This document shows, piece by piece, positions 1 through 64,000 of a stretch of 64,000 nt of DNA. How positions within the stretch are numbered: position 1 is the first letter of the stretch; the number at the start of each line of letters is the position of its first letter. The notes under the pieces were generated by a model. The model made no database searches. It was not told the DNA's origin and saw only the letters and a list, made by a program, of their open reading frames with translations. This stretch comes from Escherichia coli (GTDB lineage: Bacteria; Pseudomonadota; Gammaproteobacteria; Enterobacterales; Enterobacteriaceae): the NCBI RefSeq assembly GCF_016903815.1, contig NZ_CP069973.1, one strand, 5' to 3'. The position numbers and the translations under genes were made by a program.

Positions 1-74
1 AGAAATCATCAAATAAGCCATGTTAAATTTTAAATATGACGAATGCAAGTTTCCGGATATATACGGTGTAAAGA

Positions 75-1106
75 GTGATGATAATTTCTAAAAAACAGCT
101 TATTGGGGTGGTAGCGATCGGTATTATTTTGGCTGGCGTTGCCTTTTTTATCTGGTGGGTAAGCAAAGGAAGATTTATACAGACGACGGATGATGCTTAC
201 ATTGGTGGTAATATCACCACGGTGGCAAGTAAAGTTTCTGGTTATATTTCTGCTATAGAGGTGCGCGATAATCAGAGCGTAAAAAAAGGCGATATTATCC
301 TGCGTCTCGATGATCGGGATTATCGTGCAAATGTCGCCAGGCTTGAGGCAAAAATAAAAAGTAGCAAAGCCAATCTCGAAAGCATTCAAGCCACTATTAC
401 GATGCAGCAGTCGATAATTCAAAGTGCCAGTGAAACATGGCAGGCAGTAAAACATGAGGAGCAAAAGCGCCTGCGAGATACTGAACGTTATGAAAAACTC
501 GCACAATCAGCGGCAATATCGCAACAAGTTATTGATAACGCAAGGTTTGACTACCAGCAGGTCACAGCAAAGGAGCGCAAAGCCGCGAACGATTTCATGG
601 TGGAGAAGCAACGGCTGGCAGTTTTATCTGCTCAGGAAGAAAACGTACGTGCAAGTATCGAAGAAGTTCAGGCCGCTTTGACTCAGGCACTACTGGATCT
701 GGAATATACCCTTGTTCGTGCGCCGATTGATGGCATTGTCGCAAACCGCAGCGCCCATACAGGCAGTTGGGTGGAAGGCGGCACATCGTTAGTTTCACTA
801 GTACCAGTCAGTGAGTTGTGGGTTGATGCAAATTATAAAGAAAACCAAATAGCGGGAATGAAGCCAGGAATGAAGGCTGAGATCCGTGCTGATATTCTCA
901 AAGGGGAAGTGTTTCACGGTCACATTGAAAGCCTTTCCCCAGCGACAGGAGCCAGTTTCAGCTTGATTCCGATAGAAAATGCCACTGGCAATTTCACCAA
1001 AATTGTTCAGCGTGTCCCGGTACGGATTGCATTTGACGACGCAAAGGAATTAAAGCAACTTCTTCGCCCGGGGCTGTCCGTCACCGTCAGTGTTGATGAG
1101 AGATGA
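75..1106 (+). CDS. HlyD/EmrA-family membrane-fusion (periplasmic adaptor) protein of an efflux pump
   Basis: 343-aa ORF with an N-terminal TM helix (IGVVAIGIILAGVAFFIWWV), a long coiled-coil middle and a C-terminal beta domain, as in EmrA-type adaptors. It overlaps the downstream permease by 4 nt (ATGA). Start is ambiguous between GTG75 and ATG78. Confidence 0.8.
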   Translation: MMIISKKQLIGVVAIGIILAGVAFFIWWVSKGRFIQTTDDAYIGGNITTVASKVSGYISAIEVRDNQSVKKGDIILRLDDRDYRANVARLEAKIKSSKANLESIQATITMQQSIIQSASETWQAVKHEEQKRLRDTERYEKLAQSAAISQQVIDNARFDYQQVTAKERKAANDFMVEKQRLAVLSAQEENVRASIEEVQAALTQALLDLEYTLVRAPIDGIVANRSAHTGSWVEGGTSLVSLVPVSELWVDANYKENQIAGMKPGMKAEIRADILKGEVFHGHIESLSPATGASFSLIPIENATGNFTKIVQRVPVRIAFDDAKELKQLLRPGLSVTVSVDER

Positions 1107-2617
1107 TGTCTATGCGTAAACATATTGCTTTCGCCAGTATGTGTATGGGATTATTTATTGCTCAGCTTGATATTCAAATTGTATCGTCATCCCTAAATGA
1201 AATAGGTGGTGGTCTGTCCGCAGGTAAAGACGAAATGGCCTGGCTTCAGACCAGCTATTTAATTGCTGAGATTATTGTTATTCCGCTCTCTGGGTGGCTG
1301 TCACGGGTATTTTCCACTCGTTGGCTTTTTACTCTATCCGCGGGAATATTTACTTTAATGAGTATCGCGTGTGGACTTGCATGGAATATTCAGATCATGA
1401 TTTTGTTTCGTGCTTTACAGGGAGCGGCTGGCGCATCCATGATCCCTTTAGTTTTCACGACGGCGTTTATTTATTACCAGGGTAAAGAGTTGGGGTTGGC
1501 TGCTGCGGTAGTCAGTGCGCTGGCCTCACTGTCACCGACGCTAGGGCCAACTCTGGGGGGCTGGATCACTGATAACCTCGACTGGCGATGGCTATTTTAT
1601 ATCAATATATTACCTGGCATATATTTAGTTTTGAGTATTCCTTTTCTGGTTAATTTTGATAAACCTGATCTCTCTTTACTGAAAGTTGCTGATTATCCGA
1701 GTATTATCCTGTTGGCCATGACACTGGGATGTCTGGAATATACCCTTGAAGAAGGAGCGCGCTGGGGATGGCTGGATGATAATACTATTTTGCTGACATC
1801 AGTTCTGGCATTGGTGAGTTTTATTTTATTTGCTGCGCGTACACTTACAATATCCAATCCGATAATGGATCTTCATGCTTTTAAGGATAAAAATTTCACG
1901 CTGGGATGTTTTTTTTCTTTTTCTGGAGGGGTTGGGATATTCTCTACTGTATATTTAATACCTATGTTTTTGGGGCAGGTTCGCGGATTAAATGCCGAAG
2001 AGATAGGTTTTGCCGTTTGCACAACAGGTATTTTCCAGTTATTTTCTGTTCCCTTTTACTTCTGGTTAAGTAAAAAAATAAATCTGCGATGGCTGTTGAT
2101 GGCGGGGCTGGGTGGGTTTGTGTTTTCAATGTATCTTTTTACCCCTATAACCCACGAATGGGGATGGCAGGAGTTACTGTTTCCACAGGCAATTAGAGGG
2201 ATTTCGCAGCAGTTTGCGATGGCCCCCATCGTAACATTAACGCTGGGGGGAACTCCAAAAGAACGGCTGAAGTTAGCCTCTGGTGTATTTAATTTAACAC
2301 GTAATCTTGGGGGCGCGATTGGTATTGCCCTGTGTGGCTCTATTCTCAATAATCGAACTAATTTTCATTTTTCGAGAATGGGTGAAAAAATGGTTTCTGT
2401 TCCCCATACGGTGAATGACTTCATTTCCAGAAGTGCTTTGTTTTTTAATCGCAGTGGAAGTGACCAGACATCGGAAATACTAGCTTCAACCAAATTATTG
2501 AGTCAATTGATGCTGAGGGAGGCGCAAACTATGGCATTTTCGGATACCTTTCTGCTAATCAGTGGTCTGTTATTTATCGCATTTTTGTTGGTTCCTGCTA
2601 TGAATAAATCATCCTGA
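1103..2617 (+). CDS. MFS drug:H+ antiporter, DHA2 (EmrB/QacA-like, about 14 TMS) efflux permease
   Basis: 504-aa highly hydrophobic ORF with MFS motifs (LFRALQGAAGASMIPL). It is translationally coupled to the upstream adaptor. Confidence 0.8.
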   Translation: MMSMRKHIAFASMCMGLFIAQLDIQIVSSSLNEIGGGLSAGKDEMAWLQTSYLIAEIIVIPLSGWLSRVFSTRWLFTLSAGIFTLMSIACGLAWNIQIMILFRALQGAAGASMIPLVFTTAFIYYQGKELGLAAAVVSALASLSPTLGPTLGGWITDNLDWRWLFYINILPGIYLVLSIPFLVNFDKPDLSLLKVADYPSIILLAMTLGCLEYTLEEGARWGWLDDNTILLTSVLALVSFILFAARTLTISNPIMDLHAFKDKNFTLGCFFSFSGGVGIFSTVYLIPMFLGQVRGLNAEEIGFAVCTTGIFQLFSVPFYFWLSKKINLRWLLMAGLGGFVFSMYLFTPITHEWGWQELLFPQAIRGISQQFAMAPIVTLTLGGTPKERLKLASGVFNLTRNLGGAIGIALCGSILNNRTNFHFSRMGEKMVSVPHTVNDFISRSALFFNRSGSDQTSEILASTKLLSQLMLREAQTMAFSDTFLLISGLLFIAFLLVPAMNKSS

Positions 2618-2811
2618 TCGGAGCCTGTGCTGAATTAAACTCGGGCTAAACTGTTCGATACTGCTAACAGGCTAGTATAAAATGCCCCGCCTGCGCAGAT
2701 ACTCACAGGTATGAAGTAGAGTATTGTTTCAATCTGTGAAGGGAACGATGCAGTAAGTATGAACAATTAACCCGTCTGAATCACGACGTGTGAAGCTGCA
2801 TAGGAGGTTAC

Positions 2812-3375
2812 ATGAACCTTGACGACAAATCGCTGTTTCTTGACGCCATGGAAGATGTCCAGCCGCTGAAACGTGCTACAGATGTCCACTGGCATCCAAC
2901 GCGTAACCAACGTGCGCCGCAGCGTATCGACACGCTGCAACTTGATAATTTCCTCACCACCGGATTTCTCGACATCATCCCGCTAAGTCAGCCGTTGGAG
3001 TTTCGGCGGGAAGGGTTGCAACATGGGGTGCTGGATAAGCTGCGCAGTGGTAAATATCCGCAACAGGCGAGCCTGAATCTTTTGCGCCAGCCGGTGGAAG
3101 AGTGCCGCAAAATGGTGTTCAGTTTCATTCAACAAGCCCTGGCGGATGGTTTGCGTAATGTGCTGATTATTCATGGTAAAGGGCGGGAAGATAAATCGCA
3201 TGCCAATATTGTCCGCAGCTATGTGGCGCGCTGGTTGACCGAATTTGATGATGTCCAGGCATATTGTACCGCGCTACCGCATCATGGCGGCAGCGGGGCG
3301 TGTTACGTCGCACTACGTAAAACGGCACAGGCAAAGCAAGAAAACTGGGAGCGCCACGCTAAGCGCAGTCGTTGA
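2812..3375 (+). CDS. smrA: Smr-domain DNA endonuclease SmrA (YdaL)
   Basis: 187-aa ORF matching my recollection of E. coli YdaL (MNLDDKSLFLDAMEDVQPLK..., C-terminal Smr domain LIIHGKG). SD GGAGG lies 6 nt upstream. Synteny with dgcM and zntB. Confidence 0.9.
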   Translation: MNLDDKSLFLDAMEDVQPLKRATDVHWHPTRNQRAPQRIDTLQLDNFLTTGFLDIIPLSQPLEFRREGLQHGVLDKLRSGKYPQQASLNLLRQPVEECRKMVFSFIQQALADGLRNVLIIHGKGREDKSHANIVRSYVARWLTEFDDVQAYCTALPHHGGSGACYVALRKTAQAKQENWERHAKRSR

Positions 3376-4328
3376 TCTCGAGACGCATCCGCGGCTTATG
3401 CCGCCAGCACGCGGTTGCGTCCATCATTTTTCGCCCGATACAAAGCATCATCAACGCGTTTAAACAGTTCATCGATGCTTTCATTTCCTTCGTGATGCGC
3501 CACACCAATGCTGACGGTAAAGCGTGGTAAGCCCGAAATACCCACTTTTGCCACGCTTACGCGGATAGTTTCAGCCAGCGAAAGCGCGGTATCCAGTGGG
3601 GTTCTTGGTAGCAATAAGACAAACTCTTCGCCTCCCCAACGAAACACCAAATCGCCTTTGCGAGCGCAACTTTCGAGAGTGCGGGCGAGGGTGCATAACA
3701 CCTCATCACCTTTAGAATGCCCATAGAGATCGTTAATGTGTTTAAAACGATCGGTGTCGATGAGCAATAAGCTGTAATCCTGAGCGATGGCGAGGTGCTG
3801 CATTTGGCCTGGCTCGGTAATGTGATAAAACTGTCGCCGATTCAGTAATCCGGTCATCGCGTCATGGTGGGCAGCATGTTCCAGCTGCTCCTCCAGCCGT
3901 TTTTGCTCAGTAATATCATGCACAATACATAACATGAGCTTGTCGCCATAAATTTCAATCGGACCGGCATAGGTCTGCACATGACGAGTCGAACCATCCG
4001 CCAGTTTATGAACAAAATTCAAAGGCTTATGGCCACCGGGTAAATGCGAAATTTCATGCATGATAGGCATGACGCGTCGCCCGAGCATATTTATTTCCCA
4101 GGTATGTTTCTGGCACATCGTTTCATGGTTATAGCCATAGAAATTGAGCGCGGCGAGGTTAGCATCGACGATTTGGCCATCTCGTGAGGGGTCAATCAAC
4201 AACATTGGTGCAGAGTTAGTCAGAAAAAAGCGCGCATAAAAACCTTGTTTTTTGCGCTGATAATTTGCCGAGCGACTGGCTTTTAAACCCAGCGTTGCCG
4301 GTGCTTCGATACCTTCGAAAATAATCAC

Positions 4329-4337
4329 CGGTTCTGC
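4329..4337. repeat. IS1 target-site duplication, left copy (CGGTTCTGC)
   Basis: An identical 9-mer directly abuts both IS1 ends (4329-4337 and 5106-5114). Confidence 0.95.
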
Positions 4338-4392
4338 GGTAATGCTGCCAACTTACTGATTTAGTGTATGATGGTGATTTTAAGGTGCTTGC

Positions 4393-4668
4393 GTGGCTTC
4401 CATTTCCATCAGATGTCCTTCCTGCTCCGCTACTGAAGGCGTGGTGCGTAACGGCAAAAGCACTGCCGGACATCAGCGCTATCTCTGCTCTCATTGCCGT
4501 AAAACATGGCAACTACAGTTCACTTACACCGCCTCTCAGCCCGGTACGCACCAGAAAATCATTGATATGGCCATGAATGGCGTCGGATGTCGCGCCAGTG
4601 CACGCATTATGGGCGTTGGCCTCAACACGGTTTTACGTCACTTAAAAAACTCAGGCCGCAGTCGGTAA
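4393..4668 (+). CDS. insA: IS1 InsA (transposition inhibitor / N-terminal part of the transposase)
   Basis: 91-aa [46 protein letters not shown]..., the canonical InsA. Confidence 0.9.
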
Positions 4669-5090
4669 CCTCGCGCATACAACCGGGCAGTGATGTGATT
4701 GTCTGCGCTGAAATGGACGAACAGTGGGGCTACGTCGGTGCTAAATCACGTCAGCGCTGGCTGTTTTACGCGTATGACAGGATACGGAGGACGGTTGTGG
4801 CGCACGTCTTCGGTGAACGCACTCTGGCCACACTGGAGCGTCTTCTGAGCCTGCTGTCGGCCTTTGAGGTCGTGGTATGGATGACGGATGGCTGGCCGCT
4901 GTATGAATCACGCCTGAAGGGAAAGCTGCACGTTATCAGCAAGCGTTACACTCAGCGCATTGAGCGACATAATCTGAATCTGAGACAACATCTGGCAAGG
5001 CTGGGACGGAAGTCACTGTCGTTCTCAAAATCGGTGGAGCTGCATGACAAGGTCATCGGGCATTATCTGAACATAAAACACTATCAGTAA
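4587..5090 (+). CDS. insB: IS1 insB' frame, expressed as InsAB' transposase by -1 frameshift
   Basis: 167-aa frame overlapping the insA end. The A6C slippery run lies at 4644-4650 (TTAAAAAAC), as in canonical IS1. Confidence 0.85.
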
Positions 5091-5105
5091 GTTGGAGTCA
5101 TTACC

Positions 5106-5114
5106 CGGTTCTGC
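5106..5114. repeat. IS1 target-site duplication, right copy (CGGTTCTGC)
   Basis: An identical 9-mer directly abuts both IS1 ends. Confidence 0.95.
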
Positions 5115-5638
5115 TTCTGTCAGCTTTCGCAAAACAAGCCGACAGCTCAATGCTGTTTCCTCTTCATTGCGCTGAACGGTGAGGATTTCGATAATATCGT
5201 GTTGGTTTTGCAGATCGGAGAGGTATTTCGGCAGTTCTTTTTGTGAGGAGACGGAATAGGGACCGGTTCGTAGCTGACTAAACGTGAGGTCTTGCATCAA
5301 CAGTCGCGCCGCGCTGTTGGCATAAATTAACTGTTCCTCAAAGGGCGAAACGATCCAGACAGGACTGGTGAGTAAGTCCAGGGTATTGAAGTTGTGCGTA
5401 ATCATTGAGATCCCGTTATTTTTATCAATTTTTGTTGCTATCCGATCGCAAAAAAGCCACGTCATATGATCAGATAATTCTGATAATGATAGACGCTATT
5501 TAACACTTCACACGGTTTGTATATGGAAAAGCATTTTGCTTTTTGTATTCAATTTAGACAGAATTTTATTAATCATTTCAGGGTAATGGGGTGATGAGAT
5601 GTTGCGTAACAGGGCCAGAAGGCTAGACTACAAAATAA

Positions 5639-6643
<1,005 letters not shown>

Positions 6644-6688
6644 CAAAAGCAATTTTTCCGGCTATCTGTATACAAAAACGCCGCAAAG

Positions 6689-6702
6689 TTTGAGCGAAGT
6701 CA
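6689..6702 (+). promoter_or_regulatory. FNR-box-like palindrome upstream of fnrS (TTGAGcgaaGTCAA)
   Basis: Matches the TTGAT-N4-ATCAA consensus at 8/10 positions. It is centred about 43 bp upstream of the inferred FnrS 5' end. Confidence 0.6.
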
Positions 6703-6738
6703 ATAAACTCTCTACCCATTCAGGGCAATATCTCTCTT

Positions 6739-6860
6739 GCAGGTGAATGCAACGTCAAGCGATGGGCGTTGCGCTCCATATTGTCTTACTTCCTTTTTTG
6801 AATTACTGCATAGCACAATTGATTCGTACGACGCCGACTTTGATGAGTCGGCTTTTTTTT
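6739..6860 (+). ncRNA. fnrS: FnrS small regulatory RNA
   Basis: 122 nt matching my recollection of FnrS (GCAGGTGAATGCAACGTCAAGCGATGGGCG...). It ends in the hairpin GCCGACT-ttgatg-AGTCGGC plus T8 and sits in the zntB-dbpA intergenic region, as in K-12. Confidence 0.85.
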
Positions 6861-6917
6861 GCCTGTTATTTATCAGCGTCTACCCTTTAAGAGTCCACCC
6901 AATGACCGGAGGGAAAT

Positions 6918-7091
6918 ATGACGACACTTATTTATTTGCAAATTCCTGTCCCTGAACCGATTCCTGGCGATCCTGTTCCAGTGCCCGATCCGATCCCTCG
7001 CCCGCAACCCATGCCTGACCCACCACCCGATGAAGAACCGATTAAATTGTCGCATCGTGAGCGTAGATCTGCGAGGATACGCGCCTGCTAA
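6918..7091 (+). CDS. possible proline-rich small protein (57 aa)
   Basis: ATG preceded by GGAGGG at a 5-nt spacing. Product is MTTLIYLQIPVPEPIPGDPVPVPDPIPRPQPMPDPPPDEEPIKLSHRERRSARIRAC. It is below the size cutoff of the ORF track. Confidence 0.4.
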   Translation: MTTLIYLQIPVPEPIPGDPVPVPDPIPRPQPMPDPPPDEEPIKLSHRERRSARIRAC

Positions 7092-7120
7092 CTTTGCGTC
7101 GATGACCACGAGAATAGATT

Positions 7121-8494
7121 GTGACCGCTTTTTCTACCCTGAATGTTTTGCCTCCCGCCCAACTCACGAACCTTAATGAGTTGGGTTATTTAACCATGAC
7201 GCCGGTGCAGGCCGCCGCGCTTCCGGCGATCCTTGCCGGAAAAGATGTTCGCGTGCAGGCGAAAACCGGCAGCGGCAAAACGGCGGCTTTTGGCCTCGGC
7301 TTGTTACAGCAAATTGATGCGTCGCTATTTCAAACCCAGGCTTTAGTGCTGTGTCCTACGCGTGAACTGGCGGATCAGGTGGCAGGTGAATTGCGTCGGC
7401 TGGCGCGTTTTCTACCAAATACCAAAATTTTGACGTTGTGCGGTGGTCAACCGTTCGGTATGCAGCGTGATTCGTTGCAACATGCGCCGCATATTATCGT
7501 GGCAACGCCGGGCCGTTTGTTGGATCATCTGCAAAAAGGCACGGTATCACTGGATGCGTTGAATACGCTGGTGATGGATGAGGCCGACCGCATGCTGGAT
7601 ATGGGATTTAGCGACGCCATTGATGATGTCATCCGTTTTGCGCCAGCATCTCGACAGACGCTTCTGTTTTCGGCAACCTGGCCGGAAGCCATCGCCGCAA
7701 TCAGCGGACGAGTGCAACGCGATCCTTTAGCGATTGAAATTGACTCAACAGATGCTCTGCCACCTATTGAACAACAATTTTATGAGACATCCAGCAAAGG
7801 CAAAATTCCGTTGTTGCAACGGTTATTAAGTTTACATCAGCCATCCTCTTGCGTGGTGTTTTGCAATACCAAAAAAGATTGCCAGGCTGTCTGCGACGCG
7901 CTGAATGAAGTAGGGCAAAGTGCATTGTCGTTACACGGCGATCTGGAGCAACGTGATCGCGATCAGACCCTGGTACGTTTTGCTAACGGTAGCGCCCGTG
8001 TACTGGTTGCGACTGATGTTGCTGCGCGAGGTCTGGATATTAAATCGCTTGAGCTGGTGGTGAACTTTGAGCTGGCGTGGGATCCTGAAGTTCATGTACA
8101 TCGCATCGGTCGTACAGCGCGTGCAGGAAATAGCGGTCTGGCGATCAGTTTCTGTGCCCCGGAAGAAGCACAGCGGGCCAATATCATTTCTGACATGTTG
8201 CAGATAAAACTTAACTGGCAAACGCCGCCAGTTAATAGTTCCATTGTGCCGCTGGAAGCCGAAATGGCAACGTTATGTATCGATGGCGGGAAAAAAGCCA
8301 AAATGCGCCCGGGTGATGTATTAGGTGCGCTGACAGGAGATATCGGGCTTGATGGCGCAGATATTGGCAAAATCGCCGTGCATCCGGCGCATGTCTATGT
8401 CGCGGTGCGTCAGGCTGTTGCTCATAAAGCATGGAAACAGTTACAGGGCGGGAAGATTAAAGGAAAAACGTGCCGGGTGCGGTTATTAAAATAA
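7121..8494 (+). CDS. dbpA: ATP-dependent RNA helicase DbpA (DEAD box, 23S rRNA specific)
   Basis: 457-aa ORF with a GTG start and the motifs AKTGSGKT, DEAD, SAT and HRIGRTAR, plus the C-terminal RNA-binding domain. Confidence 0.95.
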   Translation: MTAFSTLNVLPPAQLTNLNELGYLTMTPVQAAALPAILAGKDVRVQAKTGSGKTAAFGLGLLQQIDASLFQTQALVLCPTRELADQVAGELRRLARFLPNTKILTLCGGQPFGMQRDSLQHAPHIIVATPGRLLDHLQKGTVSLDALNTLVMDEADRMLDMGFSDAIDDVIRFAPASRQTLLFSATWPEAIAAISGRVQRDPLAIEIDSTDALPPIEQQFYETSSKGKIPLLQRLLSLHQPSSCVVFCNTKKDCQAVCDALNEVGQSALSLHGDLEQRDRDQTLVRFANGSARVLVATDVAARGLDIKSLELVVNFELAWDPEVHVHRIGRTARAGNSGLAISFCAPEEAQRANIISDMLQIKLNWQTPPVNSSIVPLEAEMATLCIDGGKKAKMRPGDVLGALTGDIGLDGADIGKIAVHPAHVYVAVRQAVAHKAWKQLQGGKIKGKTCRVRLLK

Positions 8495-8534
8495 TGAAAT
8501 GTTGAATCGCAGGGTGCAAGAGTAAACATCTTAT

Positions 8535-8612
8535 TCGGGATTGCCGGATGCGACGCTGGCCGCGTCTTATCCGGCCTCCATAAGAGTAGCCCGATAAGCT
8601 TGCGCATCGGGC
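8535..8612. repeat. REP (repetitive extragenic palindrome) cluster / convergent terminator region
   Basis: GCCGGATGCGACGCTGGCCGCGTCTTATCCGGCCT, followed by the hairpin GCCCGAT-aagcttgcgc-ATCGGGC. It lies between the convergent dbpA and ttcA. Confidence 0.6.
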
Positions 8613-8622
8613 GCTATCCGGG

Positions 8623-9558
8623 TTATTTCACTTCAACCACATTCAGTCGTAACTCATCCAACTGATTTTCATCTTCTTCAGGCTGCCAACCCGCCGGTTG
8701 TAGAGGGAGCTCTTCGCGATCAAACGCCAGATCACCCCCGTTAACCACTTCAGAACCGTGGGTAATGCCTTTGAAATCGAACAGGTTGGTATCGCACAGA
8801 TGCGACGGCACCACATTCTGCATCGCGCTGAACATCGTCTCGATACGCCCTGGATAACGTTTATCCCAGTCACGCAACATGTCAGCAATCACCTGACGTT
8901 GCAGGTTAGGCTGTGAACCGCACAGATTGCACGGAATAATCGGGAATGCTTTTGCATCGGCAAAGCGCTGAATATCTTTCTCGCGGCAGTAGGCCAGCGG
9001 ACGAATCACAATATGTTTGCCATCATCGCTCATCAGTTTCGGAGGCATACCTTTCATCTTGCCGCCGTAGAACATATTTAAGAACAACGTTTGCAGGATA
9101 TCGTCACGATGGTGACCCAGCGCGATCTTCGTCGCTCCCAGTTCCGTTGCGGTACGGTAAAGAATTCCGCGACGAAGACGAGAACACAGTGAGCAAGTGG
9201 TTTTGCCCTCCGGAATCTTCTCTTTCACGATACCGTAAGTGTTCTCTTCCACAATCTTGTACTCAACGCCCAGCTTTTCAAGATACTCGGGCAGAACGTG
9301 TTCCGGGAAGCCCGGTTGTTTTTGATCGAGGTTGACAGCCACCAGCGAAAAATTGATTGGCGCGCTTTGCTGCAAATTGCGCAGAATTTCCAGCATGGTA
9401 TAGCTGTCTTTACCCCCGGAGAGGCAAACCATGATGCGATCGCCTTCTTCAATCATATTGAAGTCAGCAATGGCTTCGCCCACGTTACGACGCAGACGTT
9501 TTTGTAATTTGTTCAGGTTGTATTGTTCTTTCTTTGTAATTTGTTGATTTTCTTGCAT
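8623..9558 (-). CDS. ttcA: tRNA 2-thiocytidine(32) synthetase TtcA
   Basis: 311-aa ORF ([33 protein letters not shown]...) with the PP-loop SGGKDS and CxxC motifs. Confidence 0.95.
9509..9534. other. candidate Rac attL core (TTGTTCAGGTTGTATTGTTCTTTCTT) inside the 5' end of ttcA
   Basis: Matches the 26-bp Rac att core as I recall it from the literature. It lies about 75 bp from the 3' end of intR. No second copy was found by eye in this window. Confidence 0.45.
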
Positions 9559-9609
9559 TATTTCAGTTCTCTGGTACTAAATGGGGCAAATTGGGGGCAA
9601 ACTTTGCAA

Positions 9610-10845
9610 CTATGATAACCGCGCATTCAACATGGCTACCTGTTCGTCGTTCATGTCATCAATCCACATACCGTAAATTTCATACACCATCTGCGCAGTT
9701 TCATGCCCCATTTGGCTGGCTATAAATGCCGGGTTCGCTCCTGCCGTCAACAGCCAGCAGGCAAAAGTATGCCGCGTATGGTACGGATTACGGCGGCGAA
9801 TACCAGCACGTTTTACTGCTGCATTCCACCTTGCCCCCAAACTGCTTACCGAGTAATAAGGTTTTTGTTTTCCGTTACACACCCTGGGCATGAAAACAAA
9901 ATGCAGTTTTTGCTTTTCGGTTCTGCCGTACTCCCGATGATAAAAGGTGATTTCGCTTTTGCGATGATGCCCGGTCAGTTTGTATTGCTCCTTCAGTGCT
10001 TCAAGAGCAGGCTGCAGTAGTGTTACCGTCCGGATCCCCGCATTTGTTTTTGGGGGACCGAACATATCCAGTATCGTCAGGTTTCTTCTGACATTCACAA
10101 CTCCCTTCTCGAAATCCACATCCTCCCACGCCAGAGCAGCCAGTTCCCCGTGACGAAGCCCGGAGTATACGGCAAATTTCCACAAGTTCTGGCTCTGTCC
10201 TTTTTCACTTTCCATTAATGCATTGAATTCTGTTTTAGATAACGGGTCAGGCTTTATTCTGTTTCTCTGTAATTTCTTTACTCCTTCAAATGGTTTGGTT
10301 GATATAAATCCCGACTGATACGCAAAACGTAACAACGAACAGAGCAGGGCGATATAGTTATCAACTGTGCGCACGGTTCTTCCTTTTTTGTTGGATCTTG
10401 GATTATCCAGGTAAAGCGTTTCTCCATGCAGCAGTTCATTCCGGTAGTTTAAGATATCGCTATAACGAATATGCGATATCGGAGTACTCTCACAAATTAT
10501 TATCCTGAGTGTTTTTAATTGTGATTTCGTTTTCTTCATTGTGTTTGTTGTTAACTCTGTTTCTTTAATTTTTGTCCAGATATCACAAAGCTCCCCGAAC
10601 GTTTTTATGACCCTCGTTGTCACCATTTTTGCCCCAGTGCTGGACTGGGGAAAACGTCTTAAATACTCAAACTCACCGGAATTGATTTCATGAACTATCA
10701 ACGCTCTTAAATTCCCGGCTTTTTTAATGTTACTGTTAGTAACCTCCCAGCCTTTCAATGTTTCCCGACATCGTTTTCCTCGAAACATGAACCAGATGCG
10801 AATGTATTTACCTCGAATCTCGACACCTGTTGGTAATTTAGACAT
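9610..10845 (-). CDS. intR: tyrosine integrase IntR
   Basis: 411-aa ORF with the tyrosine-recombinase C-terminal catalytic region (HTRHTFACWLL...GHETAQMVYEIY), adjacent to ttcA. Confidence 0.9.
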   Translation of the reverse strand: MSKLPTGVEIRGKYIRIWFMFRGKRCRETLKGWEVTNSNIKKAGNLRALIVHEINSGEFEYLRRFPQSSTGAKMVTTRVIKTFGELCDIWTKIKETELTTNTMKKTKSQLKTLRIIICESTPISHIRYSDILNYRNELLHGETLYLDNPRSNKKGRTVRTVDNYIALLCSLLRFAYQSGFISTKPFEGVKKLQRNRIKPDPLSKTEFNALMESEKGQSQNLWKFAVYSGLRHGELAALAWEDVDFEKGVVNVRRNLTILDMFGPPKTNAGIRTVTLLQPALEALKEQYKLTGHHRKSEITFYHREYGRTEKQKLHFVFMPRVCNGKQKPYYSVSSLGARWNAAVKRAGIRRRNPYHTRHTFACWLLTAGANPAFIASQMGHETAQMVYEIYGMWIDDMNDEQVAMLNARLS

Positions 10846-10846
10846 A

Positions 10847-11062
10847 TCATGAGTCTTTGATAAACTGATTTATCTTTGGATAGTTATACCAGATAATCCC
10901 TCGCTTACTGTCTGGCTTCCCTAAAGGAGATACTCGTTTGAAGTGGAAGCCTTCCACCCAACAGTTCTGGCGGTATGCTTCAATTTGTCTGGCCCCCAGA
11001 CCAGTGCGAAGCATCAGGCCGTATTCAACCATCCACTCTTCATTAAAGATTACTTGTGCCAT
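10847..11062 (-). CDS. xisR: excisionase XisR (YdaQ)
   Basis: 71 aa from the internal Met ([32 protein letters not shown]...), immediately upstream of int. Confidence 0.8.
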
Positions 11063-11161
11063 CGCATCACCTCTGGCAGGCGCCAATGTTAGACTTAAAT
11101 TGACGCCCGATGTTGATTATTAATAATCAGCTATGAAGTTTTAATTTGAATACAATGCAAT

Positions 11162-11350
11162 TCACGAGGACTGAAGTTTCTCGCAATTAAAATTTATCAG
11201 TTTTACTTTCTGCTCTCTGGAAACGCCTGCTTCTTTTTTACCTGAGAGCATTTTTTCGCATTCTGATTTCGTTAGTTTAGATTTTGAATATCTTGTCCAG
11301 TTAGTAGGAGTGCCACCTTCCTTTTCAATAGTGGCGGTAATTTTATACAT
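11162..11350 (-). CDS. ydaC: Rac prophage protein YdaC
   Basis: 62 aa from MYKITATIEKEGGTPTNW..., with GGAGG 6 nt upstream of this ATG. The ORF track extends it to 11422. Confidence 0.65.
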   Translation of the reverse strand: MYKITATIEKEGGTPTNWTRYSKSKLTKSECEKMLSGKKEAGVSREQKVKLINFNCEKLQSS

Positions 11351-11387
11351 GAACACCTCCATTATTATTTCCAGTGGTTCGTTTATT

Positions 11388-11537
11388 TCATCGTTCGAGT
11401 GCTTCTTTTTCACTTCCACCATAACCGGTTCGGGATTCGCATCCGTTACACTTCGCTCGGTAATATCCTGAAATGGCTTTCACCGTTACTGATGGACAAC
11501 CACAAAATGGACATGGTTTAACATTGTCATATCTCAT
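11388..11537 (-). pseudogene. ralR: RalR (Lar) restriction-alleviation / type I toxin gene with a premature TGA
   Basis: The minus-strand product MRYDNVKPCPFCGCPSVTVKAISGYYRAKCNGCESRTGYGGSEKEALER stops at TGA, where I recall TGG (W50) in the 64-aa K-12 protein. The downstream frame would otherwise continue NKRTTGNNNGGVHV to 11343. Confidence 0.55.
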
Positions 11538-11592
11538 AATTTTTCTCATAAAAATATTTCAAGTTGGCGGTGCATTACACCGCCAGGCTGAA

Positions 11593-12402
11593 TTATTCCT
11601 CTGAATTATCGATTACACTGTATTCCCCGGTTAATACAGAGGAATCTGCAGGATCGATTGTCAGTGGTTCCTTTTCATCCATTGATACTGCACGCTGGAT
11701 CTCAATTGATACGGGCAGATATTTGAACAGGCGACGAATAGCCGTTTTCTTTGCCATTTCTTCCCAGTGAGTTACCCACGGCCCGTTATTACCAGCTTTA
11801 CTCTGGCTGCGCACCAGCTCAATCTGTTTGCGCGTCATAACTTCAAACTGAGTACCTCCGTCTTTCAGTCTTGCGACAGCATAGACGTGGGTAACAGGGG
11901 CATCTTCGTTTTCTCCTGGGCGGTGTATTAACTTTTCATCAAGGCCAAATTCGAAATTAAACTCGTCACCTTCACGGACAACACGGGCTGACAAGCTGGC
12001 GATTTGACCTGAACGGCGAGCCAGATCAATCATGCCGCGATAGCCAATGATTAGCTGAACGTTTTTTTTACCGCTCTTTTCGTTTTTATTACCAAAAGGC
12101 AGTAAATATGCATGACCGAGGGCGCTACCGGGCTCAAGTCCGAGCTGTGAACACTGTACGATTGCACTGACAAAACTCATAGTGTCACAGTTTCCTAACG
12201 CCGGAACTTTACGAATTTCTGTGGTGGCGATACGGATCATACGTTCAGCCGTCATATGGCGTGGAAGAGCTGCTGCCAGTTGCTCTTTCATTGATGGCTG
12301 GTTAATAAAACTAATCACGTCGTTATTTTTAATTGCTGCTGGTGCACGGTTTCCCTGAGTTTTTTGCAGATCGGCTTTTGCGATTGGTGGTTGCTTAGTC
12401 AT
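11593..12402 (-). CDS. recT: recombinase RecT (single-strand annealing protein)
   Basis: 269 aa from [23 protein letters not shown].... It overlaps the recE stop. Confidence 0.95.
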
Positions 12403-14995
12403 TTGCATATTCCTTAGCCCAGCGGGGCAGTGATAACGTCTTAATAGCTGGCCATTCATCGGTATTGAGGCAGTCAGCCAGGGTTCGCAGATTGCGGTGA
12501 TATTCCAGCTGACCTGCCAGTTTTGCTTCTTCGCCCATCATGAAAATTTCAACCGGATAACGTCCGCATTCAATAGTTGTGCTGGCAACCAGAAAAACGA
12601 AAGTTGGCTGCACTCCAAACTGTGCTTCATAACCGTCACTGTAGAATGCATCCTGAACGTGATAGCGGTAGTCGTAATAAGCGGTTTTGAATCGTTGAAT
12701 ATCCGCCGTAGTTTTCACGTCCATGATCCAGTGAAATTCAGGGATAATTTTGTCCGGACGGCACCGACACAAAATTGCTGTTTCAGGATCTTCCCAGTAA
12801 ATTGATGATTCAGCGTGTCCGGCGCTTTCAACAAGCCATTGCCCCAGCGGCAAAGCCATAACGCTCTGATACATGAGTTCAATTTTCCGGCCTTCTTCGG
12901 CAGTGATAACCGTTTTTCCTGTGCTTGCGCATTCCCTCAGAAACGCTTTCTCTTCTTCTTTTCCGGAGTTTGTCCGGCGGTTAAATTCAGGTGCTACGAT
13001 AAAGCGGTTACTGAATTCTTCCGGCTCAAGTACCCGGCAGTGGAAAGCGGTTCCTAAATCGAGCGTTTTTGTCTTTGTGGTGTCCACGGGGGCATTTTTA
13101 CGCCACAAATACAGTGCCGGAGTATCAGCAATGTCATCGAGCTGAGACTTACTGACACCGGGACCCGCGTGGTAATTCTCATTCGAAATTCCGTAATAAA
13201 TACCTGGCTCTATGTCTTCTACGATTACGGGATCTGCGACTTCGCCAGTTTCATCACTGCAATCGCGATGCGGATCGCTGCCAGCATTCTCATTGTGCGG
13301 ATGTTCAGCGCCTTCCATTTCCTCCGGATCATTTTCCTTAGCTTCAACCTGACTCTCTTCATCGAATGTTTCCTGGTATGTTGCGTCGCCCATCACCGCA
13401 CCACAGTCAGGGCAGTTATCCCCGCCAGTCTGGCCGCAGGCATTGCAGGCTATTTCCGGTTCCTGTTGCACTACTGGCTCAGGTTGATTCATATCCGGGC
13501 TGGTTTTTTCCGTTTCTGGCTGGTTCTGGTACACACAATCGCGAGTCTGGATCCCCTTTACCCATTTCGGATCGTTCGGGTCGCTAATTCCGTCAACAAA
13601 TTCACCACGTGATGCAGCAAGCAATTTATCGGCATCGACAGGATTTTTTGATGGAATGTTTTTCCGGGCTTCATGGAGTTCTGCCCGCAGTTCCTGATAT
13701 TTCGCATCAACAGAATTTACCTGTGACTGAGCATCCAGCGGCTGCGTGTCCTGATGATGTTCAGTTGCGTCCGGTTCCATTGTTTCAGCCTCTCCCTGTT
13801 CAACTGCCGTTGTTCCAGATGGTTGCGGTTTTTCTTCATCATCCTGTTTTCCTTCTTCTGTTACTCGCTGCGGCATCGGGGCAGAGGAGCGACCGCAGGC
13901 AATATCCACGATTTCCGGATCAGGGTTGGCATGATCGGTTTCAGTCAGTACTTTGTTCAGATATTCAGTGACGTGCGCGGGGATGACCTCGATCCCAATT
14001 GGTGCTTCTTTTACGGACGCAACCACGATGGCGCGGGAATAATCCAGCCCGCCAGGCATGGTGATGAATTTGTCGCGGAAAACAGAAAAGGGCGGTTTAT
14101 TTTCAGCGATAATTTCCTCAATGCGTTTAGCGTGTGCCGGATGAAGGTTATAGATGTCCAGATCCATTGAACGGGCCAGTACGCCAGTGGCTACGTCGCG
14201 CGCCAGTGACGTCAGATCGTGTACGAAACCTTCGCCGCGATCGGTGAGGTTTCCGCCGCCAGCATTAGCACCGGAAGCCGTGCGAGTGATGTGTGAAACA
14301 CGATTACCCTTCATCCACTCTTTTGTCAGCAGTCCTCGATCGGTGTAGTCAGCGTTCAGGTATGCTTCGAAAAAAGCAGTTATCAGTCCCAGGTTTGAAT
14401 TACCAGGATTAGGGAAAACTTTGTCAGTGTCACGAACCAGTTTGTGGAGTTCGCGAATTTCCAGCGGGTCGAGCAGGCTGGTTTTGTGGGAAACAGCCAG
14501 GGCAGTAACAGCCGGTAGTTCTTCAGCCCGAGCAATGTGTAATGCCTGGAGTCCGTCGCGTGAAACGTGCGTTACCGGTTTTTCGCTGCCGTGTTGAGCA
14601 AGCCAACGAATGGGCAGTTCCTGGCCAGAAATTGGGAGTAGCATATTCTCCTCAATCTCAGTCATGTCTTCGCCGTTGACGTTGGTATTGCCTTGATAGT
14701 GAGCGTTGTCTGGTGCTGCTCCCGGTTTTAGTTCCCATGTCATGGAGTCTTTGCTGAGTTGATAGCGTTCACTCCAGGTAAAATCGATCTCACCTTCAGC
14801 GGGCAGGTCATTAACGACAGGAAAATTCGTGGCAACAGCTTTAAAATAGCTGCTCAGTTTTTTACCTGACTTAACGATCAGGTAGTCCAGAGTGGCACAG
14901 GTCGATTCAAAATCGTTGCTTGCCCACAGGACGACGTCAGGTTCACCGGATGATTTTTTCGCTTTCCGTAACAGGAAGAGTGGTTTTGTGCTCAT
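12395..14995 (-). CDS. recE: exodeoxyribonuclease VIII RecE, full length
   Basis: 866-aa ORF ([29 protein letters not shown]...) with the C-terminal nuclease domain. Confidence 0.95.
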
Positions 14996-15096
14996 TGTTT
15001 TTTAACCTCAACTCAGATTAAAATTCGTTTTGTTCAGTGAATGATCTTGCCGGATACACACTGTTCATAGCCTGCGTCATACGCAGGCTATTTCTT

Positions 15097-15372
15097 TCAG
15101 ATTTCACCTTTTAATTTCATTGCAATTAGAGTTGCCAGAAATTCGGCTTTTTTTTCTGTGGGCAGATTCTTTCCGATATGCACCAGGCACATTTTTTTGA
15201 CACCTTCATCAAGTGTTTTTACGTTGCCTGATGGACCATCGATATCAACCACAGTGAATGGGGTTTCTTTATTTTCTGTTTTAATTACGTAGCCAATGCG
15301 CTTTCCTTCCAGATTCACCTCGTGAACAATGTCATCGGTAGTTACAACAGTGGCTTCATAATTGGTAATCAT
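15097..15372 (-). CDS. racC: RacC
   Basis: 91 aa from MITNYEATVVTTDDIVHEVNLEGKRIGY.... Confidence 0.85.
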   Translation of the reverse strand: MITNYEATVVTTDDIVHEVNLEGKRIGYVIKTENKETPFTVVDIDGPSGNVKTLDEGVKKMCLVHIGKNLPTEKKAEFLATLIAMKLKGEI

Positions 15373-15446
15373 GTTTTTCTCCTTAATTAAGGTTGAGCGA
15401 ATACCTGCCATTTCTGGCATAAATTCAGTTTCGAATAGTCAATTAA

Positions 15447-15617
15447 TTAAAGTTCATGTGCCATCTGGTCTTTTTCGGCACAAGCTTCACTGCAATATTT
15501 TCTCGGTTCGTCTTTTGATAAAATCCCGTGCATGAAGTGAAGCATTCTTTCAATAGCTTTGCTTTCTTCAACGTCTTTTTTGCAAAGGTGGTAAGCACAT
15601 TTTATTTTCTTAGTCAT
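15447..15617 (-). CDS. ydaE: YdaE, small Cys-rich (metal-binding) protein
   Basis: 56-aa minus-strand [59 protein letters not shown]. It is below the track cutoff and abuts kilR. Confidence 0.8.
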   Translation of the reverse strand: MTKKIKCAYHLCKKDVEESKAIERMLHFMHGILSKDEPRKYCSEACAEKDQMAHEL

Positions 15618-15838
15618 CACCATGACTCCGCCTTTACAGGTAAACCATCACGACCGAGGAAGACTTTAATCATGCGGTCAGTAATGCATGTTTTTGTGGT
15701 CAGGTTACGAATATATAGTTTTCGCTTTTTAATATTGTTTGCCGAGGCAATATATGTCCGGCCTTCATGAAGAACATAATCGCCAGGAGTCACACACTGA
15801 CGTGGTATTTCATCAGTTCCGAAGTGATGTGCAATCAT
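15617..15838 (-). CDS. kilR: KilR, FtsZ-directed cell-division inhibitor
   Basis: 73 aa from [35 protein letters not shown].... Confidence 0.85.
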
Positions 15839-16279
15839 AATTATCTCCATTTTTACAAATGAACTTTGTTGATGCGGTGCCTGGTGCCTCCAGGTGACTG
15901 CAACCAGTTAACAATTACAGTCGGCTTTCCCACCCAAACCAATAAGGACTAACATGACTTTTAACTGTGCCACGTGCGCTTAGCCGCATTCACCGCATCA
16001 CAAAATTCACTTTAAAAAGGGCGGACATCAGCCGAACTTCAAGAAAAAAACTGATGCCGCCAGGACTACACACAGCAATGTCGTTATTTACAACCGGAGG
16101 CGCACTCCCACCATTTAAATTTAACAGACAAGACCGACTCTTTATGGATATCGGAAATGCGCCTTCGTGTTGTGCCCGGTTTTATTTCACCACCTCCGGG
16201 CTTCGGTGGTCTCGGCTATACCCCTACAGCGAGAGCTTGTGTTAACATTTCAATACCCTTACAGTTGAGAGTTATTGAT

Positions 16280-16768
16280 ATGTTGGATGTATTTACTCCA
16301 TTGTTGAAACTTTTTGCTAACGAGCCACTCGAAAGACTTATGTATACGATTATCATTTTTGGTCTCACTCTCTGGCTGATACCGAAAGAGTTTACTGTCG
16401 CATTCAATGCTTATACTGAAATACCTTGGCTCTTTCAGATTATCGTTTTTGCCTTTTCTTTCGTGGTCGCCATTTCCTTCTCAAGATTGCGAGCACATAT
16501 TCAAAAGCATTATTCATTACTACCAGAGCAACGAGTATTGCTTCGTTTATCTGAGAAAGAAATCGCTGTATTTAAAGATTTCCTTAAAACAGGAAATCTT
16601 ATTATCACTTCTCCTTGCCGTAACCCGGTTATGAAAAAATTAGAACGGAAGGGCATCATTCAACATCAGAGTGATAGCGCAAACTGTTCTTATTATCTCG
16701 TCACCGAAAAATACTCCCATTTTATGAAGTTATTCTGGAACAGCAGGAGTAGACGTTTTAATCGTTAG
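16280..16768 (+). CDS. sieB: superinfection exclusion protein SieB
   Basis: 162 aa from MLDVFTPLLKLFANEPLERLMYTIIIFGLTLWLIPKEF..., with 2 TM helices. It is oriented opposite to the early-left operon. Confidence 0.85.
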   Translation: MLDVFTPLLKLFANEPLERLMYTIIIFGLTLWLIPKEFTVAFNAYTEIPWLFQIIVFAFSFVVAISFSRLRAHIQKHYSLLPEQRVLLRLSEKEIAVFKDFLKTGNLIITSPCRNPVMKKLERKGIIQHQSDSANCSYYLVTEKYSHFMKLFWNSRSRRFNR

Positions 16769-16920
16769 CTTACTGTGTGCTTCTCCAACCATCGGCGCGC
16801 ACCAGTTTCGGTTTTAAATGTTTTGCTTTTGGTATACGTCATGGCAGTGAACGTTCCATCCTGGTTGGGGAACACGCCGCACACCAGGGATTCGTTGTTG
16901 CCGAGGTCGATTTTTTGCAT
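16765..16920 (-). CDS. ydaF: YdaF
   Basis: 51-aa minus-strand ORF MQKIDLGNNESLVCGVFPNQDGTFTAMTYTKSKTFKTETGARRWLEKHTVS. Confidence 0.7.
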   Translation of the reverse strand: MQKIDLGNNESLVCGVFPNQDGTFTAMTYTKSKTFKTETGARRWLEKHTVS

Positions 16921-16930
16921 TTTGCGAATC

Positions 16931-17065
16931 TCACATCTTGTTGCTACGTATAGCGACTTCTGCCTGCCAGAGATCCCAGTCGTTGCTGCGTAAAGCCTGC
17001 ACAGCCTGGTTGTAAGTGATACCGCAACAATCCATCAAATACTGAACTACTTCGTAATGCACCAT
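16931..17065 (-). CDS. ydaG: YdaG
   Basis: 44-aa minus-strand ORF MVHYEVVQYLMDCCGITYNQAVQALRSNDWDLWQAEVAIRSNKM. Confidence 0.7.
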   Translation of the reverse strand: MVHYEVVQYLMDCCGITYNQAVQALRSNDWDLWQAEVAIRSNKM

Positions 17066-17236
17066 CTTATCTATCCCCTTAACGCCGGGTGGCGGAACTA
17101 ACTGCTGCACTGCAAAATTTGAATCCCGCCGTCATGTTCATACGCCTCGGGCTGGCTACTTAACCCCTGACCACTGCCTGGTAACTCGAAGTATTGCCCG
17201 GCGTTCTGTGGGGCGGGGTGGGTTGGTAGGTATATA

Positions 17237-17277
17237 ATGTACTTTGTGTTCATCATTGTAAAGTACTTTAAGTACAT
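17237..17277. promoter_or_regulatory. candidate left operator cluster (ATGTACT / AAGTACTT / AGTACAT)
   Basis: ATGTACT at 17237, the palindrome AAGTACTT at 17262 and the inverted copy AGTACAT at 17271. All lie in the intergenic region downstream of the repressor gene, and the same 7-mer recurs in the repressor/cro intergenic region. Confidence 0.35.
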
Positions 17278-17352
17278 TTTATGTATAAAAAAATGAGACG
17301 GGATAAAGTGAAGCACAAACCCGGAGGGGGACGCTACCGGATTTATGCTGGT

Positions 17353-17772
17353 TTAAGAGGCTTTTTGTTTTTTCTTTCGTGCTAACTCTTCGTAAATTGC
17401 ATTGTACTTCTGTTTTTTCTCCTCAAGAGTTTTTAAAAGTTCATCTGTCTCACTGTCAGGGAGCTCGTCCAGAAGGTCAATGATGATTTTTTGTCTTGGA
17501 TTTAACTCCTGATAGAAACGTATCTGTCCACTTTCTTCTGTATCCTCTCCCAAAAGATAGGTTGGTGTTGTTCCAATGAGTGTTGCTAATTCCCTTAATT
17601 TCTCTCGGCGAGGAATTGTTTCACCATTAAACCATTTGCTAACCGCTTTTGGTGTTAATTTCATTCGACGGGCAATTTCTGCCTGCCTTCCATGTTGTTC
17701 ATAACCAGCGTTTTCACAGGCTAGCGCAAGCCTACTGGCGAACTCTTTACGCGCTTTATCTTCATGAACCAT
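17353..17772 (-). CDS. prophage repressor, XRE-family HTH (RacR position)
   Basis: 139-aa ORF with an N-terminal HTH (RQAEIARRMKLTPKAVSKWFNGETIP) and an acidic/coiled C-terminus. It is divergent from the cro-like ydaS and lacks an S24 peptidase domain. Confidence 0.8.
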   Translation of the reverse strand: MVHEDKARKEFASRLALACENAGYEQHGRQAEIARRMKLTPKAVSKWFNGETIPRREKLRELATLIGTTPTYLLGEDTEESGQIRFYQELNPRQKIIIDLLDELPDSETDELLKTLEEKKQKYNAIYEELARKKKQKAS

Positions 17773-17806
17773 AAGTTCAATGATATTCGCTCTTGAATGT
17801 ACTGTC

Positions 17807-17827
17807 AGTTCTGTTATAGCATGTACT
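17807..17827. promoter_or_regulatory. candidate right operator pair (2 x ATGTACT, 14-bp period)
   Basis: ATGTACT at 17807 and at 17821, in the 79-bp divergent intergenic region between the repressor and ydaS. Confidence 0.35.
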
Positions 17828-17851
17828 CAAAGTTCACATTGTGAGGGTGAT

Positions 17852-18106
17852 ATGAACCAGAAAACACTTGAAGATGTAATCAAAACTGTTCGCGTTTCTG
17901 TTGTGGCCGACGTTTGTGGTGTCAGCCAAAGAGCAATCTACAAATGGATGGATAACGGAAAATTGCCTCGCACAGAATATACCGGCGAAACAAATTACGC
18001 TGAAAAAATCGCTCATGCATCAAACGGATTATTTTCTGCCGATGCAATTTTAACTATTGGCAGAAATAAAACTACTACGAAAAAGCTGATGGGAGTTGAT
18101 TCATGA
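17852..18106 (+). CDS. ydaS: Cro-like HTH protein YdaS
   Basis: 84 aa from MNQKTLEDVIKTVRVSVVADVCGVSQRAIYKWMDNGKLP..., with SD GAGGGTGA upstream. Confidence 0.8.
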   Translation: MNQKTLEDVIKTVRVSVVADVCGVSQRAIYKWMDNGKLPRTEYTGETNYAEKIAHASNGLFSADAILTIGRNKTTTKKLMGVDS

Positions 18107-18525
18107 AAATCAAGCATGAGCACATCGAATCAGTGTTGTTAGCCCTGGCAGCCGAAAAAGGGCAGGCGTGGGTCGCTAACGCAATTACTGAAGAATATCT
18201 GCGCCAGGGGGGCGGCGAATTGCCCCTGGTACCAGGCAAGGACTGGAACAATCAGCAGAATATCTATCATCGTTGGTTGAAAGGTGAAACGAATGCGCAA
18301 AGGGAAAAAATTCAGAAACTGATCCCTGCGGTTCTGGCAATTCTTCCTCGCGAGCTGCGTCACCGACTCTGCATCTTCGATACCCTGGAACGCCGTGCAT
18401 TACTGGCGGCACAGGATGCACTGAGTACGGCAATTGATGCGCATGATGATGCAGTCCAGGCCGTTTACCGTAAAGCACATTTCAGCGGCGGCGGTTCTCC
18501 TAGCGATTCTGTCGTAGTGCATTGA
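18103..18525 (+). CDS. ydaT: YdaT (CII-analogue regulator)
   Basis: 140-aa ORF MKIKHEHIESVLLALAAEKGQAWVANAITEEYLRQGGG..., with a 4-nt overlap with ydaS. Confidence 0.85.
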   Translation: MKIKHEHIESVLLALAAEKGQAWVANAITEEYLRQGGGELPLVPGKDWNNQQNIYHRWLKGETNAQREKIQKLIPAVLAILPRELRHRLCIFDTLERRALLAAQDALSTAIDAHDDAVQAVYRKAHFSGGGSPSDSVVVH

Positions 18526-18602
18526 TTGAAATTAATCGTACCGAACTGTTTTGTTCGGTATCAGTTAAATGTAACGCTGCGAGCGTTACAAGGTGAAAAC
18601 AA

Positions 18603-19391
18603 ATGGCTTCAAACTGGATAAAGCTCGAAGTTATTACGCCGGATAAGCCGGAAATATTCAGGCTTGCTGAGATTCTGAATATTGATCCAGATGCCGCATT
18701 AGGGAAAGTCATTCGCTTCTGGGCATGGGCGGATCAACAAATGATAGACGGTAACGCAGAGTGTAACGCTCGCGGCGTTACAAAAAGTGCAATAGATCGC
18801 ATCACTTTTATGGCTGGTTTTGCTGATGCGTTAATTCAGGTTGGATGGCTGGTCGAAACTAATGGTGTGTTGTCGCTTCCTAACTTTGAGCGCCATAACG
18901 GGAAAAGCTCTAAAAAACGGGCGGTTACAAACGAGAGAGTAACAAAAATACGAGAACTGAAACGAAAAGGTAACGCTGCCAGCGTTACAAAAACGGATCA
19001 AAAAGCGTTACCAGAGGAAGAGAAAGAGGAAGATATAAATACTTATCTCCCCCTAAATCCCCCTCGCCAAAAACGAGCGTCTAAAAAATTCGAACCGGAG
19101 GCTATCGAGCTGCCTGACTGGTTGCCGGAAACACTCTGGCATGAGTGGGTTCAGTTCAGGCAGGCATTGCGAAAACCGATTCGAACGGAGCAGGGCGCTA
19201 ACGGGGCGATACGGGAGCTGGAAAAATTCCGCCAGCAGGGTTTTTCACCTGAGCAGGTGATTCGACACAGCATCGCCAACGAATACCAGGGCTTGTTCGC
19301 GCCGAAAGGTGTTCGACCTGAGACGTTACTCCGACAGGTTAACACCGTCTCGTTACCGGATAGTGCGATCCCGCCAGGCTTCAGGGGGTAA
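18603..19391 (+). CDS. ydaU: replication initiation protein YdaU-like (DUF1376 family)
   Basis: 262-aa ORF at the O-protein position, immediately upstream of the DnaC-like loader. Confidence 0.75.
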   Translation: MASNWIKLEVITPDKPEIFRLAEILNIDPDAALGKVIRFWAWADQQMIDGNAECNARGVTKSAIDRITFMAGFADALIQVGWLVETNGVLSLPNFERHNGKSSKKRAVTNERVTKIRELKRKGNAASVTKTDQKALPEEEKEEDINTYLPLNPPRQKRASKKFEPEAIELPDWLPETLWHEWVQFRQALRKPIRTEQGANGAIRELEKFRQQGFSPEQVIRHSIANEYQGLFAPKGVRPETLLRQVNTVSLPDSAIPPGFRG

Positions 19392-19397
19392 CTGACC

Positions 19398-20144
19398 ATG
19401 AAAAATATTGCGACAGGCGACGTTCTTGAACGTATCCGCAGACTGGCCCCGTCACATGTAACCGCGCCATTCAAGACGGTAGCGGAGTGGCGCGAGTGGC
19501 AACTTTCCGAAGGCCAGAAACGTTGTGAGGAGATCAACCGTCAGAATCGTCAGTTGCGGGTGGAAAAAATTCTGAATCACTCTGGCATCCAGCCATTGCA
19601 CCGCAAATGCTCGTTTTCGAATTACCAGGTGCAGAACGAAGGGCAGCGATACGCGTTGAGTCAGGCGAAATCCATCGCTGATGAACTGATGACCGGGTGT
19701 ACAAATTTTGCGTTCAGCGGAAAACCTGGTACCGGGAAGAACCACTTAGCGGCAGCTATCGGGAATCGCCTGCTGAAAGACGGTCAGACAGTGATTGTGG
19801 TTACCGTGGCTGATGTTATGAGTGCCCTGCACGCCAGCTATGACGACGGGCAGTCAGGCGAAAAATTTTTGCGGGAACTGTGCGAAGTGGATCTGCTGGT
19901 TCTTGATGAAATTGGCATTCAGCGCGAGACGAAAAACGAGCAGGTGGTACTGCACCAGATTGTTGATCGCCGGACAGCGTCGATGCGCAGCGTGGGGATG
20001 CTGACAAACCTGAACTATGAGGCCATGAAAACATTGCTTGGCGAGCGGATTATGGATCGCATGACCATGAACGGCGGGCGATGGGTGAATTTCAACTGGG
20101 AGAGCTGGCGTCCGAATGTCGTCCAGCCAGGAATTGCGAAGTAA
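19398..20144 (+). CDS. ydaV: DnaC/IstB-like helicase loader YdaV
   Basis: 248-aa ORF with Walker [12 protein letters not shown] and Walker B LLVLDEIG. Confidence 0.85.
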
Positions 20145-20166
20145 TTTTTACCGGGAGAAAAATTTA

Positions 20167-20928
20167 ATGGAGACTGTTTTTGACGTACTGAAAGCAATGG
20201 GAAAAGCCACATCCATAGAACTTGCTGCGCGACTTGATATCAGTCGTGAAGAAGTGCTGAACGAACTATGGGAACTGAAAAAGGCTGGTTTCGTTGATAA
20301 AAGCGCGTACACCTGGCGTGTGGCTGATAACAACGTTCAGCAGGAACAGCCAGCGCCGGCAGAACTGCCGGAAGAAACTACCACGGCAACAGTCGCGAAA
20401 ATTTCAGAGAGCGATTTAACTGCGACGATTGAACAACGTGGACCACAAACGGCGGATGAGCTGGCTACATTGTTTGGTACCACATCACGCAAAGTGGCTT
20501 CAACGCTGGCAATGGCAATCAGCAAAGGTCGTCTGCTTCGCGTAAATCAGGGCGGTAAATTTCGTTACTGCATACCGGGCGATAATTTACCAGCAGAGCC
20601 GAAAGCAGCATCGGTAGCGGAAACTGCTGGTAAGGCCTTTCCTCAGCCCGCAGGTGTTGCGTTACCAGTACAGGAGGCTGCAACACAGGAAGATATTAAA
20701 ACAGAAACTGTGGCGGACATTGTGCAGTCGCTGCCATCGTTTACTGAAACGCGAGCGGATGACCTGGTTTTACCATCACTGCATATGGCAAACCGCGAAC
20801 TGCGTCGGGCGAAAAATCATGTCCAGAAGTGGGAGCGTGTCTGCGCCGCGCTGCGGGAGCTGAACAAGCACAGGGATATTGTACGACAGATTACTGATTC
20901 TTCCCGCCATGTTGCATCGGAAAAGTGA
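20167..20928 (+). CDS. YdaW-like protein (winged-helix N-terminus, DUF1627-like), apparently intact
   Basis: 253 aa from [43 protein letters not shown].... Confidence 0.65.
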
Positions 20929-20943
20929 TTGCCGGAGGCACCT

Positions 20944-21366
20944 ATGGCAAAAGTATTTACACCAGAAGAGCGGGAAAAAATTAAAGGGCAGGTTGTTGAA
21001 CTTGTACGTCTGAGCGGTCGCGAGACGTTACGGGCTCTGGAGGCTAAAACCGGTGCATCAAGGTATTACATAAGCACTCTCGCCAGAGAACTGGTCGCCA
21101 GTGGTGATGTTTACAATTCAGGCTACGGATTATTCCCGTCTGAGCAGGCGCGTAAAGACTGGCAAAACGCCCGCAAAAAACTATCGAGGGCAAAGGTGAA
21201 GAAACCTGCTGTAGTTGATCCGGACCTTATCTGGTCATTACCAGACGGAGAAATACGCCGCTATGACAGGCGTCTGAATATAATCTGTCGCGAGTGCCGG
21301 AAGAGCGAAGTCATGCAGCGTGTACTGGCGTTCTATCAGGGTAATTTTCAGGATGTGCTGTTGTGA
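20944..21366 (+). CDS. hypothetical phage protein (winged-helix-like N-terminus)
   Basis: 140 aa from MAKVFTPEEREKIKG..., with SD GGAGG 5 nt upstream of ATG 20944. Confidence 0.55.
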   Translation: MAKVFTPEEREKIKGQVVELVRLSGRETLRALEAKTGASRYYISTLARELVASGDVYNSGYGLFPSEQARKDWQNARKKLSRAKVKKPAVVDPDLIWSLPDGEIRRYDRRLNIICRECRKSEVMQRVLAFYQGNFQDVLL

Positions 21367-21527
21367 GCCAAATTAACAATCAGGGAACTGCGTGAACTGA
21401 AAGAGAAATCATAATCCAAATCTGAATAATTAAATTTAGCACTGTAAATAAAATTTAATCCTTAACCGGAGGGGGGGGCTGCACCCTCAAAATATTAGGA
21501 GGCGGCCCGAAAGGGCGGTAATGAAAA

Positions 21528-22031
21528 ATGACTGAATTAACCAAAAAGCAATTAATCGAAGAAGCTAAATTAAAAATAGCGATTGAGAAATGCCACCCCA
21601 ATTCAGGGATGGCACGGGTAGAGGGCGAATTATTCAAAATTGCTCTGGCATCGCTGGAAGCAGAGCCAGTTGGTGATTTTTATGAATACAAACCGGATGA
21701 CTGGTATCAGCGTTCGGCTGGAGATAAAGCGCCAAAATGGACGCCACCCTATGCCGTTTTTCCAGCGCCCGTAGTGCCGGAAGAAATGGATTTGCTTACA
21801 TGCCATCTCGATGGTGTAACTGAAACATATGCTGAGGGATGGAACGCTTGCCGCGCTGCCCTGCTTCAGGGCAAAGGGGAGCCCGGGAAACAAGTTCGCG
21901 AATTGACAATGCTGGTTAAACAATTGGTTAGTCAACTGAAGAAACCGAAACCGGGCTGCAAATTGCCGGATAAAGTGATGGACTACCTGGAGCGAAGCGG
22001 ACTTATAAGCGTGGAGGATGTTTTACGATGA
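21528..22031 (+). CDS. hypothetical phage protein (nin-region)
   Basis: 167-aa ORF with a GGAGG-type SD region upstream. No family recognised. Confidence 0.55.
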   Translation: MTELTKKQLIEEAKLKIAIEKCHPNSGMARVEGELFKIALASLEAEPVGDFYEYKPDDWYQRSAGDKAPKWTPPYAVFPAPVVPEEMDLLTCHLDGVTETYAEGWNACRAALLQGKGEPGKQVRELTMLVKQLVSQLKKPKPGCKLPDKVMDYLERSGLISVEDVLR

Positions 22032-22111
22032 CCTGGCCTGAAGCATTCACAACGGTAGGAATTGCGATGGCGGTGGCGCTGGTGGTGTATTCGATTTGCC
22101 GCTGGGGTTGA
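22028..22111 (+). CDS. possible 27-aa single-TM peptide
   Basis: ATGA overlap with the upstream stop. Product is MTWPEAFTTVGIAMAVALVVYSICRWG. Confidence 0.3.
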   Translation: MTWPEAFTTVGIAMAVALVVYSICRWG

Positions 22112-22151
22112 TAATACTAAATAACCAGCCCTTATGGGGCTGGCTAATCAT

Positions 22152-22925
22152 TTAGAACTGTTCATTGCCATCGAGGTTAGGTAGCATAATTTTTTCAATC
22201 AAGGCGAGAGCCTTTTTGTCCCGGTCAGCGAAGTATTTCGGGGCATATTGCGGCAACCAAATATTGTTAAAATGTTCTTTGAAATCTGCTAAATATTCAT
22301 TTGGGTACAGCCTTGCAGGGTATACGCGACCATCGGGATATTCATGGTCATAGGTAGGGAATGTTTTGGGTTCTACGTTTCTATTATCTCTTAACCATTG
22401 TGAAAATACTCTTCCTTGTGAAATGTCAGGAACCATTTTTTCTGGGAGTGTGTACCCTGCTTGTTCAAGAGGTGCAACCAAGTTGAATGTCAGTTCATTA
22501 AGAATAGAAAAGTGCGTGTGAGGAATTCTACTACGATTAACCATGTACCGTTTTAAATGTACAGGCATTTCTGCTGTAGTTCTTTCCCCTGACATCCATT
22601 CACGAACCCATCTTGAAACCTGGACTGCAAATTTGGGCGATAGCCACTGCGCTAGATTAATAGCGATGTCAGGATGCACCCATGTCCCTTGGTTTTCAGG
22701 TCTTCCACCTTTAAATGATTGAATTAACTCCGATATGGGAATTCCCATATCGCGTGATAATTCGTCAAAAAACTCTTGAGTAGTTTTGAGTCTAGTGTAA
22801 TCAGAGAGCAGTTTGCCCGCAGTTCTACACATTGATGTGGCGTTTATGTAACCATCTTTGGCACGTAAATGTATTATTTCGCCGTCAATTTCACGAGAAA
22901 TCAAAGATAATTGAAAGGATGTCAT
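22152..22925 (-). CDS. KilA-N domain protein with an uncharacterised C-terminal domain
   Basis: 257-aa ORF. The N-terminus (IHLRAKDGYINATSMCRTAGKLLSDYTRLKTTQEFF...GTWVHPDIAINLAQW) resembles the KilA-N DNA-binding fold. SD GAGGA is upstream, and the gene opposes the flanking early-right genes. Confidence 0.75.
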   Translation of the reverse strand: MTSFQLSLISREIDGEIIHLRAKDGYINATSMCRTAGKLLSDYTRLKTTQEFFDELSRDMGIPISELIQSFKGGRPENQGTWVHPDIAINLAQWLSPKFAVQVSRWVREWMSGERTTAEMPVHLKRYMVNRSRIPHTHFSILNELTFNLVAPLEQAGYTLPEKMVPDISQGRVFSQWLRDNRNVEPKTFPTYDHEYPDGRVYPARLYPNEYLADFKEHFNNIWLPQYAPKYFADRDKKALALIEKIMLPNLDGNEQF

Positions 22926-23334
22926 TGAAAATTCCTCAAGTTGGAGAGTTCTGGAACATTAAGGCGAGGTGGCAGTAATGCACCATCTGTAATCTTTTGA
23001 TACTGACGTAATCGGGCCTGATGTGCAACGCCTTGCAAGTATGTAACTCATTGAAAACGATCATTTTTATCTATTGACATCAAATGGCAAACTGTCATTG
23101 TGCGGCTATGGCAAGTGGCAAATGCTTATAAATCATATGGATATAAATAGTACAGAAAGAGTTGTTTTCTCTAGGATATGAGTATACGCCCAATGCTGAT
23201 TGGTTGAATTTTGTTCTTGTTTTAAAGGGTAAGAGTTTAAAGTGTTGGCAGTGATGTATTGGATAGTTAGAATTGCTGTGGGTGCTTGAGGCTATCTGCC
23301 TCGGGCATGAACACCAAAGGTAGATAGAGAAAAG

Positions 23335-23402
23335 CCCCAGTTAACATTACGCGTCCTGCAAGACGTTTAACATTAATCTGAGGCCATATCTATGCGACAC
23401 AT
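23335..23402 (-). ncRNA. putative Sok-like antisense RNA
   Basis: The minus strand carries TTGACC, an 18-nt spacer and TAATCT opposite the mok/hok leader, by analogy to R1 hok/sok. The ends are approximate. Confidence 0.3.
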
Positions 23403-23447
23403 AGAGATTAGCCTCTTACGGACCGAAAGGTCAAGGAGAAGCAGGCT

Positions 23448-23573
23448 ATGAAGCAGCAAAAGGCGATGTTAATCGCCCTGATCGTCATCTGTTTAACCGT
23501 CATAGTGACGGCACTGGTAACGAGGAAAGACCTCTGCGAGGTACGAATCCGAACTGGCAGACGGAGGCTCTGA
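23448..23573 (+). pseudogene. hok-family (HokD/RelF-like) type I toxin gene, frameshifted and 3'-diverged
   Basis: The first 37 aa (MKQQKAMLIALIVICLTVIVTALVTRKDLCEVRIRTG) match recalled HokD. GGCAGACGGAGG appears where GGCCAGACGGAGG is expected, so a 1-nt loss gives ...RRRL stop at 41 aa. Upstream hok-type leader elements are present (GCTTGAGGCTATCTGCCTC, TAGCCTCTTAC, CAAGGAGAAG). Confidence 0.7.
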
Positions 23574-23655
23574 TTCGTAGACTACTAATCTGAGTAAAAG
23601 ACCCAGCGGGGAAAGAACCACGCCGGGACTAGTTAATAAGATATTTATAGCGTGG

Positions 23656-23997
23656 CTATTCTTTTTTTGCGGTATAGACTTTTTCGCCTGAGAAGTCTGG
23701 AGCTACCCAAAAGTTAATATTAAACTGAGCATCATCGCTTAGTTCAACACGGTGCCAGTATTGTGGTGGGCTTGTTGCAAAAGCGCCAGCATTAATGACT
23801 ACTTTTATCTCCGGTTCAGTAGCATTCTCATCAGCAAAACCATAATATGTTACAGTACCTTCCATCACGCATAACTGTCCAAAAACACCTGCTGCTGTAT
23901 TATGATGTGTTAATAACGCTGAAGGTACGTTCTCTTTTGTGAAGAACGGAGTTGAGCGTTTGATTACCCAGTCTTTAGGAATTCTCTTGTGTGTCAT
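23656..23997 (-). CDS. DUF1971 (YeaR / TehB-N-terminal-like) cupin-type protein
   Basis: 113 aa from MTHKRIPKDWVIKRSTPFFTKENVPSALLTHHNTAAGVFGQLCVMEGTVTYYGF...PPQYWHRVE...FNINFW, colinear with recalled YeaR. SD GGAGGTGG is upstream. Confidence 0.7.
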   Translation of the reverse strand: MTHKRIPKDWVIKRSTPFFTKENVPSALLTHHNTAAGVFGQLCVMEGTVTYYGFADENATEPEIKVVINAGAFATSPPQYWHRVELSDDAQFNINFWVAPDFSGEKVYTAKKE

Positions 23998-24364
23998 AAC
24001 CACCTCCCATAAAACATGCATTATAAATGCACCTTTTTGAGGGTTATGTCAAGCTGTTATGAAACACATAATTGATATGTTGATTAGAGGAGAAGATAGA
24101 ATCAATATGGTTGTTTTTCGTATAACTATTTGTTTTACTTTTAGTTTGTGCATTCTGTGTGTTAGGAATAACTTATTAAAGTTTAACTAAAAAATCTCGA
24201 TATAGTCCGCATAGATTACTGTTACTGAATCTTATTGTGTGCATTAGTTGTGTTCTGAAATTTCAATTTAATTACTTATGATATATTTTTAACGATAAAT
24301 GTTTTCCGGGTTAAAGACAGTGGGGGATGAGATAAGCAATATATCATTAATCTTGATTATTTCC

Positions 24365-24430
24365 AGGATGCCTTTACTGTGCATATAAATAAATCATATA
24401 CGCATCAAATAATGTAAAGGCATCCTTTTA
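24365..24430 (+). terminator. long hairpin plus T-run (13-bp perfect stem AGGATGCCTTTAC / GTAAAGGCATCCT)
   Basis: Stems at 24365-24377 and 24414-24426, followed by TTTTA. The T-run is only on the plus strand, so the hairpin faces the 3' end of the minus-strand peptide gene. Confidence 0.4.
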
Positions 24431-24499
24431 GATATATCTTATCAAATGTTAATGATTTGAGTGGGAAACATGATTCCAGAAACTAATCATGCGGCTACT

Positions 24500-24586
24500 T
24501 TATAAAAATAATGCCCATATAAAACAGCCAGCGAAAAGGATTACGGATAAAAAAGGAGCGAGATGTGCATAGTTGTTATTTTCCAT
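24500..24586 (-). CDS. possible 28-aa hydrophobic peptide
   Basis: Product is MENNNYAHLAPFLSVILFAGCFIWALFL, with SD AAGGTGG 6 nt upstream of the ATG. It lies in an AT-rich intergenic island. Confidence 0.4.
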   Translation of the reverse strand: MENNNYAHLAPFLSVILFAGCFIWALFL

Positions 24587-24864
24587 GTTTAACCACCTTA
24601 AATAATTGATGATGACGGGATGTGCATCTGTAATGCTTTTGTTGAAATGTTATGATAAAAAAGAACTTTTTCATAACATTAAAATGTAATTTATCTAATC
24701 GTTTTTAATAATAAGTGTTGTATTTCTATCCTTGTATCAGCTATTTGATATGTAGTGTTTGTTCATGTTATGTGGAGCTTTACACCATAGCCAGTTTATT
24801 TATACTTTATTCGTCAGCCTGAACAACTGGCATCTGCTGCACTGCGCCATCGAGAGATTGAGAA

Positions 24865-25464
24865 ATGGCGCATATACAACTGGTCAAACAAACCTCTTCT
24901 GGACTACTTCTCCCGGCGACGCCGGAGAGTTGCGATTTTTTGCATCAAATCAAAATAGGCGAGTGGATACACGCAGACTTTAAGCGTGTGCGTAACTACG
25001 CATTCCACAAGCGTTTTTTCAAACTCCTGCAACTGGGATTCGATTACTGGACTCCGGTCGGTGGGGCGATCACGCCTCGCGAACGAAAGCTGGTTTCAGG
25101 ATTCGTTGATTACCTATGTGAATCAGTAGGCCGGGAACATACGCCAGCTCTGAGCGAAGCCGCAGAGCAATATCTGAATACAGTTGCGACACGCAGAACC
25201 CGGGATACGGCATTGCTAAAGTCGTTTGAGGCTTTCCGCGAGTGGGTAACCATTCAGGCCGGATTTTACACCGAGCATCTTTATCCTGATGGTAGCCATG
25301 GGCGTCGGGCGAAATCCATCGCTTTTGCGAATATGGACGAAACCGAGTTTCAGCAGGTTTATAAATCTGTTCTGAATGTGCTGTGGAACTGGATTCTGTT
25401 CCGTAAATTTTCCTCTCCGGAACAAGTCGAAAATGTGACCGCGCAGCTGCTGGAGTTTGCGTAA
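24865..25464 (+). CDS. conserved lambdoid nin-region protein (DUF1367-like)
   Basis: 199-aa ORF with an ATGG overlap to the next gene. The family call is from memory only. Confidence 0.5.
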   Translation: MAHIQLVKQTSSGLLLPATPESCDFLHQIKIGEWIHADFKRVRNYAFHKRFFKLLQLGFDYWTPVGGAITPRERKLVSGFVDYLCESVGREHTPALSEAAEQYLNTVATRRTRDTALLKSFEAFREWVTIQAGFYTEHLYPDGSHGRRAKSIAFANMDETEFQQVYKSVLNVLWNWILFRKFSSPEQVENVTAQLLEFA

Positions 25465-25754
25465 TGGTGGATTTACGTAAAGCGGCGCGGGGGCAGATGT
25501 GCACCGTCAGAATTCCTGGCTACTGCAATCACGATCCGGAAACGTCTGTGCTGGCGCATTACCGACTGGCGGGAACGTGCGGAACAGCGACAAAACCACA
25601 CGATATGCAGGCGGCGATTGCCTGTAGCTCATGCCACGATCTAATCGACGGGCGGGTAAAAACCAGCGATTACACCAAAGAAGAATTACGCCTGATGCAT
25701 GCAGAAGGTGTTTTTCGCACACAAGAAATCTGGAGAAAGGAGGGATATTTGTGA
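25464..25754 (+). CDS. YbcO-like protein (DUF1364, putative zinc-dependent nuclease)
   Basis: 96-aa ORF MVDLRKAARGQMCTVRIPGYCNHDPETSVLAHYRLAG...ACSSCHDLIDGR, colinear with recalled DLP12 YbcO. Confidence 0.8.
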   Translation: MVDLRKAARGQMCTVRIPGYCNHDPETSVLAHYRLAGTCGTATKPHDMQAAIACSSCHDLIDGRVKTSDYTKEELRLMHAEGVFRTQEIWRKEGYL

Positions 25755-26293
25755 TTTACCCAACGAATACAGGAAAAAGCGGAGAACACCTTCGTCTCGC
25801 CACGCTGGAAAGTGTCTGGATTCAGGGCAAACTGCGTATGTGGGGGCGCTGGTCGTATATTGGCGGTGGCAGGTCAGGAAATATGTTCAATCAGTTGTTG
25901 GCATCCAAAAAATTGACGAAAACAGCCATCAATGAAGCCCTGCGCAGAATGAAAAAAGCGGGAATAGAGAAAGCTGAGCTGGAAGCGTTTTTGCGAGAGA
26001 TGATCAACGGCAAGCAAAAGAGCTGGCTGGCGCATTGTACTGATGCAGAGGCGTTATGTATTGATCGAGTCATAAGTGAGGTGCTGGCAGAGCATCCTGG
26101 ATTGATTAGTGTCCTCCGGCAACGGTATGAAGGACGGGGGATGACTAAGCGCAAAATGGCTGAATTGCTAAATGATGCACATCCTGAGTGGTGTTTTAGC
26201 ACATGCGAAAAGCGAATTGCTAATTGGTTGGCTGTTGCTGAGTATGCCCTATATATTCCCATGCGAGAATCATTTGCTCAAAAAATAGCTTGA
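25751..26293 (+). CDS. putative late-gene antiterminator (Q-like)
   Basis: 180 aa from GTG 25751 (SD GGAGGG), overlapping the ybcO-like stop. The N-terminal LESVWIQGKLRMWGRWSY resembles the LERWG-W motif of gp23/QuuD-type Q proteins. It lies immediately upstream of a short terminated leader and the lysis genes. Confidence 0.55.
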   Translation: MIYPTNTGKSGEHLRLATLESVWIQGKLRMWGRWSYIGGGRSGNMFNQLLASKKLTKTAINEALRRMKKAGIEKAELEAFLREMINGKQKSWLAHCTDAEALCIDRVISEVLAEHPGLISVLRQRYEGRGMTKRKMAELLNDAHPEWCFSTCEKRIANWLAVAEYALYIPMRESFAQKIA

Positions 26294-26377
26294 TTTTTTA
26301 CGCATAAACTGCTTCAATTCCGGTATGCTTCGCAAAGCTGTATCGCGAGGCGAACCAAGCGCATGAACTTTACCAGA

Positions 26378-26407
26378 ACCCGCCATTGAGCGGGTTTTGT
26401 TGTTTCT
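26378..26407 (+). terminator. rho-independent terminator (tR'-like) downstream of the Q-like gene
   Basis: ACCCGC-cattga-GCGGGT followed by TTTGTTGTTT. Confidence 0.6.
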
Positions 26408-26514
26408 GGTACTGGTGAACCTGATGTTTCATTTCTGGAGCGCGATTCCTGGCGGAATACCTAGAATCGAGACATTCTGGTAAAATTGTTTTCAGTACAG
26501 GATGTGGAGGTGAG

Positions 26515-27084
26515 ATGAGAGAACTACCTAAAGATTATTTTTTAGGAGTAGATGATGAGCTCGTCGATTATCTTGAAAAACAAGGGGAAGAGACGATACG
26601 AGAGATTCATCTTTCTAACAAAACCAATGTTGAGAATGGATACAAACTTCTGAACATTCAGATTGTTGGAATTGGTTCATCTTTTTTATTGCTGACACAG
26701 AAAACTAATTTCGATTTTCTCACCGCCGGAATTACCACATTTACATTACTATGGACATGGTGCGCCATTTACTTGGTATGTACTGGTTTATCTGTGAAGG
26801 TTAGGGGCCTGATCAATGCCCCTCCTGATCATCTATATCATGAAAAATATAAGGATATGGAGCCCTCGAGCTTTAAAATATTCGCTGATGCAGGATATTT
26901 AGGACCTGATAAGTTATTGCCGCTTATACGAAGGTATCGCCTTGTTGACTTGAGTGATACAGCAAGAGAGTTACTGTTGGAAAATGAGAAAATCCGCACG
27001 AGTCTCGATAAAGCAAGGATGTATACCATCCTTGCTCCGGTAGCGGCGATGTTTATCTCGGCTGTTTTTTTATATGTTCAATGA
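26515..27084 (+). CDS. uncharacterised 3-TM membrane protein (moron between Q and lysis cassette)
   Basis: 189-aa ORF with SD GGAGGTGAG upstream. It has a soluble N-terminus of about 40 aa, two adjacent TM helices (res about 45-92), a soluble helical region and a C-terminal TM. It is visibly more AT-rich than its neighbours. Confidence 0.7.
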   Translation: MRELPKDYFLGVDDELVDYLEKQGEETIREIHLSNKTNVENGYKLLNIQIVGIGSSFLLLTQKTNFDFLTAGITTFTLLWTWCAIYLVCTGLSVKVRGLINAPPDHLYHEKYKDMEPSSFKIFADAGYLGPDKLLPLIRRYRLVDLSDTARELLLENEKIRTSLDKARMYTILAPVAAMFISAVFLYVQ

Positions 27085-27214
27085 CTGAGTCGGCAGAATC
27101 TCCAACAAAAACACGACGTGTAGCAAAGTCTGTAGTACTTTGTGTTGGAGTTGGTTTTGGTGCCACGGGTTGCTGAGGTTTATTTTCACCTTGTGGTTTG
27201 TTTTTTTCAGACAT
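27053..27214 (-). CDS. possible 53-aa hydrophilic Pro/Gln-rich protein, convergent and overlapping
   Basis: Product is MSEKNKPQGENKPQQPVAPKPTPTQSTTDFATRRVFVGDSADSVIEHIKKQPR, with SD AAGAGGA upstream. Its 3' end overlaps the 3' end of the 189-aa gene by 32 nt. Confidence 0.4.
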   Translation of the reverse strand: MSEKNKPQGENKPQQPVAPKPTPTQSTTDFATRRVFVGDSADSVIEHIKKQPR

Positions 27215-27308
27215 AAAAATCCTCTTTGTTTGAATTGTTACTTTTGGCGATTTAACGATATCAAACACGAGTATATACCGCCAGAAGCTTAATCTGGCAC
27301 TCCATCTG

Positions 27309-27333
27309 GCCCCGGCATGTCCCGGGGCTTTTT
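27309..27333 (+). terminator. rho-independent terminator upstream of the holin
   Basis: GCCCCGG-catgtc-CCGGGGC followed by TTTTT. Confidence 0.6.
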
Positions 27334-27431
27334 CGTTGTTAGGCTCTGGAAACATCCTCGACTTCTTGTTAGCAAGCCTGAGAGCCTGAATCTTACACTT
27401 AGCACCATCCGAACTCTCGGAGGTGAGGCTT

Positions 27432-27773
27432 ATGAAAATGCACAATGCCCCTCATTCCTGGCCTGACTTACTGGAACTCTTACAAAGTTGGTGGCGTGGA
27501 GATACGCCGCTGGGTGCAGTGGTTATGTCAATTATTATGGCTGGTTTGCGCATTGCCTATTTTGGCGGTGGCGGCGGCTGGAAACGAAAAACGCTTGAGA
27601 TTCTGCTTTGTGGTGCTCTGACGCTGACCTTTGCATCCGCGCTTGAGTATGTCGGATGGCCTAAATCACTTTCTGTTGCCATTGGTGGTGGGGTGGGGCT
27701 GATTGGTGTTGATGCTATTCGTGGTGCGGCAATGAGGGTCATCGGTAACAAGTTCGGTGCCCATAAGGAGTAA
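27432..27773 (+). CDS. class I holin (lambda S-like) with an MKM dual-start motif
   Basis: 113 aa with 3 predicted TMs. The ATGAAAATG start resembles lambda S107/S105. It lies immediately upstream of R. Confidence 0.85.
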   Translation: MKMHNAPHSWPDLLELLQSWWRGDTPLGAVVMSIIMAGLRIAYFGGGGGWKRKTLEILLCGALTLTFASALEYVGWPKSLSVAIGGGVGLIGVDAIRGAAMRVIGNKFGAHKE

Positions 27774-27776
27774 TTA

Positions 27777-28253
27777 ATGCAGACACTTAATTCCCAGCGT
27801 AAAGCTTTCCTTGATATGGTGGCATGGTCAGAAGGAACAGATAACGGACGGCAGAAAACCAGAAATCACGGTTATGATGTTATTGTCGGTGGCGAACTGT
27901 TCACTGATTACTCCGATCACCCCCGCAAACTTGTCACGCTAAATCCGAAACTCAAATCAACAGCCGCTGGACGTTACCAGCTTCTTTCACGCTGGTGGGA
28001 TGCCTACCGCAAGCAACTTGGCCTGAAAGATTTTTCTCCAGAAAGTCAGGATGCTGTAGCGCTGCAGCAGATTAAAGAGCGTGGCGCTTTGCCGATGATT
28101 GATCGCGGTGATATCCGTCAGACTATCGACCGTTGCAGCAATATATGGGCTTCACTGCCGGGCGCTGGTTATGGTCAGTTCGAGCATAAGGCTGACAGTC
28201 TGATTGCAAAATTCAAAGAAGCTGGCGGAACGGTCAGAGAGATTGAGGTATGA
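27777..28253 (+). CDS. endolysin, lambda R-type lytic transglycosylase
   Basis: 158 aa, almost colinear with lambda R ([47 protein letters not shown]...). Confidence 0.95.
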
Positions 28254-28714
28254 GCAGAGTAACCGCGATTATCTCCGCTCTGGTTATCTGCATCGTCGTC
28301 TGCCTGTCATGGGGTGTTAATCATTACCGTGATAACGCCATCGCCTACAAAGAACAGCGCGACAAAAATGCCAGAGAACTGAAGCTGGCGAACGCGGCAA
28401 TTACTGACATGCAGATGCGTCAGCGTGATGTTGCTGCGCTCGATGCAAAATACACGAAGGAGTTAGCTGATGCGAAAGCTGAAAATGATGCTCTGCGTGA
28501 TGATGTTGCCGCTGGTCGTCGTCGGTTGCACATCAAAGCAGTCTGTCAGTCAGTGCGTGAAGCCACCACCGCCTCCGGCGTGGATAATGCAGCCTCCCCC
28601 CGACTGGCAGACACCGCTGAACGGGATTATTTCACCCTCCGGGAACGACTGGTAATGATGCAGGCCCAACTTGAAGGTGCTCAGCAATACATAACCGAGC
28701 AGTGTTTAAAGTAA
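28250..28714 (+). CDS. rzpR: spanin inner-membrane subunit Rz
   Basis: 154 aa with an N-terminal TM and coiled coil, lambda Rz-like. Confidence 0.9.
28470..28655 (+). CDS. rzoR: spanin outer-membrane lipoprotein Rz1 (embedded in Rz, +1 frame)
   Basis: 61 aa with the lipobox LVVVGC and the proline-rich [22 protein letters not shown], as in lambda Rz1. Confidence 0.9.
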
Positions 28715-28851
28715 AATCTTAACTACAATATGATTCATTTTGATGATTGTTTCATAAGGAACAGTGAAGTAAGATCTAAGAGGAGTTAAATTTTATACAG
28801 TATAATCATAATATTGCAGCAAGGTGGTTATAATTGAAAGAATATTTAGAT

Positions 28852-30309
28852 ATGAATACATCTCATGTAAGAGTTGTTACTCATATGTGTGGGTTCCTGG
28901 TTTGGCTCTATAGTCTTTCAATGTTGCCACCAATGGTTGTAGCATTGTTTTATAAAGAAAAAAGCCTGTTCGTTTTCTTTATAACTTTCGTTATATTTTT
29001 TTGCATTGGTGGCGGAGCGTGGTATACAACTAAGAAATCTGGCATTCAATTACGTACCCGTGATGGGTTTATTATAATTGTAATGTTTTGGATTTTGTTT
29101 TCTGTTATTAGTGCATTCCCTTTATGGATTGACTCAGAACTTAATTTAACGTTCATTGATGCTCTGTTTGAAGGGGTTTCTGGAATAACAACAACAGGAG
29201 CAACTGTAATTGATGATGTTAGTTCATTACCTCGGGCATATTTGTACTATCGGTCACAGTTAAATTTTATAGGTGGTTTAGGAGTTATTGTTCTGGCGGT
29301 TGCTGTATTGCCATTATTGGGTATTGGTGGTGCAAAGCTTTATCAGTCAGAAATGCCGGGGCCATTTAAGGATGACAAACTCACTCCCCGCCTGGCCGAT
29401 ACGTCACGGACACTGTGGATAACTTATTCTTTATTAGGTATTGCTTGTATTGTCTGTTATAGACTTGCAGGAATGCCTTTGTTTGATGCTATTTGTCACG
29501 GGATTTCCACAGTTTCGCTTGGTGGTTTCTCAACTCATAGCGAGAGTATCGGATATTTTAATAACTATTTGGTTGAGCTGGTGGCTGGTTCTTTTTCCCT
29601 GCTATCGGCTTTCAACTTCACTCTTTGGTATATTGTTATTAGCAGGAAAACGATAAAACCTTTAATCAGAGATATTGAACTTCGTTTCTTTCTGTTAATA
29701 GCCTTAGGGGTGATCATTGTTACCTCTTTCCAGGTCTGGCATATAGGTATGTATGACTTGCATGGAAGTTTTATTCATTCGTTTTTTCTTGCCAGCTCCA
29801 TGCTCACTGATAATGGTTTAGCTACGCAGGATTATGCAAGTTGGCCCACGCACACGATAGTGTTTTTGCTGTTGTCAAGTTTCTTTGGGGGATGTATAGG
29901 TTCAACTTGTGGTGGAATTAAGTCACTTCGATTTCTTATACTTTTCAAACAAAGCAAACACGAGATAAATCAGCTTTCTCATCCCAGAGCGTTGTTGAGT
30001 GTAAATGTAGGAGGGAAGATAGTTACAGATCGTGTAATGAGGTCTGTATGGAGTTTCTTTTTTCTTTATACTCTCTTCACGGTGTTTTTTATACTGGTGT
30101 TAAATGGTATGGGATATGATTTTCTTACATCATTTGCAACAGTGGCTGCATGTATTAATAATATGGGATTAGGTTTTGGGGCTACTGCATCGTCATTCGG
30201 AGTGCTTAATGACATTGCAAAATGTTTAATGTGCATAGCTATGATTCTTGGTCGCCTTGAAATTTATCCTGTTATTATATTGTTTTCAGGTTTTTTTTGG
30301 CGCTCCTAA
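28852..30309 (+). CDS. trkG: Trk-system K+ uptake protein TrkG
   Basis: 485 aa from MNTSHVRVVTHMCGFLVWLYSLSMLPPMVVALFYKEKSLF..., matching recalled K-12 TrkG. The gene is strongly AT-rich. Confidence 0.95.
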   Translation: MNTSHVRVVTHMCGFLVWLYSLSMLPPMVVALFYKEKSLFVFFITFVIFFCIGGGAWYTTKKSGIQLRTRDGFIIIVMFWILFSVISAFPLWIDSELNLTFIDALFEGVSGITTTGATVIDDVSSLPRAYLYYRSQLNFIGGLGVIVLAVAVLPLLGIGGAKLYQSEMPGPFKDDKLTPRLADTSRTLWITYSLLGIACIVCYRLAGMPLFDAICHGISTVSLGGFSTHSESIGYFNNYLVELVAGSFSLLSAFNFTLWYIVISRKTIKPLIRDIELRFFLLIALGVIIVTSFQVWHIGMYDLHGSFIHSFFLASSMLTDNGLATQDYASWPTHTIVFLLLSSFFGGCIGSTCGGIKSLRFLILFKQSKHEINQLSHPRALLSVNVGGKIVTDRVMRSVWSFFFLYTLFTVFFILVLNGMGYDFLTSFATVAACINNMGLGFGATASSFGVLNDIAKCLMCIAMILGRLEIYPVIILFSGFFWRS

Positions 30310-30446
30310 TATATGGCTGATTTATAATTGTGAGTTTAATATTATGTTGACTCACTCATTGATCCAATACCTAACTTTACCAGCAACACCTCCGTCCCCA
30401 GTAGCACTGGCTGCTGGGGTGCGTTTTATTCATAAAGCAAGGCTGT

Positions 30447-31238
30447 ATGAGCGAGAAATTAAAGATAGTCTATCGCCCATTACAAGAATTGTCACCGTAT
30501 GCGCACAACGCCAGGACGCACAGTACTGAGCAGGTGGCACAACTGGTAGAAAGTATTAAGCAATTCGGCTGGACTAATCCGGTGCTGATTGACGAAAAGG
30601 GCGAAATTATTGCGGGTCACGGTCGTGTTATGGCGGCTGAAATGCTCAAAATGGATTCTGTTCCGGTCATTGTTCTGTCTGGCCTGACGGATGAGCAGAA
30701 AAAGGCGTACCGCCTGGCAGATAATCGCCTGCCGATGAATGCTGGCTGGGATGAAGATCTGTTGCGGATGGAGCTGTCGGACCTAATCAATGCTGATTTT
30801 GATGTCTCCCTGACAGGCTTCATCCCGACAGAAATTGATGAACTGTTGACGGATGTTTTGCCCGGTACAGGAAATGAGGAGGAGCCGTATACGACGAAAA
30901 TTGATACGCCTGTTTATGAGCCGTCGGGCGGTAAACCGGATATCAGTGAACTGTACGACGATACGAAAACTCAGGAGCTGATCAGCCGGATACGTTCGGC
31001 GTCCCTTGAGCCTGATATTGAGAAATTCCTCCTGTGTGCGGCAGAACGTCACACGGTGTTTAATTTCAGCAGAATTGCGGACTATTACGCTCACGCCCCC
31101 TCTGAAATTCAGTGTTTTTTCGAGGAGTCGGCGCTGGTGATCATTGATTATCAGCAGGCTATTGAAAATGGATTTGTCCGGATGACGCAGCGCATGGTGG
31201 AGATCATGCATGGTGGTGAGGAGGAGGAATATGCGTGA
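30447..31238 (+). CDS. ParB/Srx N-terminal-domain protein (full-length counterpart of the K-12 ynaK remnant)
   Basis: 263 aa. ParB-like nuclease-domain motifs are present (LSPYAHNARTHSTEQVAQLVESIKQFGWTNPVLID...IIAGHGRVMAA...LTDEQKKAYRLADNRL), followed by an unrelated acidic C-terminal half. Confidence 0.8.
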   Translation: MSEKLKIVYRPLQELSPYAHNARTHSTEQVAQLVESIKQFGWTNPVLIDEKGEIIAGHGRVMAAEMLKMDSVPVIVLSGLTDEQKKAYRLADNRLPMNAGWDEDLLRMELSDLINADFDVSLTGFIPTEIDELLTDVLPGTGNEEEPYTTKIDTPVYEPSGGKPDISELYDDTKTQELISRIRSASLEPDIEKFLLCAAERHTVFNFSRIADYYAHAPSEIQCFFEESALVIIDYQQAIENGFVRMTQRMVEIMHGGEEEEYA

Positions 31239-32163
31239 TGATTTTTGCGCCTTTATTCTGACTCACGGGCGACCGGACAAAGTTCTGACTTACCGGACGT
31301 TGCGTCGTGCTGGCTATACCGGGAAAATTTTTATCGTTGTTGATGATGAAGATAAGACACGGCATCAGTACATGGCTGAATTTGGGGAACAGGTGCTGGT
31401 GTTTTCCAAAGCCGATATCGCCAGTCGTTTTGACGAAGCCGATAATTTCTGTGACCGCCGCTCAATTTTTTACGCCCGTAATGCCTGTTTCGACCTGGCA
31501 AAACTGGTCGGGTGTAAATACTTCATTCAGCTCGATGATGATTATCACGAGTTCCAGTTTCGGGTGGATCGCAACTATGACCAGGCCTATTTTCCGATAA
31601 GGAAACTGGATGCGATCCTTTCTGAAATGCTGGCGTACTACGAATCAATACCTGCTCTTTCCATCGCTATGTCGCAGGGCGGGGATTTTCTTGGTGACAA
31701 TGGCGGCCATGCTTCGTGGGTGAAACGCAAGGCAATGAACAGCTTTATCTGTTCGGTTGAACGACCGTTCTCATTCATGGGGCGCATTAACGAGGATGTG
31801 AATACGTACACGAATCTCGGTCGCTGTGGTGAATTGTTTATGACGATCGGTGCTGTCCAGTTAGGGCAGAAACAGACGCAGAAAAACAGCGGCGGAATGA
31901 CCGAGCTGTATCTGGATTCCGGAACCTACGTTAAAAGTTTTTACTCCGTCATGTATGCGCCGTCGTGCGTAAAAATCTCACTGATGGGTGCCAGCCATAA
32001 ACGCATTCACCATCAGGTCACCTGGAACAACGCTGCAGTAAAAATCCTTCACGAAAAATACAGGAAGAAGACACCCTGCATATCAATGGGGGTGACAAAT
32101 GATTCCGTATTCGAAAGTCGAGTCTCTGGCAGCGTGCCGGATGACTGCACAACAAATCGCTGA
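31231..32163 (+). CDS. uncharacterised protein, possibly GT-A-fold nucleotide-sugar transferase-like (counterpart of the K-12 ydaY remnant)
   Basis: 310 aa from ATG 31231 (SD GAGGAGGA), with an 8-nt overlap with the ParB-like gene. It has an N-terminal beta-alpha start (CAFILTHGRPDKV), IFIVVDDED and a hydrophobic strand plus QLDDDY (DxD-like). The fold call is weak. Confidence 0.55.
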   Translation: MRDDFCAFILTHGRPDKVLTYRTLRRAGYTGKIFIVVDDEDKTRHQYMAEFGEQVLVFSKADIASRFDEADNFCDRRSIFYARNACFDLAKLVGCKYFIQLDDDYHEFQFRVDRNYDQAYFPIRKLDAILSEMLAYYESIPALSIAMSQGGDFLGDNGGHASWVKRKAMNSFICSVERPFSFMGRINEDVNTYTNLGRCGELFMTIGAVQLGQKQTQKNSGGMTELYLDSGTYVKSFYSVMYAPSCVKISLMGASHKRIHHQVTWNNAAVKILHEKYRKKTPCISMGVTNDSVFESRVSGSVPDDCTTNR

Positions 32164-32350
32164 CGTTCTGGATGTTGATCTGAACCGACTGAAAGAAAAT
32201 CGGGAAGCAATGACAGATTTTTATGCGGCCATCCGTAAGGGCAGAGCGAAAGGTGAAGCCGAGTTACGAGCGGCATTGTTTAAGCTTGCCAGAAAAGGGG
32301 ATGCCTTTGCTCTGCGCGAACTACTCAGGGTGGATAAAAATCAGGACTAA
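32099..32350 (+). CDS. small HTH protein upstream of the terminase
   Basis: 83 aa (CRMTAQQIADVLDVDLNRLKENREAM...). It overlaps the end of the preceding ORF by 65 nt, so the start is uncertain (alternative Met at 32141). Confidence 0.45.
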   Translation: MIPYSKVESLAACRMTAQQIADVLDVDLNRLKENREAMTDFYAAIRKGRAKGEAELRAALFKLARKGDAFALRELLRVDKNQD

Positions 32351-32353
32351 CTG

Positions 32354-33448
32354 ATGAGCAGACCGGACTGGGGGGCGTTGCAGCAGGAGTATATTGCTGA
32401 ATACACCCGCTCCGGTATATCTCCGGTGGCATGGTGTGAAGCAAGGGGACTGAATTACGCAACAGCCCGTCGTTACATCAAAAAAACTCCGAAAAATGCG
32501 CAGACAGAAATGTGCAAAACTGCGCAAAAAAGTGCGCAGAAAAAATCTGCGCAGACTGCACAAAAGCGGAACGAAAAATCTCAGGAAAAAAAGCCAGTAT
32601 TCGATGCGGGCCTGAATGAGGGCGACGCGGAGGAATTTTCGTTCTGTCCCGATGAATTCGGCATTTCTGACCAGCAGGCTAAGTTTGCGATGCTTGTTGC
32701 TCAGGGTAAAAAGCCGACAGAGGCGTACCGACTAGCCGGTTATGAGGGGCAAGGTGCGACAGCTAATAGCAACGCCAGTCGTATGCTTAGAAATGCCAGG
32801 GTTTTTCGCGCTATCAGCTACTTCCGCAATCAGTACCAGAAACGCTATACCGCAGACCTGGATTTACTAGTGAGTCAGTTGATGGCCATTGTCCTGGCCG
32901 ACCCCAATCAGCTTGCACAATTTCGCCGTGTTAACTGCCGTTATTGCTGGGGCGAGAATCATCTCTACCAGTGGCGCGATATAGCAGAATTCGACAAGGC
33001 AGCGGCGCAGGCTTCCAGAGATGGCAAACCCGAACCGGAATATGGAGGCCTCGGCTTTGTTGATAACGCCATACCCAATCCGGACTGCCCGAAGTGCTGC
33101 GGTGAGGGAACGGGACAGCTTTATATGGCTGATACCACTCTGCTTGATGGGGATGCGCGGCAATTATATGCAGGGGCAAAATTCGGAAAATTCGGCGTTG
33201 AGATCCTGCTGGAGGATAAGGCTGCCGCCCGGCGTGAATTGTTGCGTTTGCTTTCTGCTGGCGGGGCTTTATGTGCAGATAAGCGGCTACAGGAACTGGA
33301 AATTGAACGGCGCAGAATGGAAAACCAGAAGCTGCGCAAAGAGATCGAAACGGTGGAAGATAATGAACATCCCCAGCCTGTGGCGATCAATATTAATGTG
33401 GTTGATGCCAGAGTAAGGAGTGATGAAGATGATCTCTCCGACGCTTAA
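32354..33448 (+). CDS. terminase small subunit (Terminase_2-like core with N-terminal HTH and C-terminal Cys4 motif)
   Basis: 364 aa. Core motif is FAMLVAQGKKPTEAYRLAGYEG...NASRMLRNARV. CRYCWG...CPKCCGEG forms a Cys4 cluster. It lies directly upstream of the large subunit. Confidence 0.75.
   Translation: MSRPDWGALQQEYIAEYTRSGISPVAWCEARGLNYATARRYIKKTPKNAQTEMCKTAQKSAQKKSAQTAQKRNEKSQEKKPVFDAGLNEGDAEEFSFCPDEFGISDQQAKFAMLVAQGKKPTEAYRLAGYEGQGATANSNASRMLRNARVFRAISYFRNQYQKRYTADLDLLVSQLMAIVLADPNQLAQFRRVNCRYCWGENHLYQWRDIAEFDKAAAQASRDGKPEPEYGGLGFVDNAIPNPDCPKCCGEGTGQLYMADTTLLDGDARQLYAGAKFGKFGVEILLEDKAAARRELLRLLSAGGALCADKRLQELEIERRRMENQKLRKEIETVEDNEHPQPVAININVVDARVRSDEDDLSDA
32497..32564 (+). repeat. array of six TG(C/T)(G/A)CA(A/G)A motifs inside the small-terminase gene (candidate pac/TerS binding site)
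   Basis: Motif starts are at 32497, 32511, 32521, 32533, 32548 and 32557 (spacings 14, 10, 12, 15, 9 nt). Four copies are exact TGCGCA(A/G)A. Confidence 0.4.
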
Positions 33449-34730
33449 TGTGCCTCAGGCGCGATTTCTTTCAATGCCCCATAAATTTAAAGCCTATATT
33501 GCTGGTTTTGGCTCGGGCAAAACATGGGTTGGGTGTGGCGGCATATGCAAGGGGATTTGGGAGCATCCAGGTATAAATCAGGGATATTTTGCGCCAACGT
33601 ATCCCCAAATTCGCGATATTTTTTACCCTACAGTGGAAGAAGTTGCTGCTGACTGGGGATTGAACGTAAAAATTAATGAGGGAAATAAAGAGGTTCACTT
33701 TTATTACGGACGCCAGTATCGGGGAACCACTATCTGCAGATCGATGGAGAAGCCACAAACGATCGTCGGTTTCAAAATTGGTAATGCGTTGGTGGATGAA
33801 CTGGACATTTTGCCGAAGGAAAAAGCCAGAACGGCGTGGCGCAAGATAATTGCACGTATGCGTTATAAGATTGATGGACTTCGCAACGGTATTGACGTTA
33901 CAACCACGCCGGAAGGATTCAAATTTGTCTACGAGCAGTTTGTTAAAGCCGTGCGTGAAAAAACAGAGCTGGCCTCACTGTATGGTCTGGTGCAGGCATC
34001 TACTTTCGATAATGAAAAGAACCTGCCAGCAGATTACATTCCTTCGCTTCTTGAATCATACCCTCCAGAGCTGATTAAAGCCTATCTTCGAGGACAGTTT
34101 ACTAACCTGACAAGTGGTACTGTTTACCATCAGTTTGACCGGAAACTGAATAATTGCGAAGAAGTGGAGCAGCCAGGGGAGCCGATTTATATTGGGATGG
34201 ATTTTAACGTTGGAAAGATGGCGGGAATCGTCCATGTGCTGCGTTTGGGGCTTCCATGTGCGGTAACTGAAATCATCAATGCCTACGATACGCCGGATAT
34301 GATCCGCATCATTAAAGAACGCTTCTGGCTGTATGATGGGAATGATTACCGGAAAGTGAGGGAAATTTATATTTATCCAGATGCTTCCGGGGATTCCAGA
34401 AAATCAAGTAACGCAAGTACGACGGATATAGCCCAGCTTAAGCAGGCTGGTTTTAACGTTGTGGTGAACAGCTCGAACCCGCCAGTAAAAGATCGCGTTA
34501 ACTCAATGAATGCAATGTTCTGCAATGCCAATGGTGAGCGTCGCTATAAAGTTAATGTGAAGCGTTGCCCGTTATATGCCGAATCTCTGGAGCAACAGGT
34601 CTGGGATGAGAAGGGGGAGCCTGATAAAAAATCTGGCAATGATCACCCGAATGATGCCGGAGGTTATTTCATCGTTAAGCAATTCCCTATTGTCAAACCG
34701 ACCGGAAGAGTCACATCACTTCGGATTTAA
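33423..34730 (+). CDS. terminase large subunit
   Basis: About 435 aa with Walker A GFGSGKTWVG, Walker B-like ALVDELD and a C-terminal nuclease region. Start ambiguous (33420, 33423 or 33429). Confidence 0.9.
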   Translation: MKMISPTLNVPQARFLSMPHKFKAYIAGFGSGKTWVGCGGICKGIWEHPGINQGYFAPTYPQIRDIFYPTVEEVAADWGLNVKINEGNKEVHFYYGRQYRGTTICRSMEKPQTIVGFKIGNALVDELDILPKEKARTAWRKIIARMRYKIDGLRNGIDVTTTPEGFKFVYEQFVKAVREKTELASLYGLVQASTFDNEKNLPADYIPSLLESYPPELIKAYLRGQFTNLTSGTVYHQFDRKLNNCEEVEQPGEPIYIGMDFNVGKMAGIVHVLRLGLPCAVTEIINAYDTPDMIRIIKERFWLYDGNDYRKVREIYIYPDASGDSRKSSNASTTDIAQLKQAGFNVVVNSSNPPVKDRVNSMNAMFCNANGERRYKVNVKRCPLYAESLEQQVWDEKGEPDKKSGNDHPNDAGGYFIVKQFPIVKPTGRVTSLRI

Positions 34731-34732
34731 TT

Positions 34733-36139
34733 ATGGCTGATATATCAACACCCAACCTCGACTATAACGATATGCTGGAGGCGTGGGATATTAACGACGC
34801 ACTGATGGGCGGTACGCTTGAAATGCGCAGGCAGGGGGAAAATTATCTCCCAAAATGGCCTAACGAAGATGAAGACGCTTATAAAAAACGCCTGTCTGTG
34901 GCTACGCTACTTCCTGTGTATGAAGAAAGCATCAAGCAAAATATTGGGCGCATATTTGCAGAGCCGACAGTATTGAGTGAGGAAACGCCGGCAAAAATCA
35001 GGGAATATGCAGAAAATATCGACATGGAGGGGAGCCGACTGGATGTGTGGGCGCAGCAATTTTTCAGCCTCGCATTTCAGTATGGTGTGGCACATGCGCT
35101 GGTGGACTATCCACGAACGGATATGAAAGAGATTCGGACAAAAGCCGATGAAAACGCGGCCGGTGGTCGTCCGTACGTTACGATGCTGAATCCACGCCAG
35201 GTTATTGGATGGAAATCGAAAGTTGAAAAAGGGAAAGTTGTTCTCACTGATTTGCGTATAAAAGAGGTCATCATTATTGATGGTGATGATTTCGGGCAGA
35301 AGAAGGTGGAGCAGATCCGCCATATTATGCCCCGTCGAGTTGAAATTTATCGACGTAGCGAAGGCACTAATGGCGAATCTGTCTGGACGCTTCATGAGTC
35401 ATGGAATACCAGCCGTGATGATATTCCTCTGGTAACACTGTACACGAAGAAAACAGGATTTATGCGTGGTACACCGCCATTGCTTAATCTTGGCTTGCTG
35501 AATATCAAGCACTGGCAAAGCCAGAGCGAGCAGGACAATATTCTTCATGTTGCCCGCGTTCCATTGCTGGTGGCCTACGGGCTGGACAGGAATGAAGAAC
35601 TGACGGTTGGTGCATCCACCGCTACGATTTTTGAGGACAGAACAAAAAATGGCCTCGAATATGTTGAACATAGTGGCGCAGCGATAGAATCTGGCGAAAC
35701 ATCACTTGAGAAGCTGGAAAATCAGATGCGTCATGCCGGCGCTAAACTTCTGCGTGCTGAAAATACATCCACCAAATCTGTTGATCAGACTAATGAAGAG
35801 CGAATGCAGGAAAACTCGCCGCTTTATACAATGGCGAACTCCCTCGAAGATGCCCTCGATAATATTCTCCAGATAATGGCGGAATGGATCGGAGAGAGTT
35901 GCGGTGGCAATGTGGATGTGCGCACTGAACTGGATGTATCTGCCCAGGTGTTTGACTCATCCTCCGCGCTGGCTGTTCAGTCATTGCGTCAGGGCGGTGA
36001 TATACGTCAGATTGATGCGGTTCGGGTGTTGCAGGCGTTGAAATTTATCGATCAGGATTCCCGTCCAGAGGAAGTGATCGATGAATTAAAAAATCAGAGT
36101 GTAATGCTGATGGAAATCAATGATGCAAACCGTGAATGA
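34733..36139 (+). CDS. portal protein
   Basis: 468 aa, immediately after TerL. Size and position are typical. Confidence 0.8.
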   Translation: MADISTPNLDYNDMLEAWDINDALMGGTLEMRRQGENYLPKWPNEDEDAYKKRLSVATLLPVYEESIKQNIGRIFAEPTVLSEETPAKIREYAENIDMEGSRLDVWAQQFFSLAFQYGVAHALVDYPRTDMKEIRTKADENAAGGRPYVTMLNPRQVIGWKSKVEKGKVVLTDLRIKEVIIIDGDDFGQKKVEQIRHIMPRRVEIYRRSEGTNGESVWTLHESWNTSRDDIPLVTLYTKKTGFMRGTPPLLNLGLLNIKHWQSQSEQDNILHVARVPLLVAYGLDRNEELTVGASTATIFEDRTKNGLEYVEHSGAAIESGETSLEKLENQMRHAGAKLLRAENTSTKSVDQTNEERMQENSPLYTMANSLEDALDNILQIMAEWIGESCGGNVDVRTELDVSAQVFDSSSALAVQSLRQGGDIRQIDAVRVLQALKFIDQDSRPEEVIDELKNQSVMLMEINDANRE

Positions 36140-37235
36140 ACGGCTGCGTGATGAATCAATTGCTCATGCAGTCTGGATATCCCGCTATAGCACTGGCGTG
36201 GCTGCCAGAATGGTGAAAATACTGAATGACAGCGATGCGGAACTTACTGCTCGCCTGCTGATAGCACTGGACAGCCTCGATCCAGGTAGTTTTACCGTTA
36301 AGCGCCTGGAGTCACTTCTGGCGAGCGTCAGAGAGGTTAACCGCACTGCTATTAACAGCATGTTTACCAGTCTCTCCGGAGAGCTGAACGAGCTGGCAAT
36401 TTATGAGGCTGGTTATCAGTTAAGTCTGTTTGATTCTATGCTACCTGATTTTGTTGCTGATGTTCACCCTCTGGTTGGTATCTCTCCTGATGCACTTTAT
36501 GCCGCTGCAATGGCGCGACCATTCCAGGGACGACTGCTCAGTGAGTGGGCCTCAGATCTTGAAGCGGATCGGCTCAGACGCATAACAAATACAGTGCGTC
36601 AGGGTTTTTTGCTGGGGGATACCAATGAGCAGATCGCAAGAAAAATTCGGGGACATGTCAGTAAGGGATTTCAGGATGGTGCATTGCAGATGAGCCGGGC
36701 TAATGCGGCCAGCATTGCAAAAACAGCGGTTGGACATCTTGCTGCTACTGCCCGTGAGAGTTTTGCCAGCGCGAATAATGATTTGATTAAGGGTAAGCAA
36801 TGGTTATCAACGCTTGATAATCGTACTACGCCACAATGTCGAATCAGGGATCGCCTCAAATATACGCTGAATAATAAACCTGTAGGTCACAGCGTGCCTT
36901 ATTTGCAGGGGCCGGGAAAAATTCATTTCTGCTGCCGCTCAACGGAAACGTTCATTCTGAAATCAGCGAAGGAACTGGGTATTGATGTTCGCGATATTTC
37001 CCCGGCTGAGCGGGCCAGCATGGATGGCGTGGTGGCCGGAGATACAACCTACAGGGAATGGTTTTTGCGTCAGCCTTACACCAGACAAAAACAGATTGTG
37101 GGGGAAACCCGAGCAAAGCTGATTCGGGATGGTGGTATGTCGCCAGATGAATTTTACACCGATAAAGGCGAATGGCTGACGCTGAAGCAGCTCCGTGAGC
37201 GTGATGCACAGGTATTCAGAAAAGCAGGGATTTAA
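36120..37235 (+). CDS. head morphogenesis protein (SPP1 gp7 / Mu F-like)
   Basis: 371 aa, following the portal. It has a conserved central region (LSTLDNRTTPQCRIRDRLKY). Confidence 0.75.
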   Translation: MMQTVNERLRDESIAHAVWISRYSTGVAARMVKILNDSDAELTARLLIALDSLDPGSFTVKRLESLLASVREVNRTAINSMFTSLSGELNELAIYEAGYQLSLFDSMLPDFVADVHPLVGISPDALYAAAMARPFQGRLLSEWASDLEADRLRRITNTVRQGFLLGDTNEQIARKIRGHVSKGFQDGALQMSRANAASIAKTAVGHLAATARESFASANNDLIKGKQWLSTLDNRTTPQCRIRDRLKYTLNNKPVGHSVPYLQGPGKIHFCCRSTETFILKSAKELGIDVRDISPAERASMDGVVAGDTTYREWFLRQPYTRQKQIVGETRAKLIRDGGMSPDEFYTDKGEWLTLKQLRERDAQVFRKAGI

Positions 37236-37254
37236 ATAAATCATTTATTACAAC

Positions 37255-37283
37255 AGGCTACCTTCGGGTGGCCTTTTTTATTG
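37255..37283 (+). terminator. hairpin plus T-run between the morphogenesis and scaffold genes
   Basis: AGGCTACC-ttcg-GGTGGCCT (one G-U pair) followed by TTTTTTATT. Confidence 0.5.
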
Positions 37284-37339
37284 CTGCGATCCGGATGGTG
37301 AGCAGCGTAACTGTCGGAAGACTTAAACCAGGTACTAAT

Positions 37340-38104
37340 ATGAAACTGAAAACGGTCGAGATTAACGGAAAACAATACGCAGAAATTGATACTGCTGGCC
37401 TGCCAGTTTATGTGCACGACGATGGTAAAGAAATTGGCTTCGATGCACCGCTGGCGACAAAAAAAATTACAGAGCTTAATGGCGAGGCAAAAAATCATCG
37501 CCTGGCTAAAGAAGCTGCAGAGGAAAAACTGGCTAAGTTTGCCGCTATCGAAGACCCGAAGAAGGCGATCGAGGCACTGGAAATGCTGTCAAAAATCGAC
37601 CAGAAAAAGCTGCTCGATGCGGGACAGGTTGACCAGGTTAAGGCAGAAATTACGAAAAATTTTCAGCAGCAATTAGATGAAGAAAAGCAACGCTCTCAGA
37701 TGCTGGAGAAGCAGCTTTACGATTCTATGATTGGCGGTAGTTTTGCGGGTTCAAAATATATTGCCGATAAAATTGCGATCCCGGCAGATTTATTACAAGC
37801 CCGCTTCGGGCAGGCATTCAAAGTGGAAGAAGGGAGGATCGTTGCTTATGACGCTTCCGGCAACAAAATTTATTCCCGCGCGAAGCCTGGCGAACTGGCG
37901 CAGTTTGATGAGGCGCTGGAGTTCCTTGTCGAAAATTACCCTCAGAAAGACTACATCCTGAAAGCCAGTGGCAACAATGGCGGCGGCTCCTGTCCGACAC
38001 AGCATGATATTGGTCAGAAAACGATGAAACGCTCTGCTTTTGATGCACTGGATGTTGCAGGTAAGCAAAACGCATTGAAAGACGGTATCACAATCGTTGA
38101 TTAA
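37340..38104 (+). CDS. scaffolding protein
   Basis: 254 aa from MKLKTVEINGKQYAEID.... It is alpha-helical and charged (Lys/Glu/Ala-rich) and lies immediately upstream of the major capsid gene. Confidence 0.7.
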   Translation: MKLKTVEINGKQYAEIDTAGLPVYVHDDGKEIGFDAPLATKKITELNGEAKNHRLAKEAAEEKLAKFAAIEDPKKAIEALEMLSKIDQKKLLDAGQVDQVKAEITKNFQQQLDEEKQRSQMLEKQLYDSMIGGSFAGSKYIADKIAIPADLLQARFGQAFKVEEGRIVAYDASGNKIYSRAKPGELAQFDEALEFLVENYPQKDYILKASGNNGGGSCPTQHDIGQKTMKRSAFDALDVAGKQNALKDGITIVD

Positions 38105-38202
38105 CACATTTGTCAGCTTCCGGATGGGAGCTGGTGTCAGGGCTGGATAGCTCATTACTCCATCTATTCACAATTACGCAAATTTTTAAGGAATATTTAA
38201 TT

Positions 38203-39342
38203 ATGGCTGGAAATACCCTGACCGGGTTGATCCCGACTATTTATACCGCCCTGGATGTTGTATCCCGTGAGCAGGTAGGTTTTATCCCTGCGGTAGCAAA
38301 AAACGCAAAAGCTGACGCCGCAGCAAAAGATCAGACGGTAACCGCGCCAGTTGCGCCTGAGGCGAAAACCGAAGATATCGTACCGGGGCCGTCAGCTCCG
38401 AATACCGGTGATCAAAATATTGGCACTGTTGATGTAAAAATTACTAAATCCAAAATGGCACCGGTTAAATGGAATGGTGAAGAACAACTGGCTCTTGGCC
38501 CTTCAGGGACTTACAACACCATTCTGGCTGATCAGTTCAAGCAGGCTTTTCGCGCCCTTGCAAACGAGGTTGAGGCTGATCTTGGTGCGTTGTATTTCGG
38601 TGCTTCCCGCGCCGTGGGAACCGCAGGGACAACGCCGTTTGGTGTTAAAGATGATCTTTCTGATGCTGCTCTGGCTCGTCAGGTTCTGGAGGATAACGGC
38701 GCACCGACAACCGATCTGCAGATGGTGCTTGGCTCCACTGCCATTGCTAATTTGCGCGGAAAACAGTCTGTATTGTTTAAAGTGAATGAATCCGGCACTG
38801 AACAGCTACTGCGTGAGGGCGTGTTGGGGCGTCTGGAGGGATTCAATATTCACAGTTCGGCAGGTGTGAAACGAGCGCCAAAGGTTGCTGCAACTGGTTA
38901 TCTCGTGAATGGAGAGAAAAAAGAAGGCGATGTTCTTATTTCCATTGATACTGGTTCGGGGTGTATTTCTGCAGGTCAGATTGTTACGTTCGCTGGTGAT
39001 CCGAATCAGTATGTTGTGGCAGCAGCGACCAGCAATCTGATTACTCTTGCAGCGCCCGGACTGCGTCAGGATCTGGCCGATGATACTGCCATCACAGTTG
39101 TTGGGGCCTTTACTGCAAATATGGCGTTTGATCGCAACGCGTTTCTGCTGGCATCCCGTACTCCGGCAATGCCGGAAGGTGGCGATAATGCTGATGATGT
39201 AATGAATGTTACGGACCCGATTTCAGGGATTACGTTCCAGATTGCACTGTATCGTCAGTATCGCCAGGTGCGCTATGAAGTTGGACTGGCATGGGGTGTT
39301 TCATCAGTGAAGCCGGCACATGGTTGTCTGATTCTTGGTTAA
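38203..39342 (+). CDS. major capsid protein
   Basis: 379 aa from MAGNTLTGLIPTIYTALDVVSREQVGFIP.... It is followed by a strong hairpin, and its position after the scaffold is typical. Confidence 0.85.
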   Translation: MAGNTLTGLIPTIYTALDVVSREQVGFIPAVAKNAKADAAAKDQTVTAPVAPEAKTEDIVPGPSAPNTGDQNIGTVDVKITKSKMAPVKWNGEEQLALGPSGTYNTILADQFKQAFRALANEVEADLGALYFGASRAVGTAGTTPFGVKDDLSDAALARQVLEDNGAPTTDLQMVLGSTAIANLRGKQSVLFKVNESGTEQLLREGVLGRLEGFNIHSSAGVKRAPKVAATGYLVNGEKKEGDVLISIDTGSGCISAGQIVTFAGDPNQYVVAAATSNLITLAAPGLRQDLADDTAITVVGAFTANMAFDRNAFLLASRTPAMPEGGDNADDVMNVTDPISGITFQIALYRQYRQVRYEVGLAWGVSSVKPAHGCLILG

Positions 39343-39350
39343 ACATTCAA

Positions 39351-39375
39351 ACGGGGCTTCGGCCCCATTTTTAAT
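39351..39375 (+). terminator. hairpin (GGGGC-ttcg-GCCCC) plus T-run after the capsid gene
   Basis: AAACGGGGCTTCGGCCCCATTTTTAAT. Confidence 0.5.
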
Positions 39376-39384
39376 GGGGGGCAT

Positions 39385-39561
39385 ATGGCCGGATTAACTA
39401 AAGAGCAAAGAGCACAGCGTGAAGCCGCACAAAAAACGCAAATTGAGTTAGTGGTTATGGTGACCGATTATCAGATGTTTCCCGGCGCACCAACTATCGC
39501 TAATGTTCATCCTGATGAAGTTGACAACTGGAAGGCTATGGGCTGGAAAACTCAGGAGTAA
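39385..39561 (+). CDS. possible 58-aa head-associated small protein
   Basis: Product is MAGLTKEQRAQREAAQKTQIELVVMVTDYQMFPGAPTIANVHPDEVDNWKAMGWKTQE. It fills the gap between the capsid and connector genes. Confidence 0.45.
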   Translation: MAGLTKEQRAQREAAQKTQIELVVMVTDYQMFPGAPTIANVHPDEVDNWKAMGWKTQE

Positions 39562-39564
39562 CAC

Positions 39565-39960
39565 ATGATCACTTACGTGACCTGTGATGACGTTGATAAT
39601 GCGTTTGGGAACGCCTGGACGAGTGAGAACGCTAAAAATAAAGCTGTTTTAATGGCTAATGCCTGGCTTAATGGCTTCAACCTGAAAATTAACCCATCCC
39701 GTATTCCGGAAGAGGTAAAACTTGCGGGAGCATATGCAGCCAGAATTGCCTCATTCGGTAAGTTGTTTCAGCAGAAAAATGATTCTGGCGTTGTTATCAG
39801 TAAAGCCGTGTCGGCTGACGGGGTCAGTGTATCGAAATCATTTTCTGAGTTGCCAGCAAACAGCACTGCATTGCTTGAACCCGATTTACAGCTTGCGATA
39901 GCACTGCTGAAACCGTACGGACTTAGTCGCTCACAAGTCAGGGTTGTGAGGGGGGGATAA
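39565..39960 (+). CDS. head-tail connector / head completion protein
   Basis: 131 aa. Position only. Confidence 0.55.
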   Translation: MITYVTCDDVDNAFGNAWTSENAKNKAVLMANAWLNGFNLKINPSRIPEEVKLAGAYAARIASFGKLFQQKNDSGVVISKAVSADGVSVSKSFSELPANSTALLEPDLQLAIALLKPYGLSRSQVRVVRGG

Positions 39961-40343
39961 TGGGGCTTCGTGAAGAGATTCAGTCAGAGGTTGCCGCTGC
40001 TTTTGATGAGGATTTAGCGGACGCCGTGAGTGATTTTTCTGGTTCTTACGTTACGCACCGGCACTGGGATCCTGTGACGGAAACTGGCGGCGAATCCACC
40101 GCAATCTATACCGGGCGAGGCGTGTTGACACGTTATAAGCTGGGCAGAATTGATGGGATTAATATTTTGCATGGTGACCTTAAATTAACCGCTCTGGTAT
40201 GCGAGGTTACGGATAAACCAGCTGTCGACCATATTATTGAGATTTATGATCCTGTATCAAGGCAGTTACAACGATACGAGGTAATTACAGCAAGTGTAGA
40301 TCCTTCCGCATCAGTTTACTCTATCCAGTTAAGGAGAGCGTAA
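39960..40343 (+). CDS. head-tail joining protein
   Basis: 127 aa, with a TAATG overlap. Position only. Confidence 0.5.
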   Translation: MGLREEIQSEVAAAFDEDLADAVSDFSGSYVTHRHWDPVTETGGESTAIYTGRGVLTRYKLGRIDGINILHGDLKLTALVCEVTDKPAVDHIIEIYDPVSRQLQRYEVITASVDPSASVYSIQLRRA

Positions 40344-40724
40344 ATGGCAAAGGCATGGGATATAGAACCGTCAATATTTGCCGGGATGATTGAGGAAGAT
40401 GTAGGGCTGAAGATTCGCTACATCGCTATTCAGATTCTTACTGCTATTGATATTGCTGCTCCGGTTGATACCGGACGTTTCAGAAATAACAACCTGGTGT
40501 CGTTACAGCATCCCGATTTTGGTATATCTGATAACGTGGATCCGAACGGTACGATTGCTGTTCAGCGTGGGATCGGGGTTATTTCGAAAGCTGCAAATTA
40601 CGGGGTTATTTATATCCAGAATAACCTTCCTTATGCAGAGGCTCTTGAAAACGGTCATTCACAACAAGCGCCAACTGGCGTGTATGCCAACGCTTTTCAT
40701 GGTGTTTTACAGGCTTACAAATGA
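40344..40724 (+). CDS. HK97 gp10-family neck/tail-completion protein
   Basis: 126 aa with the PVDTGRFRNN motif typical of the gp10 family. Confidence 0.65.
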   Translation: MAKAWDIEPSIFAGMIEEDVGLKIRYIAIQILTAIDIAAPVDTGRFRNNNLVSLQHPDFGISDNVDPNGTIAVQRGIGVISKAANYGVIYIQNNLPYAEALENGHSQQAPTGVYANAFHGVLQAYK

Positions 40725-41113
40725 AGTTTACTGAAATCAGAAATACGGTTATTTCCAGAATGACGGCACAGACGATTATTGATGGAAAAGACGTATTGTA
40801 TCCGAACGGGCCAACGTTCGATCCTTCCGGTAAGTTAATCTGGGCGCGGTTAAGTAATATTCCCGGGCAAGCTGGAGTTAATGAAATTGGCGCGGGGCCG
40901 GTTGTTTATCGCACGGGGATAATCATTATTCAGTTATTTGTCCCCGCAGGTTCTGGTTCAAAACTCATTACTGAGACAGCCGATAAATTGCGGGAACTGT
41001 TTGAGTTTCAGGATGACGATCGTCTCAGTTACCAGGCTGTTTCCTCAATAGCCGTCGGCGAAAAGAATGGCTGGTTCCAGCTTAATCTTCAAATTCCATA
41101 TCGCGCGCTCTAG
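40721..41113 (+). CDS. tail terminator-like protein
   Basis: 130 aa, with an ATGA overlap. It lies immediately upstream of the major tail gene. Confidence 0.55.
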   Translation: MKFTEIRNTVISRMTAQTIIDGKDVLYPNGPTFDPSGKLIWARLSNIPGQAGVNEIGAGPVVYRTGIIIIQLFVPAGSGSKLITETADKLRELFEFQDDDRLSYQAVSSIAVGEKNGWFQLNLQIPYRAL

Positions 41114-41139
41114 CGCAATTAATGACATAGGAGGCTCCT

Positions 41140-42102
41140 GTGAGTTCAGGTGCAAAGGTTATCTCGGCATTTATCCGGGAGACAGTTGCAGGCACTACGC
41201 CAGCAAGTGGTGACTGGAGTTTATTAAAACGCACAAGCTGGGGAGTAAAACCCACCCAGAATAAAGGCGAAAATAATGAGATTGGTGGCTCCCGGATGGC
41301 TCAGGGGGCGACGCCTGGCACTGTGGATGTCGGCGGTGATGTTGGTACCAAATTTCGCTGGGGTCAACATGATGATTTTCTTGCATCCTGTTTCGGCGCG
41401 GAATGGTCAGGCGATTCTCTGACAATGGGGAATGAGCGAATAACATTTTCTCTGGCGACCTATGCGTCCGATGTCGGAATTGCCTCTGTCGTCAGAGGAG
41501 CGCAGGTTGGCTCATGGAAAATGCAGATCCCTAACGACGGCGATATTACAGCGACCGTAACCTTTGCCGGGCTGGGCTGGGAATCAAAGGCCGATGATAC
41601 GAATTTTATCAAAGGCGAACCTGTGGATAGTGCAGGAAAGTTACGCTATTCGTTTAAGGCGGTTTCAGCAGTAAGCCTGAATGGTGTTGCCGGAGGTAAC
41701 GGTTTTTGTATCGACAGTTTTGATATTCAGTTCGATAACAAACTCCAGACACAGCGTTGTATCGGGACCGGCTCGCCTTATGCAGGAGCAAATATTCCGA
41801 CTACTTTTACACCGTCCGGTACGGTGACGCTTTCATGGTCTAAAGCCGCGTGGGAAATCTGGAGTAAAACACTGACTGGAGAAACAGTTCCGTTCAGCTT
41901 CACGCTTTCGAATGGAGAGGGGGCATACACTTTCAGTTTCCCGAAGGTTCAGGTGTCAGGTGAATGGCCTGATGGGGGTAATACTGACATTATCCAGGTT
42001 CAATTGAGCATTACCGCAGCAGATGAAGCACCTACGATAACCAGAAAAAAATGCTCCCCGACTGCCGTGATCGCAAAAGCCAGTGCTGATGCGATTAGTT
42101 GA
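41140..42102 (+). CDS. major tail (tube) protein
   Basis: 320 aa with a GTG start (SD GGAGG). It sits upstream of the G/GT chaperone pair. Confidence 0.75.
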   Translation: MSSGAKVISAFIRETVAGTTPASGDWSLLKRTSWGVKPTQNKGENNEIGGSRMAQGATPGTVDVGGDVGTKFRWGQHDDFLASCFGAEWSGDSLTMGNERITFSLATYASDVGIASVVRGAQVGSWKMQIPNDGDITATVTFAGLGWESKADDTNFIKGEPVDSAGKLRYSFKAVSAVSLNGVAGGNGFCIDSFDIQFDNKLQTQRCIGTGSPYAGANIPTTFTPSGTVTLSWSKAAWEIWSKTLTGETVPFSFTLSNGEGAYTFSFPKVQVSGEWPDGGNTDIIQVQLSITAADEAPTITRKKCSPTAVIAKASADAIS

Positions 42103-42216
42103 TTTTCCGTTATTCCCCCTGTGGTACTGCACTACAGGGGGACGCATTGAATGAGGTTATGGATGTTTATTCTTAATCAGAAAATTATCATCGGTGGAGA
42201 ACGCTGGTTTACGCCA

Positions 42217-42612
42217 ATGAAGGACTTAAAACCTATAGACGGGTTAAAACTGTTGGTGGCAAGCAGCGATAACGATCAGTATCGCTCCCGTAATGCATTA
42301 ATCCGTCGTCACATTGAGAAAATGGATGCCAGTTTGCACGTCGGAACGAAGGAGTTTGATATTTCAAAGGTTTCCGAGGTAGATTCTGTTGATGATTTAC
42401 TCATTGATAATGCTGCTCGTTATCTGCTGAAAGACTGGAAAGGGGTTGGTGAACTGGTTAATGGTGCTGAGGTTGCACTGGAATATACGCCAGAACGAGG
42501 GATCGCGCTGCTTAAGCAGAATCCAGAGTTGTACTGGCAGATCCTTGCAGAAGCAGCCAGCATCGCCCAGGGTAAAGAGCAGCAGAAGCAGGATACGATA
42601 AAAAAGCCATAG
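42217..42612 (+). CDS. tail assembly chaperone (gpG analogue)
   Basis: 131 aa from MKDLKPIDGLKLLVASSDNDQYRS.... It ends 6 nt after a slippery heptamer. Confidence 0.75.
   Translation: MKDLKPIDGLKLLVASSDNDQYRSRNALIRRHIEKMDASLHVGTKEFDISKVSEVDSVDDLLIDNAARYLLKDWKGVGELVNGAEVALEYTPERGIALLKQNPELYWQILAEAASIAQGKEQQKQDTIKKP
42600..42606 (+). promoter_or_regulatory. programmed -1 ribosomal frameshift site A_AAA_AAG (G to GT)
   Basis: In the zero frame it reads ata aaa aag cca tag. The -1 frame is open from here to 42920 and joins the 42687..42920 ORF. Confidence 0.75.
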
Positions 42613-42920
42613 CCGCCCAGCGGTGGTTATCGGAGTTCGGGGGAGAAAGGGGGGAAAAGGCAAGATGGAAGCGAGAAAAACTCAGGTTGCCACCGATACC
42701 GGAACCAGAAATAGACCCGGTGCTTAAGGAATTGTTGTACGCCTATTCGGTAATATCCCGTGCCCGACGTTATGCTGGAATGACCGGGGTGCCTTTGCCT
42801 TTATCTCTGACAGAGATAAATGAATATTTAGCCACTCATCCGGTATTGATTGAGCGCGATGAGTTTGAAGCAGTGATCTTTGCACTGGATGACCAGTATT
42901 TTCAGGAGCAGTGTGTGTAG
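42606..42920 (+). CDS. gpT-analogue extension of the tail assembly chaperone (expressed as a GT fusion)
   Basis: The -1 frame has no stop between the slippery site and 42920, and the track ORF MPPIPEPEIDPVLKELLYAY... lies in this frame. Confidence 0.7.
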   Translation, partial: AIAAQRWLSEFGGERGEKARWKREKLRLPPIPEPEIDPVLKELLYAYSVISRARRYAGMTGVPLPLSLTEINEYLATHPVLIERDEFEAVIFALDDQYFQEQCV

Positions 42921-43083
42921 TTGTTAATTACGTACACTCTGTTACAGAGATGTGATGGTGTCTTTAATTAAATCGATGATGCTCCTGGAGAAAAGCATTG
43001 CGTGGCCTCGTAATCGCTATATCTACTATTATGTCGCCTGAAACCCACTTCGGTGGGCTTTTTGTTGTCTGGAGTTTTAATAA

Positions 43084-46000
43084 ATGGCAGAGCAAACCTC
43101 GCGTCTCGCAATAATTATTGATAGCACTGGAGCAAAAAATAATGCTGACAATCTGACCTCCTCATTAGTCAAAATGACGCAGGCCGGGGAAACTGCTGCA
43201 AATAGCGCAGGGAAAGTGACTAAGGCAACAGAAGATGAGAAGAACGCGCTCGCAAAATTAAAAGCAGCTATTGATCCAGTTGGTGCCGCAATTGATACTG
43301 TCGGTCGACGCTATTCTGAATTAAAGAAATTTTTCGATAAAGGGATTATTGATAAAGAAGAATATGAATTTCTTGTCCGTAAACTTAATGAAACCACAGA
43401 GGAATTGAGCGGGGTTGCGCAAGCGCAGAGAGAAGCCGAGAAGGCCGGAAAACTTGCTGCCGCCCAGCAGGAAGCGCAGACTCAGGCCTTTCAAAGAATG
43501 CTGGACAAGATCGACCCTCTGGCTGCGGCGCTAAGAAATCTTGAACAACAGCAGGATGAACTTAATGCTGCGTTTGCATCCGGGAAAATAAATGGTTCTC
43601 AGTTTGAGAATTATAGCCGAAAAATACAGGAAACACGGCGAGAGCTTACCGGAGAGGCTCAGGCAGAGCGAGAAGCAGCAAAAGCGCATGATGAACAGGT
43701 TGCTGCTTTGCAACGTCTGATTGCTCAACTTGACCCTGTCGGAACTGCTTTTAATCGTCTGGTAGAACAACAGAAACAGCTCAATGAAGCAAAAGCTAAG
43801 GGGATGCTCTCTCCTGAAATGTATGAGGAACTTTCTGGAAAACTTCGTGCTATGCGGAGTGAGCTTGAGGTTACTCAATCTCAATTAAGCAAAACCGGAA
43901 TGTCGGCAAAACAAACGGCTTTTGCTATGCGCATGTTGCCTGCACAAATGACGGATATTGTTGTTGGGTTGTCCACTGGTCAGTCGCCTTTTATGGTGTT
44001 AATGCAGCAGGGCGGCCAGCTAAAAGATATGTTCGGTGGGATTGGCCCGGCGATCAAAGGTGTTGGTTCTTATGTGCTGGGATTAATTAATCCTTTTACC
44101 CTGGCCGCAGCAGCCGTTGGCGTCTTAGGGCTGGCTTACTATAAAGGCTCTCAGGAGCAGGACGAATTTAATAAGTCTCTTATTCTTACCGGAAATCAGT
44201 TGGGGACAACCAGCGGGCAATTGGCCGATATAGTTCAACGTGCCGGGAATGCGGCTGATTCGACAACTGGCGCTGCGGCGGCAGTATTAAACCAGCTTGT
44301 GCGTTCGGGAAAGGTAGCGAGCAGTTCGCTGGAGCAAGTGACGACAGCGATAGTAAAAACGAGCGAAGTAACAGGAATATCAACCGAACAACTGGTTAAT
44401 GACTTCAATGAAATTGCAAAGGATCCTGTCAGTGCCATATCAAAACTTAATGATCAGTACCATTTTCTGACAATTGCGACTTATAACCAGATTAAGGCGC
44501 TACAGGATGAAGGGAACCAGCAGGAGGCCGCCCGCATTGCGACAGAAGCATACTCATCCTCAATGATCCAGCGCACCAACCAGATTAAAGAAAATCTTGG
44601 TTATCTTGAGACTGCATGGAAAGCTGTCGCAGACTCCGCAAAATGGGCATGGGATTCCATGCTGGATATTGGCCGTGAGGCCTCCCTTGATCAAAAAATC
44701 TCAGATGTTCTCCGTCAAATTGATGAAATAGAAAAAAATACCCGACCCGGAGTTTTCGGGTTAGGTGGCATTGGAGATGGCGGAGCTCAAAATAAAAGGC
44801 TGGCACGATTAAAGCAGCAATTGGGCGTACTTCAAGCAGAAAAAATTGCTCAGGACGTACTAAATTCATCAATAAACGATTACAACAAGCGACAACAGGA
44901 AGGAATTGAACTCAGACAGAGAGCAGATGCCTTTTCAAAACAATATCAGACCCGGGAGCAGCAGAGAGCTAGTGAACTTGCAAAACTGGAAAAACTAAAG
45001 AGTCAGTATTCAAAGGAAGAATATAATAATCTTATCGCTCAAATAAATGAGCGTTATAAAGGTCCAAAGCAACCAAAGGCGAAAGGTTATTCGGATGATG
45101 CTGCCCAACGAATGATTGATCATCTGAATCAACAGAATGCGTTACTAAGTTCACAAACTGAATTAACCGTTAAATTAAGTTCCTCTGAACAGGAACTGGT
45201 TAAGTGGCGTCAGCAGATTGCCGACCTGGAGTCACGACCGTCATCGAAATTAACCAAGGATCAGAAATCGCTTCTCTTACACCGGGAAGAAATAACCGCG
45301 TTGATGGAGAAAAATGTTGCGATTGAAAAAAATAACAGGCTAATCAAGGAATCCGCCGAAATAGCTGCATGGCGTGATTCATTGCAGGCTTCGATTGATA
45401 ATCGTCAACAGGGGTATGATATTCAGATTGCTGGTTATGGGGTTGGCGATAAAAATCAGCAACGCCAGCAGGAATTACTGCGGATTGAACGTGAATATAA
45501 CAATCAGCGTCTGCAACTTGAACGTGACTATGCAGATAAATCCCGTGGGATGTCAAATCATGTTTTTCAGGAGAAAATGCAGGCTCTGAATGATGCTCTG
45601 GAACGAGAAAAAGAAATTGTCAGACAGAAAAACGAGCAGCTCGATATTCAGGCAGGAGACTGGGTTAGTGGTGCCTCCCAGGGATTCAATAACTGGCTGG
45701 ATGACACTAAGGATATCAGTGAGCAGATAAAATCAACCACGACTCAGATGTTTGATGGAATGACCGATGCGCTGGGTGATTTTGTCACGACAGGCAAAGC
45801 AAATTTTCGTTCTTTCGCTACTTCCGTGATTTCGGATCTTAGTCGAATAGCATTAAAGGCTTCAATTACTGGGATTTTCGACAGCATTAGTAACAGTTCT
45901 TCTGGGGGGATTTTAGGAACTATCGGGAGTGCTATTAGTAAATTTATTCCGAATGCAAAGGGCGGTGTTTATGAGTCTCCGTCATTGAACACGTATTCGA

Positions 46001-46317
46001 ACGGTATTTATGATTCCCCGCAATTTTTTGCTTTTGCAAGAGGGGCTGGTGTTTTTGGTGAGGCTGGTCCGGAAGCCATTATGCCATTAACACGAACTTC
46101 CGATGGTTCTCTTGGTGTCAGAGCTATTAATAGTAAAAGTGGTAATGGAGGCGGAGATATTACCTATGCCCCTGTATACCAAATCACTATTCAAAATGAC
46201 GGCCAGAATGGAGAGATTGGCCCTCAGGCAATAAAAGCACTTATGGGGATGGTTGATCAGCGGGTGCAGGGCAATCTGTTAAATATGCGACGTGATGGGG
46301 GAATGTTAAGTGGCTAA
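43084..46317 (+). CDS. tail tape measure protein
   Basis: 1077 aa with long coiled-coil repeats and hydrophobic central segments. It lies between the chaperone and gpM. Confidence 0.9.
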
Positions 46318-46648
46318 TACGGAAGAATTTCACTGGTTACCAGAGGATGGAATGAAAACAGAAAATAAACCATCGATAAAAACTGTAAGATTTGGCGATG
46401 GTTATGAGCAACGAAGTCCAAATGGACTTAATCATTCTCTGCGCGTTTTCACCTGTGATTTCAAAGTTGAGGCGAATGAACGTGATTCATTTGAAAAATT
46501 TTTAGCCCGGCATGAAGGCTATAAATCTTTTTTTTGGCGCCCGCCGGGTATTAACAGAAAAATCAGAGTGGTGTGTCGAACGTGGTCAGCGACAGAACAT
46601 ATCACCTATACCGATTTTTCGTGTCAGTTTGACGAAGTGGTGATCTGA
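46310..46648 (+). CDS. minor tail protein M
   Basis: 112 aa, with lambda gpM-like size and position. Confidence 0.85.
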
Positions 46649-47346
46649 TGCAGGACATACAACAGGAAACGCTGAATGAATGCATTCGTGCGGAGCAGTC
46701 GGCCAGCGTGGTGCTCTGGGAAATCGACCTGACCGAGGTAGGCGGGGATCGCTACTTTTTCTGTAATGAGCAGAACGAAAAAGGTGAGTCTGTCACCTGG
46801 CAGAGTCGGCAGTATCAGGCCTATCCCATTCAGGGGAGTGGATTTGAGATGAACGGCAAGGGCAGTGCTGCCCGTCCGACACTGACGGTCTCTAACCTGC
46901 ACGGCATGATCACCGGGATGGCGGAAGATCTGCAGAGTCTGGTCGGCGGAACGGTGGTCCGGCGTAAGGTTTACGCCCGCTTTCTGGATGCGGTGAACTT
47001 CGTCAACGGAAACAGCGAAGCCGATCCGGAGCAGGAGGTGATCAGCCGCTGGCGCATCGAGCAGTGCAGCGAACTGAGCGCGGTCAGTGCCTCTTTTGTA
47101 CTGTCCACGCCGACTGAAACGGATGGCGCTGTTTTTCCGGGACGTATCATGCTGGCCAACACCTGCACCTGGACCTATCGCGGCGATGAGTGCGGTTATA
47201 GCGGTCCGGCGGTCGCGGATGAATATGACCAGCCGACGTCCGATATCACGAAGGATAAATGCAGCAAATGCCTGAGTGGCTGTAAGTTTCGCAATAATGT
47301 CGGCAACTTTGGCAGCTTCCTTTCCATTAACAAACTTTCGCAGTAA
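46648..47346 (+). CDS. minor tail protein L
   Basis: 232 aa, with a lambda gpL-like C-terminal Cys cluster (CTWTYRGDECGY...CSKCLSGC). Confidence 0.9.
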   Translation: MQDIQQETLNECIRAEQSASVVLWEIDLTEVGGDRYFFCNEQNEKGESVTWQSRQYQAYPIQGSGFEMNGKGSAARPTLTVSNLHGMITGMAEDLQSLVGGTVVRRKVYARFLDAVNFVNGNSEADPEQEVISRWRIEQCSELSAVSASFVLSTPTETDGAVFPGRIMLANTCTWTYRGDECGYSGPAVADEYDQPTSDITKDKCSKCLSGCKFRNNVGNFGSFLSINKLSQ

Positions 47347-47351
47347 ATCCC

Positions 47352-48095
47352 ATGACAGAGACAGAATCAGCGATTCTGGCGCACGCCCGGCGATGTGCGC
47401 CAGCGGAGTCGTGCGGCTTCGTGGTGAGAACGCCGGAGGAGGAAAGATATTTTCCCTGCGTGAATATCTCCGGTGAGCCGGAGGAGTATTTCCGGATGTC
47501 GCCGGAGGACTGGCTGAGTGCAGAAATGCAGGGAGAGATTGTGGCGCTGGTCCACAGCCACCCCGGTGGTCTGCCCTGGCTGAGTGAGGCCGACCGGCGG
47601 CTGCAGGTACAGAGTGATTTGCCGTGGTGGCTGGTCTGCCGGGGGGCGATTCATAAATTCCGCTGTGTGCCGCATCTCACCGGGCGGCGCTTTGAGCACG
47701 GGGTAACGGACTGTTACACGCTGTTCCGGGACGCTTACCATCTGGCGGGAATTGAGATGCCGGATTTTCATCGCGGGGATGACTGGTGGCGTAACGGTCA
47801 GAATCTCTATCTGGATAATCTGGAGGCCACAGGGCTGTATCAGGTGCCGTTGTCAGCGGCGCAGCCGGGCGATGTGCTGCTGTGCTGTTTTGGTTCATCG
47901 GTGCCGAATCATGCCGCCATTTACTGTGGTGACAGCGAGCTGCTGCACCATATTCCTGAACAACTGAGCAAACGAGAGAGGTACACCGACAAATGGCAGC
48001 GACGCACACACTCCCTCTGGCGTCACCGGGCATGGCACGCATCTGCCTTTACGGGGATTTACAACGATTTGGCCGCCGCATCGACCTTCGAGTGA
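47352..48095 (+). CDS. tail assembly protein K (MPN/JAB plus NlpC/P60 domains)
   Basis: 247 aa with the HSHPGG JAMM-like motif and the NlpC/P60 Cys (GVTDCYTLF). Confidence 0.9.
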   Translation: MTETESAILAHARRCAPAESCGFVVRTPEEERYFPCVNISGEPEEYFRMSPEDWLSAEMQGEIVALVHSHPGGLPWLSEADRRLQVQSDLPWWLVCRGAIHKFRCVPHLTGRRFEHGVTDCYTLFRDAYHLAGIEMPDFHRGDDWWRNGQNLYLDNLEATGLYQVPLSAAQPGDVLLCCFGSSVPNHAAIYCGDSELLHHIPEQLSKRERYTDKWQRRTHSLWRHRAWHASAFTGIYNDLAAASTFE

Positions 48096-48633
48096 AAACG
48101 GGGGCCGAAGCCATCCGGGCGCTGGCCATGCAGATCCCGGCATTTCGTCAGAAACTGAGCGACGGCTGGTACCAGGTACGCATTGCCGGGCGTGATGCAG
48201 GTGAAACCGAATTGTCTGCCCGTCTTAATGAGCCGCTGGAAATGGTGCCGTGATCCATATCGTGCCGCGTCTGGCAGGAGCCAAAAGTGGCGGTGTGTTT
48301 CAGGCTGTGCTGGGGGCGGCTGTTATGGCGGTTGCTATATGGATGCCGGGGGTAGGAATTATGGCGAGTAATCTGCTGTTTTCTCTCGGTGCCAGTATGA
48401 CGCTTGGCGGTGTTGCACAGATGCTGGCCCCTAAACCCAGAACTCCCCGCACACAGACAACGGATAACGGCAAACAGAACACCTATTTTTCTTCACTGGA
48501 TAACATGGTTGCCCAGGGCAATGTTCTGCCGGTTCTGTACGGTGAAATGCGCGTGGGGTCACGCGTGGTTTCTCAGGAGATCAGCACGGCAGACGAAGGG
48601 GATGGTGGTCAGGTTGTGGTGATTGGTCGCTGA
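47993..48633 (+). pseudogene. tail assembly protein I, split by a frameshift
   Basis: Two ORFs (47993..48253 and 48250..48633) together are colinear with the 223-aa lambda gpI. The junction ...LNEPLE / NGAVIHIVPR aligns with lambda ...LHETLPDGAVIHIVPR, so one A appears to be missing from the A3 run at 48240-48242. Confidence 0.8.
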
Positions 48634-48693
48634 TGCAAAATGTTTTATGTGAAACCGCCTCCGGGCGGTTTTATCGTTTATGGAGCATGACGA

Positions 48694-51600
48694 ATGGGTA
48701 AAGGCAGCAGTAAGGGGCATACCCCGCGCGAAGCGAAGGACAACCTGAAGTCCACGCAGCTGCTGAGTGTGATCGATGCCATCAGCGAAGGGCCGGTTGA
48801 AGGTCCGGTGGATGGATTAAAAAGCGTGCTGCTGAACAGTACGCCGGTGCTGGACAGTGAGGGGAATACCAATATATCCGGCGTCACGGTGGTGTTCCGG
48901 GCCGGTGAGCAGGAGCAGACACCGCCGGAGGGATTTGAATCCTCCGGCTCCGAGACGGTGCTCGGTACAGAAGTGAAATATGACACGCCGATAACCCGGA
49001 CCATCACGTCGGCAAACATTGACCGTCTGCGTTTTACTTTCGGCGTGCAGGCACTGGTGGAAACCACCTCAAAGGGGGACAGGAATCCATCGGAAGTCCG
49101 CCTGCTGGTTCAGATACAACGTAACGGTGGCTGGGTGACGGAAAAAGACATCACCATTAAGGGTAAAACCACTTCACAGTATCTGGCCTCGGTTGTGGTG
49201 GATAACCTGCCGCCGCGCCCGTTTAATATCCGGATGCGCAGGATGACGCCGGACAGCACCACAGACCAGCTGCAGAACAAAACGCTCTGGTCGTCATACA
49301 CTGAAATCATCGATGTGAAACAGTGCTACCCGAACACGGCACTGGTCGGCGTGCAGGTGGACTCGGAACAGTTCGGCAGCCAGCAGGTGAGCCGTAATTA
49401 TCATCTTCGCGGGCGCATTCTGCAGGTGCCATCGAACTATAACCCGCAGACTCGGCAATACAGCGGTATCTGGGACGGAACGTTTAAGCCAGCATACAGC
49501 AATAACATGGCCTGGTGTCTGTGGGATATGCTGACCCATCCACGCTACGGCATGGGGAAACGTCTTGGTGCGGCGGATGTGGACAAATGGGCGCTGTATG
49601 TCATCGGCCAGTACTGCGACCAGTCAGTGCCGGACGGCTTTGGCGGCACGGAGCCGCGCATCACCTGTAATGCGTACCTGACCACACAGCGCAAGGCGTG
49701 GGATGTGCTCAGTGATTTCTGTTCGGCGATGCGCTGTATGCTGGTATGGAACGGGCAGACGCTGACGTTCGTGCAGGACCGACCGTCGGATAAGGTGTGG
49801 ACCTATAACCACAGTAATGTGGTGATGCCGGATGATGGCGCGCCGTTCCGCTACAGCTTCAGCGCCCTGAAGGACCGCCATAATGCCGTTGAGGTGAACT
49901 GGATTGACCCGGATAACGGCTGGGAGACGGCGACAGAGCTTGTTGAAGATACGCAGGCCATTCTCCGTTACGGTCGTAACGTCACGAAGATGGATGCCTT
50001 TGGCTGTACCAGCCGGGGGCAGGCGCACCGCGCCGGGCTGTGGCTGATTAAAACGGAACTGCTGGAAACGCAGACCGTGGACTTCAGCGTGGGTGCCGAA
50101 GGGCTTCGCCATGTACCGGGCGATGTCATTGAAATCTGTGATGATGACTATGCCGGTATCAGCACCGGTGGTCGCGTGCTGGCGGTGAACAGCCAGACCC
50201 GGACGCTGACGCTCGACCGTGAAATCACGCTGCCATCCTCCGGTACCACGCTGATAAGCCTGGTTGACGGAAGTGGTAATCCGGTCAGCGTGGAGGTTCA
50301 GTCCGTCACCGACGGACTTAAGGTGAAAGTGAACCGGGTTCCTGACGGCGTTGCAGAATACAGTGTGTGGGGGCTGAAGCTGCCGACGCTGCGCCAGCGC
50401 CTGTTCCGCTGTGTGAGTATCCGTGAGAACGATGACGGCACGTATGCCATCACTGCCGTGCAGCATGTACCGGAAAAAGAAGCCATCGTGGATAACGGGG
50501 CGCACTTTGACGGCGACCAGAGCGGCACGGTGAATGGTGTCACGCCGCCAGCGGTGCAGCACCTGACCGCCGAAGTCACCGCAGACAGCGGGGAATATCA
50601 GGTGCTGGCGCGCTGGGACACGCCGAAGGTGGTGAAGGGCGTGAGCTTCCTGCTTCGCCTGACCGTGGCAGCGGATGACGGCAGTGAGCGGCTGGTCAGC
50701 ACGGCCCGGACGACGGAAACCACATACCGCTTCACGCAACTGGCGCTGGGGCGGTACACGCTGACAGTCCGGGCGGTAAATGCGTGGGGACAGCAGGGCG
50801 ATCCGGCGTCGGTATCGTTCCGGATTGCCGCACCGGTAGCACCGTCGCGGATTGAGCTGACGCCGGGGTATTTTCAGATAACCGCCACGCCGCATCTTGC
50901 CGTTTATGACCCGACGGTACAGTTTGAGTTCTGGTTCTCGGAAAAGCGGATTACCGATATCAGGCAGGTTGAAACCACAGCCAGCTATCTTGGCACGGGG
51001 CTGTACTGGATAGCCGCCAGTATCAATATCAAACCGGGCCATGATTATTATTTTTACGTTCGCAGTGTGAACACCGTTGGCAAATCGGCATTCGTGGAGG
51101 CTGTTGGTCAGCCGAGTGATGATGCATCCGGCTATCTGGATTTTTTCAAAGGCGAGATAGGGAAAACCCATCTGGCTCAGGAGCTGTGGACGCAGATTGA
51201 TAACGGTCAGCTTGCGCCTGACCTGGCTGAAATCAGGACGTCCATTACGGATGTCAGCAATGAAATCACGCAGACCGTCAATAAGAAACTGGAAGACCAG
51301 AGTGCAGCGATCCAGCAGATACAGAAGGTTCAGGTTGATACAAATAATAACCTGAACAGCATGTGGGCAGTGAAGCTGCAGCAGATGCAGGACGGACGCC
51401 TTTATATTGCGGGTATCGGTGCCGGTATTGAGAACACCCCCGACGGCATGCAGAGTCAGGTGCTGCTGGCGGCGGACAGGATTGCGATGATTAATCCTGC
51501 GAATGGCAACACAAAGCCGATGTTTGTTGGTCAGGGCGATCAGATATTCATGAATGAAGTGTTCCTGAAATATCTGACGGCTCCCACCATTACCAGCGGC

Positions 51601-52173
51601 GGTAATCCTCCGGCATTTTCCCTGACACCGGACGGGCGACTGACGGCGAAAAATGCCGATATCAGCGGTAGCGTGAATGCGAACTCCGGGACGCTCAACA
51701 ACGTCACGATTAACGAGAACTGTCGGGTTCTGGGAAAACTGTCCGCGAACCAGATTGAAGGCGATCTCGTTAAAACAGTGGGCAAAGCTTTCCCCCGGGA
51801 CTCCCGTGCACCGGAGCGGTGGCCATCAGGGACCATTACCGTCAGGGTTTATGACGATCAGCCGTTTGACCGGCAAATTGTTATTCCAGCGGTGGCTTTC
51901 AGCGGTGCCAGACATGAACGGGAGAATAGCGATACTTATTCGTCATGCCGCCTGATAGTGAAGAAAAACGGGGCTGAAATTTATAACCGAACGGCTCTGG
52001 ATAATACTCTGATTTACACGGGTGTTATTGATATGCCTGCAGGCAGTGGCGTAATGACACTGGAGTTTTCTGTATCAGCATGGTGGGTAAATGGCTGGTA
52101 TCCCACAGCAAGTATCAGCGATTTGCTGGTTGTTGTGATGAAGAAAGCCACTGCAGGCATCACGATTAGCTGA
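48694..52173 (+). CDS. tail tip / host-specificity protein J
   Basis: 1159 aa, colinear with lambda gpJ ([34 protein letters not shown]...). Confidence 0.95.
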
Positions 52174-52191
52174 ATTTTATAACCCAGATAC

Positions 52192-52216
52192 GGGCGCCAG
52201 AAATGGCGCCTTTTTT
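52192..52216 (+). terminator. rho-independent terminator after J
   Basis: GGCGCC-agaaat-GGCGCC followed by TTTTTT. Confidence 0.65.
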
Positions 52217-52240
52217 ATTGCAGAAAAGCGAGAGGTAATT

Positions 52241-52840
52241 ATGCGTAAATTATGTGCTGTTATTCTGTCCACAGTAGTCTGGCTGGTCGCCGCTGGTACG
52301 CCAGCGAGCGCAGCAGAGCATCAGTCCACACTAAGCGCCGGGTATCTTCAGACCCATACTGATATGCCCGGCAACGATGACCTGAAGGGCATTAACGTGA
52401 AATACCGTTATGAATTTACGGACACGCTGGGGCTGGTGACGTCATTCAGTTATGCCAATGCCAAAGATGAGCAAAAAACGCATTACAGCGATACCCGCTG
52501 GCATGAAGATTCAGTGCGTAACCGCTGGTTCAGCATGATGGCGGGGCCGTCTGTACGCGTGAATGAATGGTTCAGTGCTTATGCGATGGCAGGTGTGGCT
52601 TACAGCCGTGTTTCAACTTTTTCCGGGGATTATCTCCGCGTAACTGACAGCAAGGGGAAAACGCACGATGTGCTGACCGGAAGTGATGACGGTCGCCACA
52701 GCAACACGTCTCTGGCGTGGGGGGCTGGCGTGCAGTTTAACCCGACCGAATCCGTGGCCATTGATATTGCTTATGAAGGCTCCGGCAGTGGTGACTGGCG
52801 CACTGACGGTTTCATCGTGGGTGTCGGTTATAAATTCTGA
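52241..52840 (+). CDS. lomR: Lom/Ail-family outer-membrane beta-barrel protein
   Basis: 199 aa with a signal peptide (VVWLVAAGTPASA) and the C-terminal ...GVGYKF typical of OMPs. Confidence 0.9.
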   Translation: MRKLCAVILSTVVWLVAAGTPASAAEHQSTLSAGYLQTHTDMPGNDDLKGINVKYRYEFTDTLGLVTSFSYANAKDEQKTHYSDTRWHEDSVRNRWFSMMAGPSVRVNEWFSAYAMAGVAYSRVSTFSGDYLRVTDSKGKTHDVLTGSDDGRHSNTSLAWGAGVQFNPTESVAIDIAYEGSGSGDWRTDGFIVGVGYKF

Positions 52841-52866
52841 TTAGCCAGGTAACACAGTGTTATGAC

Positions 52867-52893
52867 AGCCCGCCGGTTCAGGCGGGCTTTTTT
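52867..52893 (+). terminator. rho-independent terminator after lom
   Basis: AGCCCGCC-ggttca-GGCGGGCT followed by TTTTTT. Confidence 0.7.
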
Positions 52894-52904
52894 GTGGAGT
52901 GGAT

Positions 52905-55304
52905 ATGGCAGCAGTAAAAATCTCAGGTGTGCTGAAAGATTGTGCGGGAAAACCAATACAGAACTGCACTATTCAACTGAAGGCAAAGCGTAACAGCACC
53001 ACGGTACTGGTGAACACGGTGGCCTCTGAAAATCCGGATGAAGCCGGGCGTTACAGCATGGATGTTGAGCATGGCCAGTACAGCGTCATCCTGCTGGTTG
53101 AAGGTTTTCCGCCTTCACATGCCGGGACCATTACCGTCTATGAAGGCTCCAGACCAGGTACGCTGAATGATTTTCTCGGTGCCATGACGGAAGAGGATGT
53201 CATGCCGGAGGCATTGCGTCGTTTTGAGGCAATGGTGGAAGAAGTGGCACGCAACGCCGAAGCCGCCTCTCAGAGCGCAGCGGCGGCAAAGAAATCCGAA
53301 ACTGCAGCGGCATCATCGAAGAACGCGGCGAAAACCTCAGAAACGAATGCAGCTAATAGTGCACAGGCGGCAGCGACCTCAAAGACTGCATCGGCAAACT
53401 CTGCGACAGCAGCCAAAAAATCAGAAACCAACGCGAAAAACAGTGAGACAGCCGCAAAGACGAGCGAAACCAACGCAAAGTCCAGCCAGACGGCAGCGAA
53501 AACCAGCGAAACGAATGCCAAAGCCAGTGAAACTGCGGCAAAAAACAGCCAGGCTGCAGCAGCTGAAAGCGAGAGCGCGGCAGCCGGTTCTGCGACTTCA
53601 GCAGCTGGATCAGCAACTGCTGCGGCTAACAGCCAGAAAGCTGCGAAGACGAGTGAAACTAACGCAAAGTCCAGCCAGACGGCAGCGAAGACCAGCGAAA
53701 CGAATGCCAAAGCCAGTGAAACTGCGGCGAAAAGCAGTCAGGATGCAGCGGCCCAAAGCGAGAGTGCCGCAGCCAGTTCTGCAAGCGCGGCGGCTGCTTC
53801 TGCCACTGCATCAGCTAACAGTCAAAAAGCAGCAAAAACCAGTGAAACCAACGCAAAGGTGAGCGAAACAGCGGCTGCGAACTCAGCGAAAGCATCGGCA
53901 GCAAGCCAGACGGCAGCTAAAGCAAGCGAAGATGCAGCCAGAGAGTACGCAAGCCAGGCTGCGGAGCCGTATAAATATGTCTTACAGCCGCTGCCTGATG
54001 TGTGGATACCATTTAACGATTCGCTGGATATGATTACGGGCTTTTCGCCATCATATAAAAAAATTGTTATTGGTGATGATGAAATAACGATGCCTGGCGA
54101 CAAGGTTGTTAAGTTTAAACGCGCATCAACTGCCACATATATCAATAAATCAGGCGTATTTAGTGTTGCTAAAATTGATGAGCCACGATTTGAAAAAGAA
54201 GGTTTATTGATTGAAGGACAGCGCACTAACTATTTTGTTAAATCCAATACTCCCGCTGAATGGACGAGTACCAGCAATATCGATAAAACTAATAATGGTG
54301 TTGATGAATTTGGTTTTTCATATGCCAAAATGCGAACAAAAGATAATATGACAGGACAATCATCTGCACTTAGTCTGCATACATGCAGTGCATCCCGGGG
54401 GATTGATGTTAGTGGCGATAATAAGTATTGCACTGTTTCATGCAGGGTTAAAGCTCCTGATGGTCTTCGTTGTCGTTTGCGTTTTGAAAAATACGATGGG
54501 TCGGTTTATACATTTTTAGGAGATGCTTATTTAACTTTCGGAACTCTGATAATAGAAAAAACTGGCGGGGCAGCCAATAGAATAGCAGCTACTGCAACTA
54601 AAGATCCGGTTACAGGGTGGATTTTCTATGAGGCAACTATAGAAGCTGTTGAAGGTGAAACCTTAATTGGCGCAATGATTCAGTATGCGCCGAAAAAAGG
54701 TGGTATAACTGAAGCGGGAGATTATATTTACCTTGCAACACCACAATTTGAAAACGGCGGATGTGCTTCATCTTTTGTTATTACGACAACTGCACCCGCA
54801 ACCCGCTCCAGTGATATGGTGACGATCCCAACTGAAAATAATATCTATAATAGACCGCTTACGTGTCTTGTCGAGGTTAATAGAAATTGGGGCGATATTC
54901 CTCCTAATGTAGCACCGCGTATTTTTGATTTTTCTGGTGTGCCACCTATTGAGTCAATTACATACGCTTTTAACACAACTGAGAAATATTACGGTCAGCT
55001 TTATATGCAAACTTATAAAGCGTCGACAAGTACTTACGTTTCTAGTGTGTTTGCTGGTCGAGCTGATGTTCGAAAATTCATTGGTGGTTTTAATATTTAT
55101 TCTGATGGTACTAAACGAGTAGTTTCTAACGGTGAGGCTACTAAAACTATGAAAACGGAGTGGACGGGCGTAAAAACACGGACCTTTATTCGAATTGGAG
55201 GTCAAGCCACATCGGGAACTCGTCATCTATTCGGCCATTTGAGAAATCTTCGTCTCTGGCATAAAGAATTAACTGATGCGCAAATGGGGGAGAGTATTAA
55301 ATGA
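52905..55304 (+). CDS. side tail fibre protein (Stf family) with a divergent C-terminal receptor-binding region
   Basis: 799 aa. It has the lambda Stf-like N-terminus (MAAVKISGVLKDCAGKPIQNCTIQLKAKRNSTT...), an Ala/Ser/Thr-rich repeat shaft and a distinct C-terminal 400 aa. Confidence 0.85.
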   Translation: MAAVKISGVLKDCAGKPIQNCTIQLKAKRNSTTVLVNTVASENPDEAGRYSMDVEHGQYSVILLVEGFPPSHAGTITVYEGSRPGTLNDFLGAMTEEDVMPEALRRFEAMVEEVARNAEAASQSAAAAKKSETAAASSKNAAKTSETNAANSAQAAATSKTASANSATAAKKSETNAKNSETAAKTSETNAKSSQTAAKTSETNAKASETAAKNSQAAAAESESAAAGSATSAAGSATAAANSQKAAKTSETNAKSSQTAAKTSETNAKASETAAKSSQDAAAQSESAAASSASAAAASATASANSQKAAKTSETNAKVSETAAANSAKASAASQTAAKASEDAAREYASQAAEPYKYVLQPLPDVWIPFNDSLDMITGFSPSYKKIVIGDDEITMPGDKVVKFKRASTATYINKSGVFSVAKIDEPRFEKEGLLIEGQRTNYFVKSNTPAEWTSTSNIDKTNNGVDEFGFSYAKMRTKDNMTGQSSALSLHTCSASRGIDVSGDNKYCTVSCRVKAPDGLRCRLRFEKYDGSVYTFLGDAYLTFGTLIIEKTGGAANRIAATATKDPVTGWIFYEATIEAVEGETLIGAMIQYAPKKGGITEAGDYIYLATPQFENGGCASSFVITTTAPATRSSDMVTIPTENNIYNRPLTCLVEVNRNWGDIPPNVAPRIFDFSGVPPIESITYAFNTTEKYYGQLYMQTYKASTSTYVSSVFAGRADVRKFIGGFNIYSDGTKRVVSNGEATKTMKTEWTGVKTRTFIRIGGQATSGTRHLFGHLRNLRLWHKELTDAQMGESIK
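53457..53880 (+). repeat. tandem 189-bp (63-codon) repeats within stf, about 2.2 copies
   Basis: Units start at 53457 and 53646 (AAGACGAG(C/T)GAAAC(C/T)AACGCAAAGTCCAGCCAGACGGCAGCGAA...), with a partial third unit from 53835. Confidence 0.8.
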
Positions 55305-55582
55305 AAGATTTAACACTCAAATTTGCAGACAGGGCCGACTTTTCGGCCTTTATGGAGAGCATTGGCTATTATGATGACGAGTCGATGCAGGATGATATTC
55401 TTATTGACGTGATAGGTAATGTGTACAAAGAAACCGGAGAACTTACTGAAGATGGCGAGCCGGTATGTGTTAAGGAGGACGGATATTTTGTAAATGTGCG
55501 CATCATTAATGATTCGCAAATATCGTCATTATTCGATGAACACGCGGTTGCTGTTGAGCATCAACTCCGTAGCTGGATGTGA
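55301..55582 (+). CDS. hypothetical acidic protein downstream of stf
   Basis: 93 aa, with an ATGA overlap with the stf stop. No Tfa-family similarity recognised. Confidence 0.5.
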   Translation: MKDLTLKFADRADFSAFMESIGYYDDESMQDDILIDVIGNVYKETGELTEDGEPVCVKEDGYFVNVRIINDSQISSLFDEHAVAVEHQLRSWM

Positions 55583-55591
55583 GGAAGAAAA

Positions 55592-56296
55592 ATGGCTACA
55601 TCGACAGTAATTCCTGATGACATCAAAACGCTAAAGGGAGATGTCAGTAAGGCAAAGGAAGATATTTCCTCAATTAACGTAAAAGTATCAACGCTTCAGA
55701 CTGATATGGACAGTGCAAAGCAGGATATCAGTACCAGATACACAAAAACAGAAGTGGATAATAAGCTGAAAAACAAAGTGGAAGTGAACGATCTGGAAAG
55801 TGGTCGTTATGGCGGAGATTTTTACCCGCTGACTGGCCGTGAAGCGTTTTATTTATGGGGATTGGGCACAACTACAGCGGCGGCAAATCTTTATCTTAAT
55901 CCTGACCCTGCAATTTCGTCTGTGCTGCGGTCAACATCGTCTATCCGCTATAAACATTCAGTAGAGACGATAGATTCAGAGCACGCCGATCTCATTTTCA
56001 GGATGCGCCCTGTGTGGTACAGGTCGCAATGCGAAAATGACAGGCGTGACTGGGGATTCTATGGATTGATTGCCGAGGAAGTAGGAGAAATTGCCCCTCA
56101 GTTTGTTCACTGGCGACCAGCCAACGAAGATGATGCACCGGAAACCATTTCCAGCAATGGCCTTGTTGCCGAAGGTGTAATGTACGAACGTCTGGTTGTT
56201 CCACTGATTCACCATATCCAGAAGCTGACTGAAAGAGTTGATGAACTTGAGTCAGAATTAAAGTTGTTATCCGTTTCCCGAAGCGATATCGGATAA
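55592..56296 (+). CDS. short tail-fibre-like protein with a C-terminal intramolecular chaperone (peptidase S74-like) domain
   Basis: 234 aa with an N-terminal coiled coil. The C-terminal segment SSIRYKHSVETI...FYGLIAEEV...ERLVVPLIHHIQKLTERVDELE resembles the endosialidase/T5 pb1 auto-cleaving chaperone domain. Confidence 0.65.
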   Translation: MATSTVIPDDIKTLKGDVSKAKEDISSINVKVSTLQTDMDSAKQDISTRYTKTEVDNKLKNKVEVNDLESGRYGGDFYPLTGREAFYLWGLGTTTAAANLYLNPDPAISSVLRSTSSIRYKHSVETIDSEHADLIFRMRPVWYRSQCENDRRDWGFYGLIAEEVGEIAPQFVHWRPANEDDAPETISSNGLVAEGVMYERLVVPLIHHIQKLTERVDELESELKLLSVSRSDIG

Positions 56297-56306
56297 AGGA
56301 GGCGTA

Positions 56307-56600
56307 ATGGATATAACACCTTTCCTTCATGCACTTTGTGCTGTGGCTGCGCAGGTACTGGTTGGTCTTTTTACCGGAAACTGGGCTTACGGGGCGATAG
56401 CTGGTTGTACGTTCTTCATTGCGCGTGAACATACCCAGGCAGAATATCGCTGGATTGAAATGTTCGGGCATGGCAAGCGAATGAATATGCCGTGGTGGGG
56501 CGGTTTTGATCCGCGTGCGTGGGATGTGGCAAGCCTGATGGATTTTGCTGTGCCGGTGGTGGCGTGTCTGCTGGTCTGGCTGTTGGTTAATCGTGGGTGA
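56307..56600 (+). CDS. hypothetical 3-TM membrane protein
   Basis: 97 aa with SD AAGGAGG upstream. It is the last gene of the fibre cassette. Confidence 0.55.
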   Translation: MDITPFLHALCAVAAQVLVGLFTGNWAYGAIAGCTFFIAREHTQAEYRWIEMFGHGKRMNMPWWGGFDPRAWDVASLMDFAVPVVACLLVWLLVNRG

Positions 56601-56614
56601 AAAAAGGTGAGCTG

Positions 56615-56730
56615 TATATGCAACGGAGGAAGAAACCTCGTTGCGGGAAGCCTGGAAGAAGTATCGGGTGTTGCTGAACCGTGTTGATACGTCAACTGCA
56701 CAGATATTGAATGGCCAGCACTGCCGTAGG
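56615..56730 (+). pseudogene. 3' remnant of a tail-fibre assembly (Tfa-family) gene
   Basis: It reads ...[26 protein letters not shown], then a 1-nt loss breaks the expected (D)IEWPALP-stop ending. There is no upstream Tfa coding sequence. Confidence 0.55.
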
Positions 56731-56826
56731 GTAAAACATATAAATTCTATAATTAGATGTATCTTTCCATTTACGGCAAGGAAGGGGGCTTGGAAGACGT
56801 AAGGCATCTCACACCGAGATTATTTT

Positions 56827-57418
56827 TTATATGTCAGGTGTCTGAAGTTTTGCTTTGGCTCTTAAAATGGTTTGCCGCGAGGTTTTGAATTCCCGGGCAA
56901 TGGCACTTATACTTACACCTGACTTAATCCGTTCGAATACCACCTGTTTCTGTTCTTCATTTAACACAGGTGGTCGACCAAAACGTTTCCCTGCGCCCCG
57001 GGCTCTTACTATCCCGGAATGAGTGCGTTCAAGTAAAAGGTCTCGTTCAAATTCAGCGACTGCTGAAATTACTTGCATCATCATTTTTCCTGTTGGACTG
57101 GTCAGGTCAATGCCCCCCCAATGCTAAGCAATGCACTCTGATACCTGTTTCGGTCAGTTGTTCCACTGTTTTCCTGATATCCATTGCATTACAACCAAGG
57201 CGATCCAGTTTTGTCACAATCAATTGATCACCACATTTCAGGCGAGCAAGCAACCGGTTAAAACCAGGACGCTCACTGGTTGCTGCTGAGCCGCTAATGT
57301 GTTCTTCGATTATTTGCTGAGGTTTGATTTTAAAACCTGCACTTTCGATTTCCCGGCGTTGATTTTCGGTGGTCTGATCCAGCGTTGATATCCGACAGTA
57401 AGCAAAAATTCGAGACAT
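56827..57418 (-). pseudogene. pin: Pin-family serine DNA invertase, frameshifted in a G7 (C7 on the plus strand) run
   Basis: The N fragment (57107..57418) ends ...VHCLALGGH-stop. The C fragment [21 protein letters not shown]...HTH lies in another frame. Removing one G from 57113-57119 restores ...[16 protein letters not shown]..., as in PinQ/PinR. Confidence 0.85.
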
Positions 57419-57734
57419 AGTGAGACTCTATACGAAATTGGTGCTCATATCATAATGCATCTCAGAAAATAATTTTGATTATTTTTGTGCATGTTTGTAT
57501 GTACACGTTCGAAAATAAACGAATGCGTATGCAACCCCGTAATTTTGGTGAGACCCAAAATCGATTTTGTGAAAAATGGCTTTAACTCGGTTTGTTTTTC
57601 GAGTTCCGGGCGGACTCAAGGAAGAAGAATAGTGTTGCGTGTTATTTTAACCAGATTTCAAGTTGTTTGGTCGTGGAAAAGTGGAGCAAAATGTTGTTAA
57701 AGTGGAAAAATGATAAAAAAGTAAGTTTATTATA

Positions 57735-57968
57735 TTACATTTTACCATTTAAATTTTGGTTGTCTTTAAGAGCTGATATCGCTGTTTGTAATAATTCTTT
57801 GTTATCCAGCCATGATTTTTTCTTTATGTTTCCTTCAATGTAATCAAGCAATGTTCTGGTATTGATAGGTCTTCCCTGTTTTGCTACTTCCACTACAGCA
57901 TCCCCTAGGATAATTCTGACTTCAGGAAGCTGCGCAGGGAACCACTTTAGGGTGTCTTTTGATTTCAT
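57735..57968 (-). CDS. ydfK: YdfK/YnaE family prophage protein (cold-shock inducible in K-12)
   Basis: 77 aa from MKSKDTLKWFPAQLPEVRIILGDAVVEVAKQGRPINTRTLLDYIEG.... Confidence 0.85.
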   Translation of the reverse strand: MKSKDTLKWFPAQLPEVRIILGDAVVEVAKQGRPINTRTLLDYIEGNIKKKSWLDNKELLQTAISALKDNQNLNGKM

Positions 57969-58753
57969 GAATATATTCCTTAAAATATTATTGATTTTCA
58001 TTGCGATATTGTATGTCTGATTCAGGATATGTTGACTTATACATCGGTTTTGTCTGGGTTATTGGATATGCCAATCCCTAATTTTATTAGAGCATGACTA
58101 AAAATGCTGAATATGATAAGGAGCGAAGTGATTATCAGTATGCTGTTCATATAGCCTCGAATTAGTAATGTGTTATATATGATATAGTTGACAATTTTTA
58201 TCCTGGGTGTTCTTAAAGTTCGTAGATAAACATTGTCGTTTCAGGTATACAGGAATGCTAACAGATGGCGGCAAAAATCAGGCGGTTTATGGCGCAAGCT
58301 GAAGTGGCAACTGCAAACTATCTTATGCAGAGACTCTACACGGATTGGGTTTAAAAGTATACATAGATAACAGTTTTTATCTGAAGAAGAAAAATATCAA
58401 GGTGATATAGCCTATATGCCTTTGATGCGGAGGAATGAATGTGATGGGAGTGATGTATCTGAATAGTTGAAAAACCGCAGACACGCCTTATGCAAGAACG
58501 TGCTGCGGTTGGCTGGTAAATTTTTCGATAGTGCGAGTATTGAATGATTTCCAGCCGTTATTGATTTTACGCGTAACTCCATGAAAAAACTACTTATCTG
58601 TTGAGGAGTTTTTTTGGGGCATATATGGGACAGAAATAGGCCCCAGATAGACACTGAGATCGAACTTAGGATGCTTTTTAAAAAATGCAACTATCTGAAA
58701 AAACCTAGAAAACGCCAAGGAAACCACAGGATGGGAAAAAACACCTGTGAATT

Positions 58754-60037
58754 ATGGATTTCCAGTTATATTCGCTCGGCGCAGCGTTAGTGTTTCATGA
58801 AATATTTTTTCCTGAATCATCAACGGCAATGGCGTTAATTCTGGCAATGGGAACCTACGGTGCAGGTTATGTGGCGCGTATTGTCGGAGCATTTATTTTC
58901 GGCAAAATGGGCGACAGAATCGGGCGTAAAAAAGTGCTCTTTATTACCATCACCATGATGGGGATCTGTACCACCTTAATTGGTGTGCTGCCGACCTATG
59001 CACAAATTGGTGTGTTTGCGCCAATTTTGCTGGTGACGCTGCGTATTATTCAGGGGCTGGGGGCAGGCGCGGAAATTTCCGGTGCCGGCACGATGCTGGC
59101 GGAATATGCACCAAAAGGTAAGCGCGGAATTATCTCCTCATTTGTTGCTATGGGGACTAACTGCGGAACCTTGAGCGCAACGGCAATCTGGGCCTTTATG
59201 TTCTTCATTCTCAGTAAAGAGGAACTGCTGGCGTGGGGATGGCGTATACCGTTCCTGGCGAGCGTTGTCGTGATGGTCTTTGCTATCTGGTTGCGTATGA
59301 ATCTGAAAGAAAGCCCGGTCTTTGAGAAGGTTAACGACAGCAACCAACCGACAGCAAAACCTGCACCTGCTGGTAGCATGTTCCAGAGCAAATCCTTCTG
59401 GCTGGTAACAGGGCTGCGTTTTGGTCAGGCTGGTAACTCCGGTTTAATTCAGACTTTCCTTGCAGGCTATTTAGTGCAGACGTTATTGTTTAACAAAGCA
59501 ATTCCAACAGGTGCATTGATGATCAGTTCGATTCTCGGCTTTATGACCATTCCGTTCCTTGGTTGGTTATCCGATAAAATTGGTCGCCGGATCCCGTATA
59601 TTATTATGAATACCTCTGCGATTGTGCTGGCGTGGCCAATGCTTTCTATCATCGTAGATAAAAGCTATGCCCCGAGCACCATTATGGTTGCACTGATTGT
59701 GATTCATAACTGTGCGGTGCTGGGATTATTTGCTCTGGAAAACATTACCATGGCAGAAATGTTCGGCTGTAAAAACCGCTTTACCCGGATGGCTATTTCT
59801 AAAGAAATTGGTGGTCTTATCGCTTCCGGTTTTGGTCCTATCCTGGCGGGTATTTTCTGCACCATGACGGAATCCTGGTATCCGATCGCCATTATGATCA
59901 TGGCATATTCAGTGATTGGTTTAATCTCTGCGCTGAAAATGCCAGAAGTGAAAGACCGTGATTTAAGTGCGCTGGAAGACGCTGCGGAAGATCAACCGCG
60001 TGTTGTCAGAGCTGCGCAACCTTCCATAAGTCTTTAA
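58754..60037 (+). pseudogene. ydfJ: MFS transporter YdfJ, 5'-truncated at the prophage junction
   Basis: 427-aa ORF starting at the internal MDFQLYSLGAALVFHEIFFPESS.... About 28 N-terminal codons of the ancestral gene are absent, and similarity to ydfJ begins around 58745. Confidence 0.8.
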
Positions 60038-60125
60038 ATCCTCAATCCCTTCTCTTACCGGAGAGGGGATTTTTATTCATATAACAAAACATGTAGCTTG
60101 CCATATTTATATTTAAGGAATTGTT

Positions 60126-61586
60126 ATGGGAAATAATTTGTTATCAGCAAAAGCGACACTCCCTGTTTATGATCGTAATAACCTGGCCCCAAGAATTGTT
60201 CATTTAGGCTTTGGTGCATTTCACCGTGCGCATCAGGGCGTGTATGCCGATATTCTTGCTACGGAACATTTCAGTGACTGGGGATATTATGAGGTCAACT
60301 TAATCGGCGGCGAACAGCAAATTGCCGATTTACAACAGCAAGATAATCTTTATACCGTTGCGGAAATGTCGGCCGATGCGTGGACGGCTCGCGTCGTTGG
60401 CGTCGTTAAAAAAGCCTTGCACGTACAGATTGATGGCTTAGAAACCGTGTTGGCTGCGATGTGTGAACCGCAAATCGCGATTGTCTCTCTGACAATCACC
60501 GAAAAAGGGTATTTCCACTCTCCGGCGACCGGACAGTTAATGCTCGATCACCCGATGGTCGTTGCCGACGTACAAAATCCCCACCAGCCGAAAACTGCAA
60601 CAGGGGTGATTGTCGAGGCGCTGGCTCGCCGTAAAGCGGCAGGACTTCCCGCATTTACCGTCATGTCATGTGACAACATGCCAGAAAACGGTCATGTTAT
60701 GCGTGACGTTGTCACTTCCTACGCGCAAGCTGTTGATGTAAAACTGGCACAATGGATCGAAGAAAACGTGACTTTCCCATCAACAATGGTGGACCGTATT
60801 GTGCCCGCAGTGACAGAGGATACGCTGGCGAAAATCGAACAACTTACCGGTGTGCGCGATCCTGCTGGCGTTGCCTGTGAACCTTTCCGCCAGTGGGTAA
60901 TAGAAGATAACTTTGTTGCCGGACGTCCGGAATGGGAAAAAGCGGGAGCCGAACTGGTTAGTGATGTGCTGCCTTATGAAGAGATGAAGTTGCGCATGCT
61001 CAACGGCAGTCATTCATTCCTGGCGTATCTGGGGTATCTTGCCGGATATCAGCACATTAATGACTGCATGGAAGATGAACATTATCGTCATGCAGCGTAT
61101 GCCTTGATGTTGCAGGAACAAGCGCCGACGTTGAAAGTGCAGGGCGTTGATTTGCAAGATTACGCTAACCGATTAATTGAACGCTATAGCAACCCGGCGC
61201 TACGTCATCGAACCTGGCAGATTGCGATGGATGGCAGCCAGAAATTGCCACAGCGGATGTTGGATTCTGTTCGCTGGCATCTGGCGCATGACAGCAAGTT
61301 CGATCTGCTGGCGCTGGGCGTCGCAGGTTGGATGCGTTATGTCGGTGGTGTTGATGAACAGGGAAATCCGATAGAAATCAGTGACCCACTGTTACCTGTT
61401 ATTCAGAAGGCTGTACAAAGTAGTGCCGAAGGGAAAGCGCGCGTCCAGTCATTGCTGGCGATTAAGGCGATCTTTGGTGATGATTTGCCAGACAATAGCT
61501 TGTTTACTGCAAAAGTGACGGAAGCGTACTTGTCTTTATTAGCGCATGGTGCGAAAGCGACCGTGGCGAAATATTCCGTGAAGTAA
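60126..61586 (+). CDS. ydfI: mannitol-dehydrogenase-family oxidoreductase YdfI
   Basis: 486-aa ORF with the N-terminal Rossmann motif [13 protein letters not shown]. Confidence 0.9.
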
Positions 61587-61614
61587 AAAAAGCAATGCCG
61601 CCATCGGCGGCATT
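61584..61614 (-). terminator. rho-independent terminator of ydfZ (hairpin shared with the ydfI 3' end)
   Basis: AATGCCGCC-atc-GGCGGCATT. On the minus strand it is followed by T7. Confidence 0.65.
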
Positions 61615-61621
61615 CACACGC

Positions 61622-61825
61622 TTAGTTCATGCCGAGACGAATCAGGTCCAGAGGTGCCAGTTTCTCTTCACAACCTTCAACAACTACGGTTTTTCCGCGG
61701 CGGATTTGCTCAGCGGTCAGACCTTCAGTATCAATCGACAGGATCTTGCCAGTGTGACCGGTGCCGCTAACCATAACACGGCTGCCAGTGGTGATTGCGT
61801 TACGGTTACGATCGTAGGTCGTCAT
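61622..61825 (-). CDS. ydfZ: YdfZ (small selenium-binding protein)
   Basis: 67 aa, [36 protein letters not shown].... Confidence 0.85.
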
Positions 61826-62002
61826 AGGTGTTTTCTCCTTTCTGATTTACAGTCGAAGCCCACGTAACGGGCGCAATATAAATACTCCTGTCGAGTGAAA
61901 TATTTTTTGTTTTTGATCAAGCTCACATCTTTTTTGATGCATGCATGAGCCATAAGGCGGGGCGAATAGACTCTCACCCCGGATGGGATGAGAGGAAATG
62001 AA

Positions 62003-62689
62003 TTACTCTTCGCTAAACCAGTCGCTGTTTTCCTGACGGATCTGGCGCACGGATTCGCTGATTTCCTGCAAATGTTGCGTCATTGCACGTTCTACCGCAT
62101 CGCCATCACGTTTTTGCAGGGCAGAGAAAATCTCAAGATGCTGGCGTAACAGCATTTCTGGTGGAGAAACGTGGTCGAAACTCATATAGCGCACGCGATC
62201 AACGGTCGCTTTCAGGTTCTCAATGGTATCCCACGCCAGTTGACAGTCGGCAATCTGGGTCAGGAGTTGATGGAAGTTGTCATCAAGTTCAAAAAAATCA
62301 TCCAGTTGCTTGCGCTCTATGGCAATGCGTTGCTGGTGAAGATTTTGTTCCAGTTGGTAGCACTGGCTTTCGGTAATCATGCTCGCCGCCCGACGCGCCA
62401 CCGCGCACTCAATGGCCTGACGGATAAAACTGCCGTTGCGCACCTGGGCCATGGAAATTTTGTTGACGTAGCTGCCACGCTGCGGACGAATTTGAATCAG
62501 GCCGTTTTCCGCCAGTTTAATAAAGGCTTCACGAACCGGCTGGCGTGACACATTGAAACGAACAGAAACTTCTTTTTCCGACAACGGTGTGCCTGGTGCA
62601 ATCAGGCAATGGACAATGTCGCGACGAAGAATACGATAAATCTGCTGATTGACAGGCTGTGTGGGATTAAGTTGCGTTTCGACGGTCAT
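62003..62689 (-). CDS. ydfH: GntR-family transcriptional regulator YdfH (RspR)
   Basis: 228 aa with an N-terminal wHTH ([39 protein letters not shown]) and an FCD domain. Confidence 0.9.
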
Positions 62690-62777
62690 TCGTTCTTGCT
62701 TGTGAGTGAGTTAACTGCATGAGTCTACCACTTTTTTGTGACAAGCAATAACCCGGCAGTTACGCCGGGTATAAAAA

Positions 62778-63524
62778 TTACTGACGGTGGACATTCAGTC
62801 CGGCATAGCTTTGGGTAACCGGCATCATTTCCAGGGTATTGATATTGACGTGAGCAGGCAGCGTTGACACCCACCAGACGGCTTCGCTGACATCTTCTGG
62901 CGTCAATGCAACGGTATTTTGATAGGTTTTTTCCGCTTTACCGTCATCGCCTTTAAAGCGGACATTGGAAAACTCGGTGCCACCCACCAGACCCGGCTCG
63001 ATGTCGGTGACGCGCACCGCCGTACCATGCAGGTCCGTACGCAGATTCAGGCTAAACTGACGAACAAACGCTTTCGTCGCACCGTAAACGTTACCACCGG
63101 CATACGGCCAGCTGCCTGCCGTTGAGCCAATGTTAATAATATGACCATGATTACGTTCAACCATACCCGGTAAGACGGCGCGCGTCATATATACTAGGCC
63201 TTTGTTGTTGGTATCAATCATCGTTTCCCAGTCTTCAACGCTGGCTTTATGCGCAGGCTCCATGCCCAACGCCAGACCGGCATTATTTACCAGGATATCA
63301 ATATTGCACCACTCGGCAGGAAGCGATGCCAGCATCTCTTCAATAGCGGCGCGGTTGCGAACGTCCAGTTGGGCGATATACAGATTATCTCCCAGTTCGT
63401 CTTTTAACTCCTGCAACCGCTCCTGGCGACGGCCAGTGGCGATAACTTTATGCCCTTGTTGAATAAAACGACGAGTAATGCATTCACCAAAACCTGCCGT
63501 TGCTCCAGTTACTAAAACGATCAT
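62778..63524 (-). CDS. ydfG: NADP-dependent 3-hydroxy acid dehydrogenase YdfG (SDR)
   Basis: 248 aa from MIVLVTGATAGFGECITRRF..., with the YxxxK catalytic motif (YGATK). Confidence 0.9.
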   Translation of the reverse strand: MIVLVTGATAGFGECITRRFIQQGHKVIATGRRQERLQELKDELGDNLYIAQLDVRNRAAIEEMLASLPAEWCNIDILVNNAGLALGMEPAHKASVEDWETMIDTNNKGLVYMTRAVLPGMVERNHGHIINIGSTAGSWPYAGGNVYGATKAFVRQFSLNLRTDLHGTAVRVTDIEPGLVGGTEFSNVRFKGDDGKAEKTYQNTVALTPEDVSEAVWWVSTLPAHVNINTLEMMPVTQSYAGLNVHRQ

Positions 63525-63660
63525 CTCACTGTTCCTCAACGCTTTTGTGTGTCAATAACATAGCACGTGATGCTTAAGAGCGGGTAATACTGGTTTGCAA
63601 GATTGCACTCCGTTATCAGTAAGCCTACGCTATGGAACACCTCGCGTTCAGGAGAAGAAA

Positions 63661-64000
63661 ATGACAACAATGAATCCTTTCCTTGTGCAAAGCACACTGC
63701 CGTATCTGGCTCCCCATTTTGATCAAATTTCCAATCATCACTATCGCCCGGCATTCGATGAGGGAATGCTGCAAAAGCGGGCAGAAATTACTGCCATCGC
63801 GCTTAACCCGCAAACGCCTGATTTCAACAATACTATTCTGGCACTGGAACAAAGCGGAGAATTACTTACCCGCGTTACCAGCGTCTTTTTTGCGATGACT
63901 GCGGCGCATACCAATGATGAATTACAGCGTCTTGATGAACAGTTTTCCGCTGAACTGGCGGAACTGGCTAATGATATCTATCTGAACGGTGAATTATTCG
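63661..64000 (+). CDS. dcp: dipeptidyl carboxypeptidase Dcp, 5' part (runs off the window)
   Basis: Open frame from ATG 63661: MTTMNPFLVQSTLPYLAPHFDQISNHHYRPAFDEGMLQKRAEI.... There is no stop before the window end. Confidence 0.85.
   Translation, partial: MTTMNPFLVQSTLPYLAPHFDQISNHHYRPAFDEGMLQKRAEITAIALNPQTPDFNNTILALEQSGELLTRVTSVFFAMTAAHTNDELQRLDEQFSAELAELANDIYLNGELF

Follow-up and report, generated by a model that had tools for sequence, protein, structure and literature searches.

Prophage-bounded chromosomal rearrangements have been described in Escherichia coli O157:H7 (Fitzgerald et al. 2021, Microb Genom, PMC8743559; Iguchi et al. 2006, Gene 372:199, as cited in PMC6379469). The inversions among them result from homologous recombination in which the partners are inverted repeats within lambdoid prophages; these repeats flank the replication terminus, are at least 5 kb long and at least 98% identical, and both forms are found in isogenic strains (PMC8743559). 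In K-12, gene conversion has been documented between the tfa-pin ends of the Rac and Qin prophages (PMC4444293), and the term "grounded" is used for prophages that have lost excision through rearranged att sites (Ramisetty & Sudhakari 2019, PMC6379469). Here we report the analysis of a 64,000-nt stretch of an E. coli chromosome (NZ_CP069973.1, assembly GCF_016903815.1; hereafter "the window"), which contains a 49-kb hybrid of a Rac-type and a Qin-type prophage. We are confident that a homologous crossover between two prophages inverted ~213 kb of the chromosome in E. coli ST405, and that the window contains one of the two resulting junctions. The instance is new; no published description of this particular inversion was found in the literature searched. 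The kind of event is already known from the prophage-bounded rearrangements of O157:H7.

The left end of the hybrid is a Rac-type junction, as stated in the original prediction. The chromosomal gene ttcA (8623–9558, minus strand), whose final 24–50 bp at the 5' end come from the prophage side of attL, includes the 26-bp Rac-type attL core TTGTTCAGGTTGTATTGTTCTTTCTT (9509–9534, plus strand), the first base of which aligns exactly with the left boundary that is annotated for K-12 Rac (1,411,899). This core occurs once in the window even with three mismatches permitted (chance expectation 0). It is followed by intR (9610–10845) and xisR (10847–11062), both on the minus strand and both with the lengths of their K-12 counterparts (these two genes and ttcA were assigned from the RefSeq annotation of the near-identical strain 7/2); they lie in a block that is 98.6% identical to the ttcA/Rac left region of K-12 and are apparently intact. 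Next come recT and recE (11593–14995, minus strand), annotated as a prophage-encoded homologous recombination system, and the annotation of strain 7/2 adds ralR, kilR, sieB and trkG, followed by head and tail genes; the Rac early-left gene set (ralR, recT, recE, kilR, sieB and ydaF, as well as trkG) thus accompanies IntR/XisR. The region 9535–46625, which is found in the ttcA prophage alone, comprises the early genes, immunity, replication and lysis functions, trkG, the terminase, a P22-like capsid, the tail tube and a 3.2-kb tape measure gene. K-12 Rac aligns to the window as a deleted derivative (5105–17228, 28270–30700 and 42261–44018), with 98.6–99.9% nucleotide identity over the first two segments. 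The matching attR (a direct repeat at the ttcC remnant beside uspF) is absent from the window.

The right end is of a different origin. Positions 54122–58751 correspond to the distal end of a Qin-type prophage inserted in ydfJ, with the C-terminal part of stf, tail-fibre genes, a tfa remnant (~56620–56729) and, all annotated on the minus strand, a frameshifted pinQ (~56827–57418), ydfK (~57735–57968) and ynfT (~58037–58150). As had been noted, no second Rac-type core is present at this end of the window; the boundary of the hybrid element is instead an 11-bp Qin-type att core, GAAATCCATAA in the K-12 orientation (58752–58762, minus strand). The junction sequence is identical to that of the K-12 Qin left end, and the same 11-mer occurs at both ends of K-12 Qin and beside the Qin-type integrase of strain 7/2 (locus L007, 16064–16074). 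Annotation and comparison with K-12 identify the remainder (58754–64000) as chromosomal flank in reversed K-12 order: 5'-truncated ydfJ (~58754–60037, plus), ydfI (plus), ydfZ, rspR/ydfH and ydfG (all minus) and the start of dcp (plus). This flank, together with the ynfT-ydfK-pinQ module before it, is the reverse complement of the K-12 Qin left end at 98.3% identity, in agreement with the original prediction, whose account of the K-12 map was also accurate (Rac at 1,411,899–1,434,958, Qin at 1,632,277–1,652,745, with ydfJ-ynfT-ydfK-pinQ-tfaQ-stfQ at the left end of the latter). The further claim that the right end of K-12 Rac and the left end of Qin are inverted repeats of each other is borne out, because window positions 56619–58512 match both of them in opposite orientations. 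The Qin-type integrase and the second Qin-type att core, which would be expected beside rspB, are not in the window.

We located the switch between the two parentages by a three-way alignment with strain 222, a member of the same clone that has the K-12 order and two separate prophages. Positions 1–54121 of the window are the same as the ttcA prophage region of strain 222 save for two single-base indels (one of them within 9535–46625), and positions 54122–64000 equal the end of its ydfJ prophage in reverse, with no differences; over 54122–58751 the distal end of the ttcA prophage of strain 222 mismatches the window in ~30–60% of the alignment columns. The switch falls in one copy of a 6,271-bp identical inverted repeat (47851–54121, plus strand), which comprises a tail assembly gene, gpJ (48694–52173), lom (52241–52840) and the N-terminal part of stf (its first ~1.2 kb). 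It is preceded by a 1.2-kb homeologous zone (46626–47850, plus strand; minor tail genes M/L/K) with ~97% identity between the prophages, in which the window has the alleles of the ttcA prophage. Up to the repeat the window thus follows the ttcA prophage, and beyond it the ydfJ prophage. In strain 222 the two prophage copies of the repeat have no substitutions or other differences, and in strain 7/2 they differ by only a 1-nt indel, at position 48240. Single-nucleotide indels in homopolymers at 45904, 48240 and 56703 vary inconsistently among strains and may be sequencing errors. The original prediction had placed the endpoints in the tail-fibre/invertase regions of two lambdoid prophages; the two lambdoid prophages are confirmed, but the exchange maps to J-lom-stf rather than to tfa/pin.

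A search for the reciprocal chimera, recommended in the original prediction, found it in strain 7/2, ~213 kb from the window junction, and also in strain 103. In strain 7/2 the order is ompN-uspF-attR core (minus strand)-sitABCD-distal tail fibres-stf-lom-gpJ-Qin-like tail/head/lysis genes-xis-IS66-Qin-type int (L007, 14746–16026)-rspB, and at both reciprocal junctions the parentage switches inside the repeat. The genome-wide search for the 26-bp core, also recommended, revealed a second exact copy between sitA and uspF, which is direct in strain 222 (L004, 12569–12594) and inverted in strain 7/2 (L006, 8752–8777), where it belongs to the reciprocal junction and lies ~249 kb from attL; of these two strains, only the non-inverted 222 has attR direct and adjacent. 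The large inversion proposed from the window is therefore supported by the K-12 order of strain 222, the shared repeat and the reciprocal chimera.

Strains 103 and 222, each of 5,162,123 bp, map onto each other as an exact reflection (x103 = 5,082,628 - x222) and have no differences in 28,281 bp across the junction, i.e. both orientations exist in otherwise isogenic strains. Among 5,426 complete genomes the inverted junction is present in 26, of which 22 have it at ~100% identity and belong to ST405, and the K-12-like junction occurs in about 88–90 genomes of the collection. Both orientations are found in the ST405 lineage, e.g. inverted in KY1497 and non-inverted in WCHEC96200. The inversion appears to have occurred more than once, because both allelic states of a SNP in ydfK (position 57772) are seen with both orientations and because the ttcA...ydfJ' chimera is also seen, in diverged sequence, in isolate 624, which belongs to another lineage and has racR-type immunity and an intact pinQ; this argument is based on a single SNP, one pair of mirror-image strains and one isolate from outside the clone. 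The orientations, that of the window included, are those of the assemblies; an assembler may place a perfect inverted repeat of 6.3 kb the wrong way round, or the culture may be mixed. It could accordingly be argued that the chromosome always has the K-12 order and that the repeat was wrongly or arbitrarily resolved in some genomes: the repeat is perfect across 6,271 bp, strains 103 and 222 differ in nothing but orientation, as two alternative assemblies of one data type would, orientation is scattered over SNP-defined subgroups, and contigs from short reads break at the repeat (draft-derived phage records end at window position 48253, near its start). We consider such an artefact improbable, as 22 independent complete assemblies from many laboratories and countries are inverted with coherent junctions, the unrelated lineage shows the same chimera despite its divergence, and 6.3 kb is well inside the span of the PacBio and ONT reads usual for complete genomes. 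Moreover, the same phenomenon has been demonstrated in O157:H7 by optical mapping and long reads (PMC8743559).

Site-specific recombination, either by the Pin invertase at ix-like sites or by IntR on a secondary att site, is considerably less probable still. Invertases and integrases are able to invert DNA between inverted sites, and a pin gene lies ~2.7 kb from the point where the prophages diverge; PMC6379469 cites Dorgai et al. 1993 for site-specific inversion of this sort. Against this, the change of parentage lies within a perfectly homologous stretch of 6.27 kb, which is upstream of tfa/pin, and the Rac-type core was found only at attL and attR. Since pinQ is frameshifted in the window and in strains 7/2, 222 and 103, and no ix-like inverted repeats were found around it, homologous recombination is to be preferred over an invertase. 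Finally, lambdoid prophages are mosaic, so that from the window alone a single Rac-like phage with a Qin-like tail end, or a different ancestral gene order, would be conceivable without any inversion, but we assign this a negligible probability, given that strain 222 and about 88 further genomes have the K-12 order with two separate prophages, that the reciprocal chimera has what the window lacks, namely attR and the Qin-type int and att, and that the ~213 kb in between, with dif and TerC, run in reverse. The case that would have spoken against the original prediction, with ttcA and ydfJ as natural neighbours, is excluded by the K-12 order of strain 222 and its mirror image in strain 103.

According to the homologous crossover that we favor, the ancestral chromosome would have been K-12-like, with two complete lambdoid prophages ~213 kb apart on either side of dif: a Rac-type prophage in ttcA, with sitABCD as cargo beside its attR, and a Qin-type prophage in ydfJ, their tail ends facing each other and sharing the 6,271-bp inverted repeat. 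A reciprocal crossover within the repeat, presumably mediated by RecA and possibly with a contribution of the prophage RecET system, would have flipped everything between the copies. The hybrid in the window would then combine the Rac-type attL, int/xis, early, head and tail genes with the Qin-type distal tail-fibre module and att junction, and the reciprocal hybrid the Rac-type distal fibres, sitABCD and attR with the Qin-type body and integrase. Neither hybrid should be excisable in one Int/Xis step, because in both the att sites at the two ends do not form a matching direct repeat. The prediction that the element is "locked in" thus stands for single-step excision only; the lock itself is reversible, because the two copies of the repeat are still identical and in inverted orientation, and the clone includes chromosomes of either form.

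The original prediction also anticipated that dif and TerC would be flipped. Both are indeed within the segment (in strain 7/2 at 1,638,100 and 1,620,954, respectively) and reversed relative to K-12, and TerC has changed sides relative to dif and points the other way. The KOPS nonetheless remain convergent on dif, where they switch strand. Relative to the oriC antipode, calculated from the position of oriC, dif is offset by -72 kb in the inverted and by +39 kb in the non-inverted chromosome, i.e. it is moved by ~111 kb. Reciprocal exchange between inverted repeats on opposite replichores keeps the strand bias of genes, KOPS polarity and rough replichore balance. Since replication and KOPS polarity are preserved and the shift of dif is only ~111 kb, the ~213-kb flip is expected to be nearly neutral.

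It is tempting to speculate that the two prophages form a reversible chromosomal switch, which serves this pandemic and multidrug-resistant clone as a contingency locus built from prophages, but we regard this as rather doubtful. If it were true, each flip would abolish or re-establish the one-step excision of both prophages, exchange the distal tail-fibre (host-range) modules between them, transfer the sitABCD cargo from one to the other, put TerC across dif with reversed polarity and shift dif by ~111 kb. Such a locus requires flips to be frequent within a population and the two states to be unequal in fitness, in phage release or in lateral transduction of the terminus region. A corollary of the geometry is that IntR/XisR, if they acted on attL and attR while these are inverted, would turn the segment round again and leave the two phages one behind the other at ydfJ, after which a complete Rac-type genome could loop out via the repeats, now direct.

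The inversion resembles those of O157:H7 in that a long repeat (6.27 kb, 100% identical) is shared by two prophages that flank dif, and in that there is a pair of strains that are mirror images of each other. It differs in its host, ST405 of phylogroup D, extraintestinal and multidrug-resistant, and in the prophages involved, at the ttcA/Rac and ydfJ/Qin sites; for O157:H7 there are also optical maps, long-read heterogeneity and phenotypes, whereas the ST405 inversion is known here from assemblies. With K-12 Rac and Qin the ST405 prophages share the integration sites, the att cores (26 bp in ttcA, 11 bp in ydfJ) and the intR/xisR/recET/kilR/sieB/trkG and ynfT/ydfK/pinQ genes, homologous at 98–99%. 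However, K-12 Rac and Qin are deleted remnants of 23 and 20 kb with a shared inverted repeat of ~1.9 kb and ~98% identity, and MG1655 has the non-inverted order, whereas the ST405 prophages are of full length and their perfect repeat is in J-lom-stf. Inversions symmetric about the origin-terminus axis (X-alignments) are mediated by rrn operons or IS elements, e.g. rrnD-rrnE in W3110 or those in host-restricted Salmonella. The ST405 inversion is likewise an exchange between opposite replichores that preserves KOPS polarity and rough replichore balance, but its repeats are prophage tail genes, the inverted segment is short, at ~4% of the genome, with its centre close to dif, and the inversion also puts TerC across dif in reverse. 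Finally, as in "grounded" prophages, each hybrid has mismatched att sites and has probably lost one-step excision with int/xis intact, except that here this would come about by a reversible inversion rather than by mutation or deletion, and two prophages are affected together.

Comparison with related genomes supports, with some refinements, the original prediction that the window carries one end of a large inversion between two resident prophages: the junctions are reciprocal, and parentage switches within 6.27 kb of perfect inverted homology. Gene identities come from the RefSeq annotation and from comparison with K-12 at the nucleotide level. Among the genomes compared over window 40000-64000 none is a perfect match and the best ones differ by one indel; strains 7/2 and 103 therefore served as stand-ins for the genome of the window, which is almost identical to positions 1,532,823-1,596,823 of the 7/2 chromosome (NZ_CP023820.1). 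The annotation of this stretch confirmed the gene content and coordinates read from the sequence. The left flank comprises HlyD/DHA2 genes, smrA, dgcM, zntB and dbpA, together with ttcA (8623-9558, minus strand). A frameshift interrupts the DHA2 efflux permease gene (1103-2558), and IS1 (transposase 4393-5090) splits dgcM (3396-5405); dgcM is intact in isolate 624. The prophage begins with intR (9610-10845, minus strand), xisR, ralR, recT, recE, kilR and sieB, the RecET pair being encoded at 11593-14995. Its middle part holds immunity and replication genes, lysis genes and trkG, and its structural genes include terminase, a P22-like capsid gene, tail genes and a 3.2-kb tape-measure gene. These are accompanied by gpJ (48694-52173), then lom, stf, more fibre genes and a tfa remnant, with a frameshifted pinQ, ydfK and ynfT at the distal end. 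The right flank consists of 5'-truncated ydfJ, ydfI, ydfZ, rspR (= ydfH), ydfG and dcp.

The K-12 map on which the prediction drew agrees with the MG1655 record, where Rac (1,411,899-1,434,958) reads ttcA(-), intR(-) ... stfR(+), tfaR(+), pinR(-), ynaE(-), ynaM(-), ttcC', uspF, and Qin (1,632,277-1,652,745) reads dcp, ydfG, rspR, ydfZ, ydfI, ydfJ(-), ynfT(+), ydfK(+), pinQ(+), tfaQ(-), stfQ(-) ... intQ', rspB. Window 5105-17228 is colinear with the ttcA/Rac left side (98.6% identity), and 56619-64000 aligns, reversed, to the left flank of Qin (98.3% identity). Since 56619-58512 also aligns to the right end of Rac in forward orientation, the tfa-pin-ynaE/ydfK modules of K-12 Rac and Qin are inverted repeats of each other, as had been proposed. 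K-12 Rac matches the window in colinear blocks (5105-17228, 28270-30700, 42261-44018 and 52651-53257) with large gaps between them, and its sequence is consistent with a deletion remnant of a phage resembling that of the window.

The crossover could be located with the help of strain 222 (NZ_CP020516.1), which matches the left 12 kb and the right 10 kb of the window perfectly, but the two matching stretches are separated by ~257 kb and point in opposite directions. Its annotation reveals two complete, separate prophages in K-12-like order. The first reads ttcA, attL, Rac-type prophage, gpJ, lom, stf, distal fibre genes, DinI, sitDCBA, attR, uspF, ompN, nifJ. The second reads dcp ... ydfJ', ynfT, ydfK, pinQ, fibre genes, stf, lom, gpJ, lambda-like tail and head genes, nohA and the Qin gene set; its equivalent in 7/2 terminates in xis, Qin-type int and rspB. 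Both prophages encode gpJ, lom and tail-assembly proteins with identical WP accessions, in opposite orientations. Window 1-54121 corresponds to the ttcA prophage save for two single-base indels, and 54122-64000 to the end of the ydfJ prophage, reverse-complemented, with no differences. In a three-way alignment the two prophages of strain 222 are unrelated upstream of window 46626, ~97% identical over 46626-47850, identical over 47851-54121 (6,271 bp) and strongly diverged beyond 54121. In the window, the alleles left of the identical block are those of the ttcA prophage and the alleles right of it those of the ydfJ prophage; thus, the crossover lies somewhere within 47851-54121. This repeat takes in the tail assembly gene, gpJ, lom and ~1.2 kb at the start of stf, and hence the endpoints are to be placed upstream of the tfa/pin module, where they had originally been sought. 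GenBank "phage" records such as vB_EcoS-666R9, -473R12 and -613R10 are 99.9–100% identical to the Rac-type prophage (window 26000-48253). These draft-derived records end at 48253, just within the repeat and near its start, as expected for short-read contigs, which suggests that they are prophage fragments taken from such contigs.

The reciprocal chimera predicted from the window is present in strain 7/2, ~213 kb downstream. On its chromosomal side it contains ydbH, ldhA, hslJ, nifJ, ompN and uspF (the K-12 order reversed), followed by a part of the ttcA prophage (sitABCD, DinI, distal fibre genes, stf, lom, gpJ) and a Qin part with Qin-like tail, head and lysis genes, cspB/F, relBE, dicB, xis, IS66, the Qin-type integrase and rspB. 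The unique inverted segment measures 213,280 bp in 7/2; in strains 103 and 222 its length is 212,568 bp. The Qin-type prophage has an IS66-family element between xis and int, and a gene annotated as Kiwa KwaB-like (anti-phage) that adjoins a truncated ISNCY transposase and queH (46628-47650 in region L005 of strain 222; 2030-3052 in region L007 of 7/2). The sitABCD genes (iron/manganese uptake) are cargo inside attR of the ttcA prophage (8760-12594 in region L004 of strain 222; 8752-12586 in region L006 of 7/2).

The 26-bp Rac-type core at 9509-9534, whose first base is exactly the annotated left boundary of K-12 Rac, has a single match in the window when up to 3 mismatches are permitted (0 expected by chance). 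The right boundary of the element is an 11-bp Qin-type core, GAAATCCATAA (K-12 orientation), at 58752-58762, with flanks identical in sequence to the K-12 Qin left junction. Its partner in 7/2 is located between Qin-type int and rspB (L007 16064-16074). The Rac-type core is present only at attL and attR: in strain 222 its second copy is a direct repeat of attL (L004 12569-12594), and in 7/2 it lies between uspF and sitA on the minus strand (L006 8752-8777). The apparent absence of attR therefore holds within the window, but the site has not been lost; in 7/2 it survives ~249 kb from attL, in inverted orientation.

A role of the Pin invertase as the cause is very unlikely: compared with the intact allele of FDAARGOS_1279, pinQ (~56827-57418) has gained a C at 57113 that shifts its frame in the window, 7/2, 222, 103 and FDAARGOS_1281 (isolate 624 also has an intact pinQ), and a search for invertase-type (pin) crossover repeats around the gene found none. 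We infer instead general homologous recombination between the inverted repeats, which could be carried out by RecA or possibly by the prophage RecET. From the geometry, each hybrid should possess one Rac-type and one Qin-type att site, a mismatched pair that neither integrase would be expected to excise in one step. The two phages would have exchanged their distal tail-fibre (host-range) modules, and sitABCD would have moved from the Rac-type to the Qin-type hybrid prophage. The proposal that the element is locked in thus probably stands as regards one-step excision, yet only conditionally, since another crossover within the 6,271-bp repeats would bring back both prophages. If IntR/XisR were to act on attL and attR in their inverted arrangement, the outcome would be inversion of the segment instead of excision; the two phages would then lie in tandem at ydfJ and the repeats would have become direct.

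We searched 5,426 complete E. coli genomes (coverage at least 80%) with window 40000-64000 as the query for the inverted junction and the junction of strain 222 as the K-12-like query. The inverted junction was found in 26 genomes, 22 of them at ~100% identity, and the K-12-like one in 90. The lineage is ST405, in which KY1497 (AP019803) is inverted and WCHEC96200 is not. Three observations point to more than one inversion event. First, strains 103 and 222, both from urine in Boston and both 5,162,123 bp long, are exact reflections (x103 = 5,082,628 - x222), with no differences over 28,281 bp spanning the junction. Second, both alleles of position 57772 in ydfK are found among inverted genomes (G in the window and 103, A in 7/2 and FDAARGOS_1281) and among non-inverted ones (G in 222, A in FDAARGOS_1279), which makes up all four combinations of allele and orientation; bit-score groups are mixed likewise in further strains. 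Third, isolate 624 (NZ_OW967003.1, 840000-903000) has the same ttcA-intR ... gpJ-stf-pinQ-ydfK-ydfJ' chimera in an unrelated lineage, with racR/ydaS/ydaT immunity, intact pinQ and different flanking alleles. The SNP was chosen as the marker because a shared IS insertion proved uninformative in the four-gamete test: the ~710-bp insertions, both IS200C, are at different sites, lom/stf in FDAARGOS_1281 (inverted) and J/lom in FDAARGOS_1279 (non-inverted). Both lie inside the shared repeat (13038-13496 of region L018 and 5736-6194 of region L019, respectively) and would cut the uninterrupted homology available for flipping. The homopolymer indels at 45904, 48240 and 56703 were rejected as markers, as their groupings conflict and they may be sequencing errors. 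At 48240 one A is absent from the repeat copy in the window, which frameshifts the tail-assembly gene (annotated as frameshifted in 7/2 and FDAARGOS_1281); it is kept in the ttcA-side copies of 222 and 103 and in all ydfJ-side copies. This indel, whose grouping is at odds with that of SNP 57772, could be a true mutation or a homopolymer error. The orientation of any single assembly is open to culture heterogeneity or to the choice of the assembler over a perfect 6.3-kb repeat.

The predicted flip of the terminus was borne out. With 7/2 oriented so that its ttcA flank is colinear with K-12, canonical dif is at 1,638,100 on the plus strand (MG1655: 1,590,750, minus) and TerC at 1,620,954 on the minus strand (MG1655: 1,609,162, plus), on the opposite side of dif. 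All KOPS motifs GGGNAGGG are forward ahead of dif and reverse past it, and GC skew remains positive over the junction of the window, as expected for an inversion that contains dif. In 7/2 coordinates oriC lies between mnmG and mioC (~4,259,480 of 5,099,240 bp), which puts the antipode at 1,709,860; dif is ~72 kb before it in the inverted state and would be ~39 kb beyond it in the mirrored, K-12-like state. The replichores are well balanced in both orientations. Given how the Tus/Ter fork trap works, the relocated TerC should now block counter-clockwise forks, and the innermost trap would shift from TerA...TerC to TerC...TerB and still function. This natural case, with dif and TerC flipped and polarity and balance kept, fits the known tolerance of the terminus to rearrangement.

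The value of the finding is practical and modestly conceptual. ST405, a multidrug-resistant lineage of global distribution, contains both states of an inversion that spans the terminus. This matters for scaffolding against a reference, for prophage calling and for work on synteny; each hybrid resembles one intact prophage, yet its att sites are mismatched. Without any mutation, a pair of intact and apparently excision-competent prophages can become grounded together, and the reverse event frees both; the interest lies in this reversible grounding and in the apparent recurrence. Our search of the literature on ST405 or a Rac/Qin inversion found, within the library searched, no paper on the present inversion. 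Inversions in an ST131 preprint are rrn-mediated. Gene conversion of the ynaE/ydfK module between Rac and Qin is documented in K-12, and the ER2796 paper describes this Rac-to-Qin conversion alone, without inversion (PMC4444293). Large inversions between homologous prophage regions are reported for E. coli O157:H7 (Iguchi et al. 2006, as cited in PMC6379469), where rearrangements are terminus-biased and bounded by prophages with inverted repeats of at least 5 kb and at least 98% identity (Fitzgerald et al. 2021, PMC8743559). The inversion described here adds a new and well-documented case to a known class of event, is of modest interest and reveals no new mechanism; it shares all sequence-level features of the O157:H7 class and differs from it only in the lineage and the pair of prophages.

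Follow-up and report, generated by a model that had tools for sequence, protein, structure and literature searches.

The window, that is, the whole 64,000-nucleotide stretch of Escherichia coli DNA analysed here, matches a Rac-like lambdoid prophage adjoining ttcA, in which intR, xisR, ralR, recET, kilR, sieB, a RacR-like repressor, ydaS/T-like genes and the replication genes are followed by the region of a bstA-like gene and then by Q, the lysis genes, trkG and the head and tail genes. The plus strand carries an O-like gene (18603–19391), a DnaC-like gene (19398–20144) and then DUF1627, DUF977 and DUF551-like genes up to position 22031; the bstA-like gene lies antisense to these replication and nin genes of the early-right operon, as an open reading frame at 22152–22925 on the minus strand that begins with ATG and encodes 257 aa (RefSeq WP_000200358.1, 'KilA-N domain-containing protein'). 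The repressor gene, at about 17353–17772 on the minus strand, is 4.4 kb away from it, with plus-strand genes and the replication genes in between. An earlier note on this DNA had described a reverse-oriented gene with a KilA-N domain, opposed to the early-right operon and furnished with its own Shine-Dalgarno sequence, and all of these elements are found, as are the C-terminal peptides quoted there. Direct reading of the sequence places GAGGA at 22933–22937 on the minus strand, the GAGG of this ribosome-binding site (22934–22937) being 8 nt ahead of the ATG. At the other end of the gene, the terminator scan recovers an intrinsic-terminator-like, GC-rich hairpin with a T-run that starts 5 nt past the stop codon (22146 to 22122, minus strand; a 10-bp stem with six GC pairs, then TTTAGTATTA); it sits between two convergent genes and is placed to end transcription of the bstA-like gene. 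The coding sequence is supported by the ORF call, by its match to PHROG 6287, by its KilA-N and BstA_C domains and by its substitution pattern; in a comparison with the PhiR5_2 phage allele, to which it is 86% identical, dS is at saturation and dN amounts to 0.094, and the resulting dN/dS of about 0.03 shows strong purifying selection. This ratio, together with the 2652 homologues recovered in the homology search, indicates that the reading frame is not a chance ORF.

The protein consists of two domains. Its N-terminal part is a KilA-N (APSES-type) DNA-binding domain at residues 14–112 (22590–22886, minus strand), matched by Pfam PF04383 with an E-value of 4.3e-27, and PHROG 129, 'transcriptional regulator', covers residues 13–118. 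The C-terminal part, approximately residues 119–250 (22176–22571, minus strand), is matched by the PADLOC BstA model at residues 119–238 (E 3.2e-21) and by BstA of phage BTP1 in BLASTP at residues 125–251 (32% identity over 142 columns, E 3e-16), whereas PHROG 6287, 'BstA abortive infection system, replication inhibitor', extends over residues 1–254 (E 2.7e-89); BTP1 BstA (st313-td) matches this same PHROG at 2.1e-150. Precomputed annotation of the 100%-identical cluster representative (P0001) and of all close homologues gives PF04383 KilA-N and PF26567 BstA_C together; the direct Pfam scan gives KilA-N alone because the Pfam copy scanned here is older than the PF26567 model, and NCBIfam gives no match to the protein. 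An AlphaFold model of the whole protein has high confidence (pLDDT 92), and nothing in a set of viral structures matches below an E-value of 0.1, antirepressor C-domains included. From these matches, and from the profile comparisons given below, the C-terminal half can be assigned to BstA_C, so that the roughly 140 aa left unassigned by the earlier note now have a family, and the gene appears as a relative of the known BstA abortive-infection proteins, with a defence role assigned by homology. Few KilA-N-type families have been characterised, and with BstA_C as its C-domain this KilA-N fusion falls into one of them.

According to Owen et al. 2021 (PMC8585504), BstA is a prophage-encoded abortive-infection protein that keeps an invading phage from replicating its DNA; it colocalises with phage DNA, and the carrier prophage is spared via a cognate DNA element, aba (PMC8585504). 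Three BstA proteins have been tested, those of BTP1, Klebsiella (BstA-Kp) and E. coli NCTC10963 (BstA-Ec), and the N-domain of the BTP1 protein was named 'KilA-N(-like)' from HHpred (PMC8585504). The window protein resembles these three in its BstA_C C-domain, in a two-domain plan with a DNA-binding-type N-domain, in being the product of a single prophage-borne gene and in belonging to PHROG 6287, and close alleles of its gene fill the same slot between cI and N. Its N-terminal KilA-N domain and its C-terminal PF26567 domain are accompanied by prophage carriage, but the gene is not placed directly downstream of the repressor, a position common among family members though not found in all of them. 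Further differences concern length, approximately 300 aa in the tested proteins and 257 aa here, that is, about 50 aa less; the N-domain, which is a canonical Pfam KilA-N in the window protein whereas that of the BTP1 type matches no Pfam KilA-N model; the position, in the nin region behind a private upstream region of 342 bp rather than after the repressor as for BTP1 bstA; and the CCCGCC-type terminal repeats, which the BTP1 aba has and which are absent around the start codon of the window gene.

The extent of the kinship was resolved by comparing an alignment of the window-protein subfamily (A1, 61 sequences) with one of BTP1-type proteins (A2, 45 sequences). Whole proteins align in hhalign with 97.9% probability and an E-value of 5.4e-13, seemingly end-to-end; C-domain against C-domain gives 98.5% and 3.3e-15, whereas homology of N-domain against N-domain is undetectable (0.1%, E 0.44). 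N-domain homology between the two BstA subfamilies was accordingly dropped, the signal coming, after the domain split, from the C-domain only. In that domain, R126, N130, E144, D167, S169 and H194 of the window protein are invariant across the two subfamilies. Pfam KilA-N is absent from all 45 BTP1-type proteins even at E ≤ 1, and these proteins bear PF26567 without any other Pfam domain. Because only the C-domains are homologous to the BTP1 type, the window protein is best described, as far as sequence allows, as a sister architecture in which a true KilA-N domain is joined to BstA_C. Owen et al. mention a small group of homologues that match the C-terminal region alone (PMC8585504), and the KilA-N plus BstA_C proteins probably correspond to that group.

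The gene is part of an inserted module of about 1.16 kb (22109–23265), made up of the terminator, the bstA-like coding sequence and the private upstream region, and both junctions are set by E. coli MY1-8, in which the same left flank, ending in CGCTGGGG, is joined straight to the hok/sok promoter, which begins with TAGAATTGC. On the left, the junction falls exactly on the stop codon of a small hydrophobic ORF of 27 aa (22028–22111, plus strand; MTWPEAFTTVGIAMAVALVVYSICRWG), which is conserved in MY1-8 and shares an ATGA overlap with the stop of the DUF551-like gene; on the right, it lies just before the −10 box of hok. Whereas the flanks have a GC content of about 0.51, the module has 0.38–0.43 and the stretch at 23.9–24.9 kb has 0.29–0.33, and a whole block of 1.3 kb travels as a unit in 116 of 5426 complete E. 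coli genomes. With its own terminator, a promoter-like site, low GC and discrete junctions, the module has a moron-like anatomy.

Outside the module, on the plus strand, follows a hok/sok type I toxin-antitoxin locus (23268–23611; homology block, query 1869–2212), recognised by an Rfam sok match at 23280–23450 with 101.5 bits, and in its hok gene (23448–23573, plus strand) one nucleotide present in the intact hokD of MY1-8 is missing, so that the shifted frame codes for 41 aa and differs at the C-terminus. The bstA module includes, at 23245–23250, the −35 box (TTGGCA) of the hok promoter. Next comes a DUF1971 gene (23656–23997, minus strand), and between it and the DUF1367 gene an AT-rich stretch of about 840 bp (approximately 24022–24864, GC 0.29–0.33) contains several promoter-like sites, with no supported ORF and no Rfam match. 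The frameshifted hok and the DUF1971 gene had been listed in the earlier note, which regarded the interval as a cargo island lying between the replication/nin genes and the YbcO/Q module; the low GC content, the discrete insertion and its junctions in MY1-8 support the reading of this region, bounded by the replication genes on one side and by DUF1367/YbcO/Q on the other, as a low-GC accessory island.

The 342 bp upstream of the gene (22926–23267) are part of the insertion and are followed by the hok/sok leader. No ORF with homology support occurs in them, in agreement with the non-coding stretch noted before, and similar sequence is absent from the fetched homologous loci and phage records except for those of the same prophage. 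The only minus-strand promoter-like site within this region is a candidate sigma-70 promoter, TTGCCA-16-AAAAAT (23090 to 23063), which agrees with the consensus at 9 of 12 positions; promoter-like sites as a whole are not enriched across the region in the consensus scan. Overlapping the candidate promoter is a cluster of short direct repeats of two families, D1 and D2 (23081–23148), in which TTTGCCA(T/C)TTG occurs twice, 31 bp apart, beside two tandem 15-mers, and which may be considered a candidate for regulator binding or for an aba-type element. The aba of BTP1 measures 63 bp, 29 bp upstream of the gene and 34 bp of coding sequence, and its terminal CCCGCC repeats are essential; it is allele-specific, functions as DNA and was defined functionally (PMC8585504). 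Its positional equivalent here would be 22892–22954 on the minus strand, a purely positional candidate, in which flanking direct repeats reach at most 4 nt and no BTP1-style pair spans the start codon. Among 80 homologous loci, start-spanning repeats occur in 25%, versus 30% of control windows, and are thus not enriched, in a test of low power for which the 6-mer repeat of BTP1 is itself statistically unremarkable.

In the same upstream region, the 14-mer AGATGGTGCATTAC, which includes ATG GTG CAT TAC, is found at 22974–22987, 49–63 bp upstream of the bstA start, and again at 17054–17067, at the start of a 44-aa ORF downstream of the prophage repressor. Its identity is borderline relative to shuffled controls (score 28; control mean 18.9, maximum 30), and the 14-mer shared by both sites could be a recombination scar or due to chance.

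The bstA-like gene occurs in 136 of 5426 complete E. coli genomes (about 2%), at 99% identity or more in 115 of the 136 records, with the ORF intact and 100% identical among the matches listed. An identical gene is found in the same place in the records vB_EcoS-673R7 and vB_EcoS-666R9, and an identical upstream region in vB_EcoS-613R10, all three being intact prophages predicted by PHASTER and not isolated virions; related prophages without the module also exist, in a comparison that includes MY1-8. In BTP1 and many homologues, bstA stands after the repressor and is presumably expressed from the same promoter (PMC8585504), and it is there that the closest divergent alleles of the window gene are located. 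The PhiR5_2 allele lies between cI and N, that of a metagenomic lambdoid prophage (L083, 78% identical) directly after an S24 repressor, and a second E. coli allele, with 77% nucleotide identity and present in 20 genomes, directly after a LexA-family cI, its homology to the window starting exactly at the start codon. Overall, the canonical slot after the repressor is held by alleles 77–86% identical in the loci L083, L090 and L092; it is evident from these alignments that the coding cassette has changed its surroundings and gained a new upstream region. The second E. coli allele, that of strain 1008S19 (L090, 7001–7754), is annotated as a KilA-N protein of 113 aa and is probably truncated; the prophage that carries it also has an IS1 insertion.

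More distant relatives extend far beyond enterobacterial prophages. A homologue in a Rhizobium integrative element is located downstream of a Prim-Pol gene, some 1.4 kb away; in Vibrio (L087–L088), homologues occupy an apparent integron cassette array and have reverse-transcriptase and HEPN genes nearby; and proteins with KilA-N and BstA_C at 52–60% identity occur in genomes and MAGs of many phyla (L003–L082), namely Verrucomicrobiota, Planctomycetota, Bacteroidota, Nitrospirota, Armatimonadota, Myxococcota, Gracilibacteria and Peribacteria. Such identity across phyla is unusually high for a defence gene. Several of these multi-phylum homologues stand beside apparent IS1- or IS1595-type transposases, as judged by eye; the survey of neighbouring ORFs, which covered 80 loci, is qualitative only, and GC-rich contigs give spurious ORFs in it. 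An exhaustive search with the C-domain recovered BstA_C at E ≤ 0.001 in 415 of 1.84 billion cluster representatives, most of them 240–290 aa long with BstA_C at the C-terminus. Atypical members (P0265, P0303, P0268 and P0359 among them) have BstA_C behind Bro-N, Rha, ORF6N or KilA-N, the Rha-BstA_C member bearing in addition a DUF559 nuclease-like tail, and BstA_C also ends one primase/helicase-type protein of 1230 aa with the order PriCT_2-DUF3987-KilA-N. Two further proteins, of 1656 and 1770 aa, have an internal BstA_C and no Pfam matches at E ≤ 0.001. Because it is found behind Bro-N, Rha, ORF6N, KilA-N and a primase/helicase-type protein, BstA_C is a portable module of the Bro/KilA/Rha shuffling network, and the fact that it is now and then associated with replication proteins agrees with the phenotype in the literature, a block of phage DNA replication.

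Taken together, these data point to a BstA-family phage-defence protein, encoded in a self-contained accessory module of the Rac-like nin region, as the probable nature of the gene, an assignment made by homology and held with reasonable, though not high, confidence. By analogy with the work on BTP1, Klebsiella and NCTC10963 (PMC8585504), from which expression, phenotype and aba are all extrapolated, a promoter belonging to the gene would drive its expression in the lysogen without input from the lytic cascade, and, as homology with the three tested proteins suggests, the gene product would stay idle until a heterologous phage infects. It would then move to the replicating phage DNA, with KilA-N as the likely DNA-binding part, and block phage DNA replication, probably via BstA_C, so that the infected cell would yield no progeny; the resident prophage, when induced, would escape, most likely via a cognate aba-type DNA element within the module. 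The alleles 77–86% identical in the canonical repressor-linked BstA slot argue for this defence role. Against it, only the C-domain is shared with the tested proteins, at approximately 32% identity, and the position away from the repressor, the lack of BTP1-like repeats at the start and the weak promoter call (9/12) also weigh on the other side. The likeness to lambda RexAB and other repressor-linked Abi modules lies in these being prophage-expressed accessory defence genes, and bstA takes the place of rexAB in the cI-to-N slot of relatives (discussed in PMC8585504); nevertheless, there is no sequence or mechanistic kinship with RexAB, and the window gene lies outside the immunity region.

A more specific possibility, doubtful but not far-fetched, is that the proteins with KilA-N and BstA_C form a functionally distinct branch, in which BstA_C would be a replication-targeting effector with interchangeable DNA-sensing heads. 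If so, the module would have left the immunity region and its self-immunity would be unlike that of BTP1, possibly with an aba-type site in the upstream repeats or with silencing by convergent early-right transcription, and it would be a universally conserved target in replication that keeps homologues from at least eight phyla at 52–60% identity.

Three other explanations fit the evidence less well than the defence role. The gene may encode a Bro/KilA/Rha/ANT-type protein that acts as an antirepressor or as a transcription regulator, tuning the induction of its own or a co-resident prophage without any role in defence, in agreement with the canonical KilA-N of its N-domain, with the match of PHROG 129 to that same part, with the shuffling of BstA_C among the antirepressor-typical N-domains Bro-N, Rha, ORF6N and KilA-N, and with an ORF6N gene at the corresponding site upstream of hokD in an O157 prophage. 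Nevertheless, Bro/ANT-type antirepressors have Bro-C, ANT or KilA-C as the C-terminal partner, whereas that of the window protein is BstA_C; a Bro-C/ANT assignment, which the earlier note had left as an alternative for this domain, was ruled out, no such Pfam family being matched and the best antirepressor C-domain matches in BFVD, with E ≥ 0.4 and TM ≤ 0.38, being not significant. Moreover, the sole experimentally studied family with the same C-domain is a defence family, abortive infection and not antirepression being the only function for which BstA_C proteins have been tested, and a purely regulatory role is therefore improbable.

A factor of benefit to the phage itself, acting in lytic growth or establishment through modulation of replication or through host killing like P1 KilA, is another possibility: the gene adjoins the replication module, just as the Rhizobium homologue lies downstream of Prim-Pol, BstA_C is fused to a primase/helicase-type protein, and the high identity of homologues across many phyla suggests a conserved cellular or replication target. 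The layout of the gene, antisense to the early-right operon and with its own terminator and upstream region, is instead that of an accessory gene expressed in lysogeny; since related prophages lack the module, it must be dispensable for phage growth, and homologues also reside in the apparent integron cassette array and in non-prophage islands, all of which makes a lytic function rather unlikely. Finally, the gene could be an inert passenger, intact yet unexpressed after the cassette left a repressor-linked promoter. The loss of co-transcription with the repressor, the single and weak promoter candidate, the frameshift in the adjacent hok and the truncated 113-aa annotation of the 1008S19 allele would be expected of such a remnant, but the ORF is intact, it is conserved at 99% identity or more in most of the E. 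coli records, the same module recurs in the three predicted Rac-like prophage records, the ribosome-binding site and the terminator are kept, and the residues invariant in the family are all present, although the invariant columns were defined on this sequence; this explanation is accordingly considered improbable.

The BstA family, its phenotype, the PHROG, the PADLOC model and the Pfam domain were already known, and the gain is in this sense incremental; the variant features here are the canonical KilA-N head and the nin-region location with private upstream DNA. With this assignment, a common type of prophage gains one more gene with a likely role in defence. In a survey of defence systems across the E. 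coli pan-genome, bstA was found only in lambda-like prophages located at one tRNA-Arg hotspot (PMC10121019), and, since bstA was reported there from lambda-like prophages only, the Rac-type copies were probably missed by that survey and by standard defence callers. The mechanism of aba and the mode of action of BstA were left open by Owen et al. (PMC8585504), and a literature search for later work on the BstA mechanism or on the Pfam domain name returned nothing beyond that study and survey papers. The window gene offers a natural test case, a BstA uncoupled from the repressor and with a different N-domain, and such an arrangement could help to locate the aba element and to separate the roles of the two domains.

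The surroundings of hokD vary in other prophages as well. In O157:H7 PV15-279 (L094, 1921–2469), a forward ORF6N-domain gene occupies the corresponding site, just upstream of hokD, and a RelE/ParE pair follows hokD in the same prophage; other prophages have Doc or TehB-type cargo genes around hokD, and in the nin regions of lambdoid prophages cargo genes seem to accumulate preferentially around hokD.

Follow-up and report, generated by a model that had tools for sequence, protein, structure and literature searches.

A probable moron-like prophage cassette for an unannotated 28-residue hydrophobic peptide in Escherichia coli

Does the intergenic gap between the DUF1971 and DUF1367 genes of an Escherichia coli prophage hold a new type I toxin-antitoxin (TA) locus, with a hydrophobic peptide opposed by a short convergent RNA, as the original prediction for this DNA proposed, or a small membrane peptide gene of another kind? 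The window, that is, the whole stretch of 64,000 nucleotides that was analyzed, represents a lambdoid, Rac-like E. coli prophage. The gap spans ~845 bp with a G+C content of 25-33%, compared with ~50% in the flanks, in agreement with the ~800-bp AT-rich gap described before; the accompanying statement that it otherwise has no open reading frames (ORFs) did not hold, as it contains several ORFs with lengths of 20-43 aa, none of them reaching 60 aa. The ORF in question and its ribosome-binding site were found on the minus strand with the spacing originally described:

24500..24586, minus strand: 28-aa ORF MENNNYAHLAPFLSVILFAGCFIWALFL, the maximal ORF in its frame
24593..24599, minus strand: Shine-Dalgarno (SD) sequence AAGGTGG, 6 nt (TTAAAC) before the ATG

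Residues 1-9 of the peptide are polar (mean Kyte-Doolittle value of -1.2), and the following 19 residues (10-28) are apolar up to the C-terminus (mean of +2.3 to +2.6), which bears out the description of a polar head followed by one hydrophobic stretch of transmembrane (TM) length.

The conservation pattern of the ORF is that of a protein-coding gene. All 16 protein variants are exactly 28 aa long, and not a single frameshift, indel, or nonsense change was found in ~200 loci from viral contigs, collected either via the peptide or via the promoter block alone. The alignment columns of the ORF are gap-free, whereas the leader contains indels and 74% variable columns, and the position of the SD is kept in all lineages, in the form of AAGGTGG, AAGGTGA, AAGGTAG, AAAGTGA, or AAAGCGA. 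Variable sites are enriched at the third codon position (6, 10, and 17 sites at positions 1, 2, and 3, respectively), with pN of 0.11 and pS of 0.47 (pN/pS of ~0.24), compared with a pN/pS of ~1 in the other frames, except for the mirrored antisense frame (0.29). Only ~5 lineages are independent, so that the dN/dS and the structural statistics rest on few events. The synonymous pattern, proposed at the outset as a check on the ORF, is thus of the purifying type and, as judged from these sequence comparisons, the ORF is a genuine, previously unannotated gene that is kept intact under purifying selection.

The peptide gene is part of a conserved unit of ~230 bp, which consists of an AT-rich block, a leader with a 5' hairpin, the SD, and the ORF, and ends at the stop codon. 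Homology among prophages, at 72-79% identity, runs from the stop codon (query position 170, corresponding to window position 24499) to beyond the AT-rich block on the upstream side. The noncoding elements on the strand of the gene, including a hairpin located past the stop codon, are the following:

24672..24715, minus strand: AT-rich block CTTATTATTAAAA..G.TTA.A.AAATT..ATTTTAATGTTATG, nearly invariant, presumed promoter or regulatory region
24646..24680, minus strand: leader inverted repeat with the core TGTTATG ... CATAACA, arms conserved in all lineages
24469..24491, minus strand: weak hairpin of AU-rich sequence, CATGATT / AATCATG, with TTTCCC behind it, directly past the stop codon, part of the minimum-free-energy structure predicted for the putative mRNA

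The AT-rich block is conserved across lineages despite the 74% variable leaders and coincides with the upstream edge of homology in two of the loci (L013 and L043). When the block alone was used as a search pattern, an intact ORF was found 128-135 nt downstream every time. It contains candidate -10 boxes (TATTAT and TACATT/TAAATT) and may be the promoter of the peptide gene. Several weak promoter candidates occur in this very AT-rich DNA, with no confident placement, and inspection of the conserved block by eye for LexA, Fur, and IHF-like motifs yielded nothing convincing. In the leader inverted repeat, 96.6% of the cells are paired on the sense strand, compared with 84.1% on the antisense strand; the substitutions convert GC to GU and UA to UG pairs, two inner pairs are altered on both sides, and the observed pairing or covariation was reached by 3 of 500 shuffles. 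This repeat probably folds into a stem-loop at the 5' end of the peptide mRNA. On the other side of the gene, the structures differ by context, with strong bidirectional terminators (L004), the hok terminator (Qin type), or a weak hairpin (window); conservation of the hairpin at 24469..24491 is confined to the window-type lineage, in which it tentatively corresponds to the 3' end of the mRNA. The unpaired probability of the SD in the mRNA is 0.12-0.50, roughly equal to the average over the entire mRNA (0.39-0.51). Sequestration of the SD, as in many type I toxins, was considered and rejected, given that no consistent pairing partner was found among the lineages; in the RNAalifold consensus (-6.3 kcal/mol), a 4-bp SD helix contributes little. 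A plus-strand stem at 24561-24629, with the anti-SD motif CCACC in the loop, was restricted to the window lineage and was dropped.

The cassette moves between prophage contexts as one unit. At least five such contexts were observed: adjacent to hokD (Qin-like), upstream of DUF1971, beside an S8 peptidase gene, behind an insertion sequence (IS) element, and near tail-fiber genes. It is often convergent with hokD; in most contexts, the hok gene and the peptide gene converge at a distance of ~105 nt, and in some the cassette is present without hok. In the window, an Rfam match to sok is located at 23280-23450 (E = 1e-22) and is adjoined by a 41-aa Hok, the C-terminus of which departs from that of HokD after ...RIRTG, so that the decayed hok/sok locus noted 1 kb away is a fair description.

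The 28-aa ORF is carried by ~1,170 of the 5,426 complete E. coli genomes (~22%), with a median of one and a maximum of two copies of the locus per genome and one copy in the window. One carrier, E. coli 7/2 (NZ_CP023820), matches the window at 100% identity over 24000-24870. Outside E. coli, the contig scan matched only Shigella flexneri and E. ruysiae; a further match (L088), in a GC-rich metagenome-assembled genome, was found upon inspection to be due to chance. No copy of the cassette was found in the Qin and DLP12 prophages of strain K-12, and in K-12 Qin, the cassette site is occupied by rem. Because K-12 lacks the gene, the published K-12 maps of small proteins and transcription starts are silent on the peptide, and it has stayed unannotated although widespread. 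An exact look-up of four peptide variants in a collection of 15 billion proteins, which may have a length floor, returned none, a weak indication that the gene is unannotated. Full-text literature queries with the peptide strings retrieved no paper, and the hokW-sokW paper mentions no neighboring element.

Searches against Pfam, NCBIfam, PHROG, PADLOC, and PDB yielded no family match for the peptide, as its original description had implied, and scans of NCBIfam and Pfam up to an E value of 10 returned only unrelated subthreshold matches (Lp6.6 lipoprotein, E = 0.031; Sec20, E = 0.12). In these scans, the peptide matched none of the hidden Markov models for type I toxins (Hok/Gef, Ldr, Ibs, ShoB, TisB, DinQ, ZorO, and others), and no Rfam RNA was detected within the cassette in any lineage. 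Assignment to lipoproteins or Rz1-like o-spanins was rejected because the variants do not share a lipobox (L-[AS]-[GA]-C): the window variant alone has FAGC, with FACC or VLCC in the others, only 7 residues would follow the Cys in place of a mature domain, and the PHROG spanin match (E = 0.009) is limited to one variant. Type I toxins are usually shorter than 60 aa, with one TM helix, and some are encoded in prophages (PMC12648545, PMC2887945); the 28-aa peptide, with its single predicted TM helix, falls within these bounds. Of the features used in the search of Fozo et al. 2010, which include intergenic distances of >400 nt upstream and >250 nt downstream (PMC2887945), the downstream distance is present (~478 nt from the stop side of the ORF to DUF1971), whereas the upstream one falls short (278 nt from the upstream side to the start of DUF1367). 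A charged or bulky polar cluster in the last 10 residues, another of these features (PMC2887945), is lacking, given that the corresponding segment, [A/V][G/L/C/F/S]C[F/C][I/V/A]WA[L/V]FL, contains one Trp and no charge. Nor are there tandem repeats or multiple copies of the cassette, likewise a feature of that search (PMC2887945), which is frequent among type I TA loci rather than obligatory. By its sequence, the peptide represents a new family of small hydrophobic prophage peptides resembling type I toxins.

Comparison with known systems places the locus between several categories. Some type I toxins are equally short, namely, IbsC (19 aa), ShoB (26 aa), DinQ (27 aa), TisB (29 aa), and ZorO (29 aa). 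With the small E. coli type I toxins, the locus shares a hydrophobic peptide of minimal length with a single helix, a long leader, the position in an extended AT-rich intergenic region, and the failure of annotation to detect it (PMC12648545, PMC2887945), but it differs from them in the lack of sequence similarity, the single copy, the purely apolar C-terminus (...WALFL), and the location in a mobile prophage cassette. Similar to hok/sok, it codes for a small membrane peptide within a prophage, in the same genomic spot, with a possible antisense promoter in the leader, as for sok; however, Hok consists of ~50 aa with a periplasmic tail, the hok/sok locus includes the mok, tac, and fbi elements, and the 28-aa peptide shows no similarity to Hok. 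Phage morons are autonomous promoter-gene-terminator insertions in lambdoid phages. Like these, the cassette is a discrete and self-contained unit with sharp homology boundaries, deviant base composition, and variable insertion sites (five contexts), oriented against the surrounding operon, although it is far smaller, and its own promoter and terminator are only predicted. MgtS, AcrZ, PmrR, KdpF, and YohP are regulatory small inner-membrane proteins of the core genome, with known partners or inducing signals. These proteins, reviewed in PMC12648545, resemble the peptide in their length (20-50 aa), single TM helix, and discovery only through dedicated small-protein searches, but the peptide is encoded in a prophage rather than in the core genome, and no sequence relationship was found.

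Two further elements bear on the possible presence of an antitoxin RNA, one on each side of the coding region:

24365..24430, no strand assigned: perfect 13-bp inverted repeat (24365-24377 / 24414-24426), lineage-specific, outside the conserved cassette
24580..24606, plus strand: candidate antisense promoter with -35 TTTCCA (complement of ATGGAAA), a 15-nt spacer, and -10 AATAAT (24601-24606)

The repeat is located 74 nt beyond the stop codon, matching the ~75 bp originally given, with 36 nt between the arms and TTTT following it on the plus strand only. By our estimate, ~0.001 perfect 13-mer inverted repeats within 100 nt would be expected by chance in 871 bp, and the folding energy of the region lies well below that of shuffled sequences for either strand (z = -4.1 for the plus strand and -4.8 for the minus strand). 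A plus-strand small RNA (sRNA) of ~100-150 nt that ends at 24365-24430 and targets the peptide mRNA at its 3' end would reproduce the layout put forward in the original prediction, that of txpA/ratA, bsrG/SR4, and yonT/SR6 of Bacillus prophages, in which a convergent sRNA acts at the 3' end of the toxin mRNA (PMC12648545, PMC5848175). Consistent with such an RNA, the repeat is real and stable, its stem is maintained (six arm variants retain at least 11 of 13 pairs, with one compensated double change), and a promoter-like site, CTGAAA-16-TATGAT at 24255-24282 (plus strand; 9 of 12 matches), is kept in L015-type relatives. However, no other plus-strand promoter-like site precedes the repeat, and this one does not exceed chance expectation (4 such sites found versus 5.1 expected). 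The repeat itself is present, always as one copy, in only 464 of the ~1,170 genomes that carry the ORF, and is absent from the Qin-like, L003/L004, and tail-fiber contexts, in which the ORF is equally conserved, so that the hairpin does not regularly accompany the peptide in other prophages, a check proposed in the original prediction. Unlike in the Bacillus systems, the putative sRNA would terminate 74 nt short of the ORF and hence would not overlap the coding region, a 60-bp indel lies within it in the commonest relatives, and the hairpin is missing from most carriers. Moreover, the repeat folds better on the minus strand (-30.7 kcal/mol) than on the plus strand (-25.5 kcal/mol), its arms are separated by 36 nt, which is atypical of intrinsic terminators, and it was not among the hits of the terminator scan. 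A hairpin with a plus-side T-run is found past the stop codon in every context, the one in the Qin-like context being the hokD terminator, but a hairpin in this position is usual in any convergent gene pair and therefore is no evidence for an sRNA. We consider the 3' sRNA highly improbable, and the convergent RNA proposed to end at 24365-24426 was not upheld. The repeat sits at a mosaic junction near 24360, and its interpretation as a dispersed repeat element was rejected, considering that it occurs once per genome and is restricted to this cassette type. Most likely, it serves as an intrinsic terminator or insulator against plus-strand read-through, as a structure at the 3' end of the leftward transcript, or in both capacities. 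It does not serve as a dedicated antitoxin.

The candidate antisense promoter would point to a different layout, that of hok/sok, in which a cis-antisense RNA initiated at 24580-24606 would extend across the leader, pair with the 5' untranslated region of the peptide mRNA, and block translation or trigger decay; we regard a true type I TA system of this kind as rather unlikely. In its favor, the pattern TTTCCA-15/16-[A/C/T]AT[A/G]AT, overlapping the start codon, is present in all five lineages even though the -10 bases vary, a long and highly variable leader would be automatically tolerated by a cis-antisense partner, the cassette adjoins hok/sok, and, in its length and hydrophobic character, the peptide is comparable to Ibs, ShoB, TisB, DinQ, and ZorO (for general features, see PMC12648545). 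A weak hairpin, CG[C/T]TT-N8-AAG[C/T]G, with a U-rich tail at about -132 adopts GC, AU, and GU states that pair on the plus strand only. However, at approximately -4 to -5 kcal/mol, this hairpin has little stability, and it was undetected in the window lineage at a cutoff of -3 kcal/mol; the small hairpins at -36 to -55 are too near the putative start site, and the search of the plus strand from the ORF to DUF1367 yielded only weak hairpins, none of them a credible intrinsic terminator. The bases of the antisense site double as the start codon, the SD, and the AU-rich region upstream that serves translation, so that their conservation is ambiguous, and 24580..24606 can be regarded only as a putative antisense promoter. 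Further counterarguments are the leader hairpin substitutions, which favor the sense strand, the inconsistent sequestration of the SD, the single copy without tandem repeats, the missing polar C-terminal cluster of Fozo et al. (PMC2887945), and the lack of an Rfam match. It is also improbable that the conserved sequence is noncoding, that is, a conserved RNA or a DNA element of the divergent DUF1367/nin-region promoter in which the ORF is incidental, or that the gene proper is the mirrored ORF on the plus strand (24489-24572). Such readings would accommodate the stronger conservation of the upstream block than of the ORF, the invariance of some synonymous sites, and the open antisense frame with its pN/pS of 0.29, but they are at odds with the invariant length, start, stop, and SD position of the ORF flanked by indels, with homology that ends exactly at the stop codon, and with the occurrence of the cassette away from the DUF1367 promoter. 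The third-position excess and low pN/pS are specific to the frame of the ORF and its mirror, and the start and stop of the mirror ORF differ from lineage to lineage and are not accompanied by an SD.

Thus, we favor, as reasonably likely, the interpretation of this locus as an autonomous, moron-like cassette of ~230 bp in Escherichia/Shigella lambdoid prophages that encodes an unannotated, C-terminally anchored inner-membrane peptide of 28 aa. Under this interpretation, transcription of the gene would proceed leftward from a promoter within the AT-rich block, opposite to the early-right operon, and yield an mRNA whose leader, of 94 nt or more, would start with a protective stem-loop. The peptide would insert into the inner membrane, where it might be membrane-active, similar to a type I toxin or Hok, or might modulate a membrane protein, and the cassette might benefit prophage retention or host defense, like the usually abutting hok/sok. 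A more specific possibility, to which we assign a low probability, is that these cassettes are a new family of type I TA or toxin-like addiction/defense modules, with a 28-aa membrane toxin controlled by a cis-antisense RNA initiated at the promoter that overlaps the start codon. In that case, cross-regulation with hokD is conceivable, given that, in the Qin-like arrangement, the read-through transcript of the module might extend over the 3' end of the mRNA from the convergent hokD and so connect two membrane toxins.

Annotation systematically overlooks small hydrophobic proteins, and the 28-aa peptide, intact in about one-fifth of complete E. coli genomes as well as in Shigella flexneri and E. 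ruysiae, is a case in point. The compactness of the ~230-bp cassette makes toxicity, prophage stabilization or phage exclusion, and RNA-level control directly testable. If the peptide is a type I toxin, it would represent a new family beside hok/sok in lambdoid prophages; if it is not, it would be a new prophage-encoded small membrane protein, the host target of which would be of interest.

The original prediction had placed a short hydrophobic peptide gene with a strong Shine-Dalgarno (SD) sequence on the minus strand, and its coordinates, SD spacing, and hydrophobic profile were all confirmed. Residues 1-9 of the product are polar, and residues 10-28 are apolar right up to the C terminus (mean Kyte-Doolittle value +2.3). 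The gap between the genes flanking the open reading frame (ORF) is AT-rich, as had been stated (~845 bp, 25-33% G+C), but not otherwise free of ORFs, because it contains several of 20-43 aa, none of them reaching 60 aa. No annotated feature lies under the ORF in the RefSeq records listed or in four matching phage records.

Features of the window that bear on the peptide gene
24500-24586, minus strand: 28-aa ORF, the maximal ORF of its frame, product MENNNYAHLAPFLSVILFAGCFIWALFL
24593-24599, minus strand: SD sequence AAGGTGG, 6 nt 5' of the ATG
24489-24572, plus strand: mirror-frame ORF overlapping the peptide gene, 27 aa in the window and up to 57 aa elsewhere
24365-24377 / 24414-24426: perfect 13-bp inverted repeat, 36 nt between the arms, 74 nt past the ORF stop

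Of 5,426 complete E. coli genomes, 1,174 gave a match to the region in a sensitive blastn search; for 705 of the 1,174, identity is no higher than 60-80% and the match starts at query position 170. This corresponds to 24499 in the window, one base away from where the ORF ends (24500, the final base of its stop codon). The 28-aa frame is intact in three divergent prophages, namely, a Qin-like element in which it lies beside hokD (L002), L003, and phage vB_EcoS-683R6 (L004), with the consensus MENNKSAHY[AV]PFLS[VI]ILFV[LF]CC[VA]WA[LV]FL. To these we added 80 IMG/VR loci fetched by peptide pattern and a second retrieval that used the conserved upstream block alone as a DNA pattern and hence imposed no selection on the ORF, the two sets together amounting to ~200 loci, among which the ORF occurs in 18 different nucleotide sequences and its product in 16 variants. 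Each ORF consists of exactly 28 codons and starts 128-135 nt downstream of the block, and no frameshift or nonsense changes were found among the ~200 loci, the two exceptions being ORFs truncated where the retrieved sequence stops. The ORF columns are gap-free and 38% of them are variable, compared with 74% in the leader, which carries several indels. Variable ORF sites are distributed over codon positions 1, 2, and 3 as 6, 10, and 17, and Nei-Gojobori counts between lineages yield pS of 0.47 and pN of 0.11 (ratio 0.24), the synonymous pattern that the original prediction had named as a check. In other frames, pN/pS is ~1, save for the mirrored antisense frame (0.29). The latter is open in all lineages, and one could suppose that it is the real gene, or that the region is noncoding. 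However, the third positions of the mirror frame coincide with those of the ORF, and neither its start nor its stop nor any SD is conserved across lineages; we took this frame to arise secondarily from the sense frame. A noncoding or mirror-frame reading is highly improbable. Taken together, these observations identify the 28-aa frame as the selected product, with high confidence.

Comparison of the peptide with NCBIfam, Pfam, PHROGs, PADLOC, and PDB sequences produced no significant match, bearing out the view that it belongs to no recognized family. NCBIfam, the curated NCBI library for naming bacterial proteins, is expected to hold models of E. coli type I toxins. Rfam yielded no family for the cassette, whichever the lineage, at E values up to 1, and literature searches for peptide sequence strings were negative. 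A marginal match suggestive of a spanin or lipoprotein stemmed from an FAGC motif confined to the window variant and was rejected. The peptide forms a new family within a known kind: prophage peptides that are small and hydrophobic, and candidates for type I toxins.

Alignment of the lineages defines the ORF as the last part of a ~230-bp cassette.

Parts of the cassette, as defined by lineage alignment
(a) 24672-24715: nearly invariant AT-rich block, CTTATTATTAAAA..G.TTA.A.AAATT..ATTTTAATGTTATG
(b) 24646-24680: inverted repeat with core arms TGTTATG / CATAACA
(c) variable leader of ~60 nt
(d) ATTAT-N-TTAAGGTG-N6-ATG
(e) the ORF

The limits of homology are the stop codon and, at the other end, a point ~25-30 nt upstream of the AT-rich block, the upstream limit being visible in L013, with an insertion sequence (IS) element upstream, and in L043 and L195. 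The leader repeat pairs in 96.6% of cells when read as sense-strand RNA versus 84.1% as antisense; two one-sided changes yield G-U pairs, and two inner pairs are altered on both sides. The observed pairing or covariation was reached by 3 of 500 shuffles, and slid controls paired at no more than 60%. The preference for sense-strand RNA rests on approximately five independent lineages and is suggestive rather than conclusive. A sense-strand stem-loop would place the mRNA start upstream of 24680 and, therefore, the promoter within the AT-rich block, and the leader, of at least 94 nt, would open with the stem-loop. Candidate -10 boxes in the block (TATTAT, TACATT/TAAATT) are weak and cannot be ranked; a good -35 element for TATTAT, TTGCTG, is present in Qin-type lineages only.

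Window positions 24000-24870 are 100% identical to many E. coli chromosomes. In strain 7/2, this segment is annotated within a Rac-like lambdoid prophage with the gene order HTH repressor, ydaT, ydaV, KilA-N (minus), Hok/Gef, DUF1971 (minus), the unannotated gap, DUF1367, DUF1364, DUF1133 (Q-like), holin, lysozyme, spanin, and trkG. Overall, the cassette was found in at least five contexts.

Contexts of the cassette
Qin-like prophages: convergent with hokD, ~105 nt apart
Window and L015 types: upstream of the DUF1971 gene
Phage 683R6: adjoining an S8 peptidase gene
Behind an IS element
L195: ~1.2 kb from tail-fibre genes, with a flank matching an E. coli prophage at 99% identity

Of 86 ORF-bearing loci inspected, 45 have hok ~150 nt downstream of the ORF, and in most cases the cassette points away from a conserved plus-strand promoter close to consensus (TTTACA-16-TATACT, 24779-24806). 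E. coli K-12 has no copy, with rem at the corresponding site in Qin. In a set with a single genome for each species, the only carriers are Shigella flexneri and Escherichia ruysiae; a third match, in a GC-rich metagenome-assembled genome, was attributed to chance. The varied contexts together with the low G+C content suggest that the cassette behaves as a moron-like unit.

Several neighboring elements deserve mention. The decayed hok/sok locus reported ~1 kb from the ORF is indeed there (23280-23573, plus; Rfam sok match at 23280-23450, E = 1e-22), with a 41-aa Hok, labeled Hok/Gef family protein in RefSeq, that departs from HokD after ...EVRIRTG (GRRRL* instead of QTEVAVFT...). Between hok and the cassette, the DUF1971 (YeaR-like) gene (23656-24021, minus), oriented like the peptide gene, looks like a separate moron, since in relatives it is swapped for other genes (L013) or missing (Qin type). 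The AT-rich DNA upstream of it holds an imperfect 28-nt direct repeat (24141-24168 / 24232-24259; 75% identity, 91 nt apart; TTAGTTTGTGCATTCTGTGTGTTAGGAA). Divergent from this gene, a 43-aa ORF (24059-24190, plus; MKHIIDMLIRGEDRINMVVFRITICFTFSLCILCVRNNLLKFN) with a hydrophobic C-terminal half keeps its frame open at every related locus (43-100 aa, a few substitutions) but shows no good SD; this may be another small protein, or else a frame left open by chance among close relatives. On the other side of the cassette, the 24779-24865 segment (plus) comprises the near-consensus sigma-70 promoter (10/12) and a leader (…CAGCCTGAACAACTGGCATCTGCTGC…), both hardly changed from Rac-like to Qin-like prophages, also where the gene downstream is a different one (DUF1367 versus a hypothetical protein next to Rem); in a lysogen, one would not expect so strong and seemingly constitutive a promoter immediately 5' of nin/Q-like genes. 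In Qin-like prophages (L002 3002-3110), the hokD terminator, ACCCGC-TTCG-GCGGGT plus a T-run, ends ~20 nt from the stop codon of the peptide gene and lacks a U-tract for transcripts running the peptide's way, so that read-through peptide mRNA would be antisense to the hokD mRNA 3' end; the equivalent site in 683R6 (L004 3002-3130) is a strong bidirectional terminator. In L195, near the tail-fibre genes and ~550 nt downstream of the cassette copy, positions 1410-1513 gave subthreshold Rfam matches to SraC/RyeA (27 bits) and SdsR/RyeB (26 bits).

The perfect 13-bp repeat beyond the stop codon, with TTTT on the plus side only, was verified and is far above chance. Its region folds better than shuffled sequence on both strands (z = -4.1 plus, -4.8 minus) and more stably on the minus strand (-30.7 versus -25.5 kcal/mol). 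In the original prediction, this hairpin terminated a convergent plus-strand antitoxin RNA acting on the 3' end of the peptide mRNA. Such an RNA, ending at 24430, would fall 74 nt short of the ORF, and plus-strand promoter-like sites, including one at 24255-24282 (9/12), number 4 in the region against 5.1 expected from shuffling. Of the two elements expected to recur in other prophages, the peptide does, but the hairpin occurs only alongside the window/L015-type cassette, in 464 genomes at one copy each, and is missing from the remaining ~700 carriers; a mosaic junction lies at ~24360, and 24300-24360 is missing from the commonest relatives. Six arm variants retain at least 11 of 13 pairs, with one compensated G-C to A-U change, and the one-sided changes favor different strands and so do not single out a functional one. 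A hairpin with a plus-side T-run just beyond the stop codon is present in each context (the hokD terminator in Qin-like prophages, the bidirectional terminator in 683R6, another hairpin in L043). This is the usual picture for convergent units, and the proposed antitoxin is therefore unsupported; we consider the convergent small RNA the least probable of the explanations weighed here. The hairpin is better read as a putative lineage-specific element that terminates or insulates rightward transcription, that structures the leftward transcript at its 3' end, or that does both.

A bona fide type I toxin-antitoxin locus could instead involve an antisense RNA overlapping the 5' end of the mRNA. The plus strand of all lineages retains TTTCCA (the complement of ATGGAAA) followed after 15-16 nt by AATAAT, CATAAT, or TATGAT, and a transcript from this promoter-like site would begin near -27, antisense to the leader, in the manner of hok/sok. 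However, these bases double as the start codon, the SD, and the AU-rich region upstream of it, and no credible terminator follows: the sole candidate is a very weak 5-bp stem at about -132 (-4 to -5 kcal/mol), although its GC, AU, and GU states fit plus-strand pairing. Furthermore, SD sequestration is inconsistent, the locus is single copy, and the peptide C terminus lacks the polar cluster used as a feature by Fozo et al. (PMC2887945). We regard this arrangement as unlikely. On the plus strand at 24561-24629, AGAUGUGCAU pairs with AUGUGCAUCU (two G-U pairs) in a long stem whose apical loop exposes CCACC, the SD complement; being confined to the window-type lineage, it is probably incidental.

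We are thus left, very probably, with a selection-maintained 28-aa ORF of no known family, carried by a mobile cassette in which the upstream block is invariant and the leader folds as a hairpin on the sense strand. Leftward transcription from the AT-rich block would oppose the early-right operon, the 5' stem-loop would stabilize the mRNA, and the strong SD would ensure efficient initiation. The peptide would then enter the inner membrane via its C-terminal helix and may act there to the benefit of the prophage, through a Hok-like or type I-toxin-like perturbation or by modulating a membrane protein. This composite of transcription, membrane insertion, and prophage benefit is somewhat favored. 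Prophage-borne type I toxins elsewhere stabilize their elements (PMC12648545). The peptide is unsurprising in kind, and its function is putative; the family is notable for being widespread, unannotated, and absent from K-12.

Follow-up and report, generated by a model that had tools for sequence, protein, structure and literature searches.

A convergent two-gene cargo cassette between Q and the holin gene in a Rac-type Escherichia coli prophage: a candidate membrane effector and its predicted antisense partner

Described systems and the present locus

Lambdoid phages carry a range of morons between the antiterminator gene Q and the holin gene S, including stx in the Stx phages, the nmpC/lc porin with IpeX, and tRNA clusters; the moron concept itself is said to come from Hendrix and Juhala. 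It is in this slot that lambdoid phages carry high-impact cargo such as Shiga toxin. The locus analysed here, part of a 64,000-nucleotide stretch of Escherichia coli DNA (the window), is like these morons in being an AT-rich insert downstream of tR' and upstream of a holin gene, with its own predicted promoter and terminator. It is unlike them in that its cargo is an uncharacterised pair of convergent genes, encoding a membrane protein of 189 aa and a small protein of 53 aa in what looks like a reciprocal antisense design, and in that the pair is also found at immunity-region and Mu-like sites. The pair is widespread, is entirely unannotated and is absent from defence-system catalogues.

Loci with antisense RNAs that overlap at their 3' ends are known from lambda (oop/cII), from B. 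subtilis prophages (bsrG/SR4 and txpA/RatA) and from pAD1 (par/Fst). As in oop/cII and the type I TA systems of this layout, the units here are convergent, their predicted RNAs overlap at the 3' ends, a hairpin of the antisense transcript lies within the partner's coding sequence, and duplex-dependent decay would be expected. However, the antisense RNA here encodes a conserved protein, and the putative toxin is a 189-aa protein with three TM segments rather than a hydrophobic peptide of fewer than 60 aa. A further resemblance is to RNA-IN and RNA-OUT of IS10: the predicted promoters stand face to face, the predicted 5' end of the small mRNA (about 27248) falls within the loop of the opposite hairpin (27241-27252), and this hairpin on the opposite strand also covers the SD. 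Unlike in IS10, the hairpin lies in the 3' region of a long mRNA and is followed by two more hairpins, and the transcription starts are predicted ones.

Classical exclusion factors, such as P22 SieA, T4 Imm and HK97 gp15, are prophage inner-membrane proteins with their own promoters. With rexAB and sieB (of P22, lambda and Rac) our locus shares a temperate-phage membrane protein that is probably expressed in lysogens; at one distant locus (L108) the small partner, like rexA, comes after a cI-type repressor gene, and Rac sieB is convergent with a small gene, ydaF. There is, however, no sequence relationship. An hhalign comparison of a 78-sequence profile of the membrane protein with the window's SieB (PF14163; 16280-16768) gave a probability of 0.2%, so that kinship with SieB was rejected, PADLOC gave no match, and the topology is different. 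YdaF, considered as a relative of the 53-aa protein, shows no similarity to it and was likewise rejected. Finally, the SLATT, YLATT and PycTM domains offer an analogous shape, a cytoplasmic helix leading into a tight TM hairpin, and a membrane-disrupting role is plausible; they differ in that there is no significant profile match to them and no signalling gene alongside, and in that the present protein has an extra domain and a third TM segment.

The cassette, its boundaries and its distribution

Positions 26410-27417 of the window form an autonomous, horizontally mobile two-gene cargo cassette, or moron, of temperate phages, carried here by a Rac-type E. coli prophage in its Q-to-holin slot (Table 1). 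The preliminary description had placed moron-type cargo in this slot, and related prophages bear it out: Rac-type siblings have Q and tR' in common with this prophage up to 26409 and beyond it carry other cargo, tRNA-Thr/Gly with a different holin. Homology to siblings with other cargo stops at 26408-26409, and homology to other lambda-holin prophages restarts at about 27418. The first 117 nt after Q are present in 1444 E. coli genomes, versus 222 for the cassette. What we see is an insertion between genes that in related phages are neighbours or enclose other cargo; it has a terminator, predicted promoters of its own and a deviant base composition, and judged from such comparisons the Q-to-holin junction is a swappable cargo slot. 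The 189-aa ORF is indeed AT-rich, as had been remarked, with a GC content of 0.389 against 0.409 for the cassette, 0.47 for Q, 0.51 for the lysis genes and 0.473 for the window. The Q-like gene, which PGAP labels a DUF1133 family protein, lies outside the cassette and serves as context, as does the lambda-family holin gene, its right neighbour.

The cassette had also been described as bracketed by two terminators. Both are present on the plus strand, but the left one is tR'-like and part of the Q module; since sibling homology runs through it and ends at 26409, it lies outside the cassette. Its stem occupies 26374-26399 with a tail to 26409, and the enclosing segment folds at -18.0 kcal/mol (z -4.8). 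The closing terminator has its stem at 27308-27329 and a U-tract at 27330-27334, and the 63-nt stretch that holds it together with hairpin B folds at -25.5 kcal/mol (z -3.3). A hairpin with a T-run occupies this site in most cassettes, and the terminator is predicted to insulate the holin from lysogenic transcription.

Table 1. Features of the cassette and its immediate neighbours, in window coordinates.
Feature	Position	Strand	Basis and remarks
Q-like antiterminator gene	25751..26293	+	DUF1133 (Pfam) 1e-106; Phage_antitermQ 2.4e-6, above cutoff
tR'-like intrinsic terminator, Q/late-promoter module	26374..26409	+	Terminator scan, fold; left edge of the cargo slot
Promoter of 189-aa gene, extended -10 TGgTAAAAT	26478..26486	+	Predicted; start near 26493
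189-aa three-TM inner-membrane protein gene	26515..27084	+	ORF; phrog_11870 6e-108
Minus-strand hairpin in 189-aa coding sequence	27007..27041	-	Core stems 27027-27036 and 27012-27021
53-aa protein gene	27053..27214	-	ORF with SD; phrog_14506 6e-33
Hairpin A	27222..27271	+	Antisense to SD, leader and promoter of 53-aa gene; conserved loop 27241-27252
Promoter of 53-aa gene, extended -10 TGaTATCGT	27255..27263	-	Predicted; start near 27248
Hairpin B, GCCAGA-N7-TCTGGC	27280..27298	+	Fold; between hairpin A and terminator
Intrinsic terminator closing the plus-strand unit	27308..27338	+	Terminator scan, fold
Lambda-family holin gene	27432..27773	+	Phage_holin_3_1 (Pfam) 1.9e-27; PGAP annotation

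The pair travels together in about 100 loci across Enterobacterales and is present in about 4% of complete E. coli genomes; other prophages that bear it come from Klebsiella, Citrobacter, Salmonella, Serratia, Yersinia, Proteus, Providencia, Morganella and Pantoea. The so-called vB_EcoS "phages" are prophages recognised in silico in clinical isolates. At each Enterobacterales locus examined the membrane gene lies between Q and the holin, a recognisable Q being found upstream in 22 of 31 representative loci, and the two genes are convergent at every locus examined. Four families of Q precede the pair, and at least five unrelated families of holin follow it. Distant homologs located elsewhere in their genomes retain a small convergent "MSE.K..." partner: at L108 a cI-type repressor gene (Peptidase_S24) on the same strand precedes the small gene by 16 nt, at L109 the pair lies between the repressor and the early-left operon, and in a Mu-like phage the homolog and its partner are in the late region, between terminase genes. 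A scan of genome contigs yielded eight loci only. Literature searches on the two proteins, their PHROG families and defence hotspots at the Q-holin junction returned nothing relevant.

Losses within E. coli are asymmetric, with the small gene retained, a pattern seen in no more than a handful of genomes. Intact copies of the small-gene region occur in 227 genomes, of the 5' part of the 189-aa gene in 223 and of the complete cassette in 222; IS1 deletions with a breakpoint at 27012 remove the membrane gene and keep the small gene with its hairpin, and none of the sampled E. coli genomes has the membrane gene without the small gene. Several truncated variants of the membrane gene (P0033, P0084 and P0097) circulate as well. 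At the IMG/VR locus L038 the small ORF is frameshifted beside an intact membrane gene, possibly through a homopolymer error, and in a lineage of at least seven genomes one nucleotide of the overlap is deleted, so that both C-termini are altered.

The two genes, their predicted promoters and their RNA hairpins

The 189-aa gene has an SD, GGAGG, at 26506-26510 and is under purifying selection (dN/dS 0.10). Its homologs form 104 clusters in Enterobacterales, nearly all of them 189 aa long, and an exhaustive search gave 100 clusters at 50% identity. The AlphaFold2 model (pLDDT 82.6) has helices at residues 14-62, 68-92 and 134-188, and hydrophobic uncharged stretches at 46-62, 68-92 and 168-188 approximate the TM segments. 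The model agrees with the architecture first proposed from the sequence, a helix followed by a TM hairpin, a helical region and a C-terminal TM segment; it comprises, besides the hairpin, a middle domain of 75 residues and the third TM segment. From the charge distribution the N-terminus is predicted to be inside and the C-terminus outside. For this protein hmmscan found no Pfam family at E<=1, and neither the PDB nor BFVD held a structural relative. Neither it nor the 53-aa protein matched Pfam or NCBIfam, or any PADLOC-DB v2 family at E<=10, and the PHROG families that both do match are of "unknown function" only. Because both ORFs match PHROG families and both are under purifying selection, we conclude that they are not chance reading frames.

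The 53-aa ORF, previously described as Pro/Gln-rich, convergent with the membrane gene and preceded by a good SD, turns out to be a conserved partner. It is found in 95 of 99 loci, with a dN/dS of 0.23 and a conserved SD (here AGAGGA, 6 nt 5' of the ATG), and the loci at which it was first missed held motif variants that fit the same family, a frameshift, or N. The 32-nt overlap between the 3' ends of the two genes, also described before, is present at 27053-27084. The protein is basic (pI 9.7), hydrophilic (GRAVY -1.24) and rich in Pro, Gln and Lys, with the family motif MSxxNKP..KPQP..DF..R..VGDSA[DE]..RKK.K; used as a query it found close relatives only. The 71-aa version annotated by PGAP (27053-27268) was rejected, as elsewhere the upstream frame is closed or the conserved upstream DNA is out of frame. 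Since this frame is closed or shifted in other species, the true product has about 50 aa, and since the position of the conserved block 5' of the ORF relative to the reading frame differs among species, the block is non-coding.

Both genes appear to have promoters of their own. The 189-aa gene carries a predicted sigma-70-type -10 element: of 55 distinct upstream regions, 45 have a TA[ATG][AG][AG]T hexamer, often TTCAGGTAAAAT, 28-35 nt 5' of the ATG (46 if the interval is widened to 15-60 nt), and distant homologs at other genome sites have similar motifs (TTCAGGTAAAGT at L108, TTCAGTATAAT at L110 and AGTAAAAT at L109). The membrane gene of Morganella and Pantoea lacks this -10 element and has the tR'-like terminator directly against its RBS, so that there it may be purely a late gene. 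For the 53-aa gene, 38 of 44 distinct cassettes have TGnTAnnnT 35-48 nt 5' of the ATG; the TG, T-12, A-11 and T-7 are invariant and the remaining positions vary. The 34-nt leader is unstructured, with a fold energy of 0 kcal/mol. A generic two-hexamer scan flagged neither promoter. In E. coli A41 the same 111-nt element, a promoter and terminator element, is reused 15 nt upstream of another minus-strand gene. Two other readings of the conserved non-coding block were rejected: against a plus-strand promoter, its hexamers on that strand lack the key -7 T, and against a Q-utilisation site, the block accompanies the cassette after four unrelated families of Q. No conserved promoter for a separate plus-strand sRNA was found at the start codon of the 53-aa gene.

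The RNA structures are strand-specific. In hairpin A, 80.9% of positions are paired versus 34-50% in slid controls, 8 pairs are changed on both sides (2 of 500 shuffles), and the covariation score is 0.245 versus 0.180 (0 of 500); of the G-U pairs, 58 can form only on the plus strand and 21 only on the minus strand. Hairpin B, by inspection, has a compensatory change in Morganella (GCCAGT...ACTGGC) and plus-strand G-U variants, and in another subgroup a different hairpin takes its place. The minus-strand hairpin, 16 nt 3' of the stop codon of the 53-aa gene, is found in all 41 distinct cassettes and is likely a 3'-end element of the small mRNA, a terminator or a stabiliser. The minus strand gives the more stable fold in 37 of the 41 (mean -19.5 versus -14.4 kcal/mol), 83% of cells are paired versus 40-49% in slid controls, and the covariation score is 0.317 versus 0.203 (0 of 500 shuffles), with covariation at synonymous third positions (GC 17, AU 15). 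One pair is G-U in 33 of 36 cases, where the plus-strand equivalent would be A:C. Comparable hairpins are present in the distant homologs L105 and L109. The hairpin has no consistent U-tract and so may not terminate transcription. An Rfam search of 26200-27500 gave chance-level matches only and no family.

Such a selected hairpin within the coding sequence of an opposite-strand gene, with covariation at synonymous sites, together with a mirror-image hairpin over the partner's promoter, is computational evidence of a seldom available kind for reciprocal antisense control between two protein-coding genes. The predicted 53-aa transcript enters the last 70-75 nt of the 189-aa coding sequence; conversely, since the sole plus-strand terminator lies beyond the promoter of the 53-aa gene, each 189-aa mRNA would be antisense to the entire small gene. 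Mutually antisense transcripts, which the preliminary description had expected, are implied by the conserved predicted promoters, the terminator position and the strand-specific hairpins: the architecture would force the transcripts to overlap, and the conserved hairpins favour transcripts on both strands.

What the pair may do

How could such a pair work in a lysogen? We tentatively favour an explanation in which the membrane protein is an effector that would perturb the inner membrane, restrained by its partner at the antisense and the protein level, with a role in exclusion, in abortive infection or at induction. In the lysogen the small gene would keep the membrane protein down. It appears well placed for lysogenic expression, since it runs against late transcription and at L108 lies downstream of a cI-type gene. 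Its mRNA would act as a 3'-overlapping antisense RNA on the 189-aa mRNA, through duplex formation, RNase III cleavage and transcriptional interference as in lambda oop/cII or bsrG/SR4, and the small protein may supply a second layer of control. The switch could be flipped by Q-antiterminated late transcription sweeping through the cassette, by cessation of repressor-operon transcription in the cI-adjacent arrangement, or by a superinfecting phage that shuts off host transcription; the membrane protein would then accumulate and bring about exclusion, abortive infection or an induction-specific membrane function. The small mRNA has a predicted 5' end complementary to the hairpin A loop, which would add reciprocal control with the RNA-OUT/RNA-IN geometry of IS10. 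In favour of this explanation we count the joint inheritance of the two genes and the selection on both, the exchangeable cargo slot, the predicted promoters, the strand-specific hairpins embedded in each other's territory, the placement of the small gene and the asymmetry of losses in E. coli.

Whether the pair stands for a new effector-antidote class, with a three-TM toxin, a convergent dual-function gene (antisense mRNA plus neutralising or regulatory protein) and RNA structures in the partner's coding sequence, is more doubtful. Such a dual-function module could be an abortive-infection, exclusion or induction switch that plugs into Q-holin, immunity or Mu-like late regions, and if true it would be a new TA or abortive-infection architecture and a compact portable expression switch. 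With respect to type I TA, the membrane protein has 189 aa and the 53-aa protein is hydrophilic, so that neither is a hydrophobic peptide of fewer than 60 aa, and the antisense gene encodes a conserved protein (dN/dS 0.23) rather than a non-coding antitoxin. As for type II TA, the genes are convergent at every locus examined instead of forming a bicistronic operon, and the small protein, which would have to be a DNA-binding antitoxin, has no Pfam domain. As for a holin or antiholin, there is no functional match in Pfam or PHROG and the distant homologs lie away from lysis genes.

It is somewhat unlikely, in our judgement, that the membrane protein is a non-toxic lysogenic-conversion or exclusion protein of the Sie type, one that for example blocks DNA entry of related phages, with the small gene and the antisense layout tuning its level and the small protein being a regulator or an unrelated second cargo gene. 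The cassette's own predicted promoter and insulating terminator would suit such a protein, as would the occurrence of distant homologs in immunity-region slots, like rexAB and sieB, and the convergent sieB/ydaF arrangement in the same prophage. Yet it leaves unexplained both the near-constant retention of the small partner across loci and contexts and the selection on reciprocal RNA structures, even at synonymous sites, and there is neither SieB similarity (hhalign 0.2%) nor a PADLOC model match. Were the gene a tuned exclusion gene only, it would still be a new prophage membrane-protein family. An accessory of lysis timing (an antiholin, a holin modulator or a pre-lysis factor), transcribed as the first Q-dependent late gene and silenced in lysogens by the small antisense gene, is an unlikely reading. 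The gene does lie between Q and holin at each Enterobacterales locus examined, in the orientation of the late operon, and in Morganella and Pantoea, where it lacks its own promoter, it comes immediately after the tR'-like terminator. However, a strong terminator separates it from the holin, most cassettes have their own predicted promoter, sibling prophages with the same Q do without the cassette, and the neighbouring holins come from unrelated families, which makes a specific protein-protein partnership unlikely. This reading, one of those raised in the preliminary description, is weakened because distant homologs with the same partner sit away from any holin, beside a cI-type gene or between the terminase genes of a Mu-like late region.

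The roles might also be reversed, the 53-aa protein being a non-membrane type I toxin like RalR or SymE, hairpins A and B with the terminator its antitoxin, and the 189-aa gene a mere upstream part of the antitoxin transcript. The plus-strand RNA with its three hairpins does span the SD and 5' end of the small gene; it shows covariation, has a conserved loop and is laid out like IS10 RNA-OUT/RNA-IN and Sok/hok, and two further type I systems, RalR/RalA and hok/sok, lie in the window. We nevertheless regard the reversal as improbable: no conserved plus-strand sRNA promoter lies near the start of the small gene, IS1 deletions that take the 189-aa gene and its promoter spare the small gene in viable strains, at L108 the small gene shares an operon with the cI-type gene before it, which would be odd for a toxin, and in A41 the 111-nt element serves a different gene. 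Very improbable, finally, is a divergent SLATT/DUF4231-type 2-TM effector of a nucleotide-signalling abortive-infection system, the resemblance suggested at the outset. The shape is compatible, with an N-terminal cytoplasmic helix leading into a tight 2-TM hairpin in the AlphaFold2 model, and relatives give sub-threshold matches to TM effectors of conflict systems (SLATT_3 0.13 in one member, PycTM 0.016, YLATT 0.054 in 3 members, 8xMP 0.019 in 6 members). But the matches of relatives fall on many unrelated TM families, all of them well short of the curated cut-offs, SLATT/DUF4231 is absent among the 25 most frequent of 72 families in the Pfam scan of 78 members, and the literature on 8xMP was uninformative. 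The resemblance is not supported: the 189-aa protein has no Pfam match at E<=1, the one SLATT_3 match of a relative stands at E=0.13, no cyclase, SLOG, SMODS, TIR or other nucleotide-signalling neighbour was found in any locus examined, and the third TM segment and 75-residue middle domain set the protein apart, with no structural relative in the PDB or BFVD.

Against the effector-antidote explanation that we favour we count the L038 frameshift, the lineage with the overlap deletion, the Morganella and Pantoea loci without a -10 element, the failure of the two-hexamer scan to flag the predicted promoters, the small number of genomes behind the loss asymmetry and the want of a consistent U-tract in the minus-strand hairpin.

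A convergent gene pair in the Q-to-holin slot

Our analysis indicates that the slot between the Q-like antiterminator gene and the holin gene is occupied by autonomous cargo, a pair of convergent genes that each have a predicted promoter element of their own. The 189-aa plus-strand frame, the convergent 53-aa frame with its Shine-Dalgarno sequence and the 32-nt overlap of their 3' ends were all found where the preliminary description had placed them. The window contains a complete Rac-type prophage at the site ttcA, with intR, recET, kilR, sieB, a racR-like immunity region, trkG, and head and tail genes; the cassette lies between the gene for a DUF1133/Phage_antitermQ protein on its 5' side and those for a lambda-family holin, an endolysin and Rz on its 3' side. 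The earlier proposal of a moron in this slot stands, given that the unit is AT-rich (GC 0.39-0.41; the Q-like gene has 0.47, the lysis genes 0.51) and that sibling prophages differ in content once shared homology stops at 26408-26409, carrying instead tRNA-Thr/Gly, another small ORF and a different holin. Similarity to other lambda-holin prophages restarts at about 27418. From such comparisons we place the cassette proper at about 26410-27417, where lambdoid late operons classically carry cargo, and we class it as a moron of the Q-S junction.

Features of the cassette and its left border
Feature	Position	Strand	Remarks
Intrinsic terminator, tR'-like	26374-26409	plus	
189-aa ORF	26515-27084	plus	GGAGG upstream
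Minus-strand hairpin	core 27012-27021 with 27027-27036	minus	16 nt downstream of the small gene's stop
53-aa ORF (small gene)	27053-27214	minus	AGAGGA upstream; 32-nt overlap with 189-aa ORF
Hairpin A	27222-27271	plus	fold and covariation
Hairpin B	27280-27298	plus	fold
Intrinsic terminator closing the plus-strand unit	27308-27338	plus	

Both plus-strand terminators that had been described as bracketing the unit exist, and the right-hand one is predicted to insulate the holin. The left one, however, is the tR'-like element of the Q module, since sibling homology ends just behind it and since the 117 nt directly after Q, which include it, occur in 1444 complete E. coli genomes as against 222 for the cassette. 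The stretch 26228-26409, likewise common to 1444 E. coli genomes, also contains a promoter-like site, TTGGCT-18-TATATT, within the Q-like gene's 3' end, which together with this terminator predicts a short RNA, about 145 nt long, that would be the analogue of lambda 6S or StxS RNA; no Rfam family matched the stretch.

Comparison across genomes identifies both frames as genes forming a conserved pair. Homologs of the 189-aa protein fall into 104 clusters (100 at 50% identity in an exhaustive profile search), nearly all exactly 189 aa long and all annotated hypothetical, in Escherichia, Klebsiella, Citrobacter, Salmonella, Serratia, Yersinia, Proteus, Providencia, Morganella, Pantoea and other hosts. 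The small ORF, with the motif MSxxNKP..KPQP..DF..R..VGDSA[DE]..RKK.K, is recognisable in 95 of the 99 fetched loci, and where it was first missed we found motif variants fitting the same family, a frameshift or an N. The membrane gene has a median dN/dS of 0.10, the small gene one of 0.23. We rejected the 71-aa start that PGAP assigns to the small ORF, because other species have either a closed frame upstream or conserved upstream DNA that lies out of frame.

The pair follows four antiterminator families (Phage_antitermQ, Antiterm, DUF1133, Phage_antiter_Q) and precedes at least five holin families. Distant homologs with 20-30% identity retain a convergent, 3'-overlapping small partner of the same style at other sites. 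In L109 the site is flanked by a repressor and the early-left operon, in L105 by DUF1804 and a Mu-like phage's large terminase; L110 has the pair behind a 285-aa gene of no known function, and in L108 the small partner follows a cI-type repressor gene (Peptidase_S24) at a distance of 16 nt, on its strand. What is conserved is thus the pairing and the convergent overlap rather than the position beside a holin. In Serratia prophages the cassette is immediately flanked by an Ogr/Delta zinc-finger gene upstream (4754-4939; L005/L006) and a 74-aa gene downstream (5829-6053; L004-L006); the 74-aa protein resembles a 76-aa plus-strand protein of E. coli A41, suggesting that several small cargo genes shuffle in the Q-holin slot.

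Predicted promoters and strand-specific hairpins

In 45 of 55 distinct upstream regions the 189-aa gene has a -10 hexamer, often TTCAGGTAAAAT, 28-35 nt before its ATG; in the window the predicted promoter is TGgTAAAAT at 26478-26486, downstream of the tR'-like terminator. Similar motifs accompany the distant homologs at other genomic sites, and Morganella and Pantoea have no such element, the terminator there abutting the RBS. On the other side, the non-coding block to the right of the small gene's ATG is conserved beyond coding DNA. It contains, on the minus strand, TGnTAT(C/T)GT (27263 down to 27255) in 38 of 44 distinct cassettes, the invariant positions being exactly TG, T-12, A-11 and T-7, and we read it as a predicted extended -10 promoter from which transcription would begin near 27248, with an unstructured leader of 34 nt. 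Independent support for this reading comes from E. coli A41, where the same 111-nt element (27230-27340 here; L113 2501-2612) lies 15 nt upstream of a different minus-strand gene, of 92 aa, which is convergent and overlapping with the 76-aa plus-strand gene. Other E. coli prophages (H116-H120) have this element, with its promoter, hairpin and terminator, but neither the 189-aa nor the 53-aa gene, and it looks like a portable, putatively bidirectional control module adjoining lambda-type holins. In three loci (L053, L056, L058), judged by eye, a tRNA-gene-like sequence (GGCCCTTTAGCTCAG...CTCATAA...GGTTCAAGTCC) adjoins the promoter region of the small gene in place of the plus-strand terminator, which recalls the tRNA clusters of Stx phages.

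Hairpins A and B and the terminator form consecutive plus-strand folds over the small gene's promoter block. Hairpin A pairs in 80.9% of cells, compared with 34-50% in slid controls; eight of its pairs have changed on both sides (covariation score 0.245 versus 0.180, reached by 0 of 500 shuffles), and 58 G-U pairs are valid on the plus strand only, as against 21 on the minus strand only. Its conserved loop (27241-27252) includes the predicted start of the small mRNA. The minus-strand hairpin, in turn, sits within the codons of the 189-aa gene for K-A-R-M-Y-T-I-L-A. It is present in 41 of 41 distinct cassettes and stabler on the minus strand in 37 of them (mean energy -19.5 versus -14.4 kcal/mol), and the Mu-like and immunity-region homologs have hairpins comparable to it. 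Its covariation is strong (0.317 versus 0.203; 0 of 500 shuffles), with synonymous third positions covarying (GC 17, AU 15) and one pair, G-U in 33 of 36 sequences, that would be A:C on the plus strand; a counter-signal is that no consistent U-tract lies behind it. The conservation and covariation imply that each strand's transcript bears selected structure inside the other gene's territory, which is evolutionary evidence that both strands would be transcribed and their transcripts overlap. With the plus-strand terminator placed past the promoter of the small gene, such an overlap would be forced, in agreement with the mutually antisense transcripts suggested earlier.

The two proteins and how the pair might work

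An AlphaFold2 model of the 189-aa protein (42 homologs, pLDDT 82.6) has helices at 14-62, 68-92 and 134-188, with uncharged hydrophobic stretches at 46-62, 68-92 and 168-188, and so matches the N-terminal helix, two-TM hairpin, helical middle and C-terminal TM originally described. An acidic N-terminal helix leads into TM1, there is a short loop, and the 75-residue middle region is K/R-rich, as expected of a cytoplasmic segment; most likely the N-terminus is in and the C-terminus out. LEKQGE, SN..N.ENGYKLL, IVGIGSSF (in TM1) and RRYRL are strongly conserved. A pI of 9.7 makes the small protein basic; it is also hydrophilic and of low complexity. Searches of families, defence models and solved structures matched neither protein; relatives of the membrane protein gave scattered sub-threshold matches to TM families and nothing more.

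How could such a pair act? Tentatively, we favour a reading in which the membrane protein would be an effector restrained by its convergent partner. The small gene would be the partner of the lysogenic state, as it is opposed to late transcription and in L108 shares an operon with the cI-type repressor gene. Restraint would come from 3'-overlap antisense and transcriptional interference, possibly also from the small protein. The balance could be tipped towards the membrane protein by late transcription under Q, by a halt in transcription of the repressor operon or by an invading phage that shuts transcription off, and the released protein would then act on the membrane. In the reverse direction, the loop of hairpin A may pair with the small mRNA's 5' end, which would make it an IS10-like element in its geometry. 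Losses in E. coli fit an antidote weakly: genomes with an intact copy number 227 for the small-gene region, 223 for the membrane gene's 5' part and 222 for the entire cassette; IS1 deletions take out the membrane gene as far as 27012 and spare the small gene and its hairpin; and the membrane gene without the small gene was found in no sampled E. coli genome. Counter-signals are one IMG/VR contig with a frameshifted small ORF and at least seven complete E. coli genomes of one lineage (EC20, EC22, ST361 strains and others) in which a 1-nt deletion in the overlap (G27064) alters both C-termini, PGAP then annotating a 190-aa protein and no small ORF.

Other readings seem less probable to us. A non-toxic Sie-type or conversion protein, for which the same controls would tune expression, is unlikely; the membrane protein has no relation to the SieB of this prophage, and the cassette lacks the defining features of SieB. 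We give slightly less credence to a lysis-timing accessory, which the slot beside the holin would suit; the defining features of holins are absent as well, and distant homologs occupy other sites. The closest regulatory logic may be that of lambda oop/cII and of 3'-overlapping type I systems (bsrG/SR4), but a large putative toxin and a coding antisense gene depart from what defines type I systems, and the genes do not form an operon as in type II systems. A reversed type I system is improbable. The likeness to SLATT/DUF4231 proposed from the architecture found no support, SLATT's defining features being missing, and we regard membership as very remote. Literature searches by protein accessions, PHROG ids and Q-holin defence hotspots found nothing on the cassette. 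The proposal of an effector and its antidote is nevertheless unusually well specified and open to direct testing.

Other features of the window

The same prophage carries sieB (plus, 16280-16768) and ydaF (minus, 16765-16920), convergent with a 4-nt overlap, ydaF being downstream of the repressor-side operon; this is the layout of the cassette's distant homologs beside the cI-type repressor gene, in proteins unrelated to the cassette's. Also within the prophage, a hok/Gef family toxin gene (23448-23573) lies upstream of the DUF1367-YbcO-Q block (region 23280-23573) beside a sok antitoxin RNA match (Rfam RF01794, 101.5 bits), and the RalR/RalA type I pair of Rac is at 11166-11537 (ralR CDS 11388-11537, minus strand; RalA, Rfam RF02694, 225 bits). 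Just outside the prophage, an IS1 element (4393-5090) adjoins a truncated dgcM and a truncated hypothetical gene (3396-5405); a DHA2 efflux permease gene at 1103-2558 is frameshifted. In the late region the potassium transporter gene trkG (region 28852-30309), the known Rac cargo gene, stands between Rz and a ParB/Srx-like gene, and the prophage carrying it here is a non-defective, apparently complete relative of Rac.
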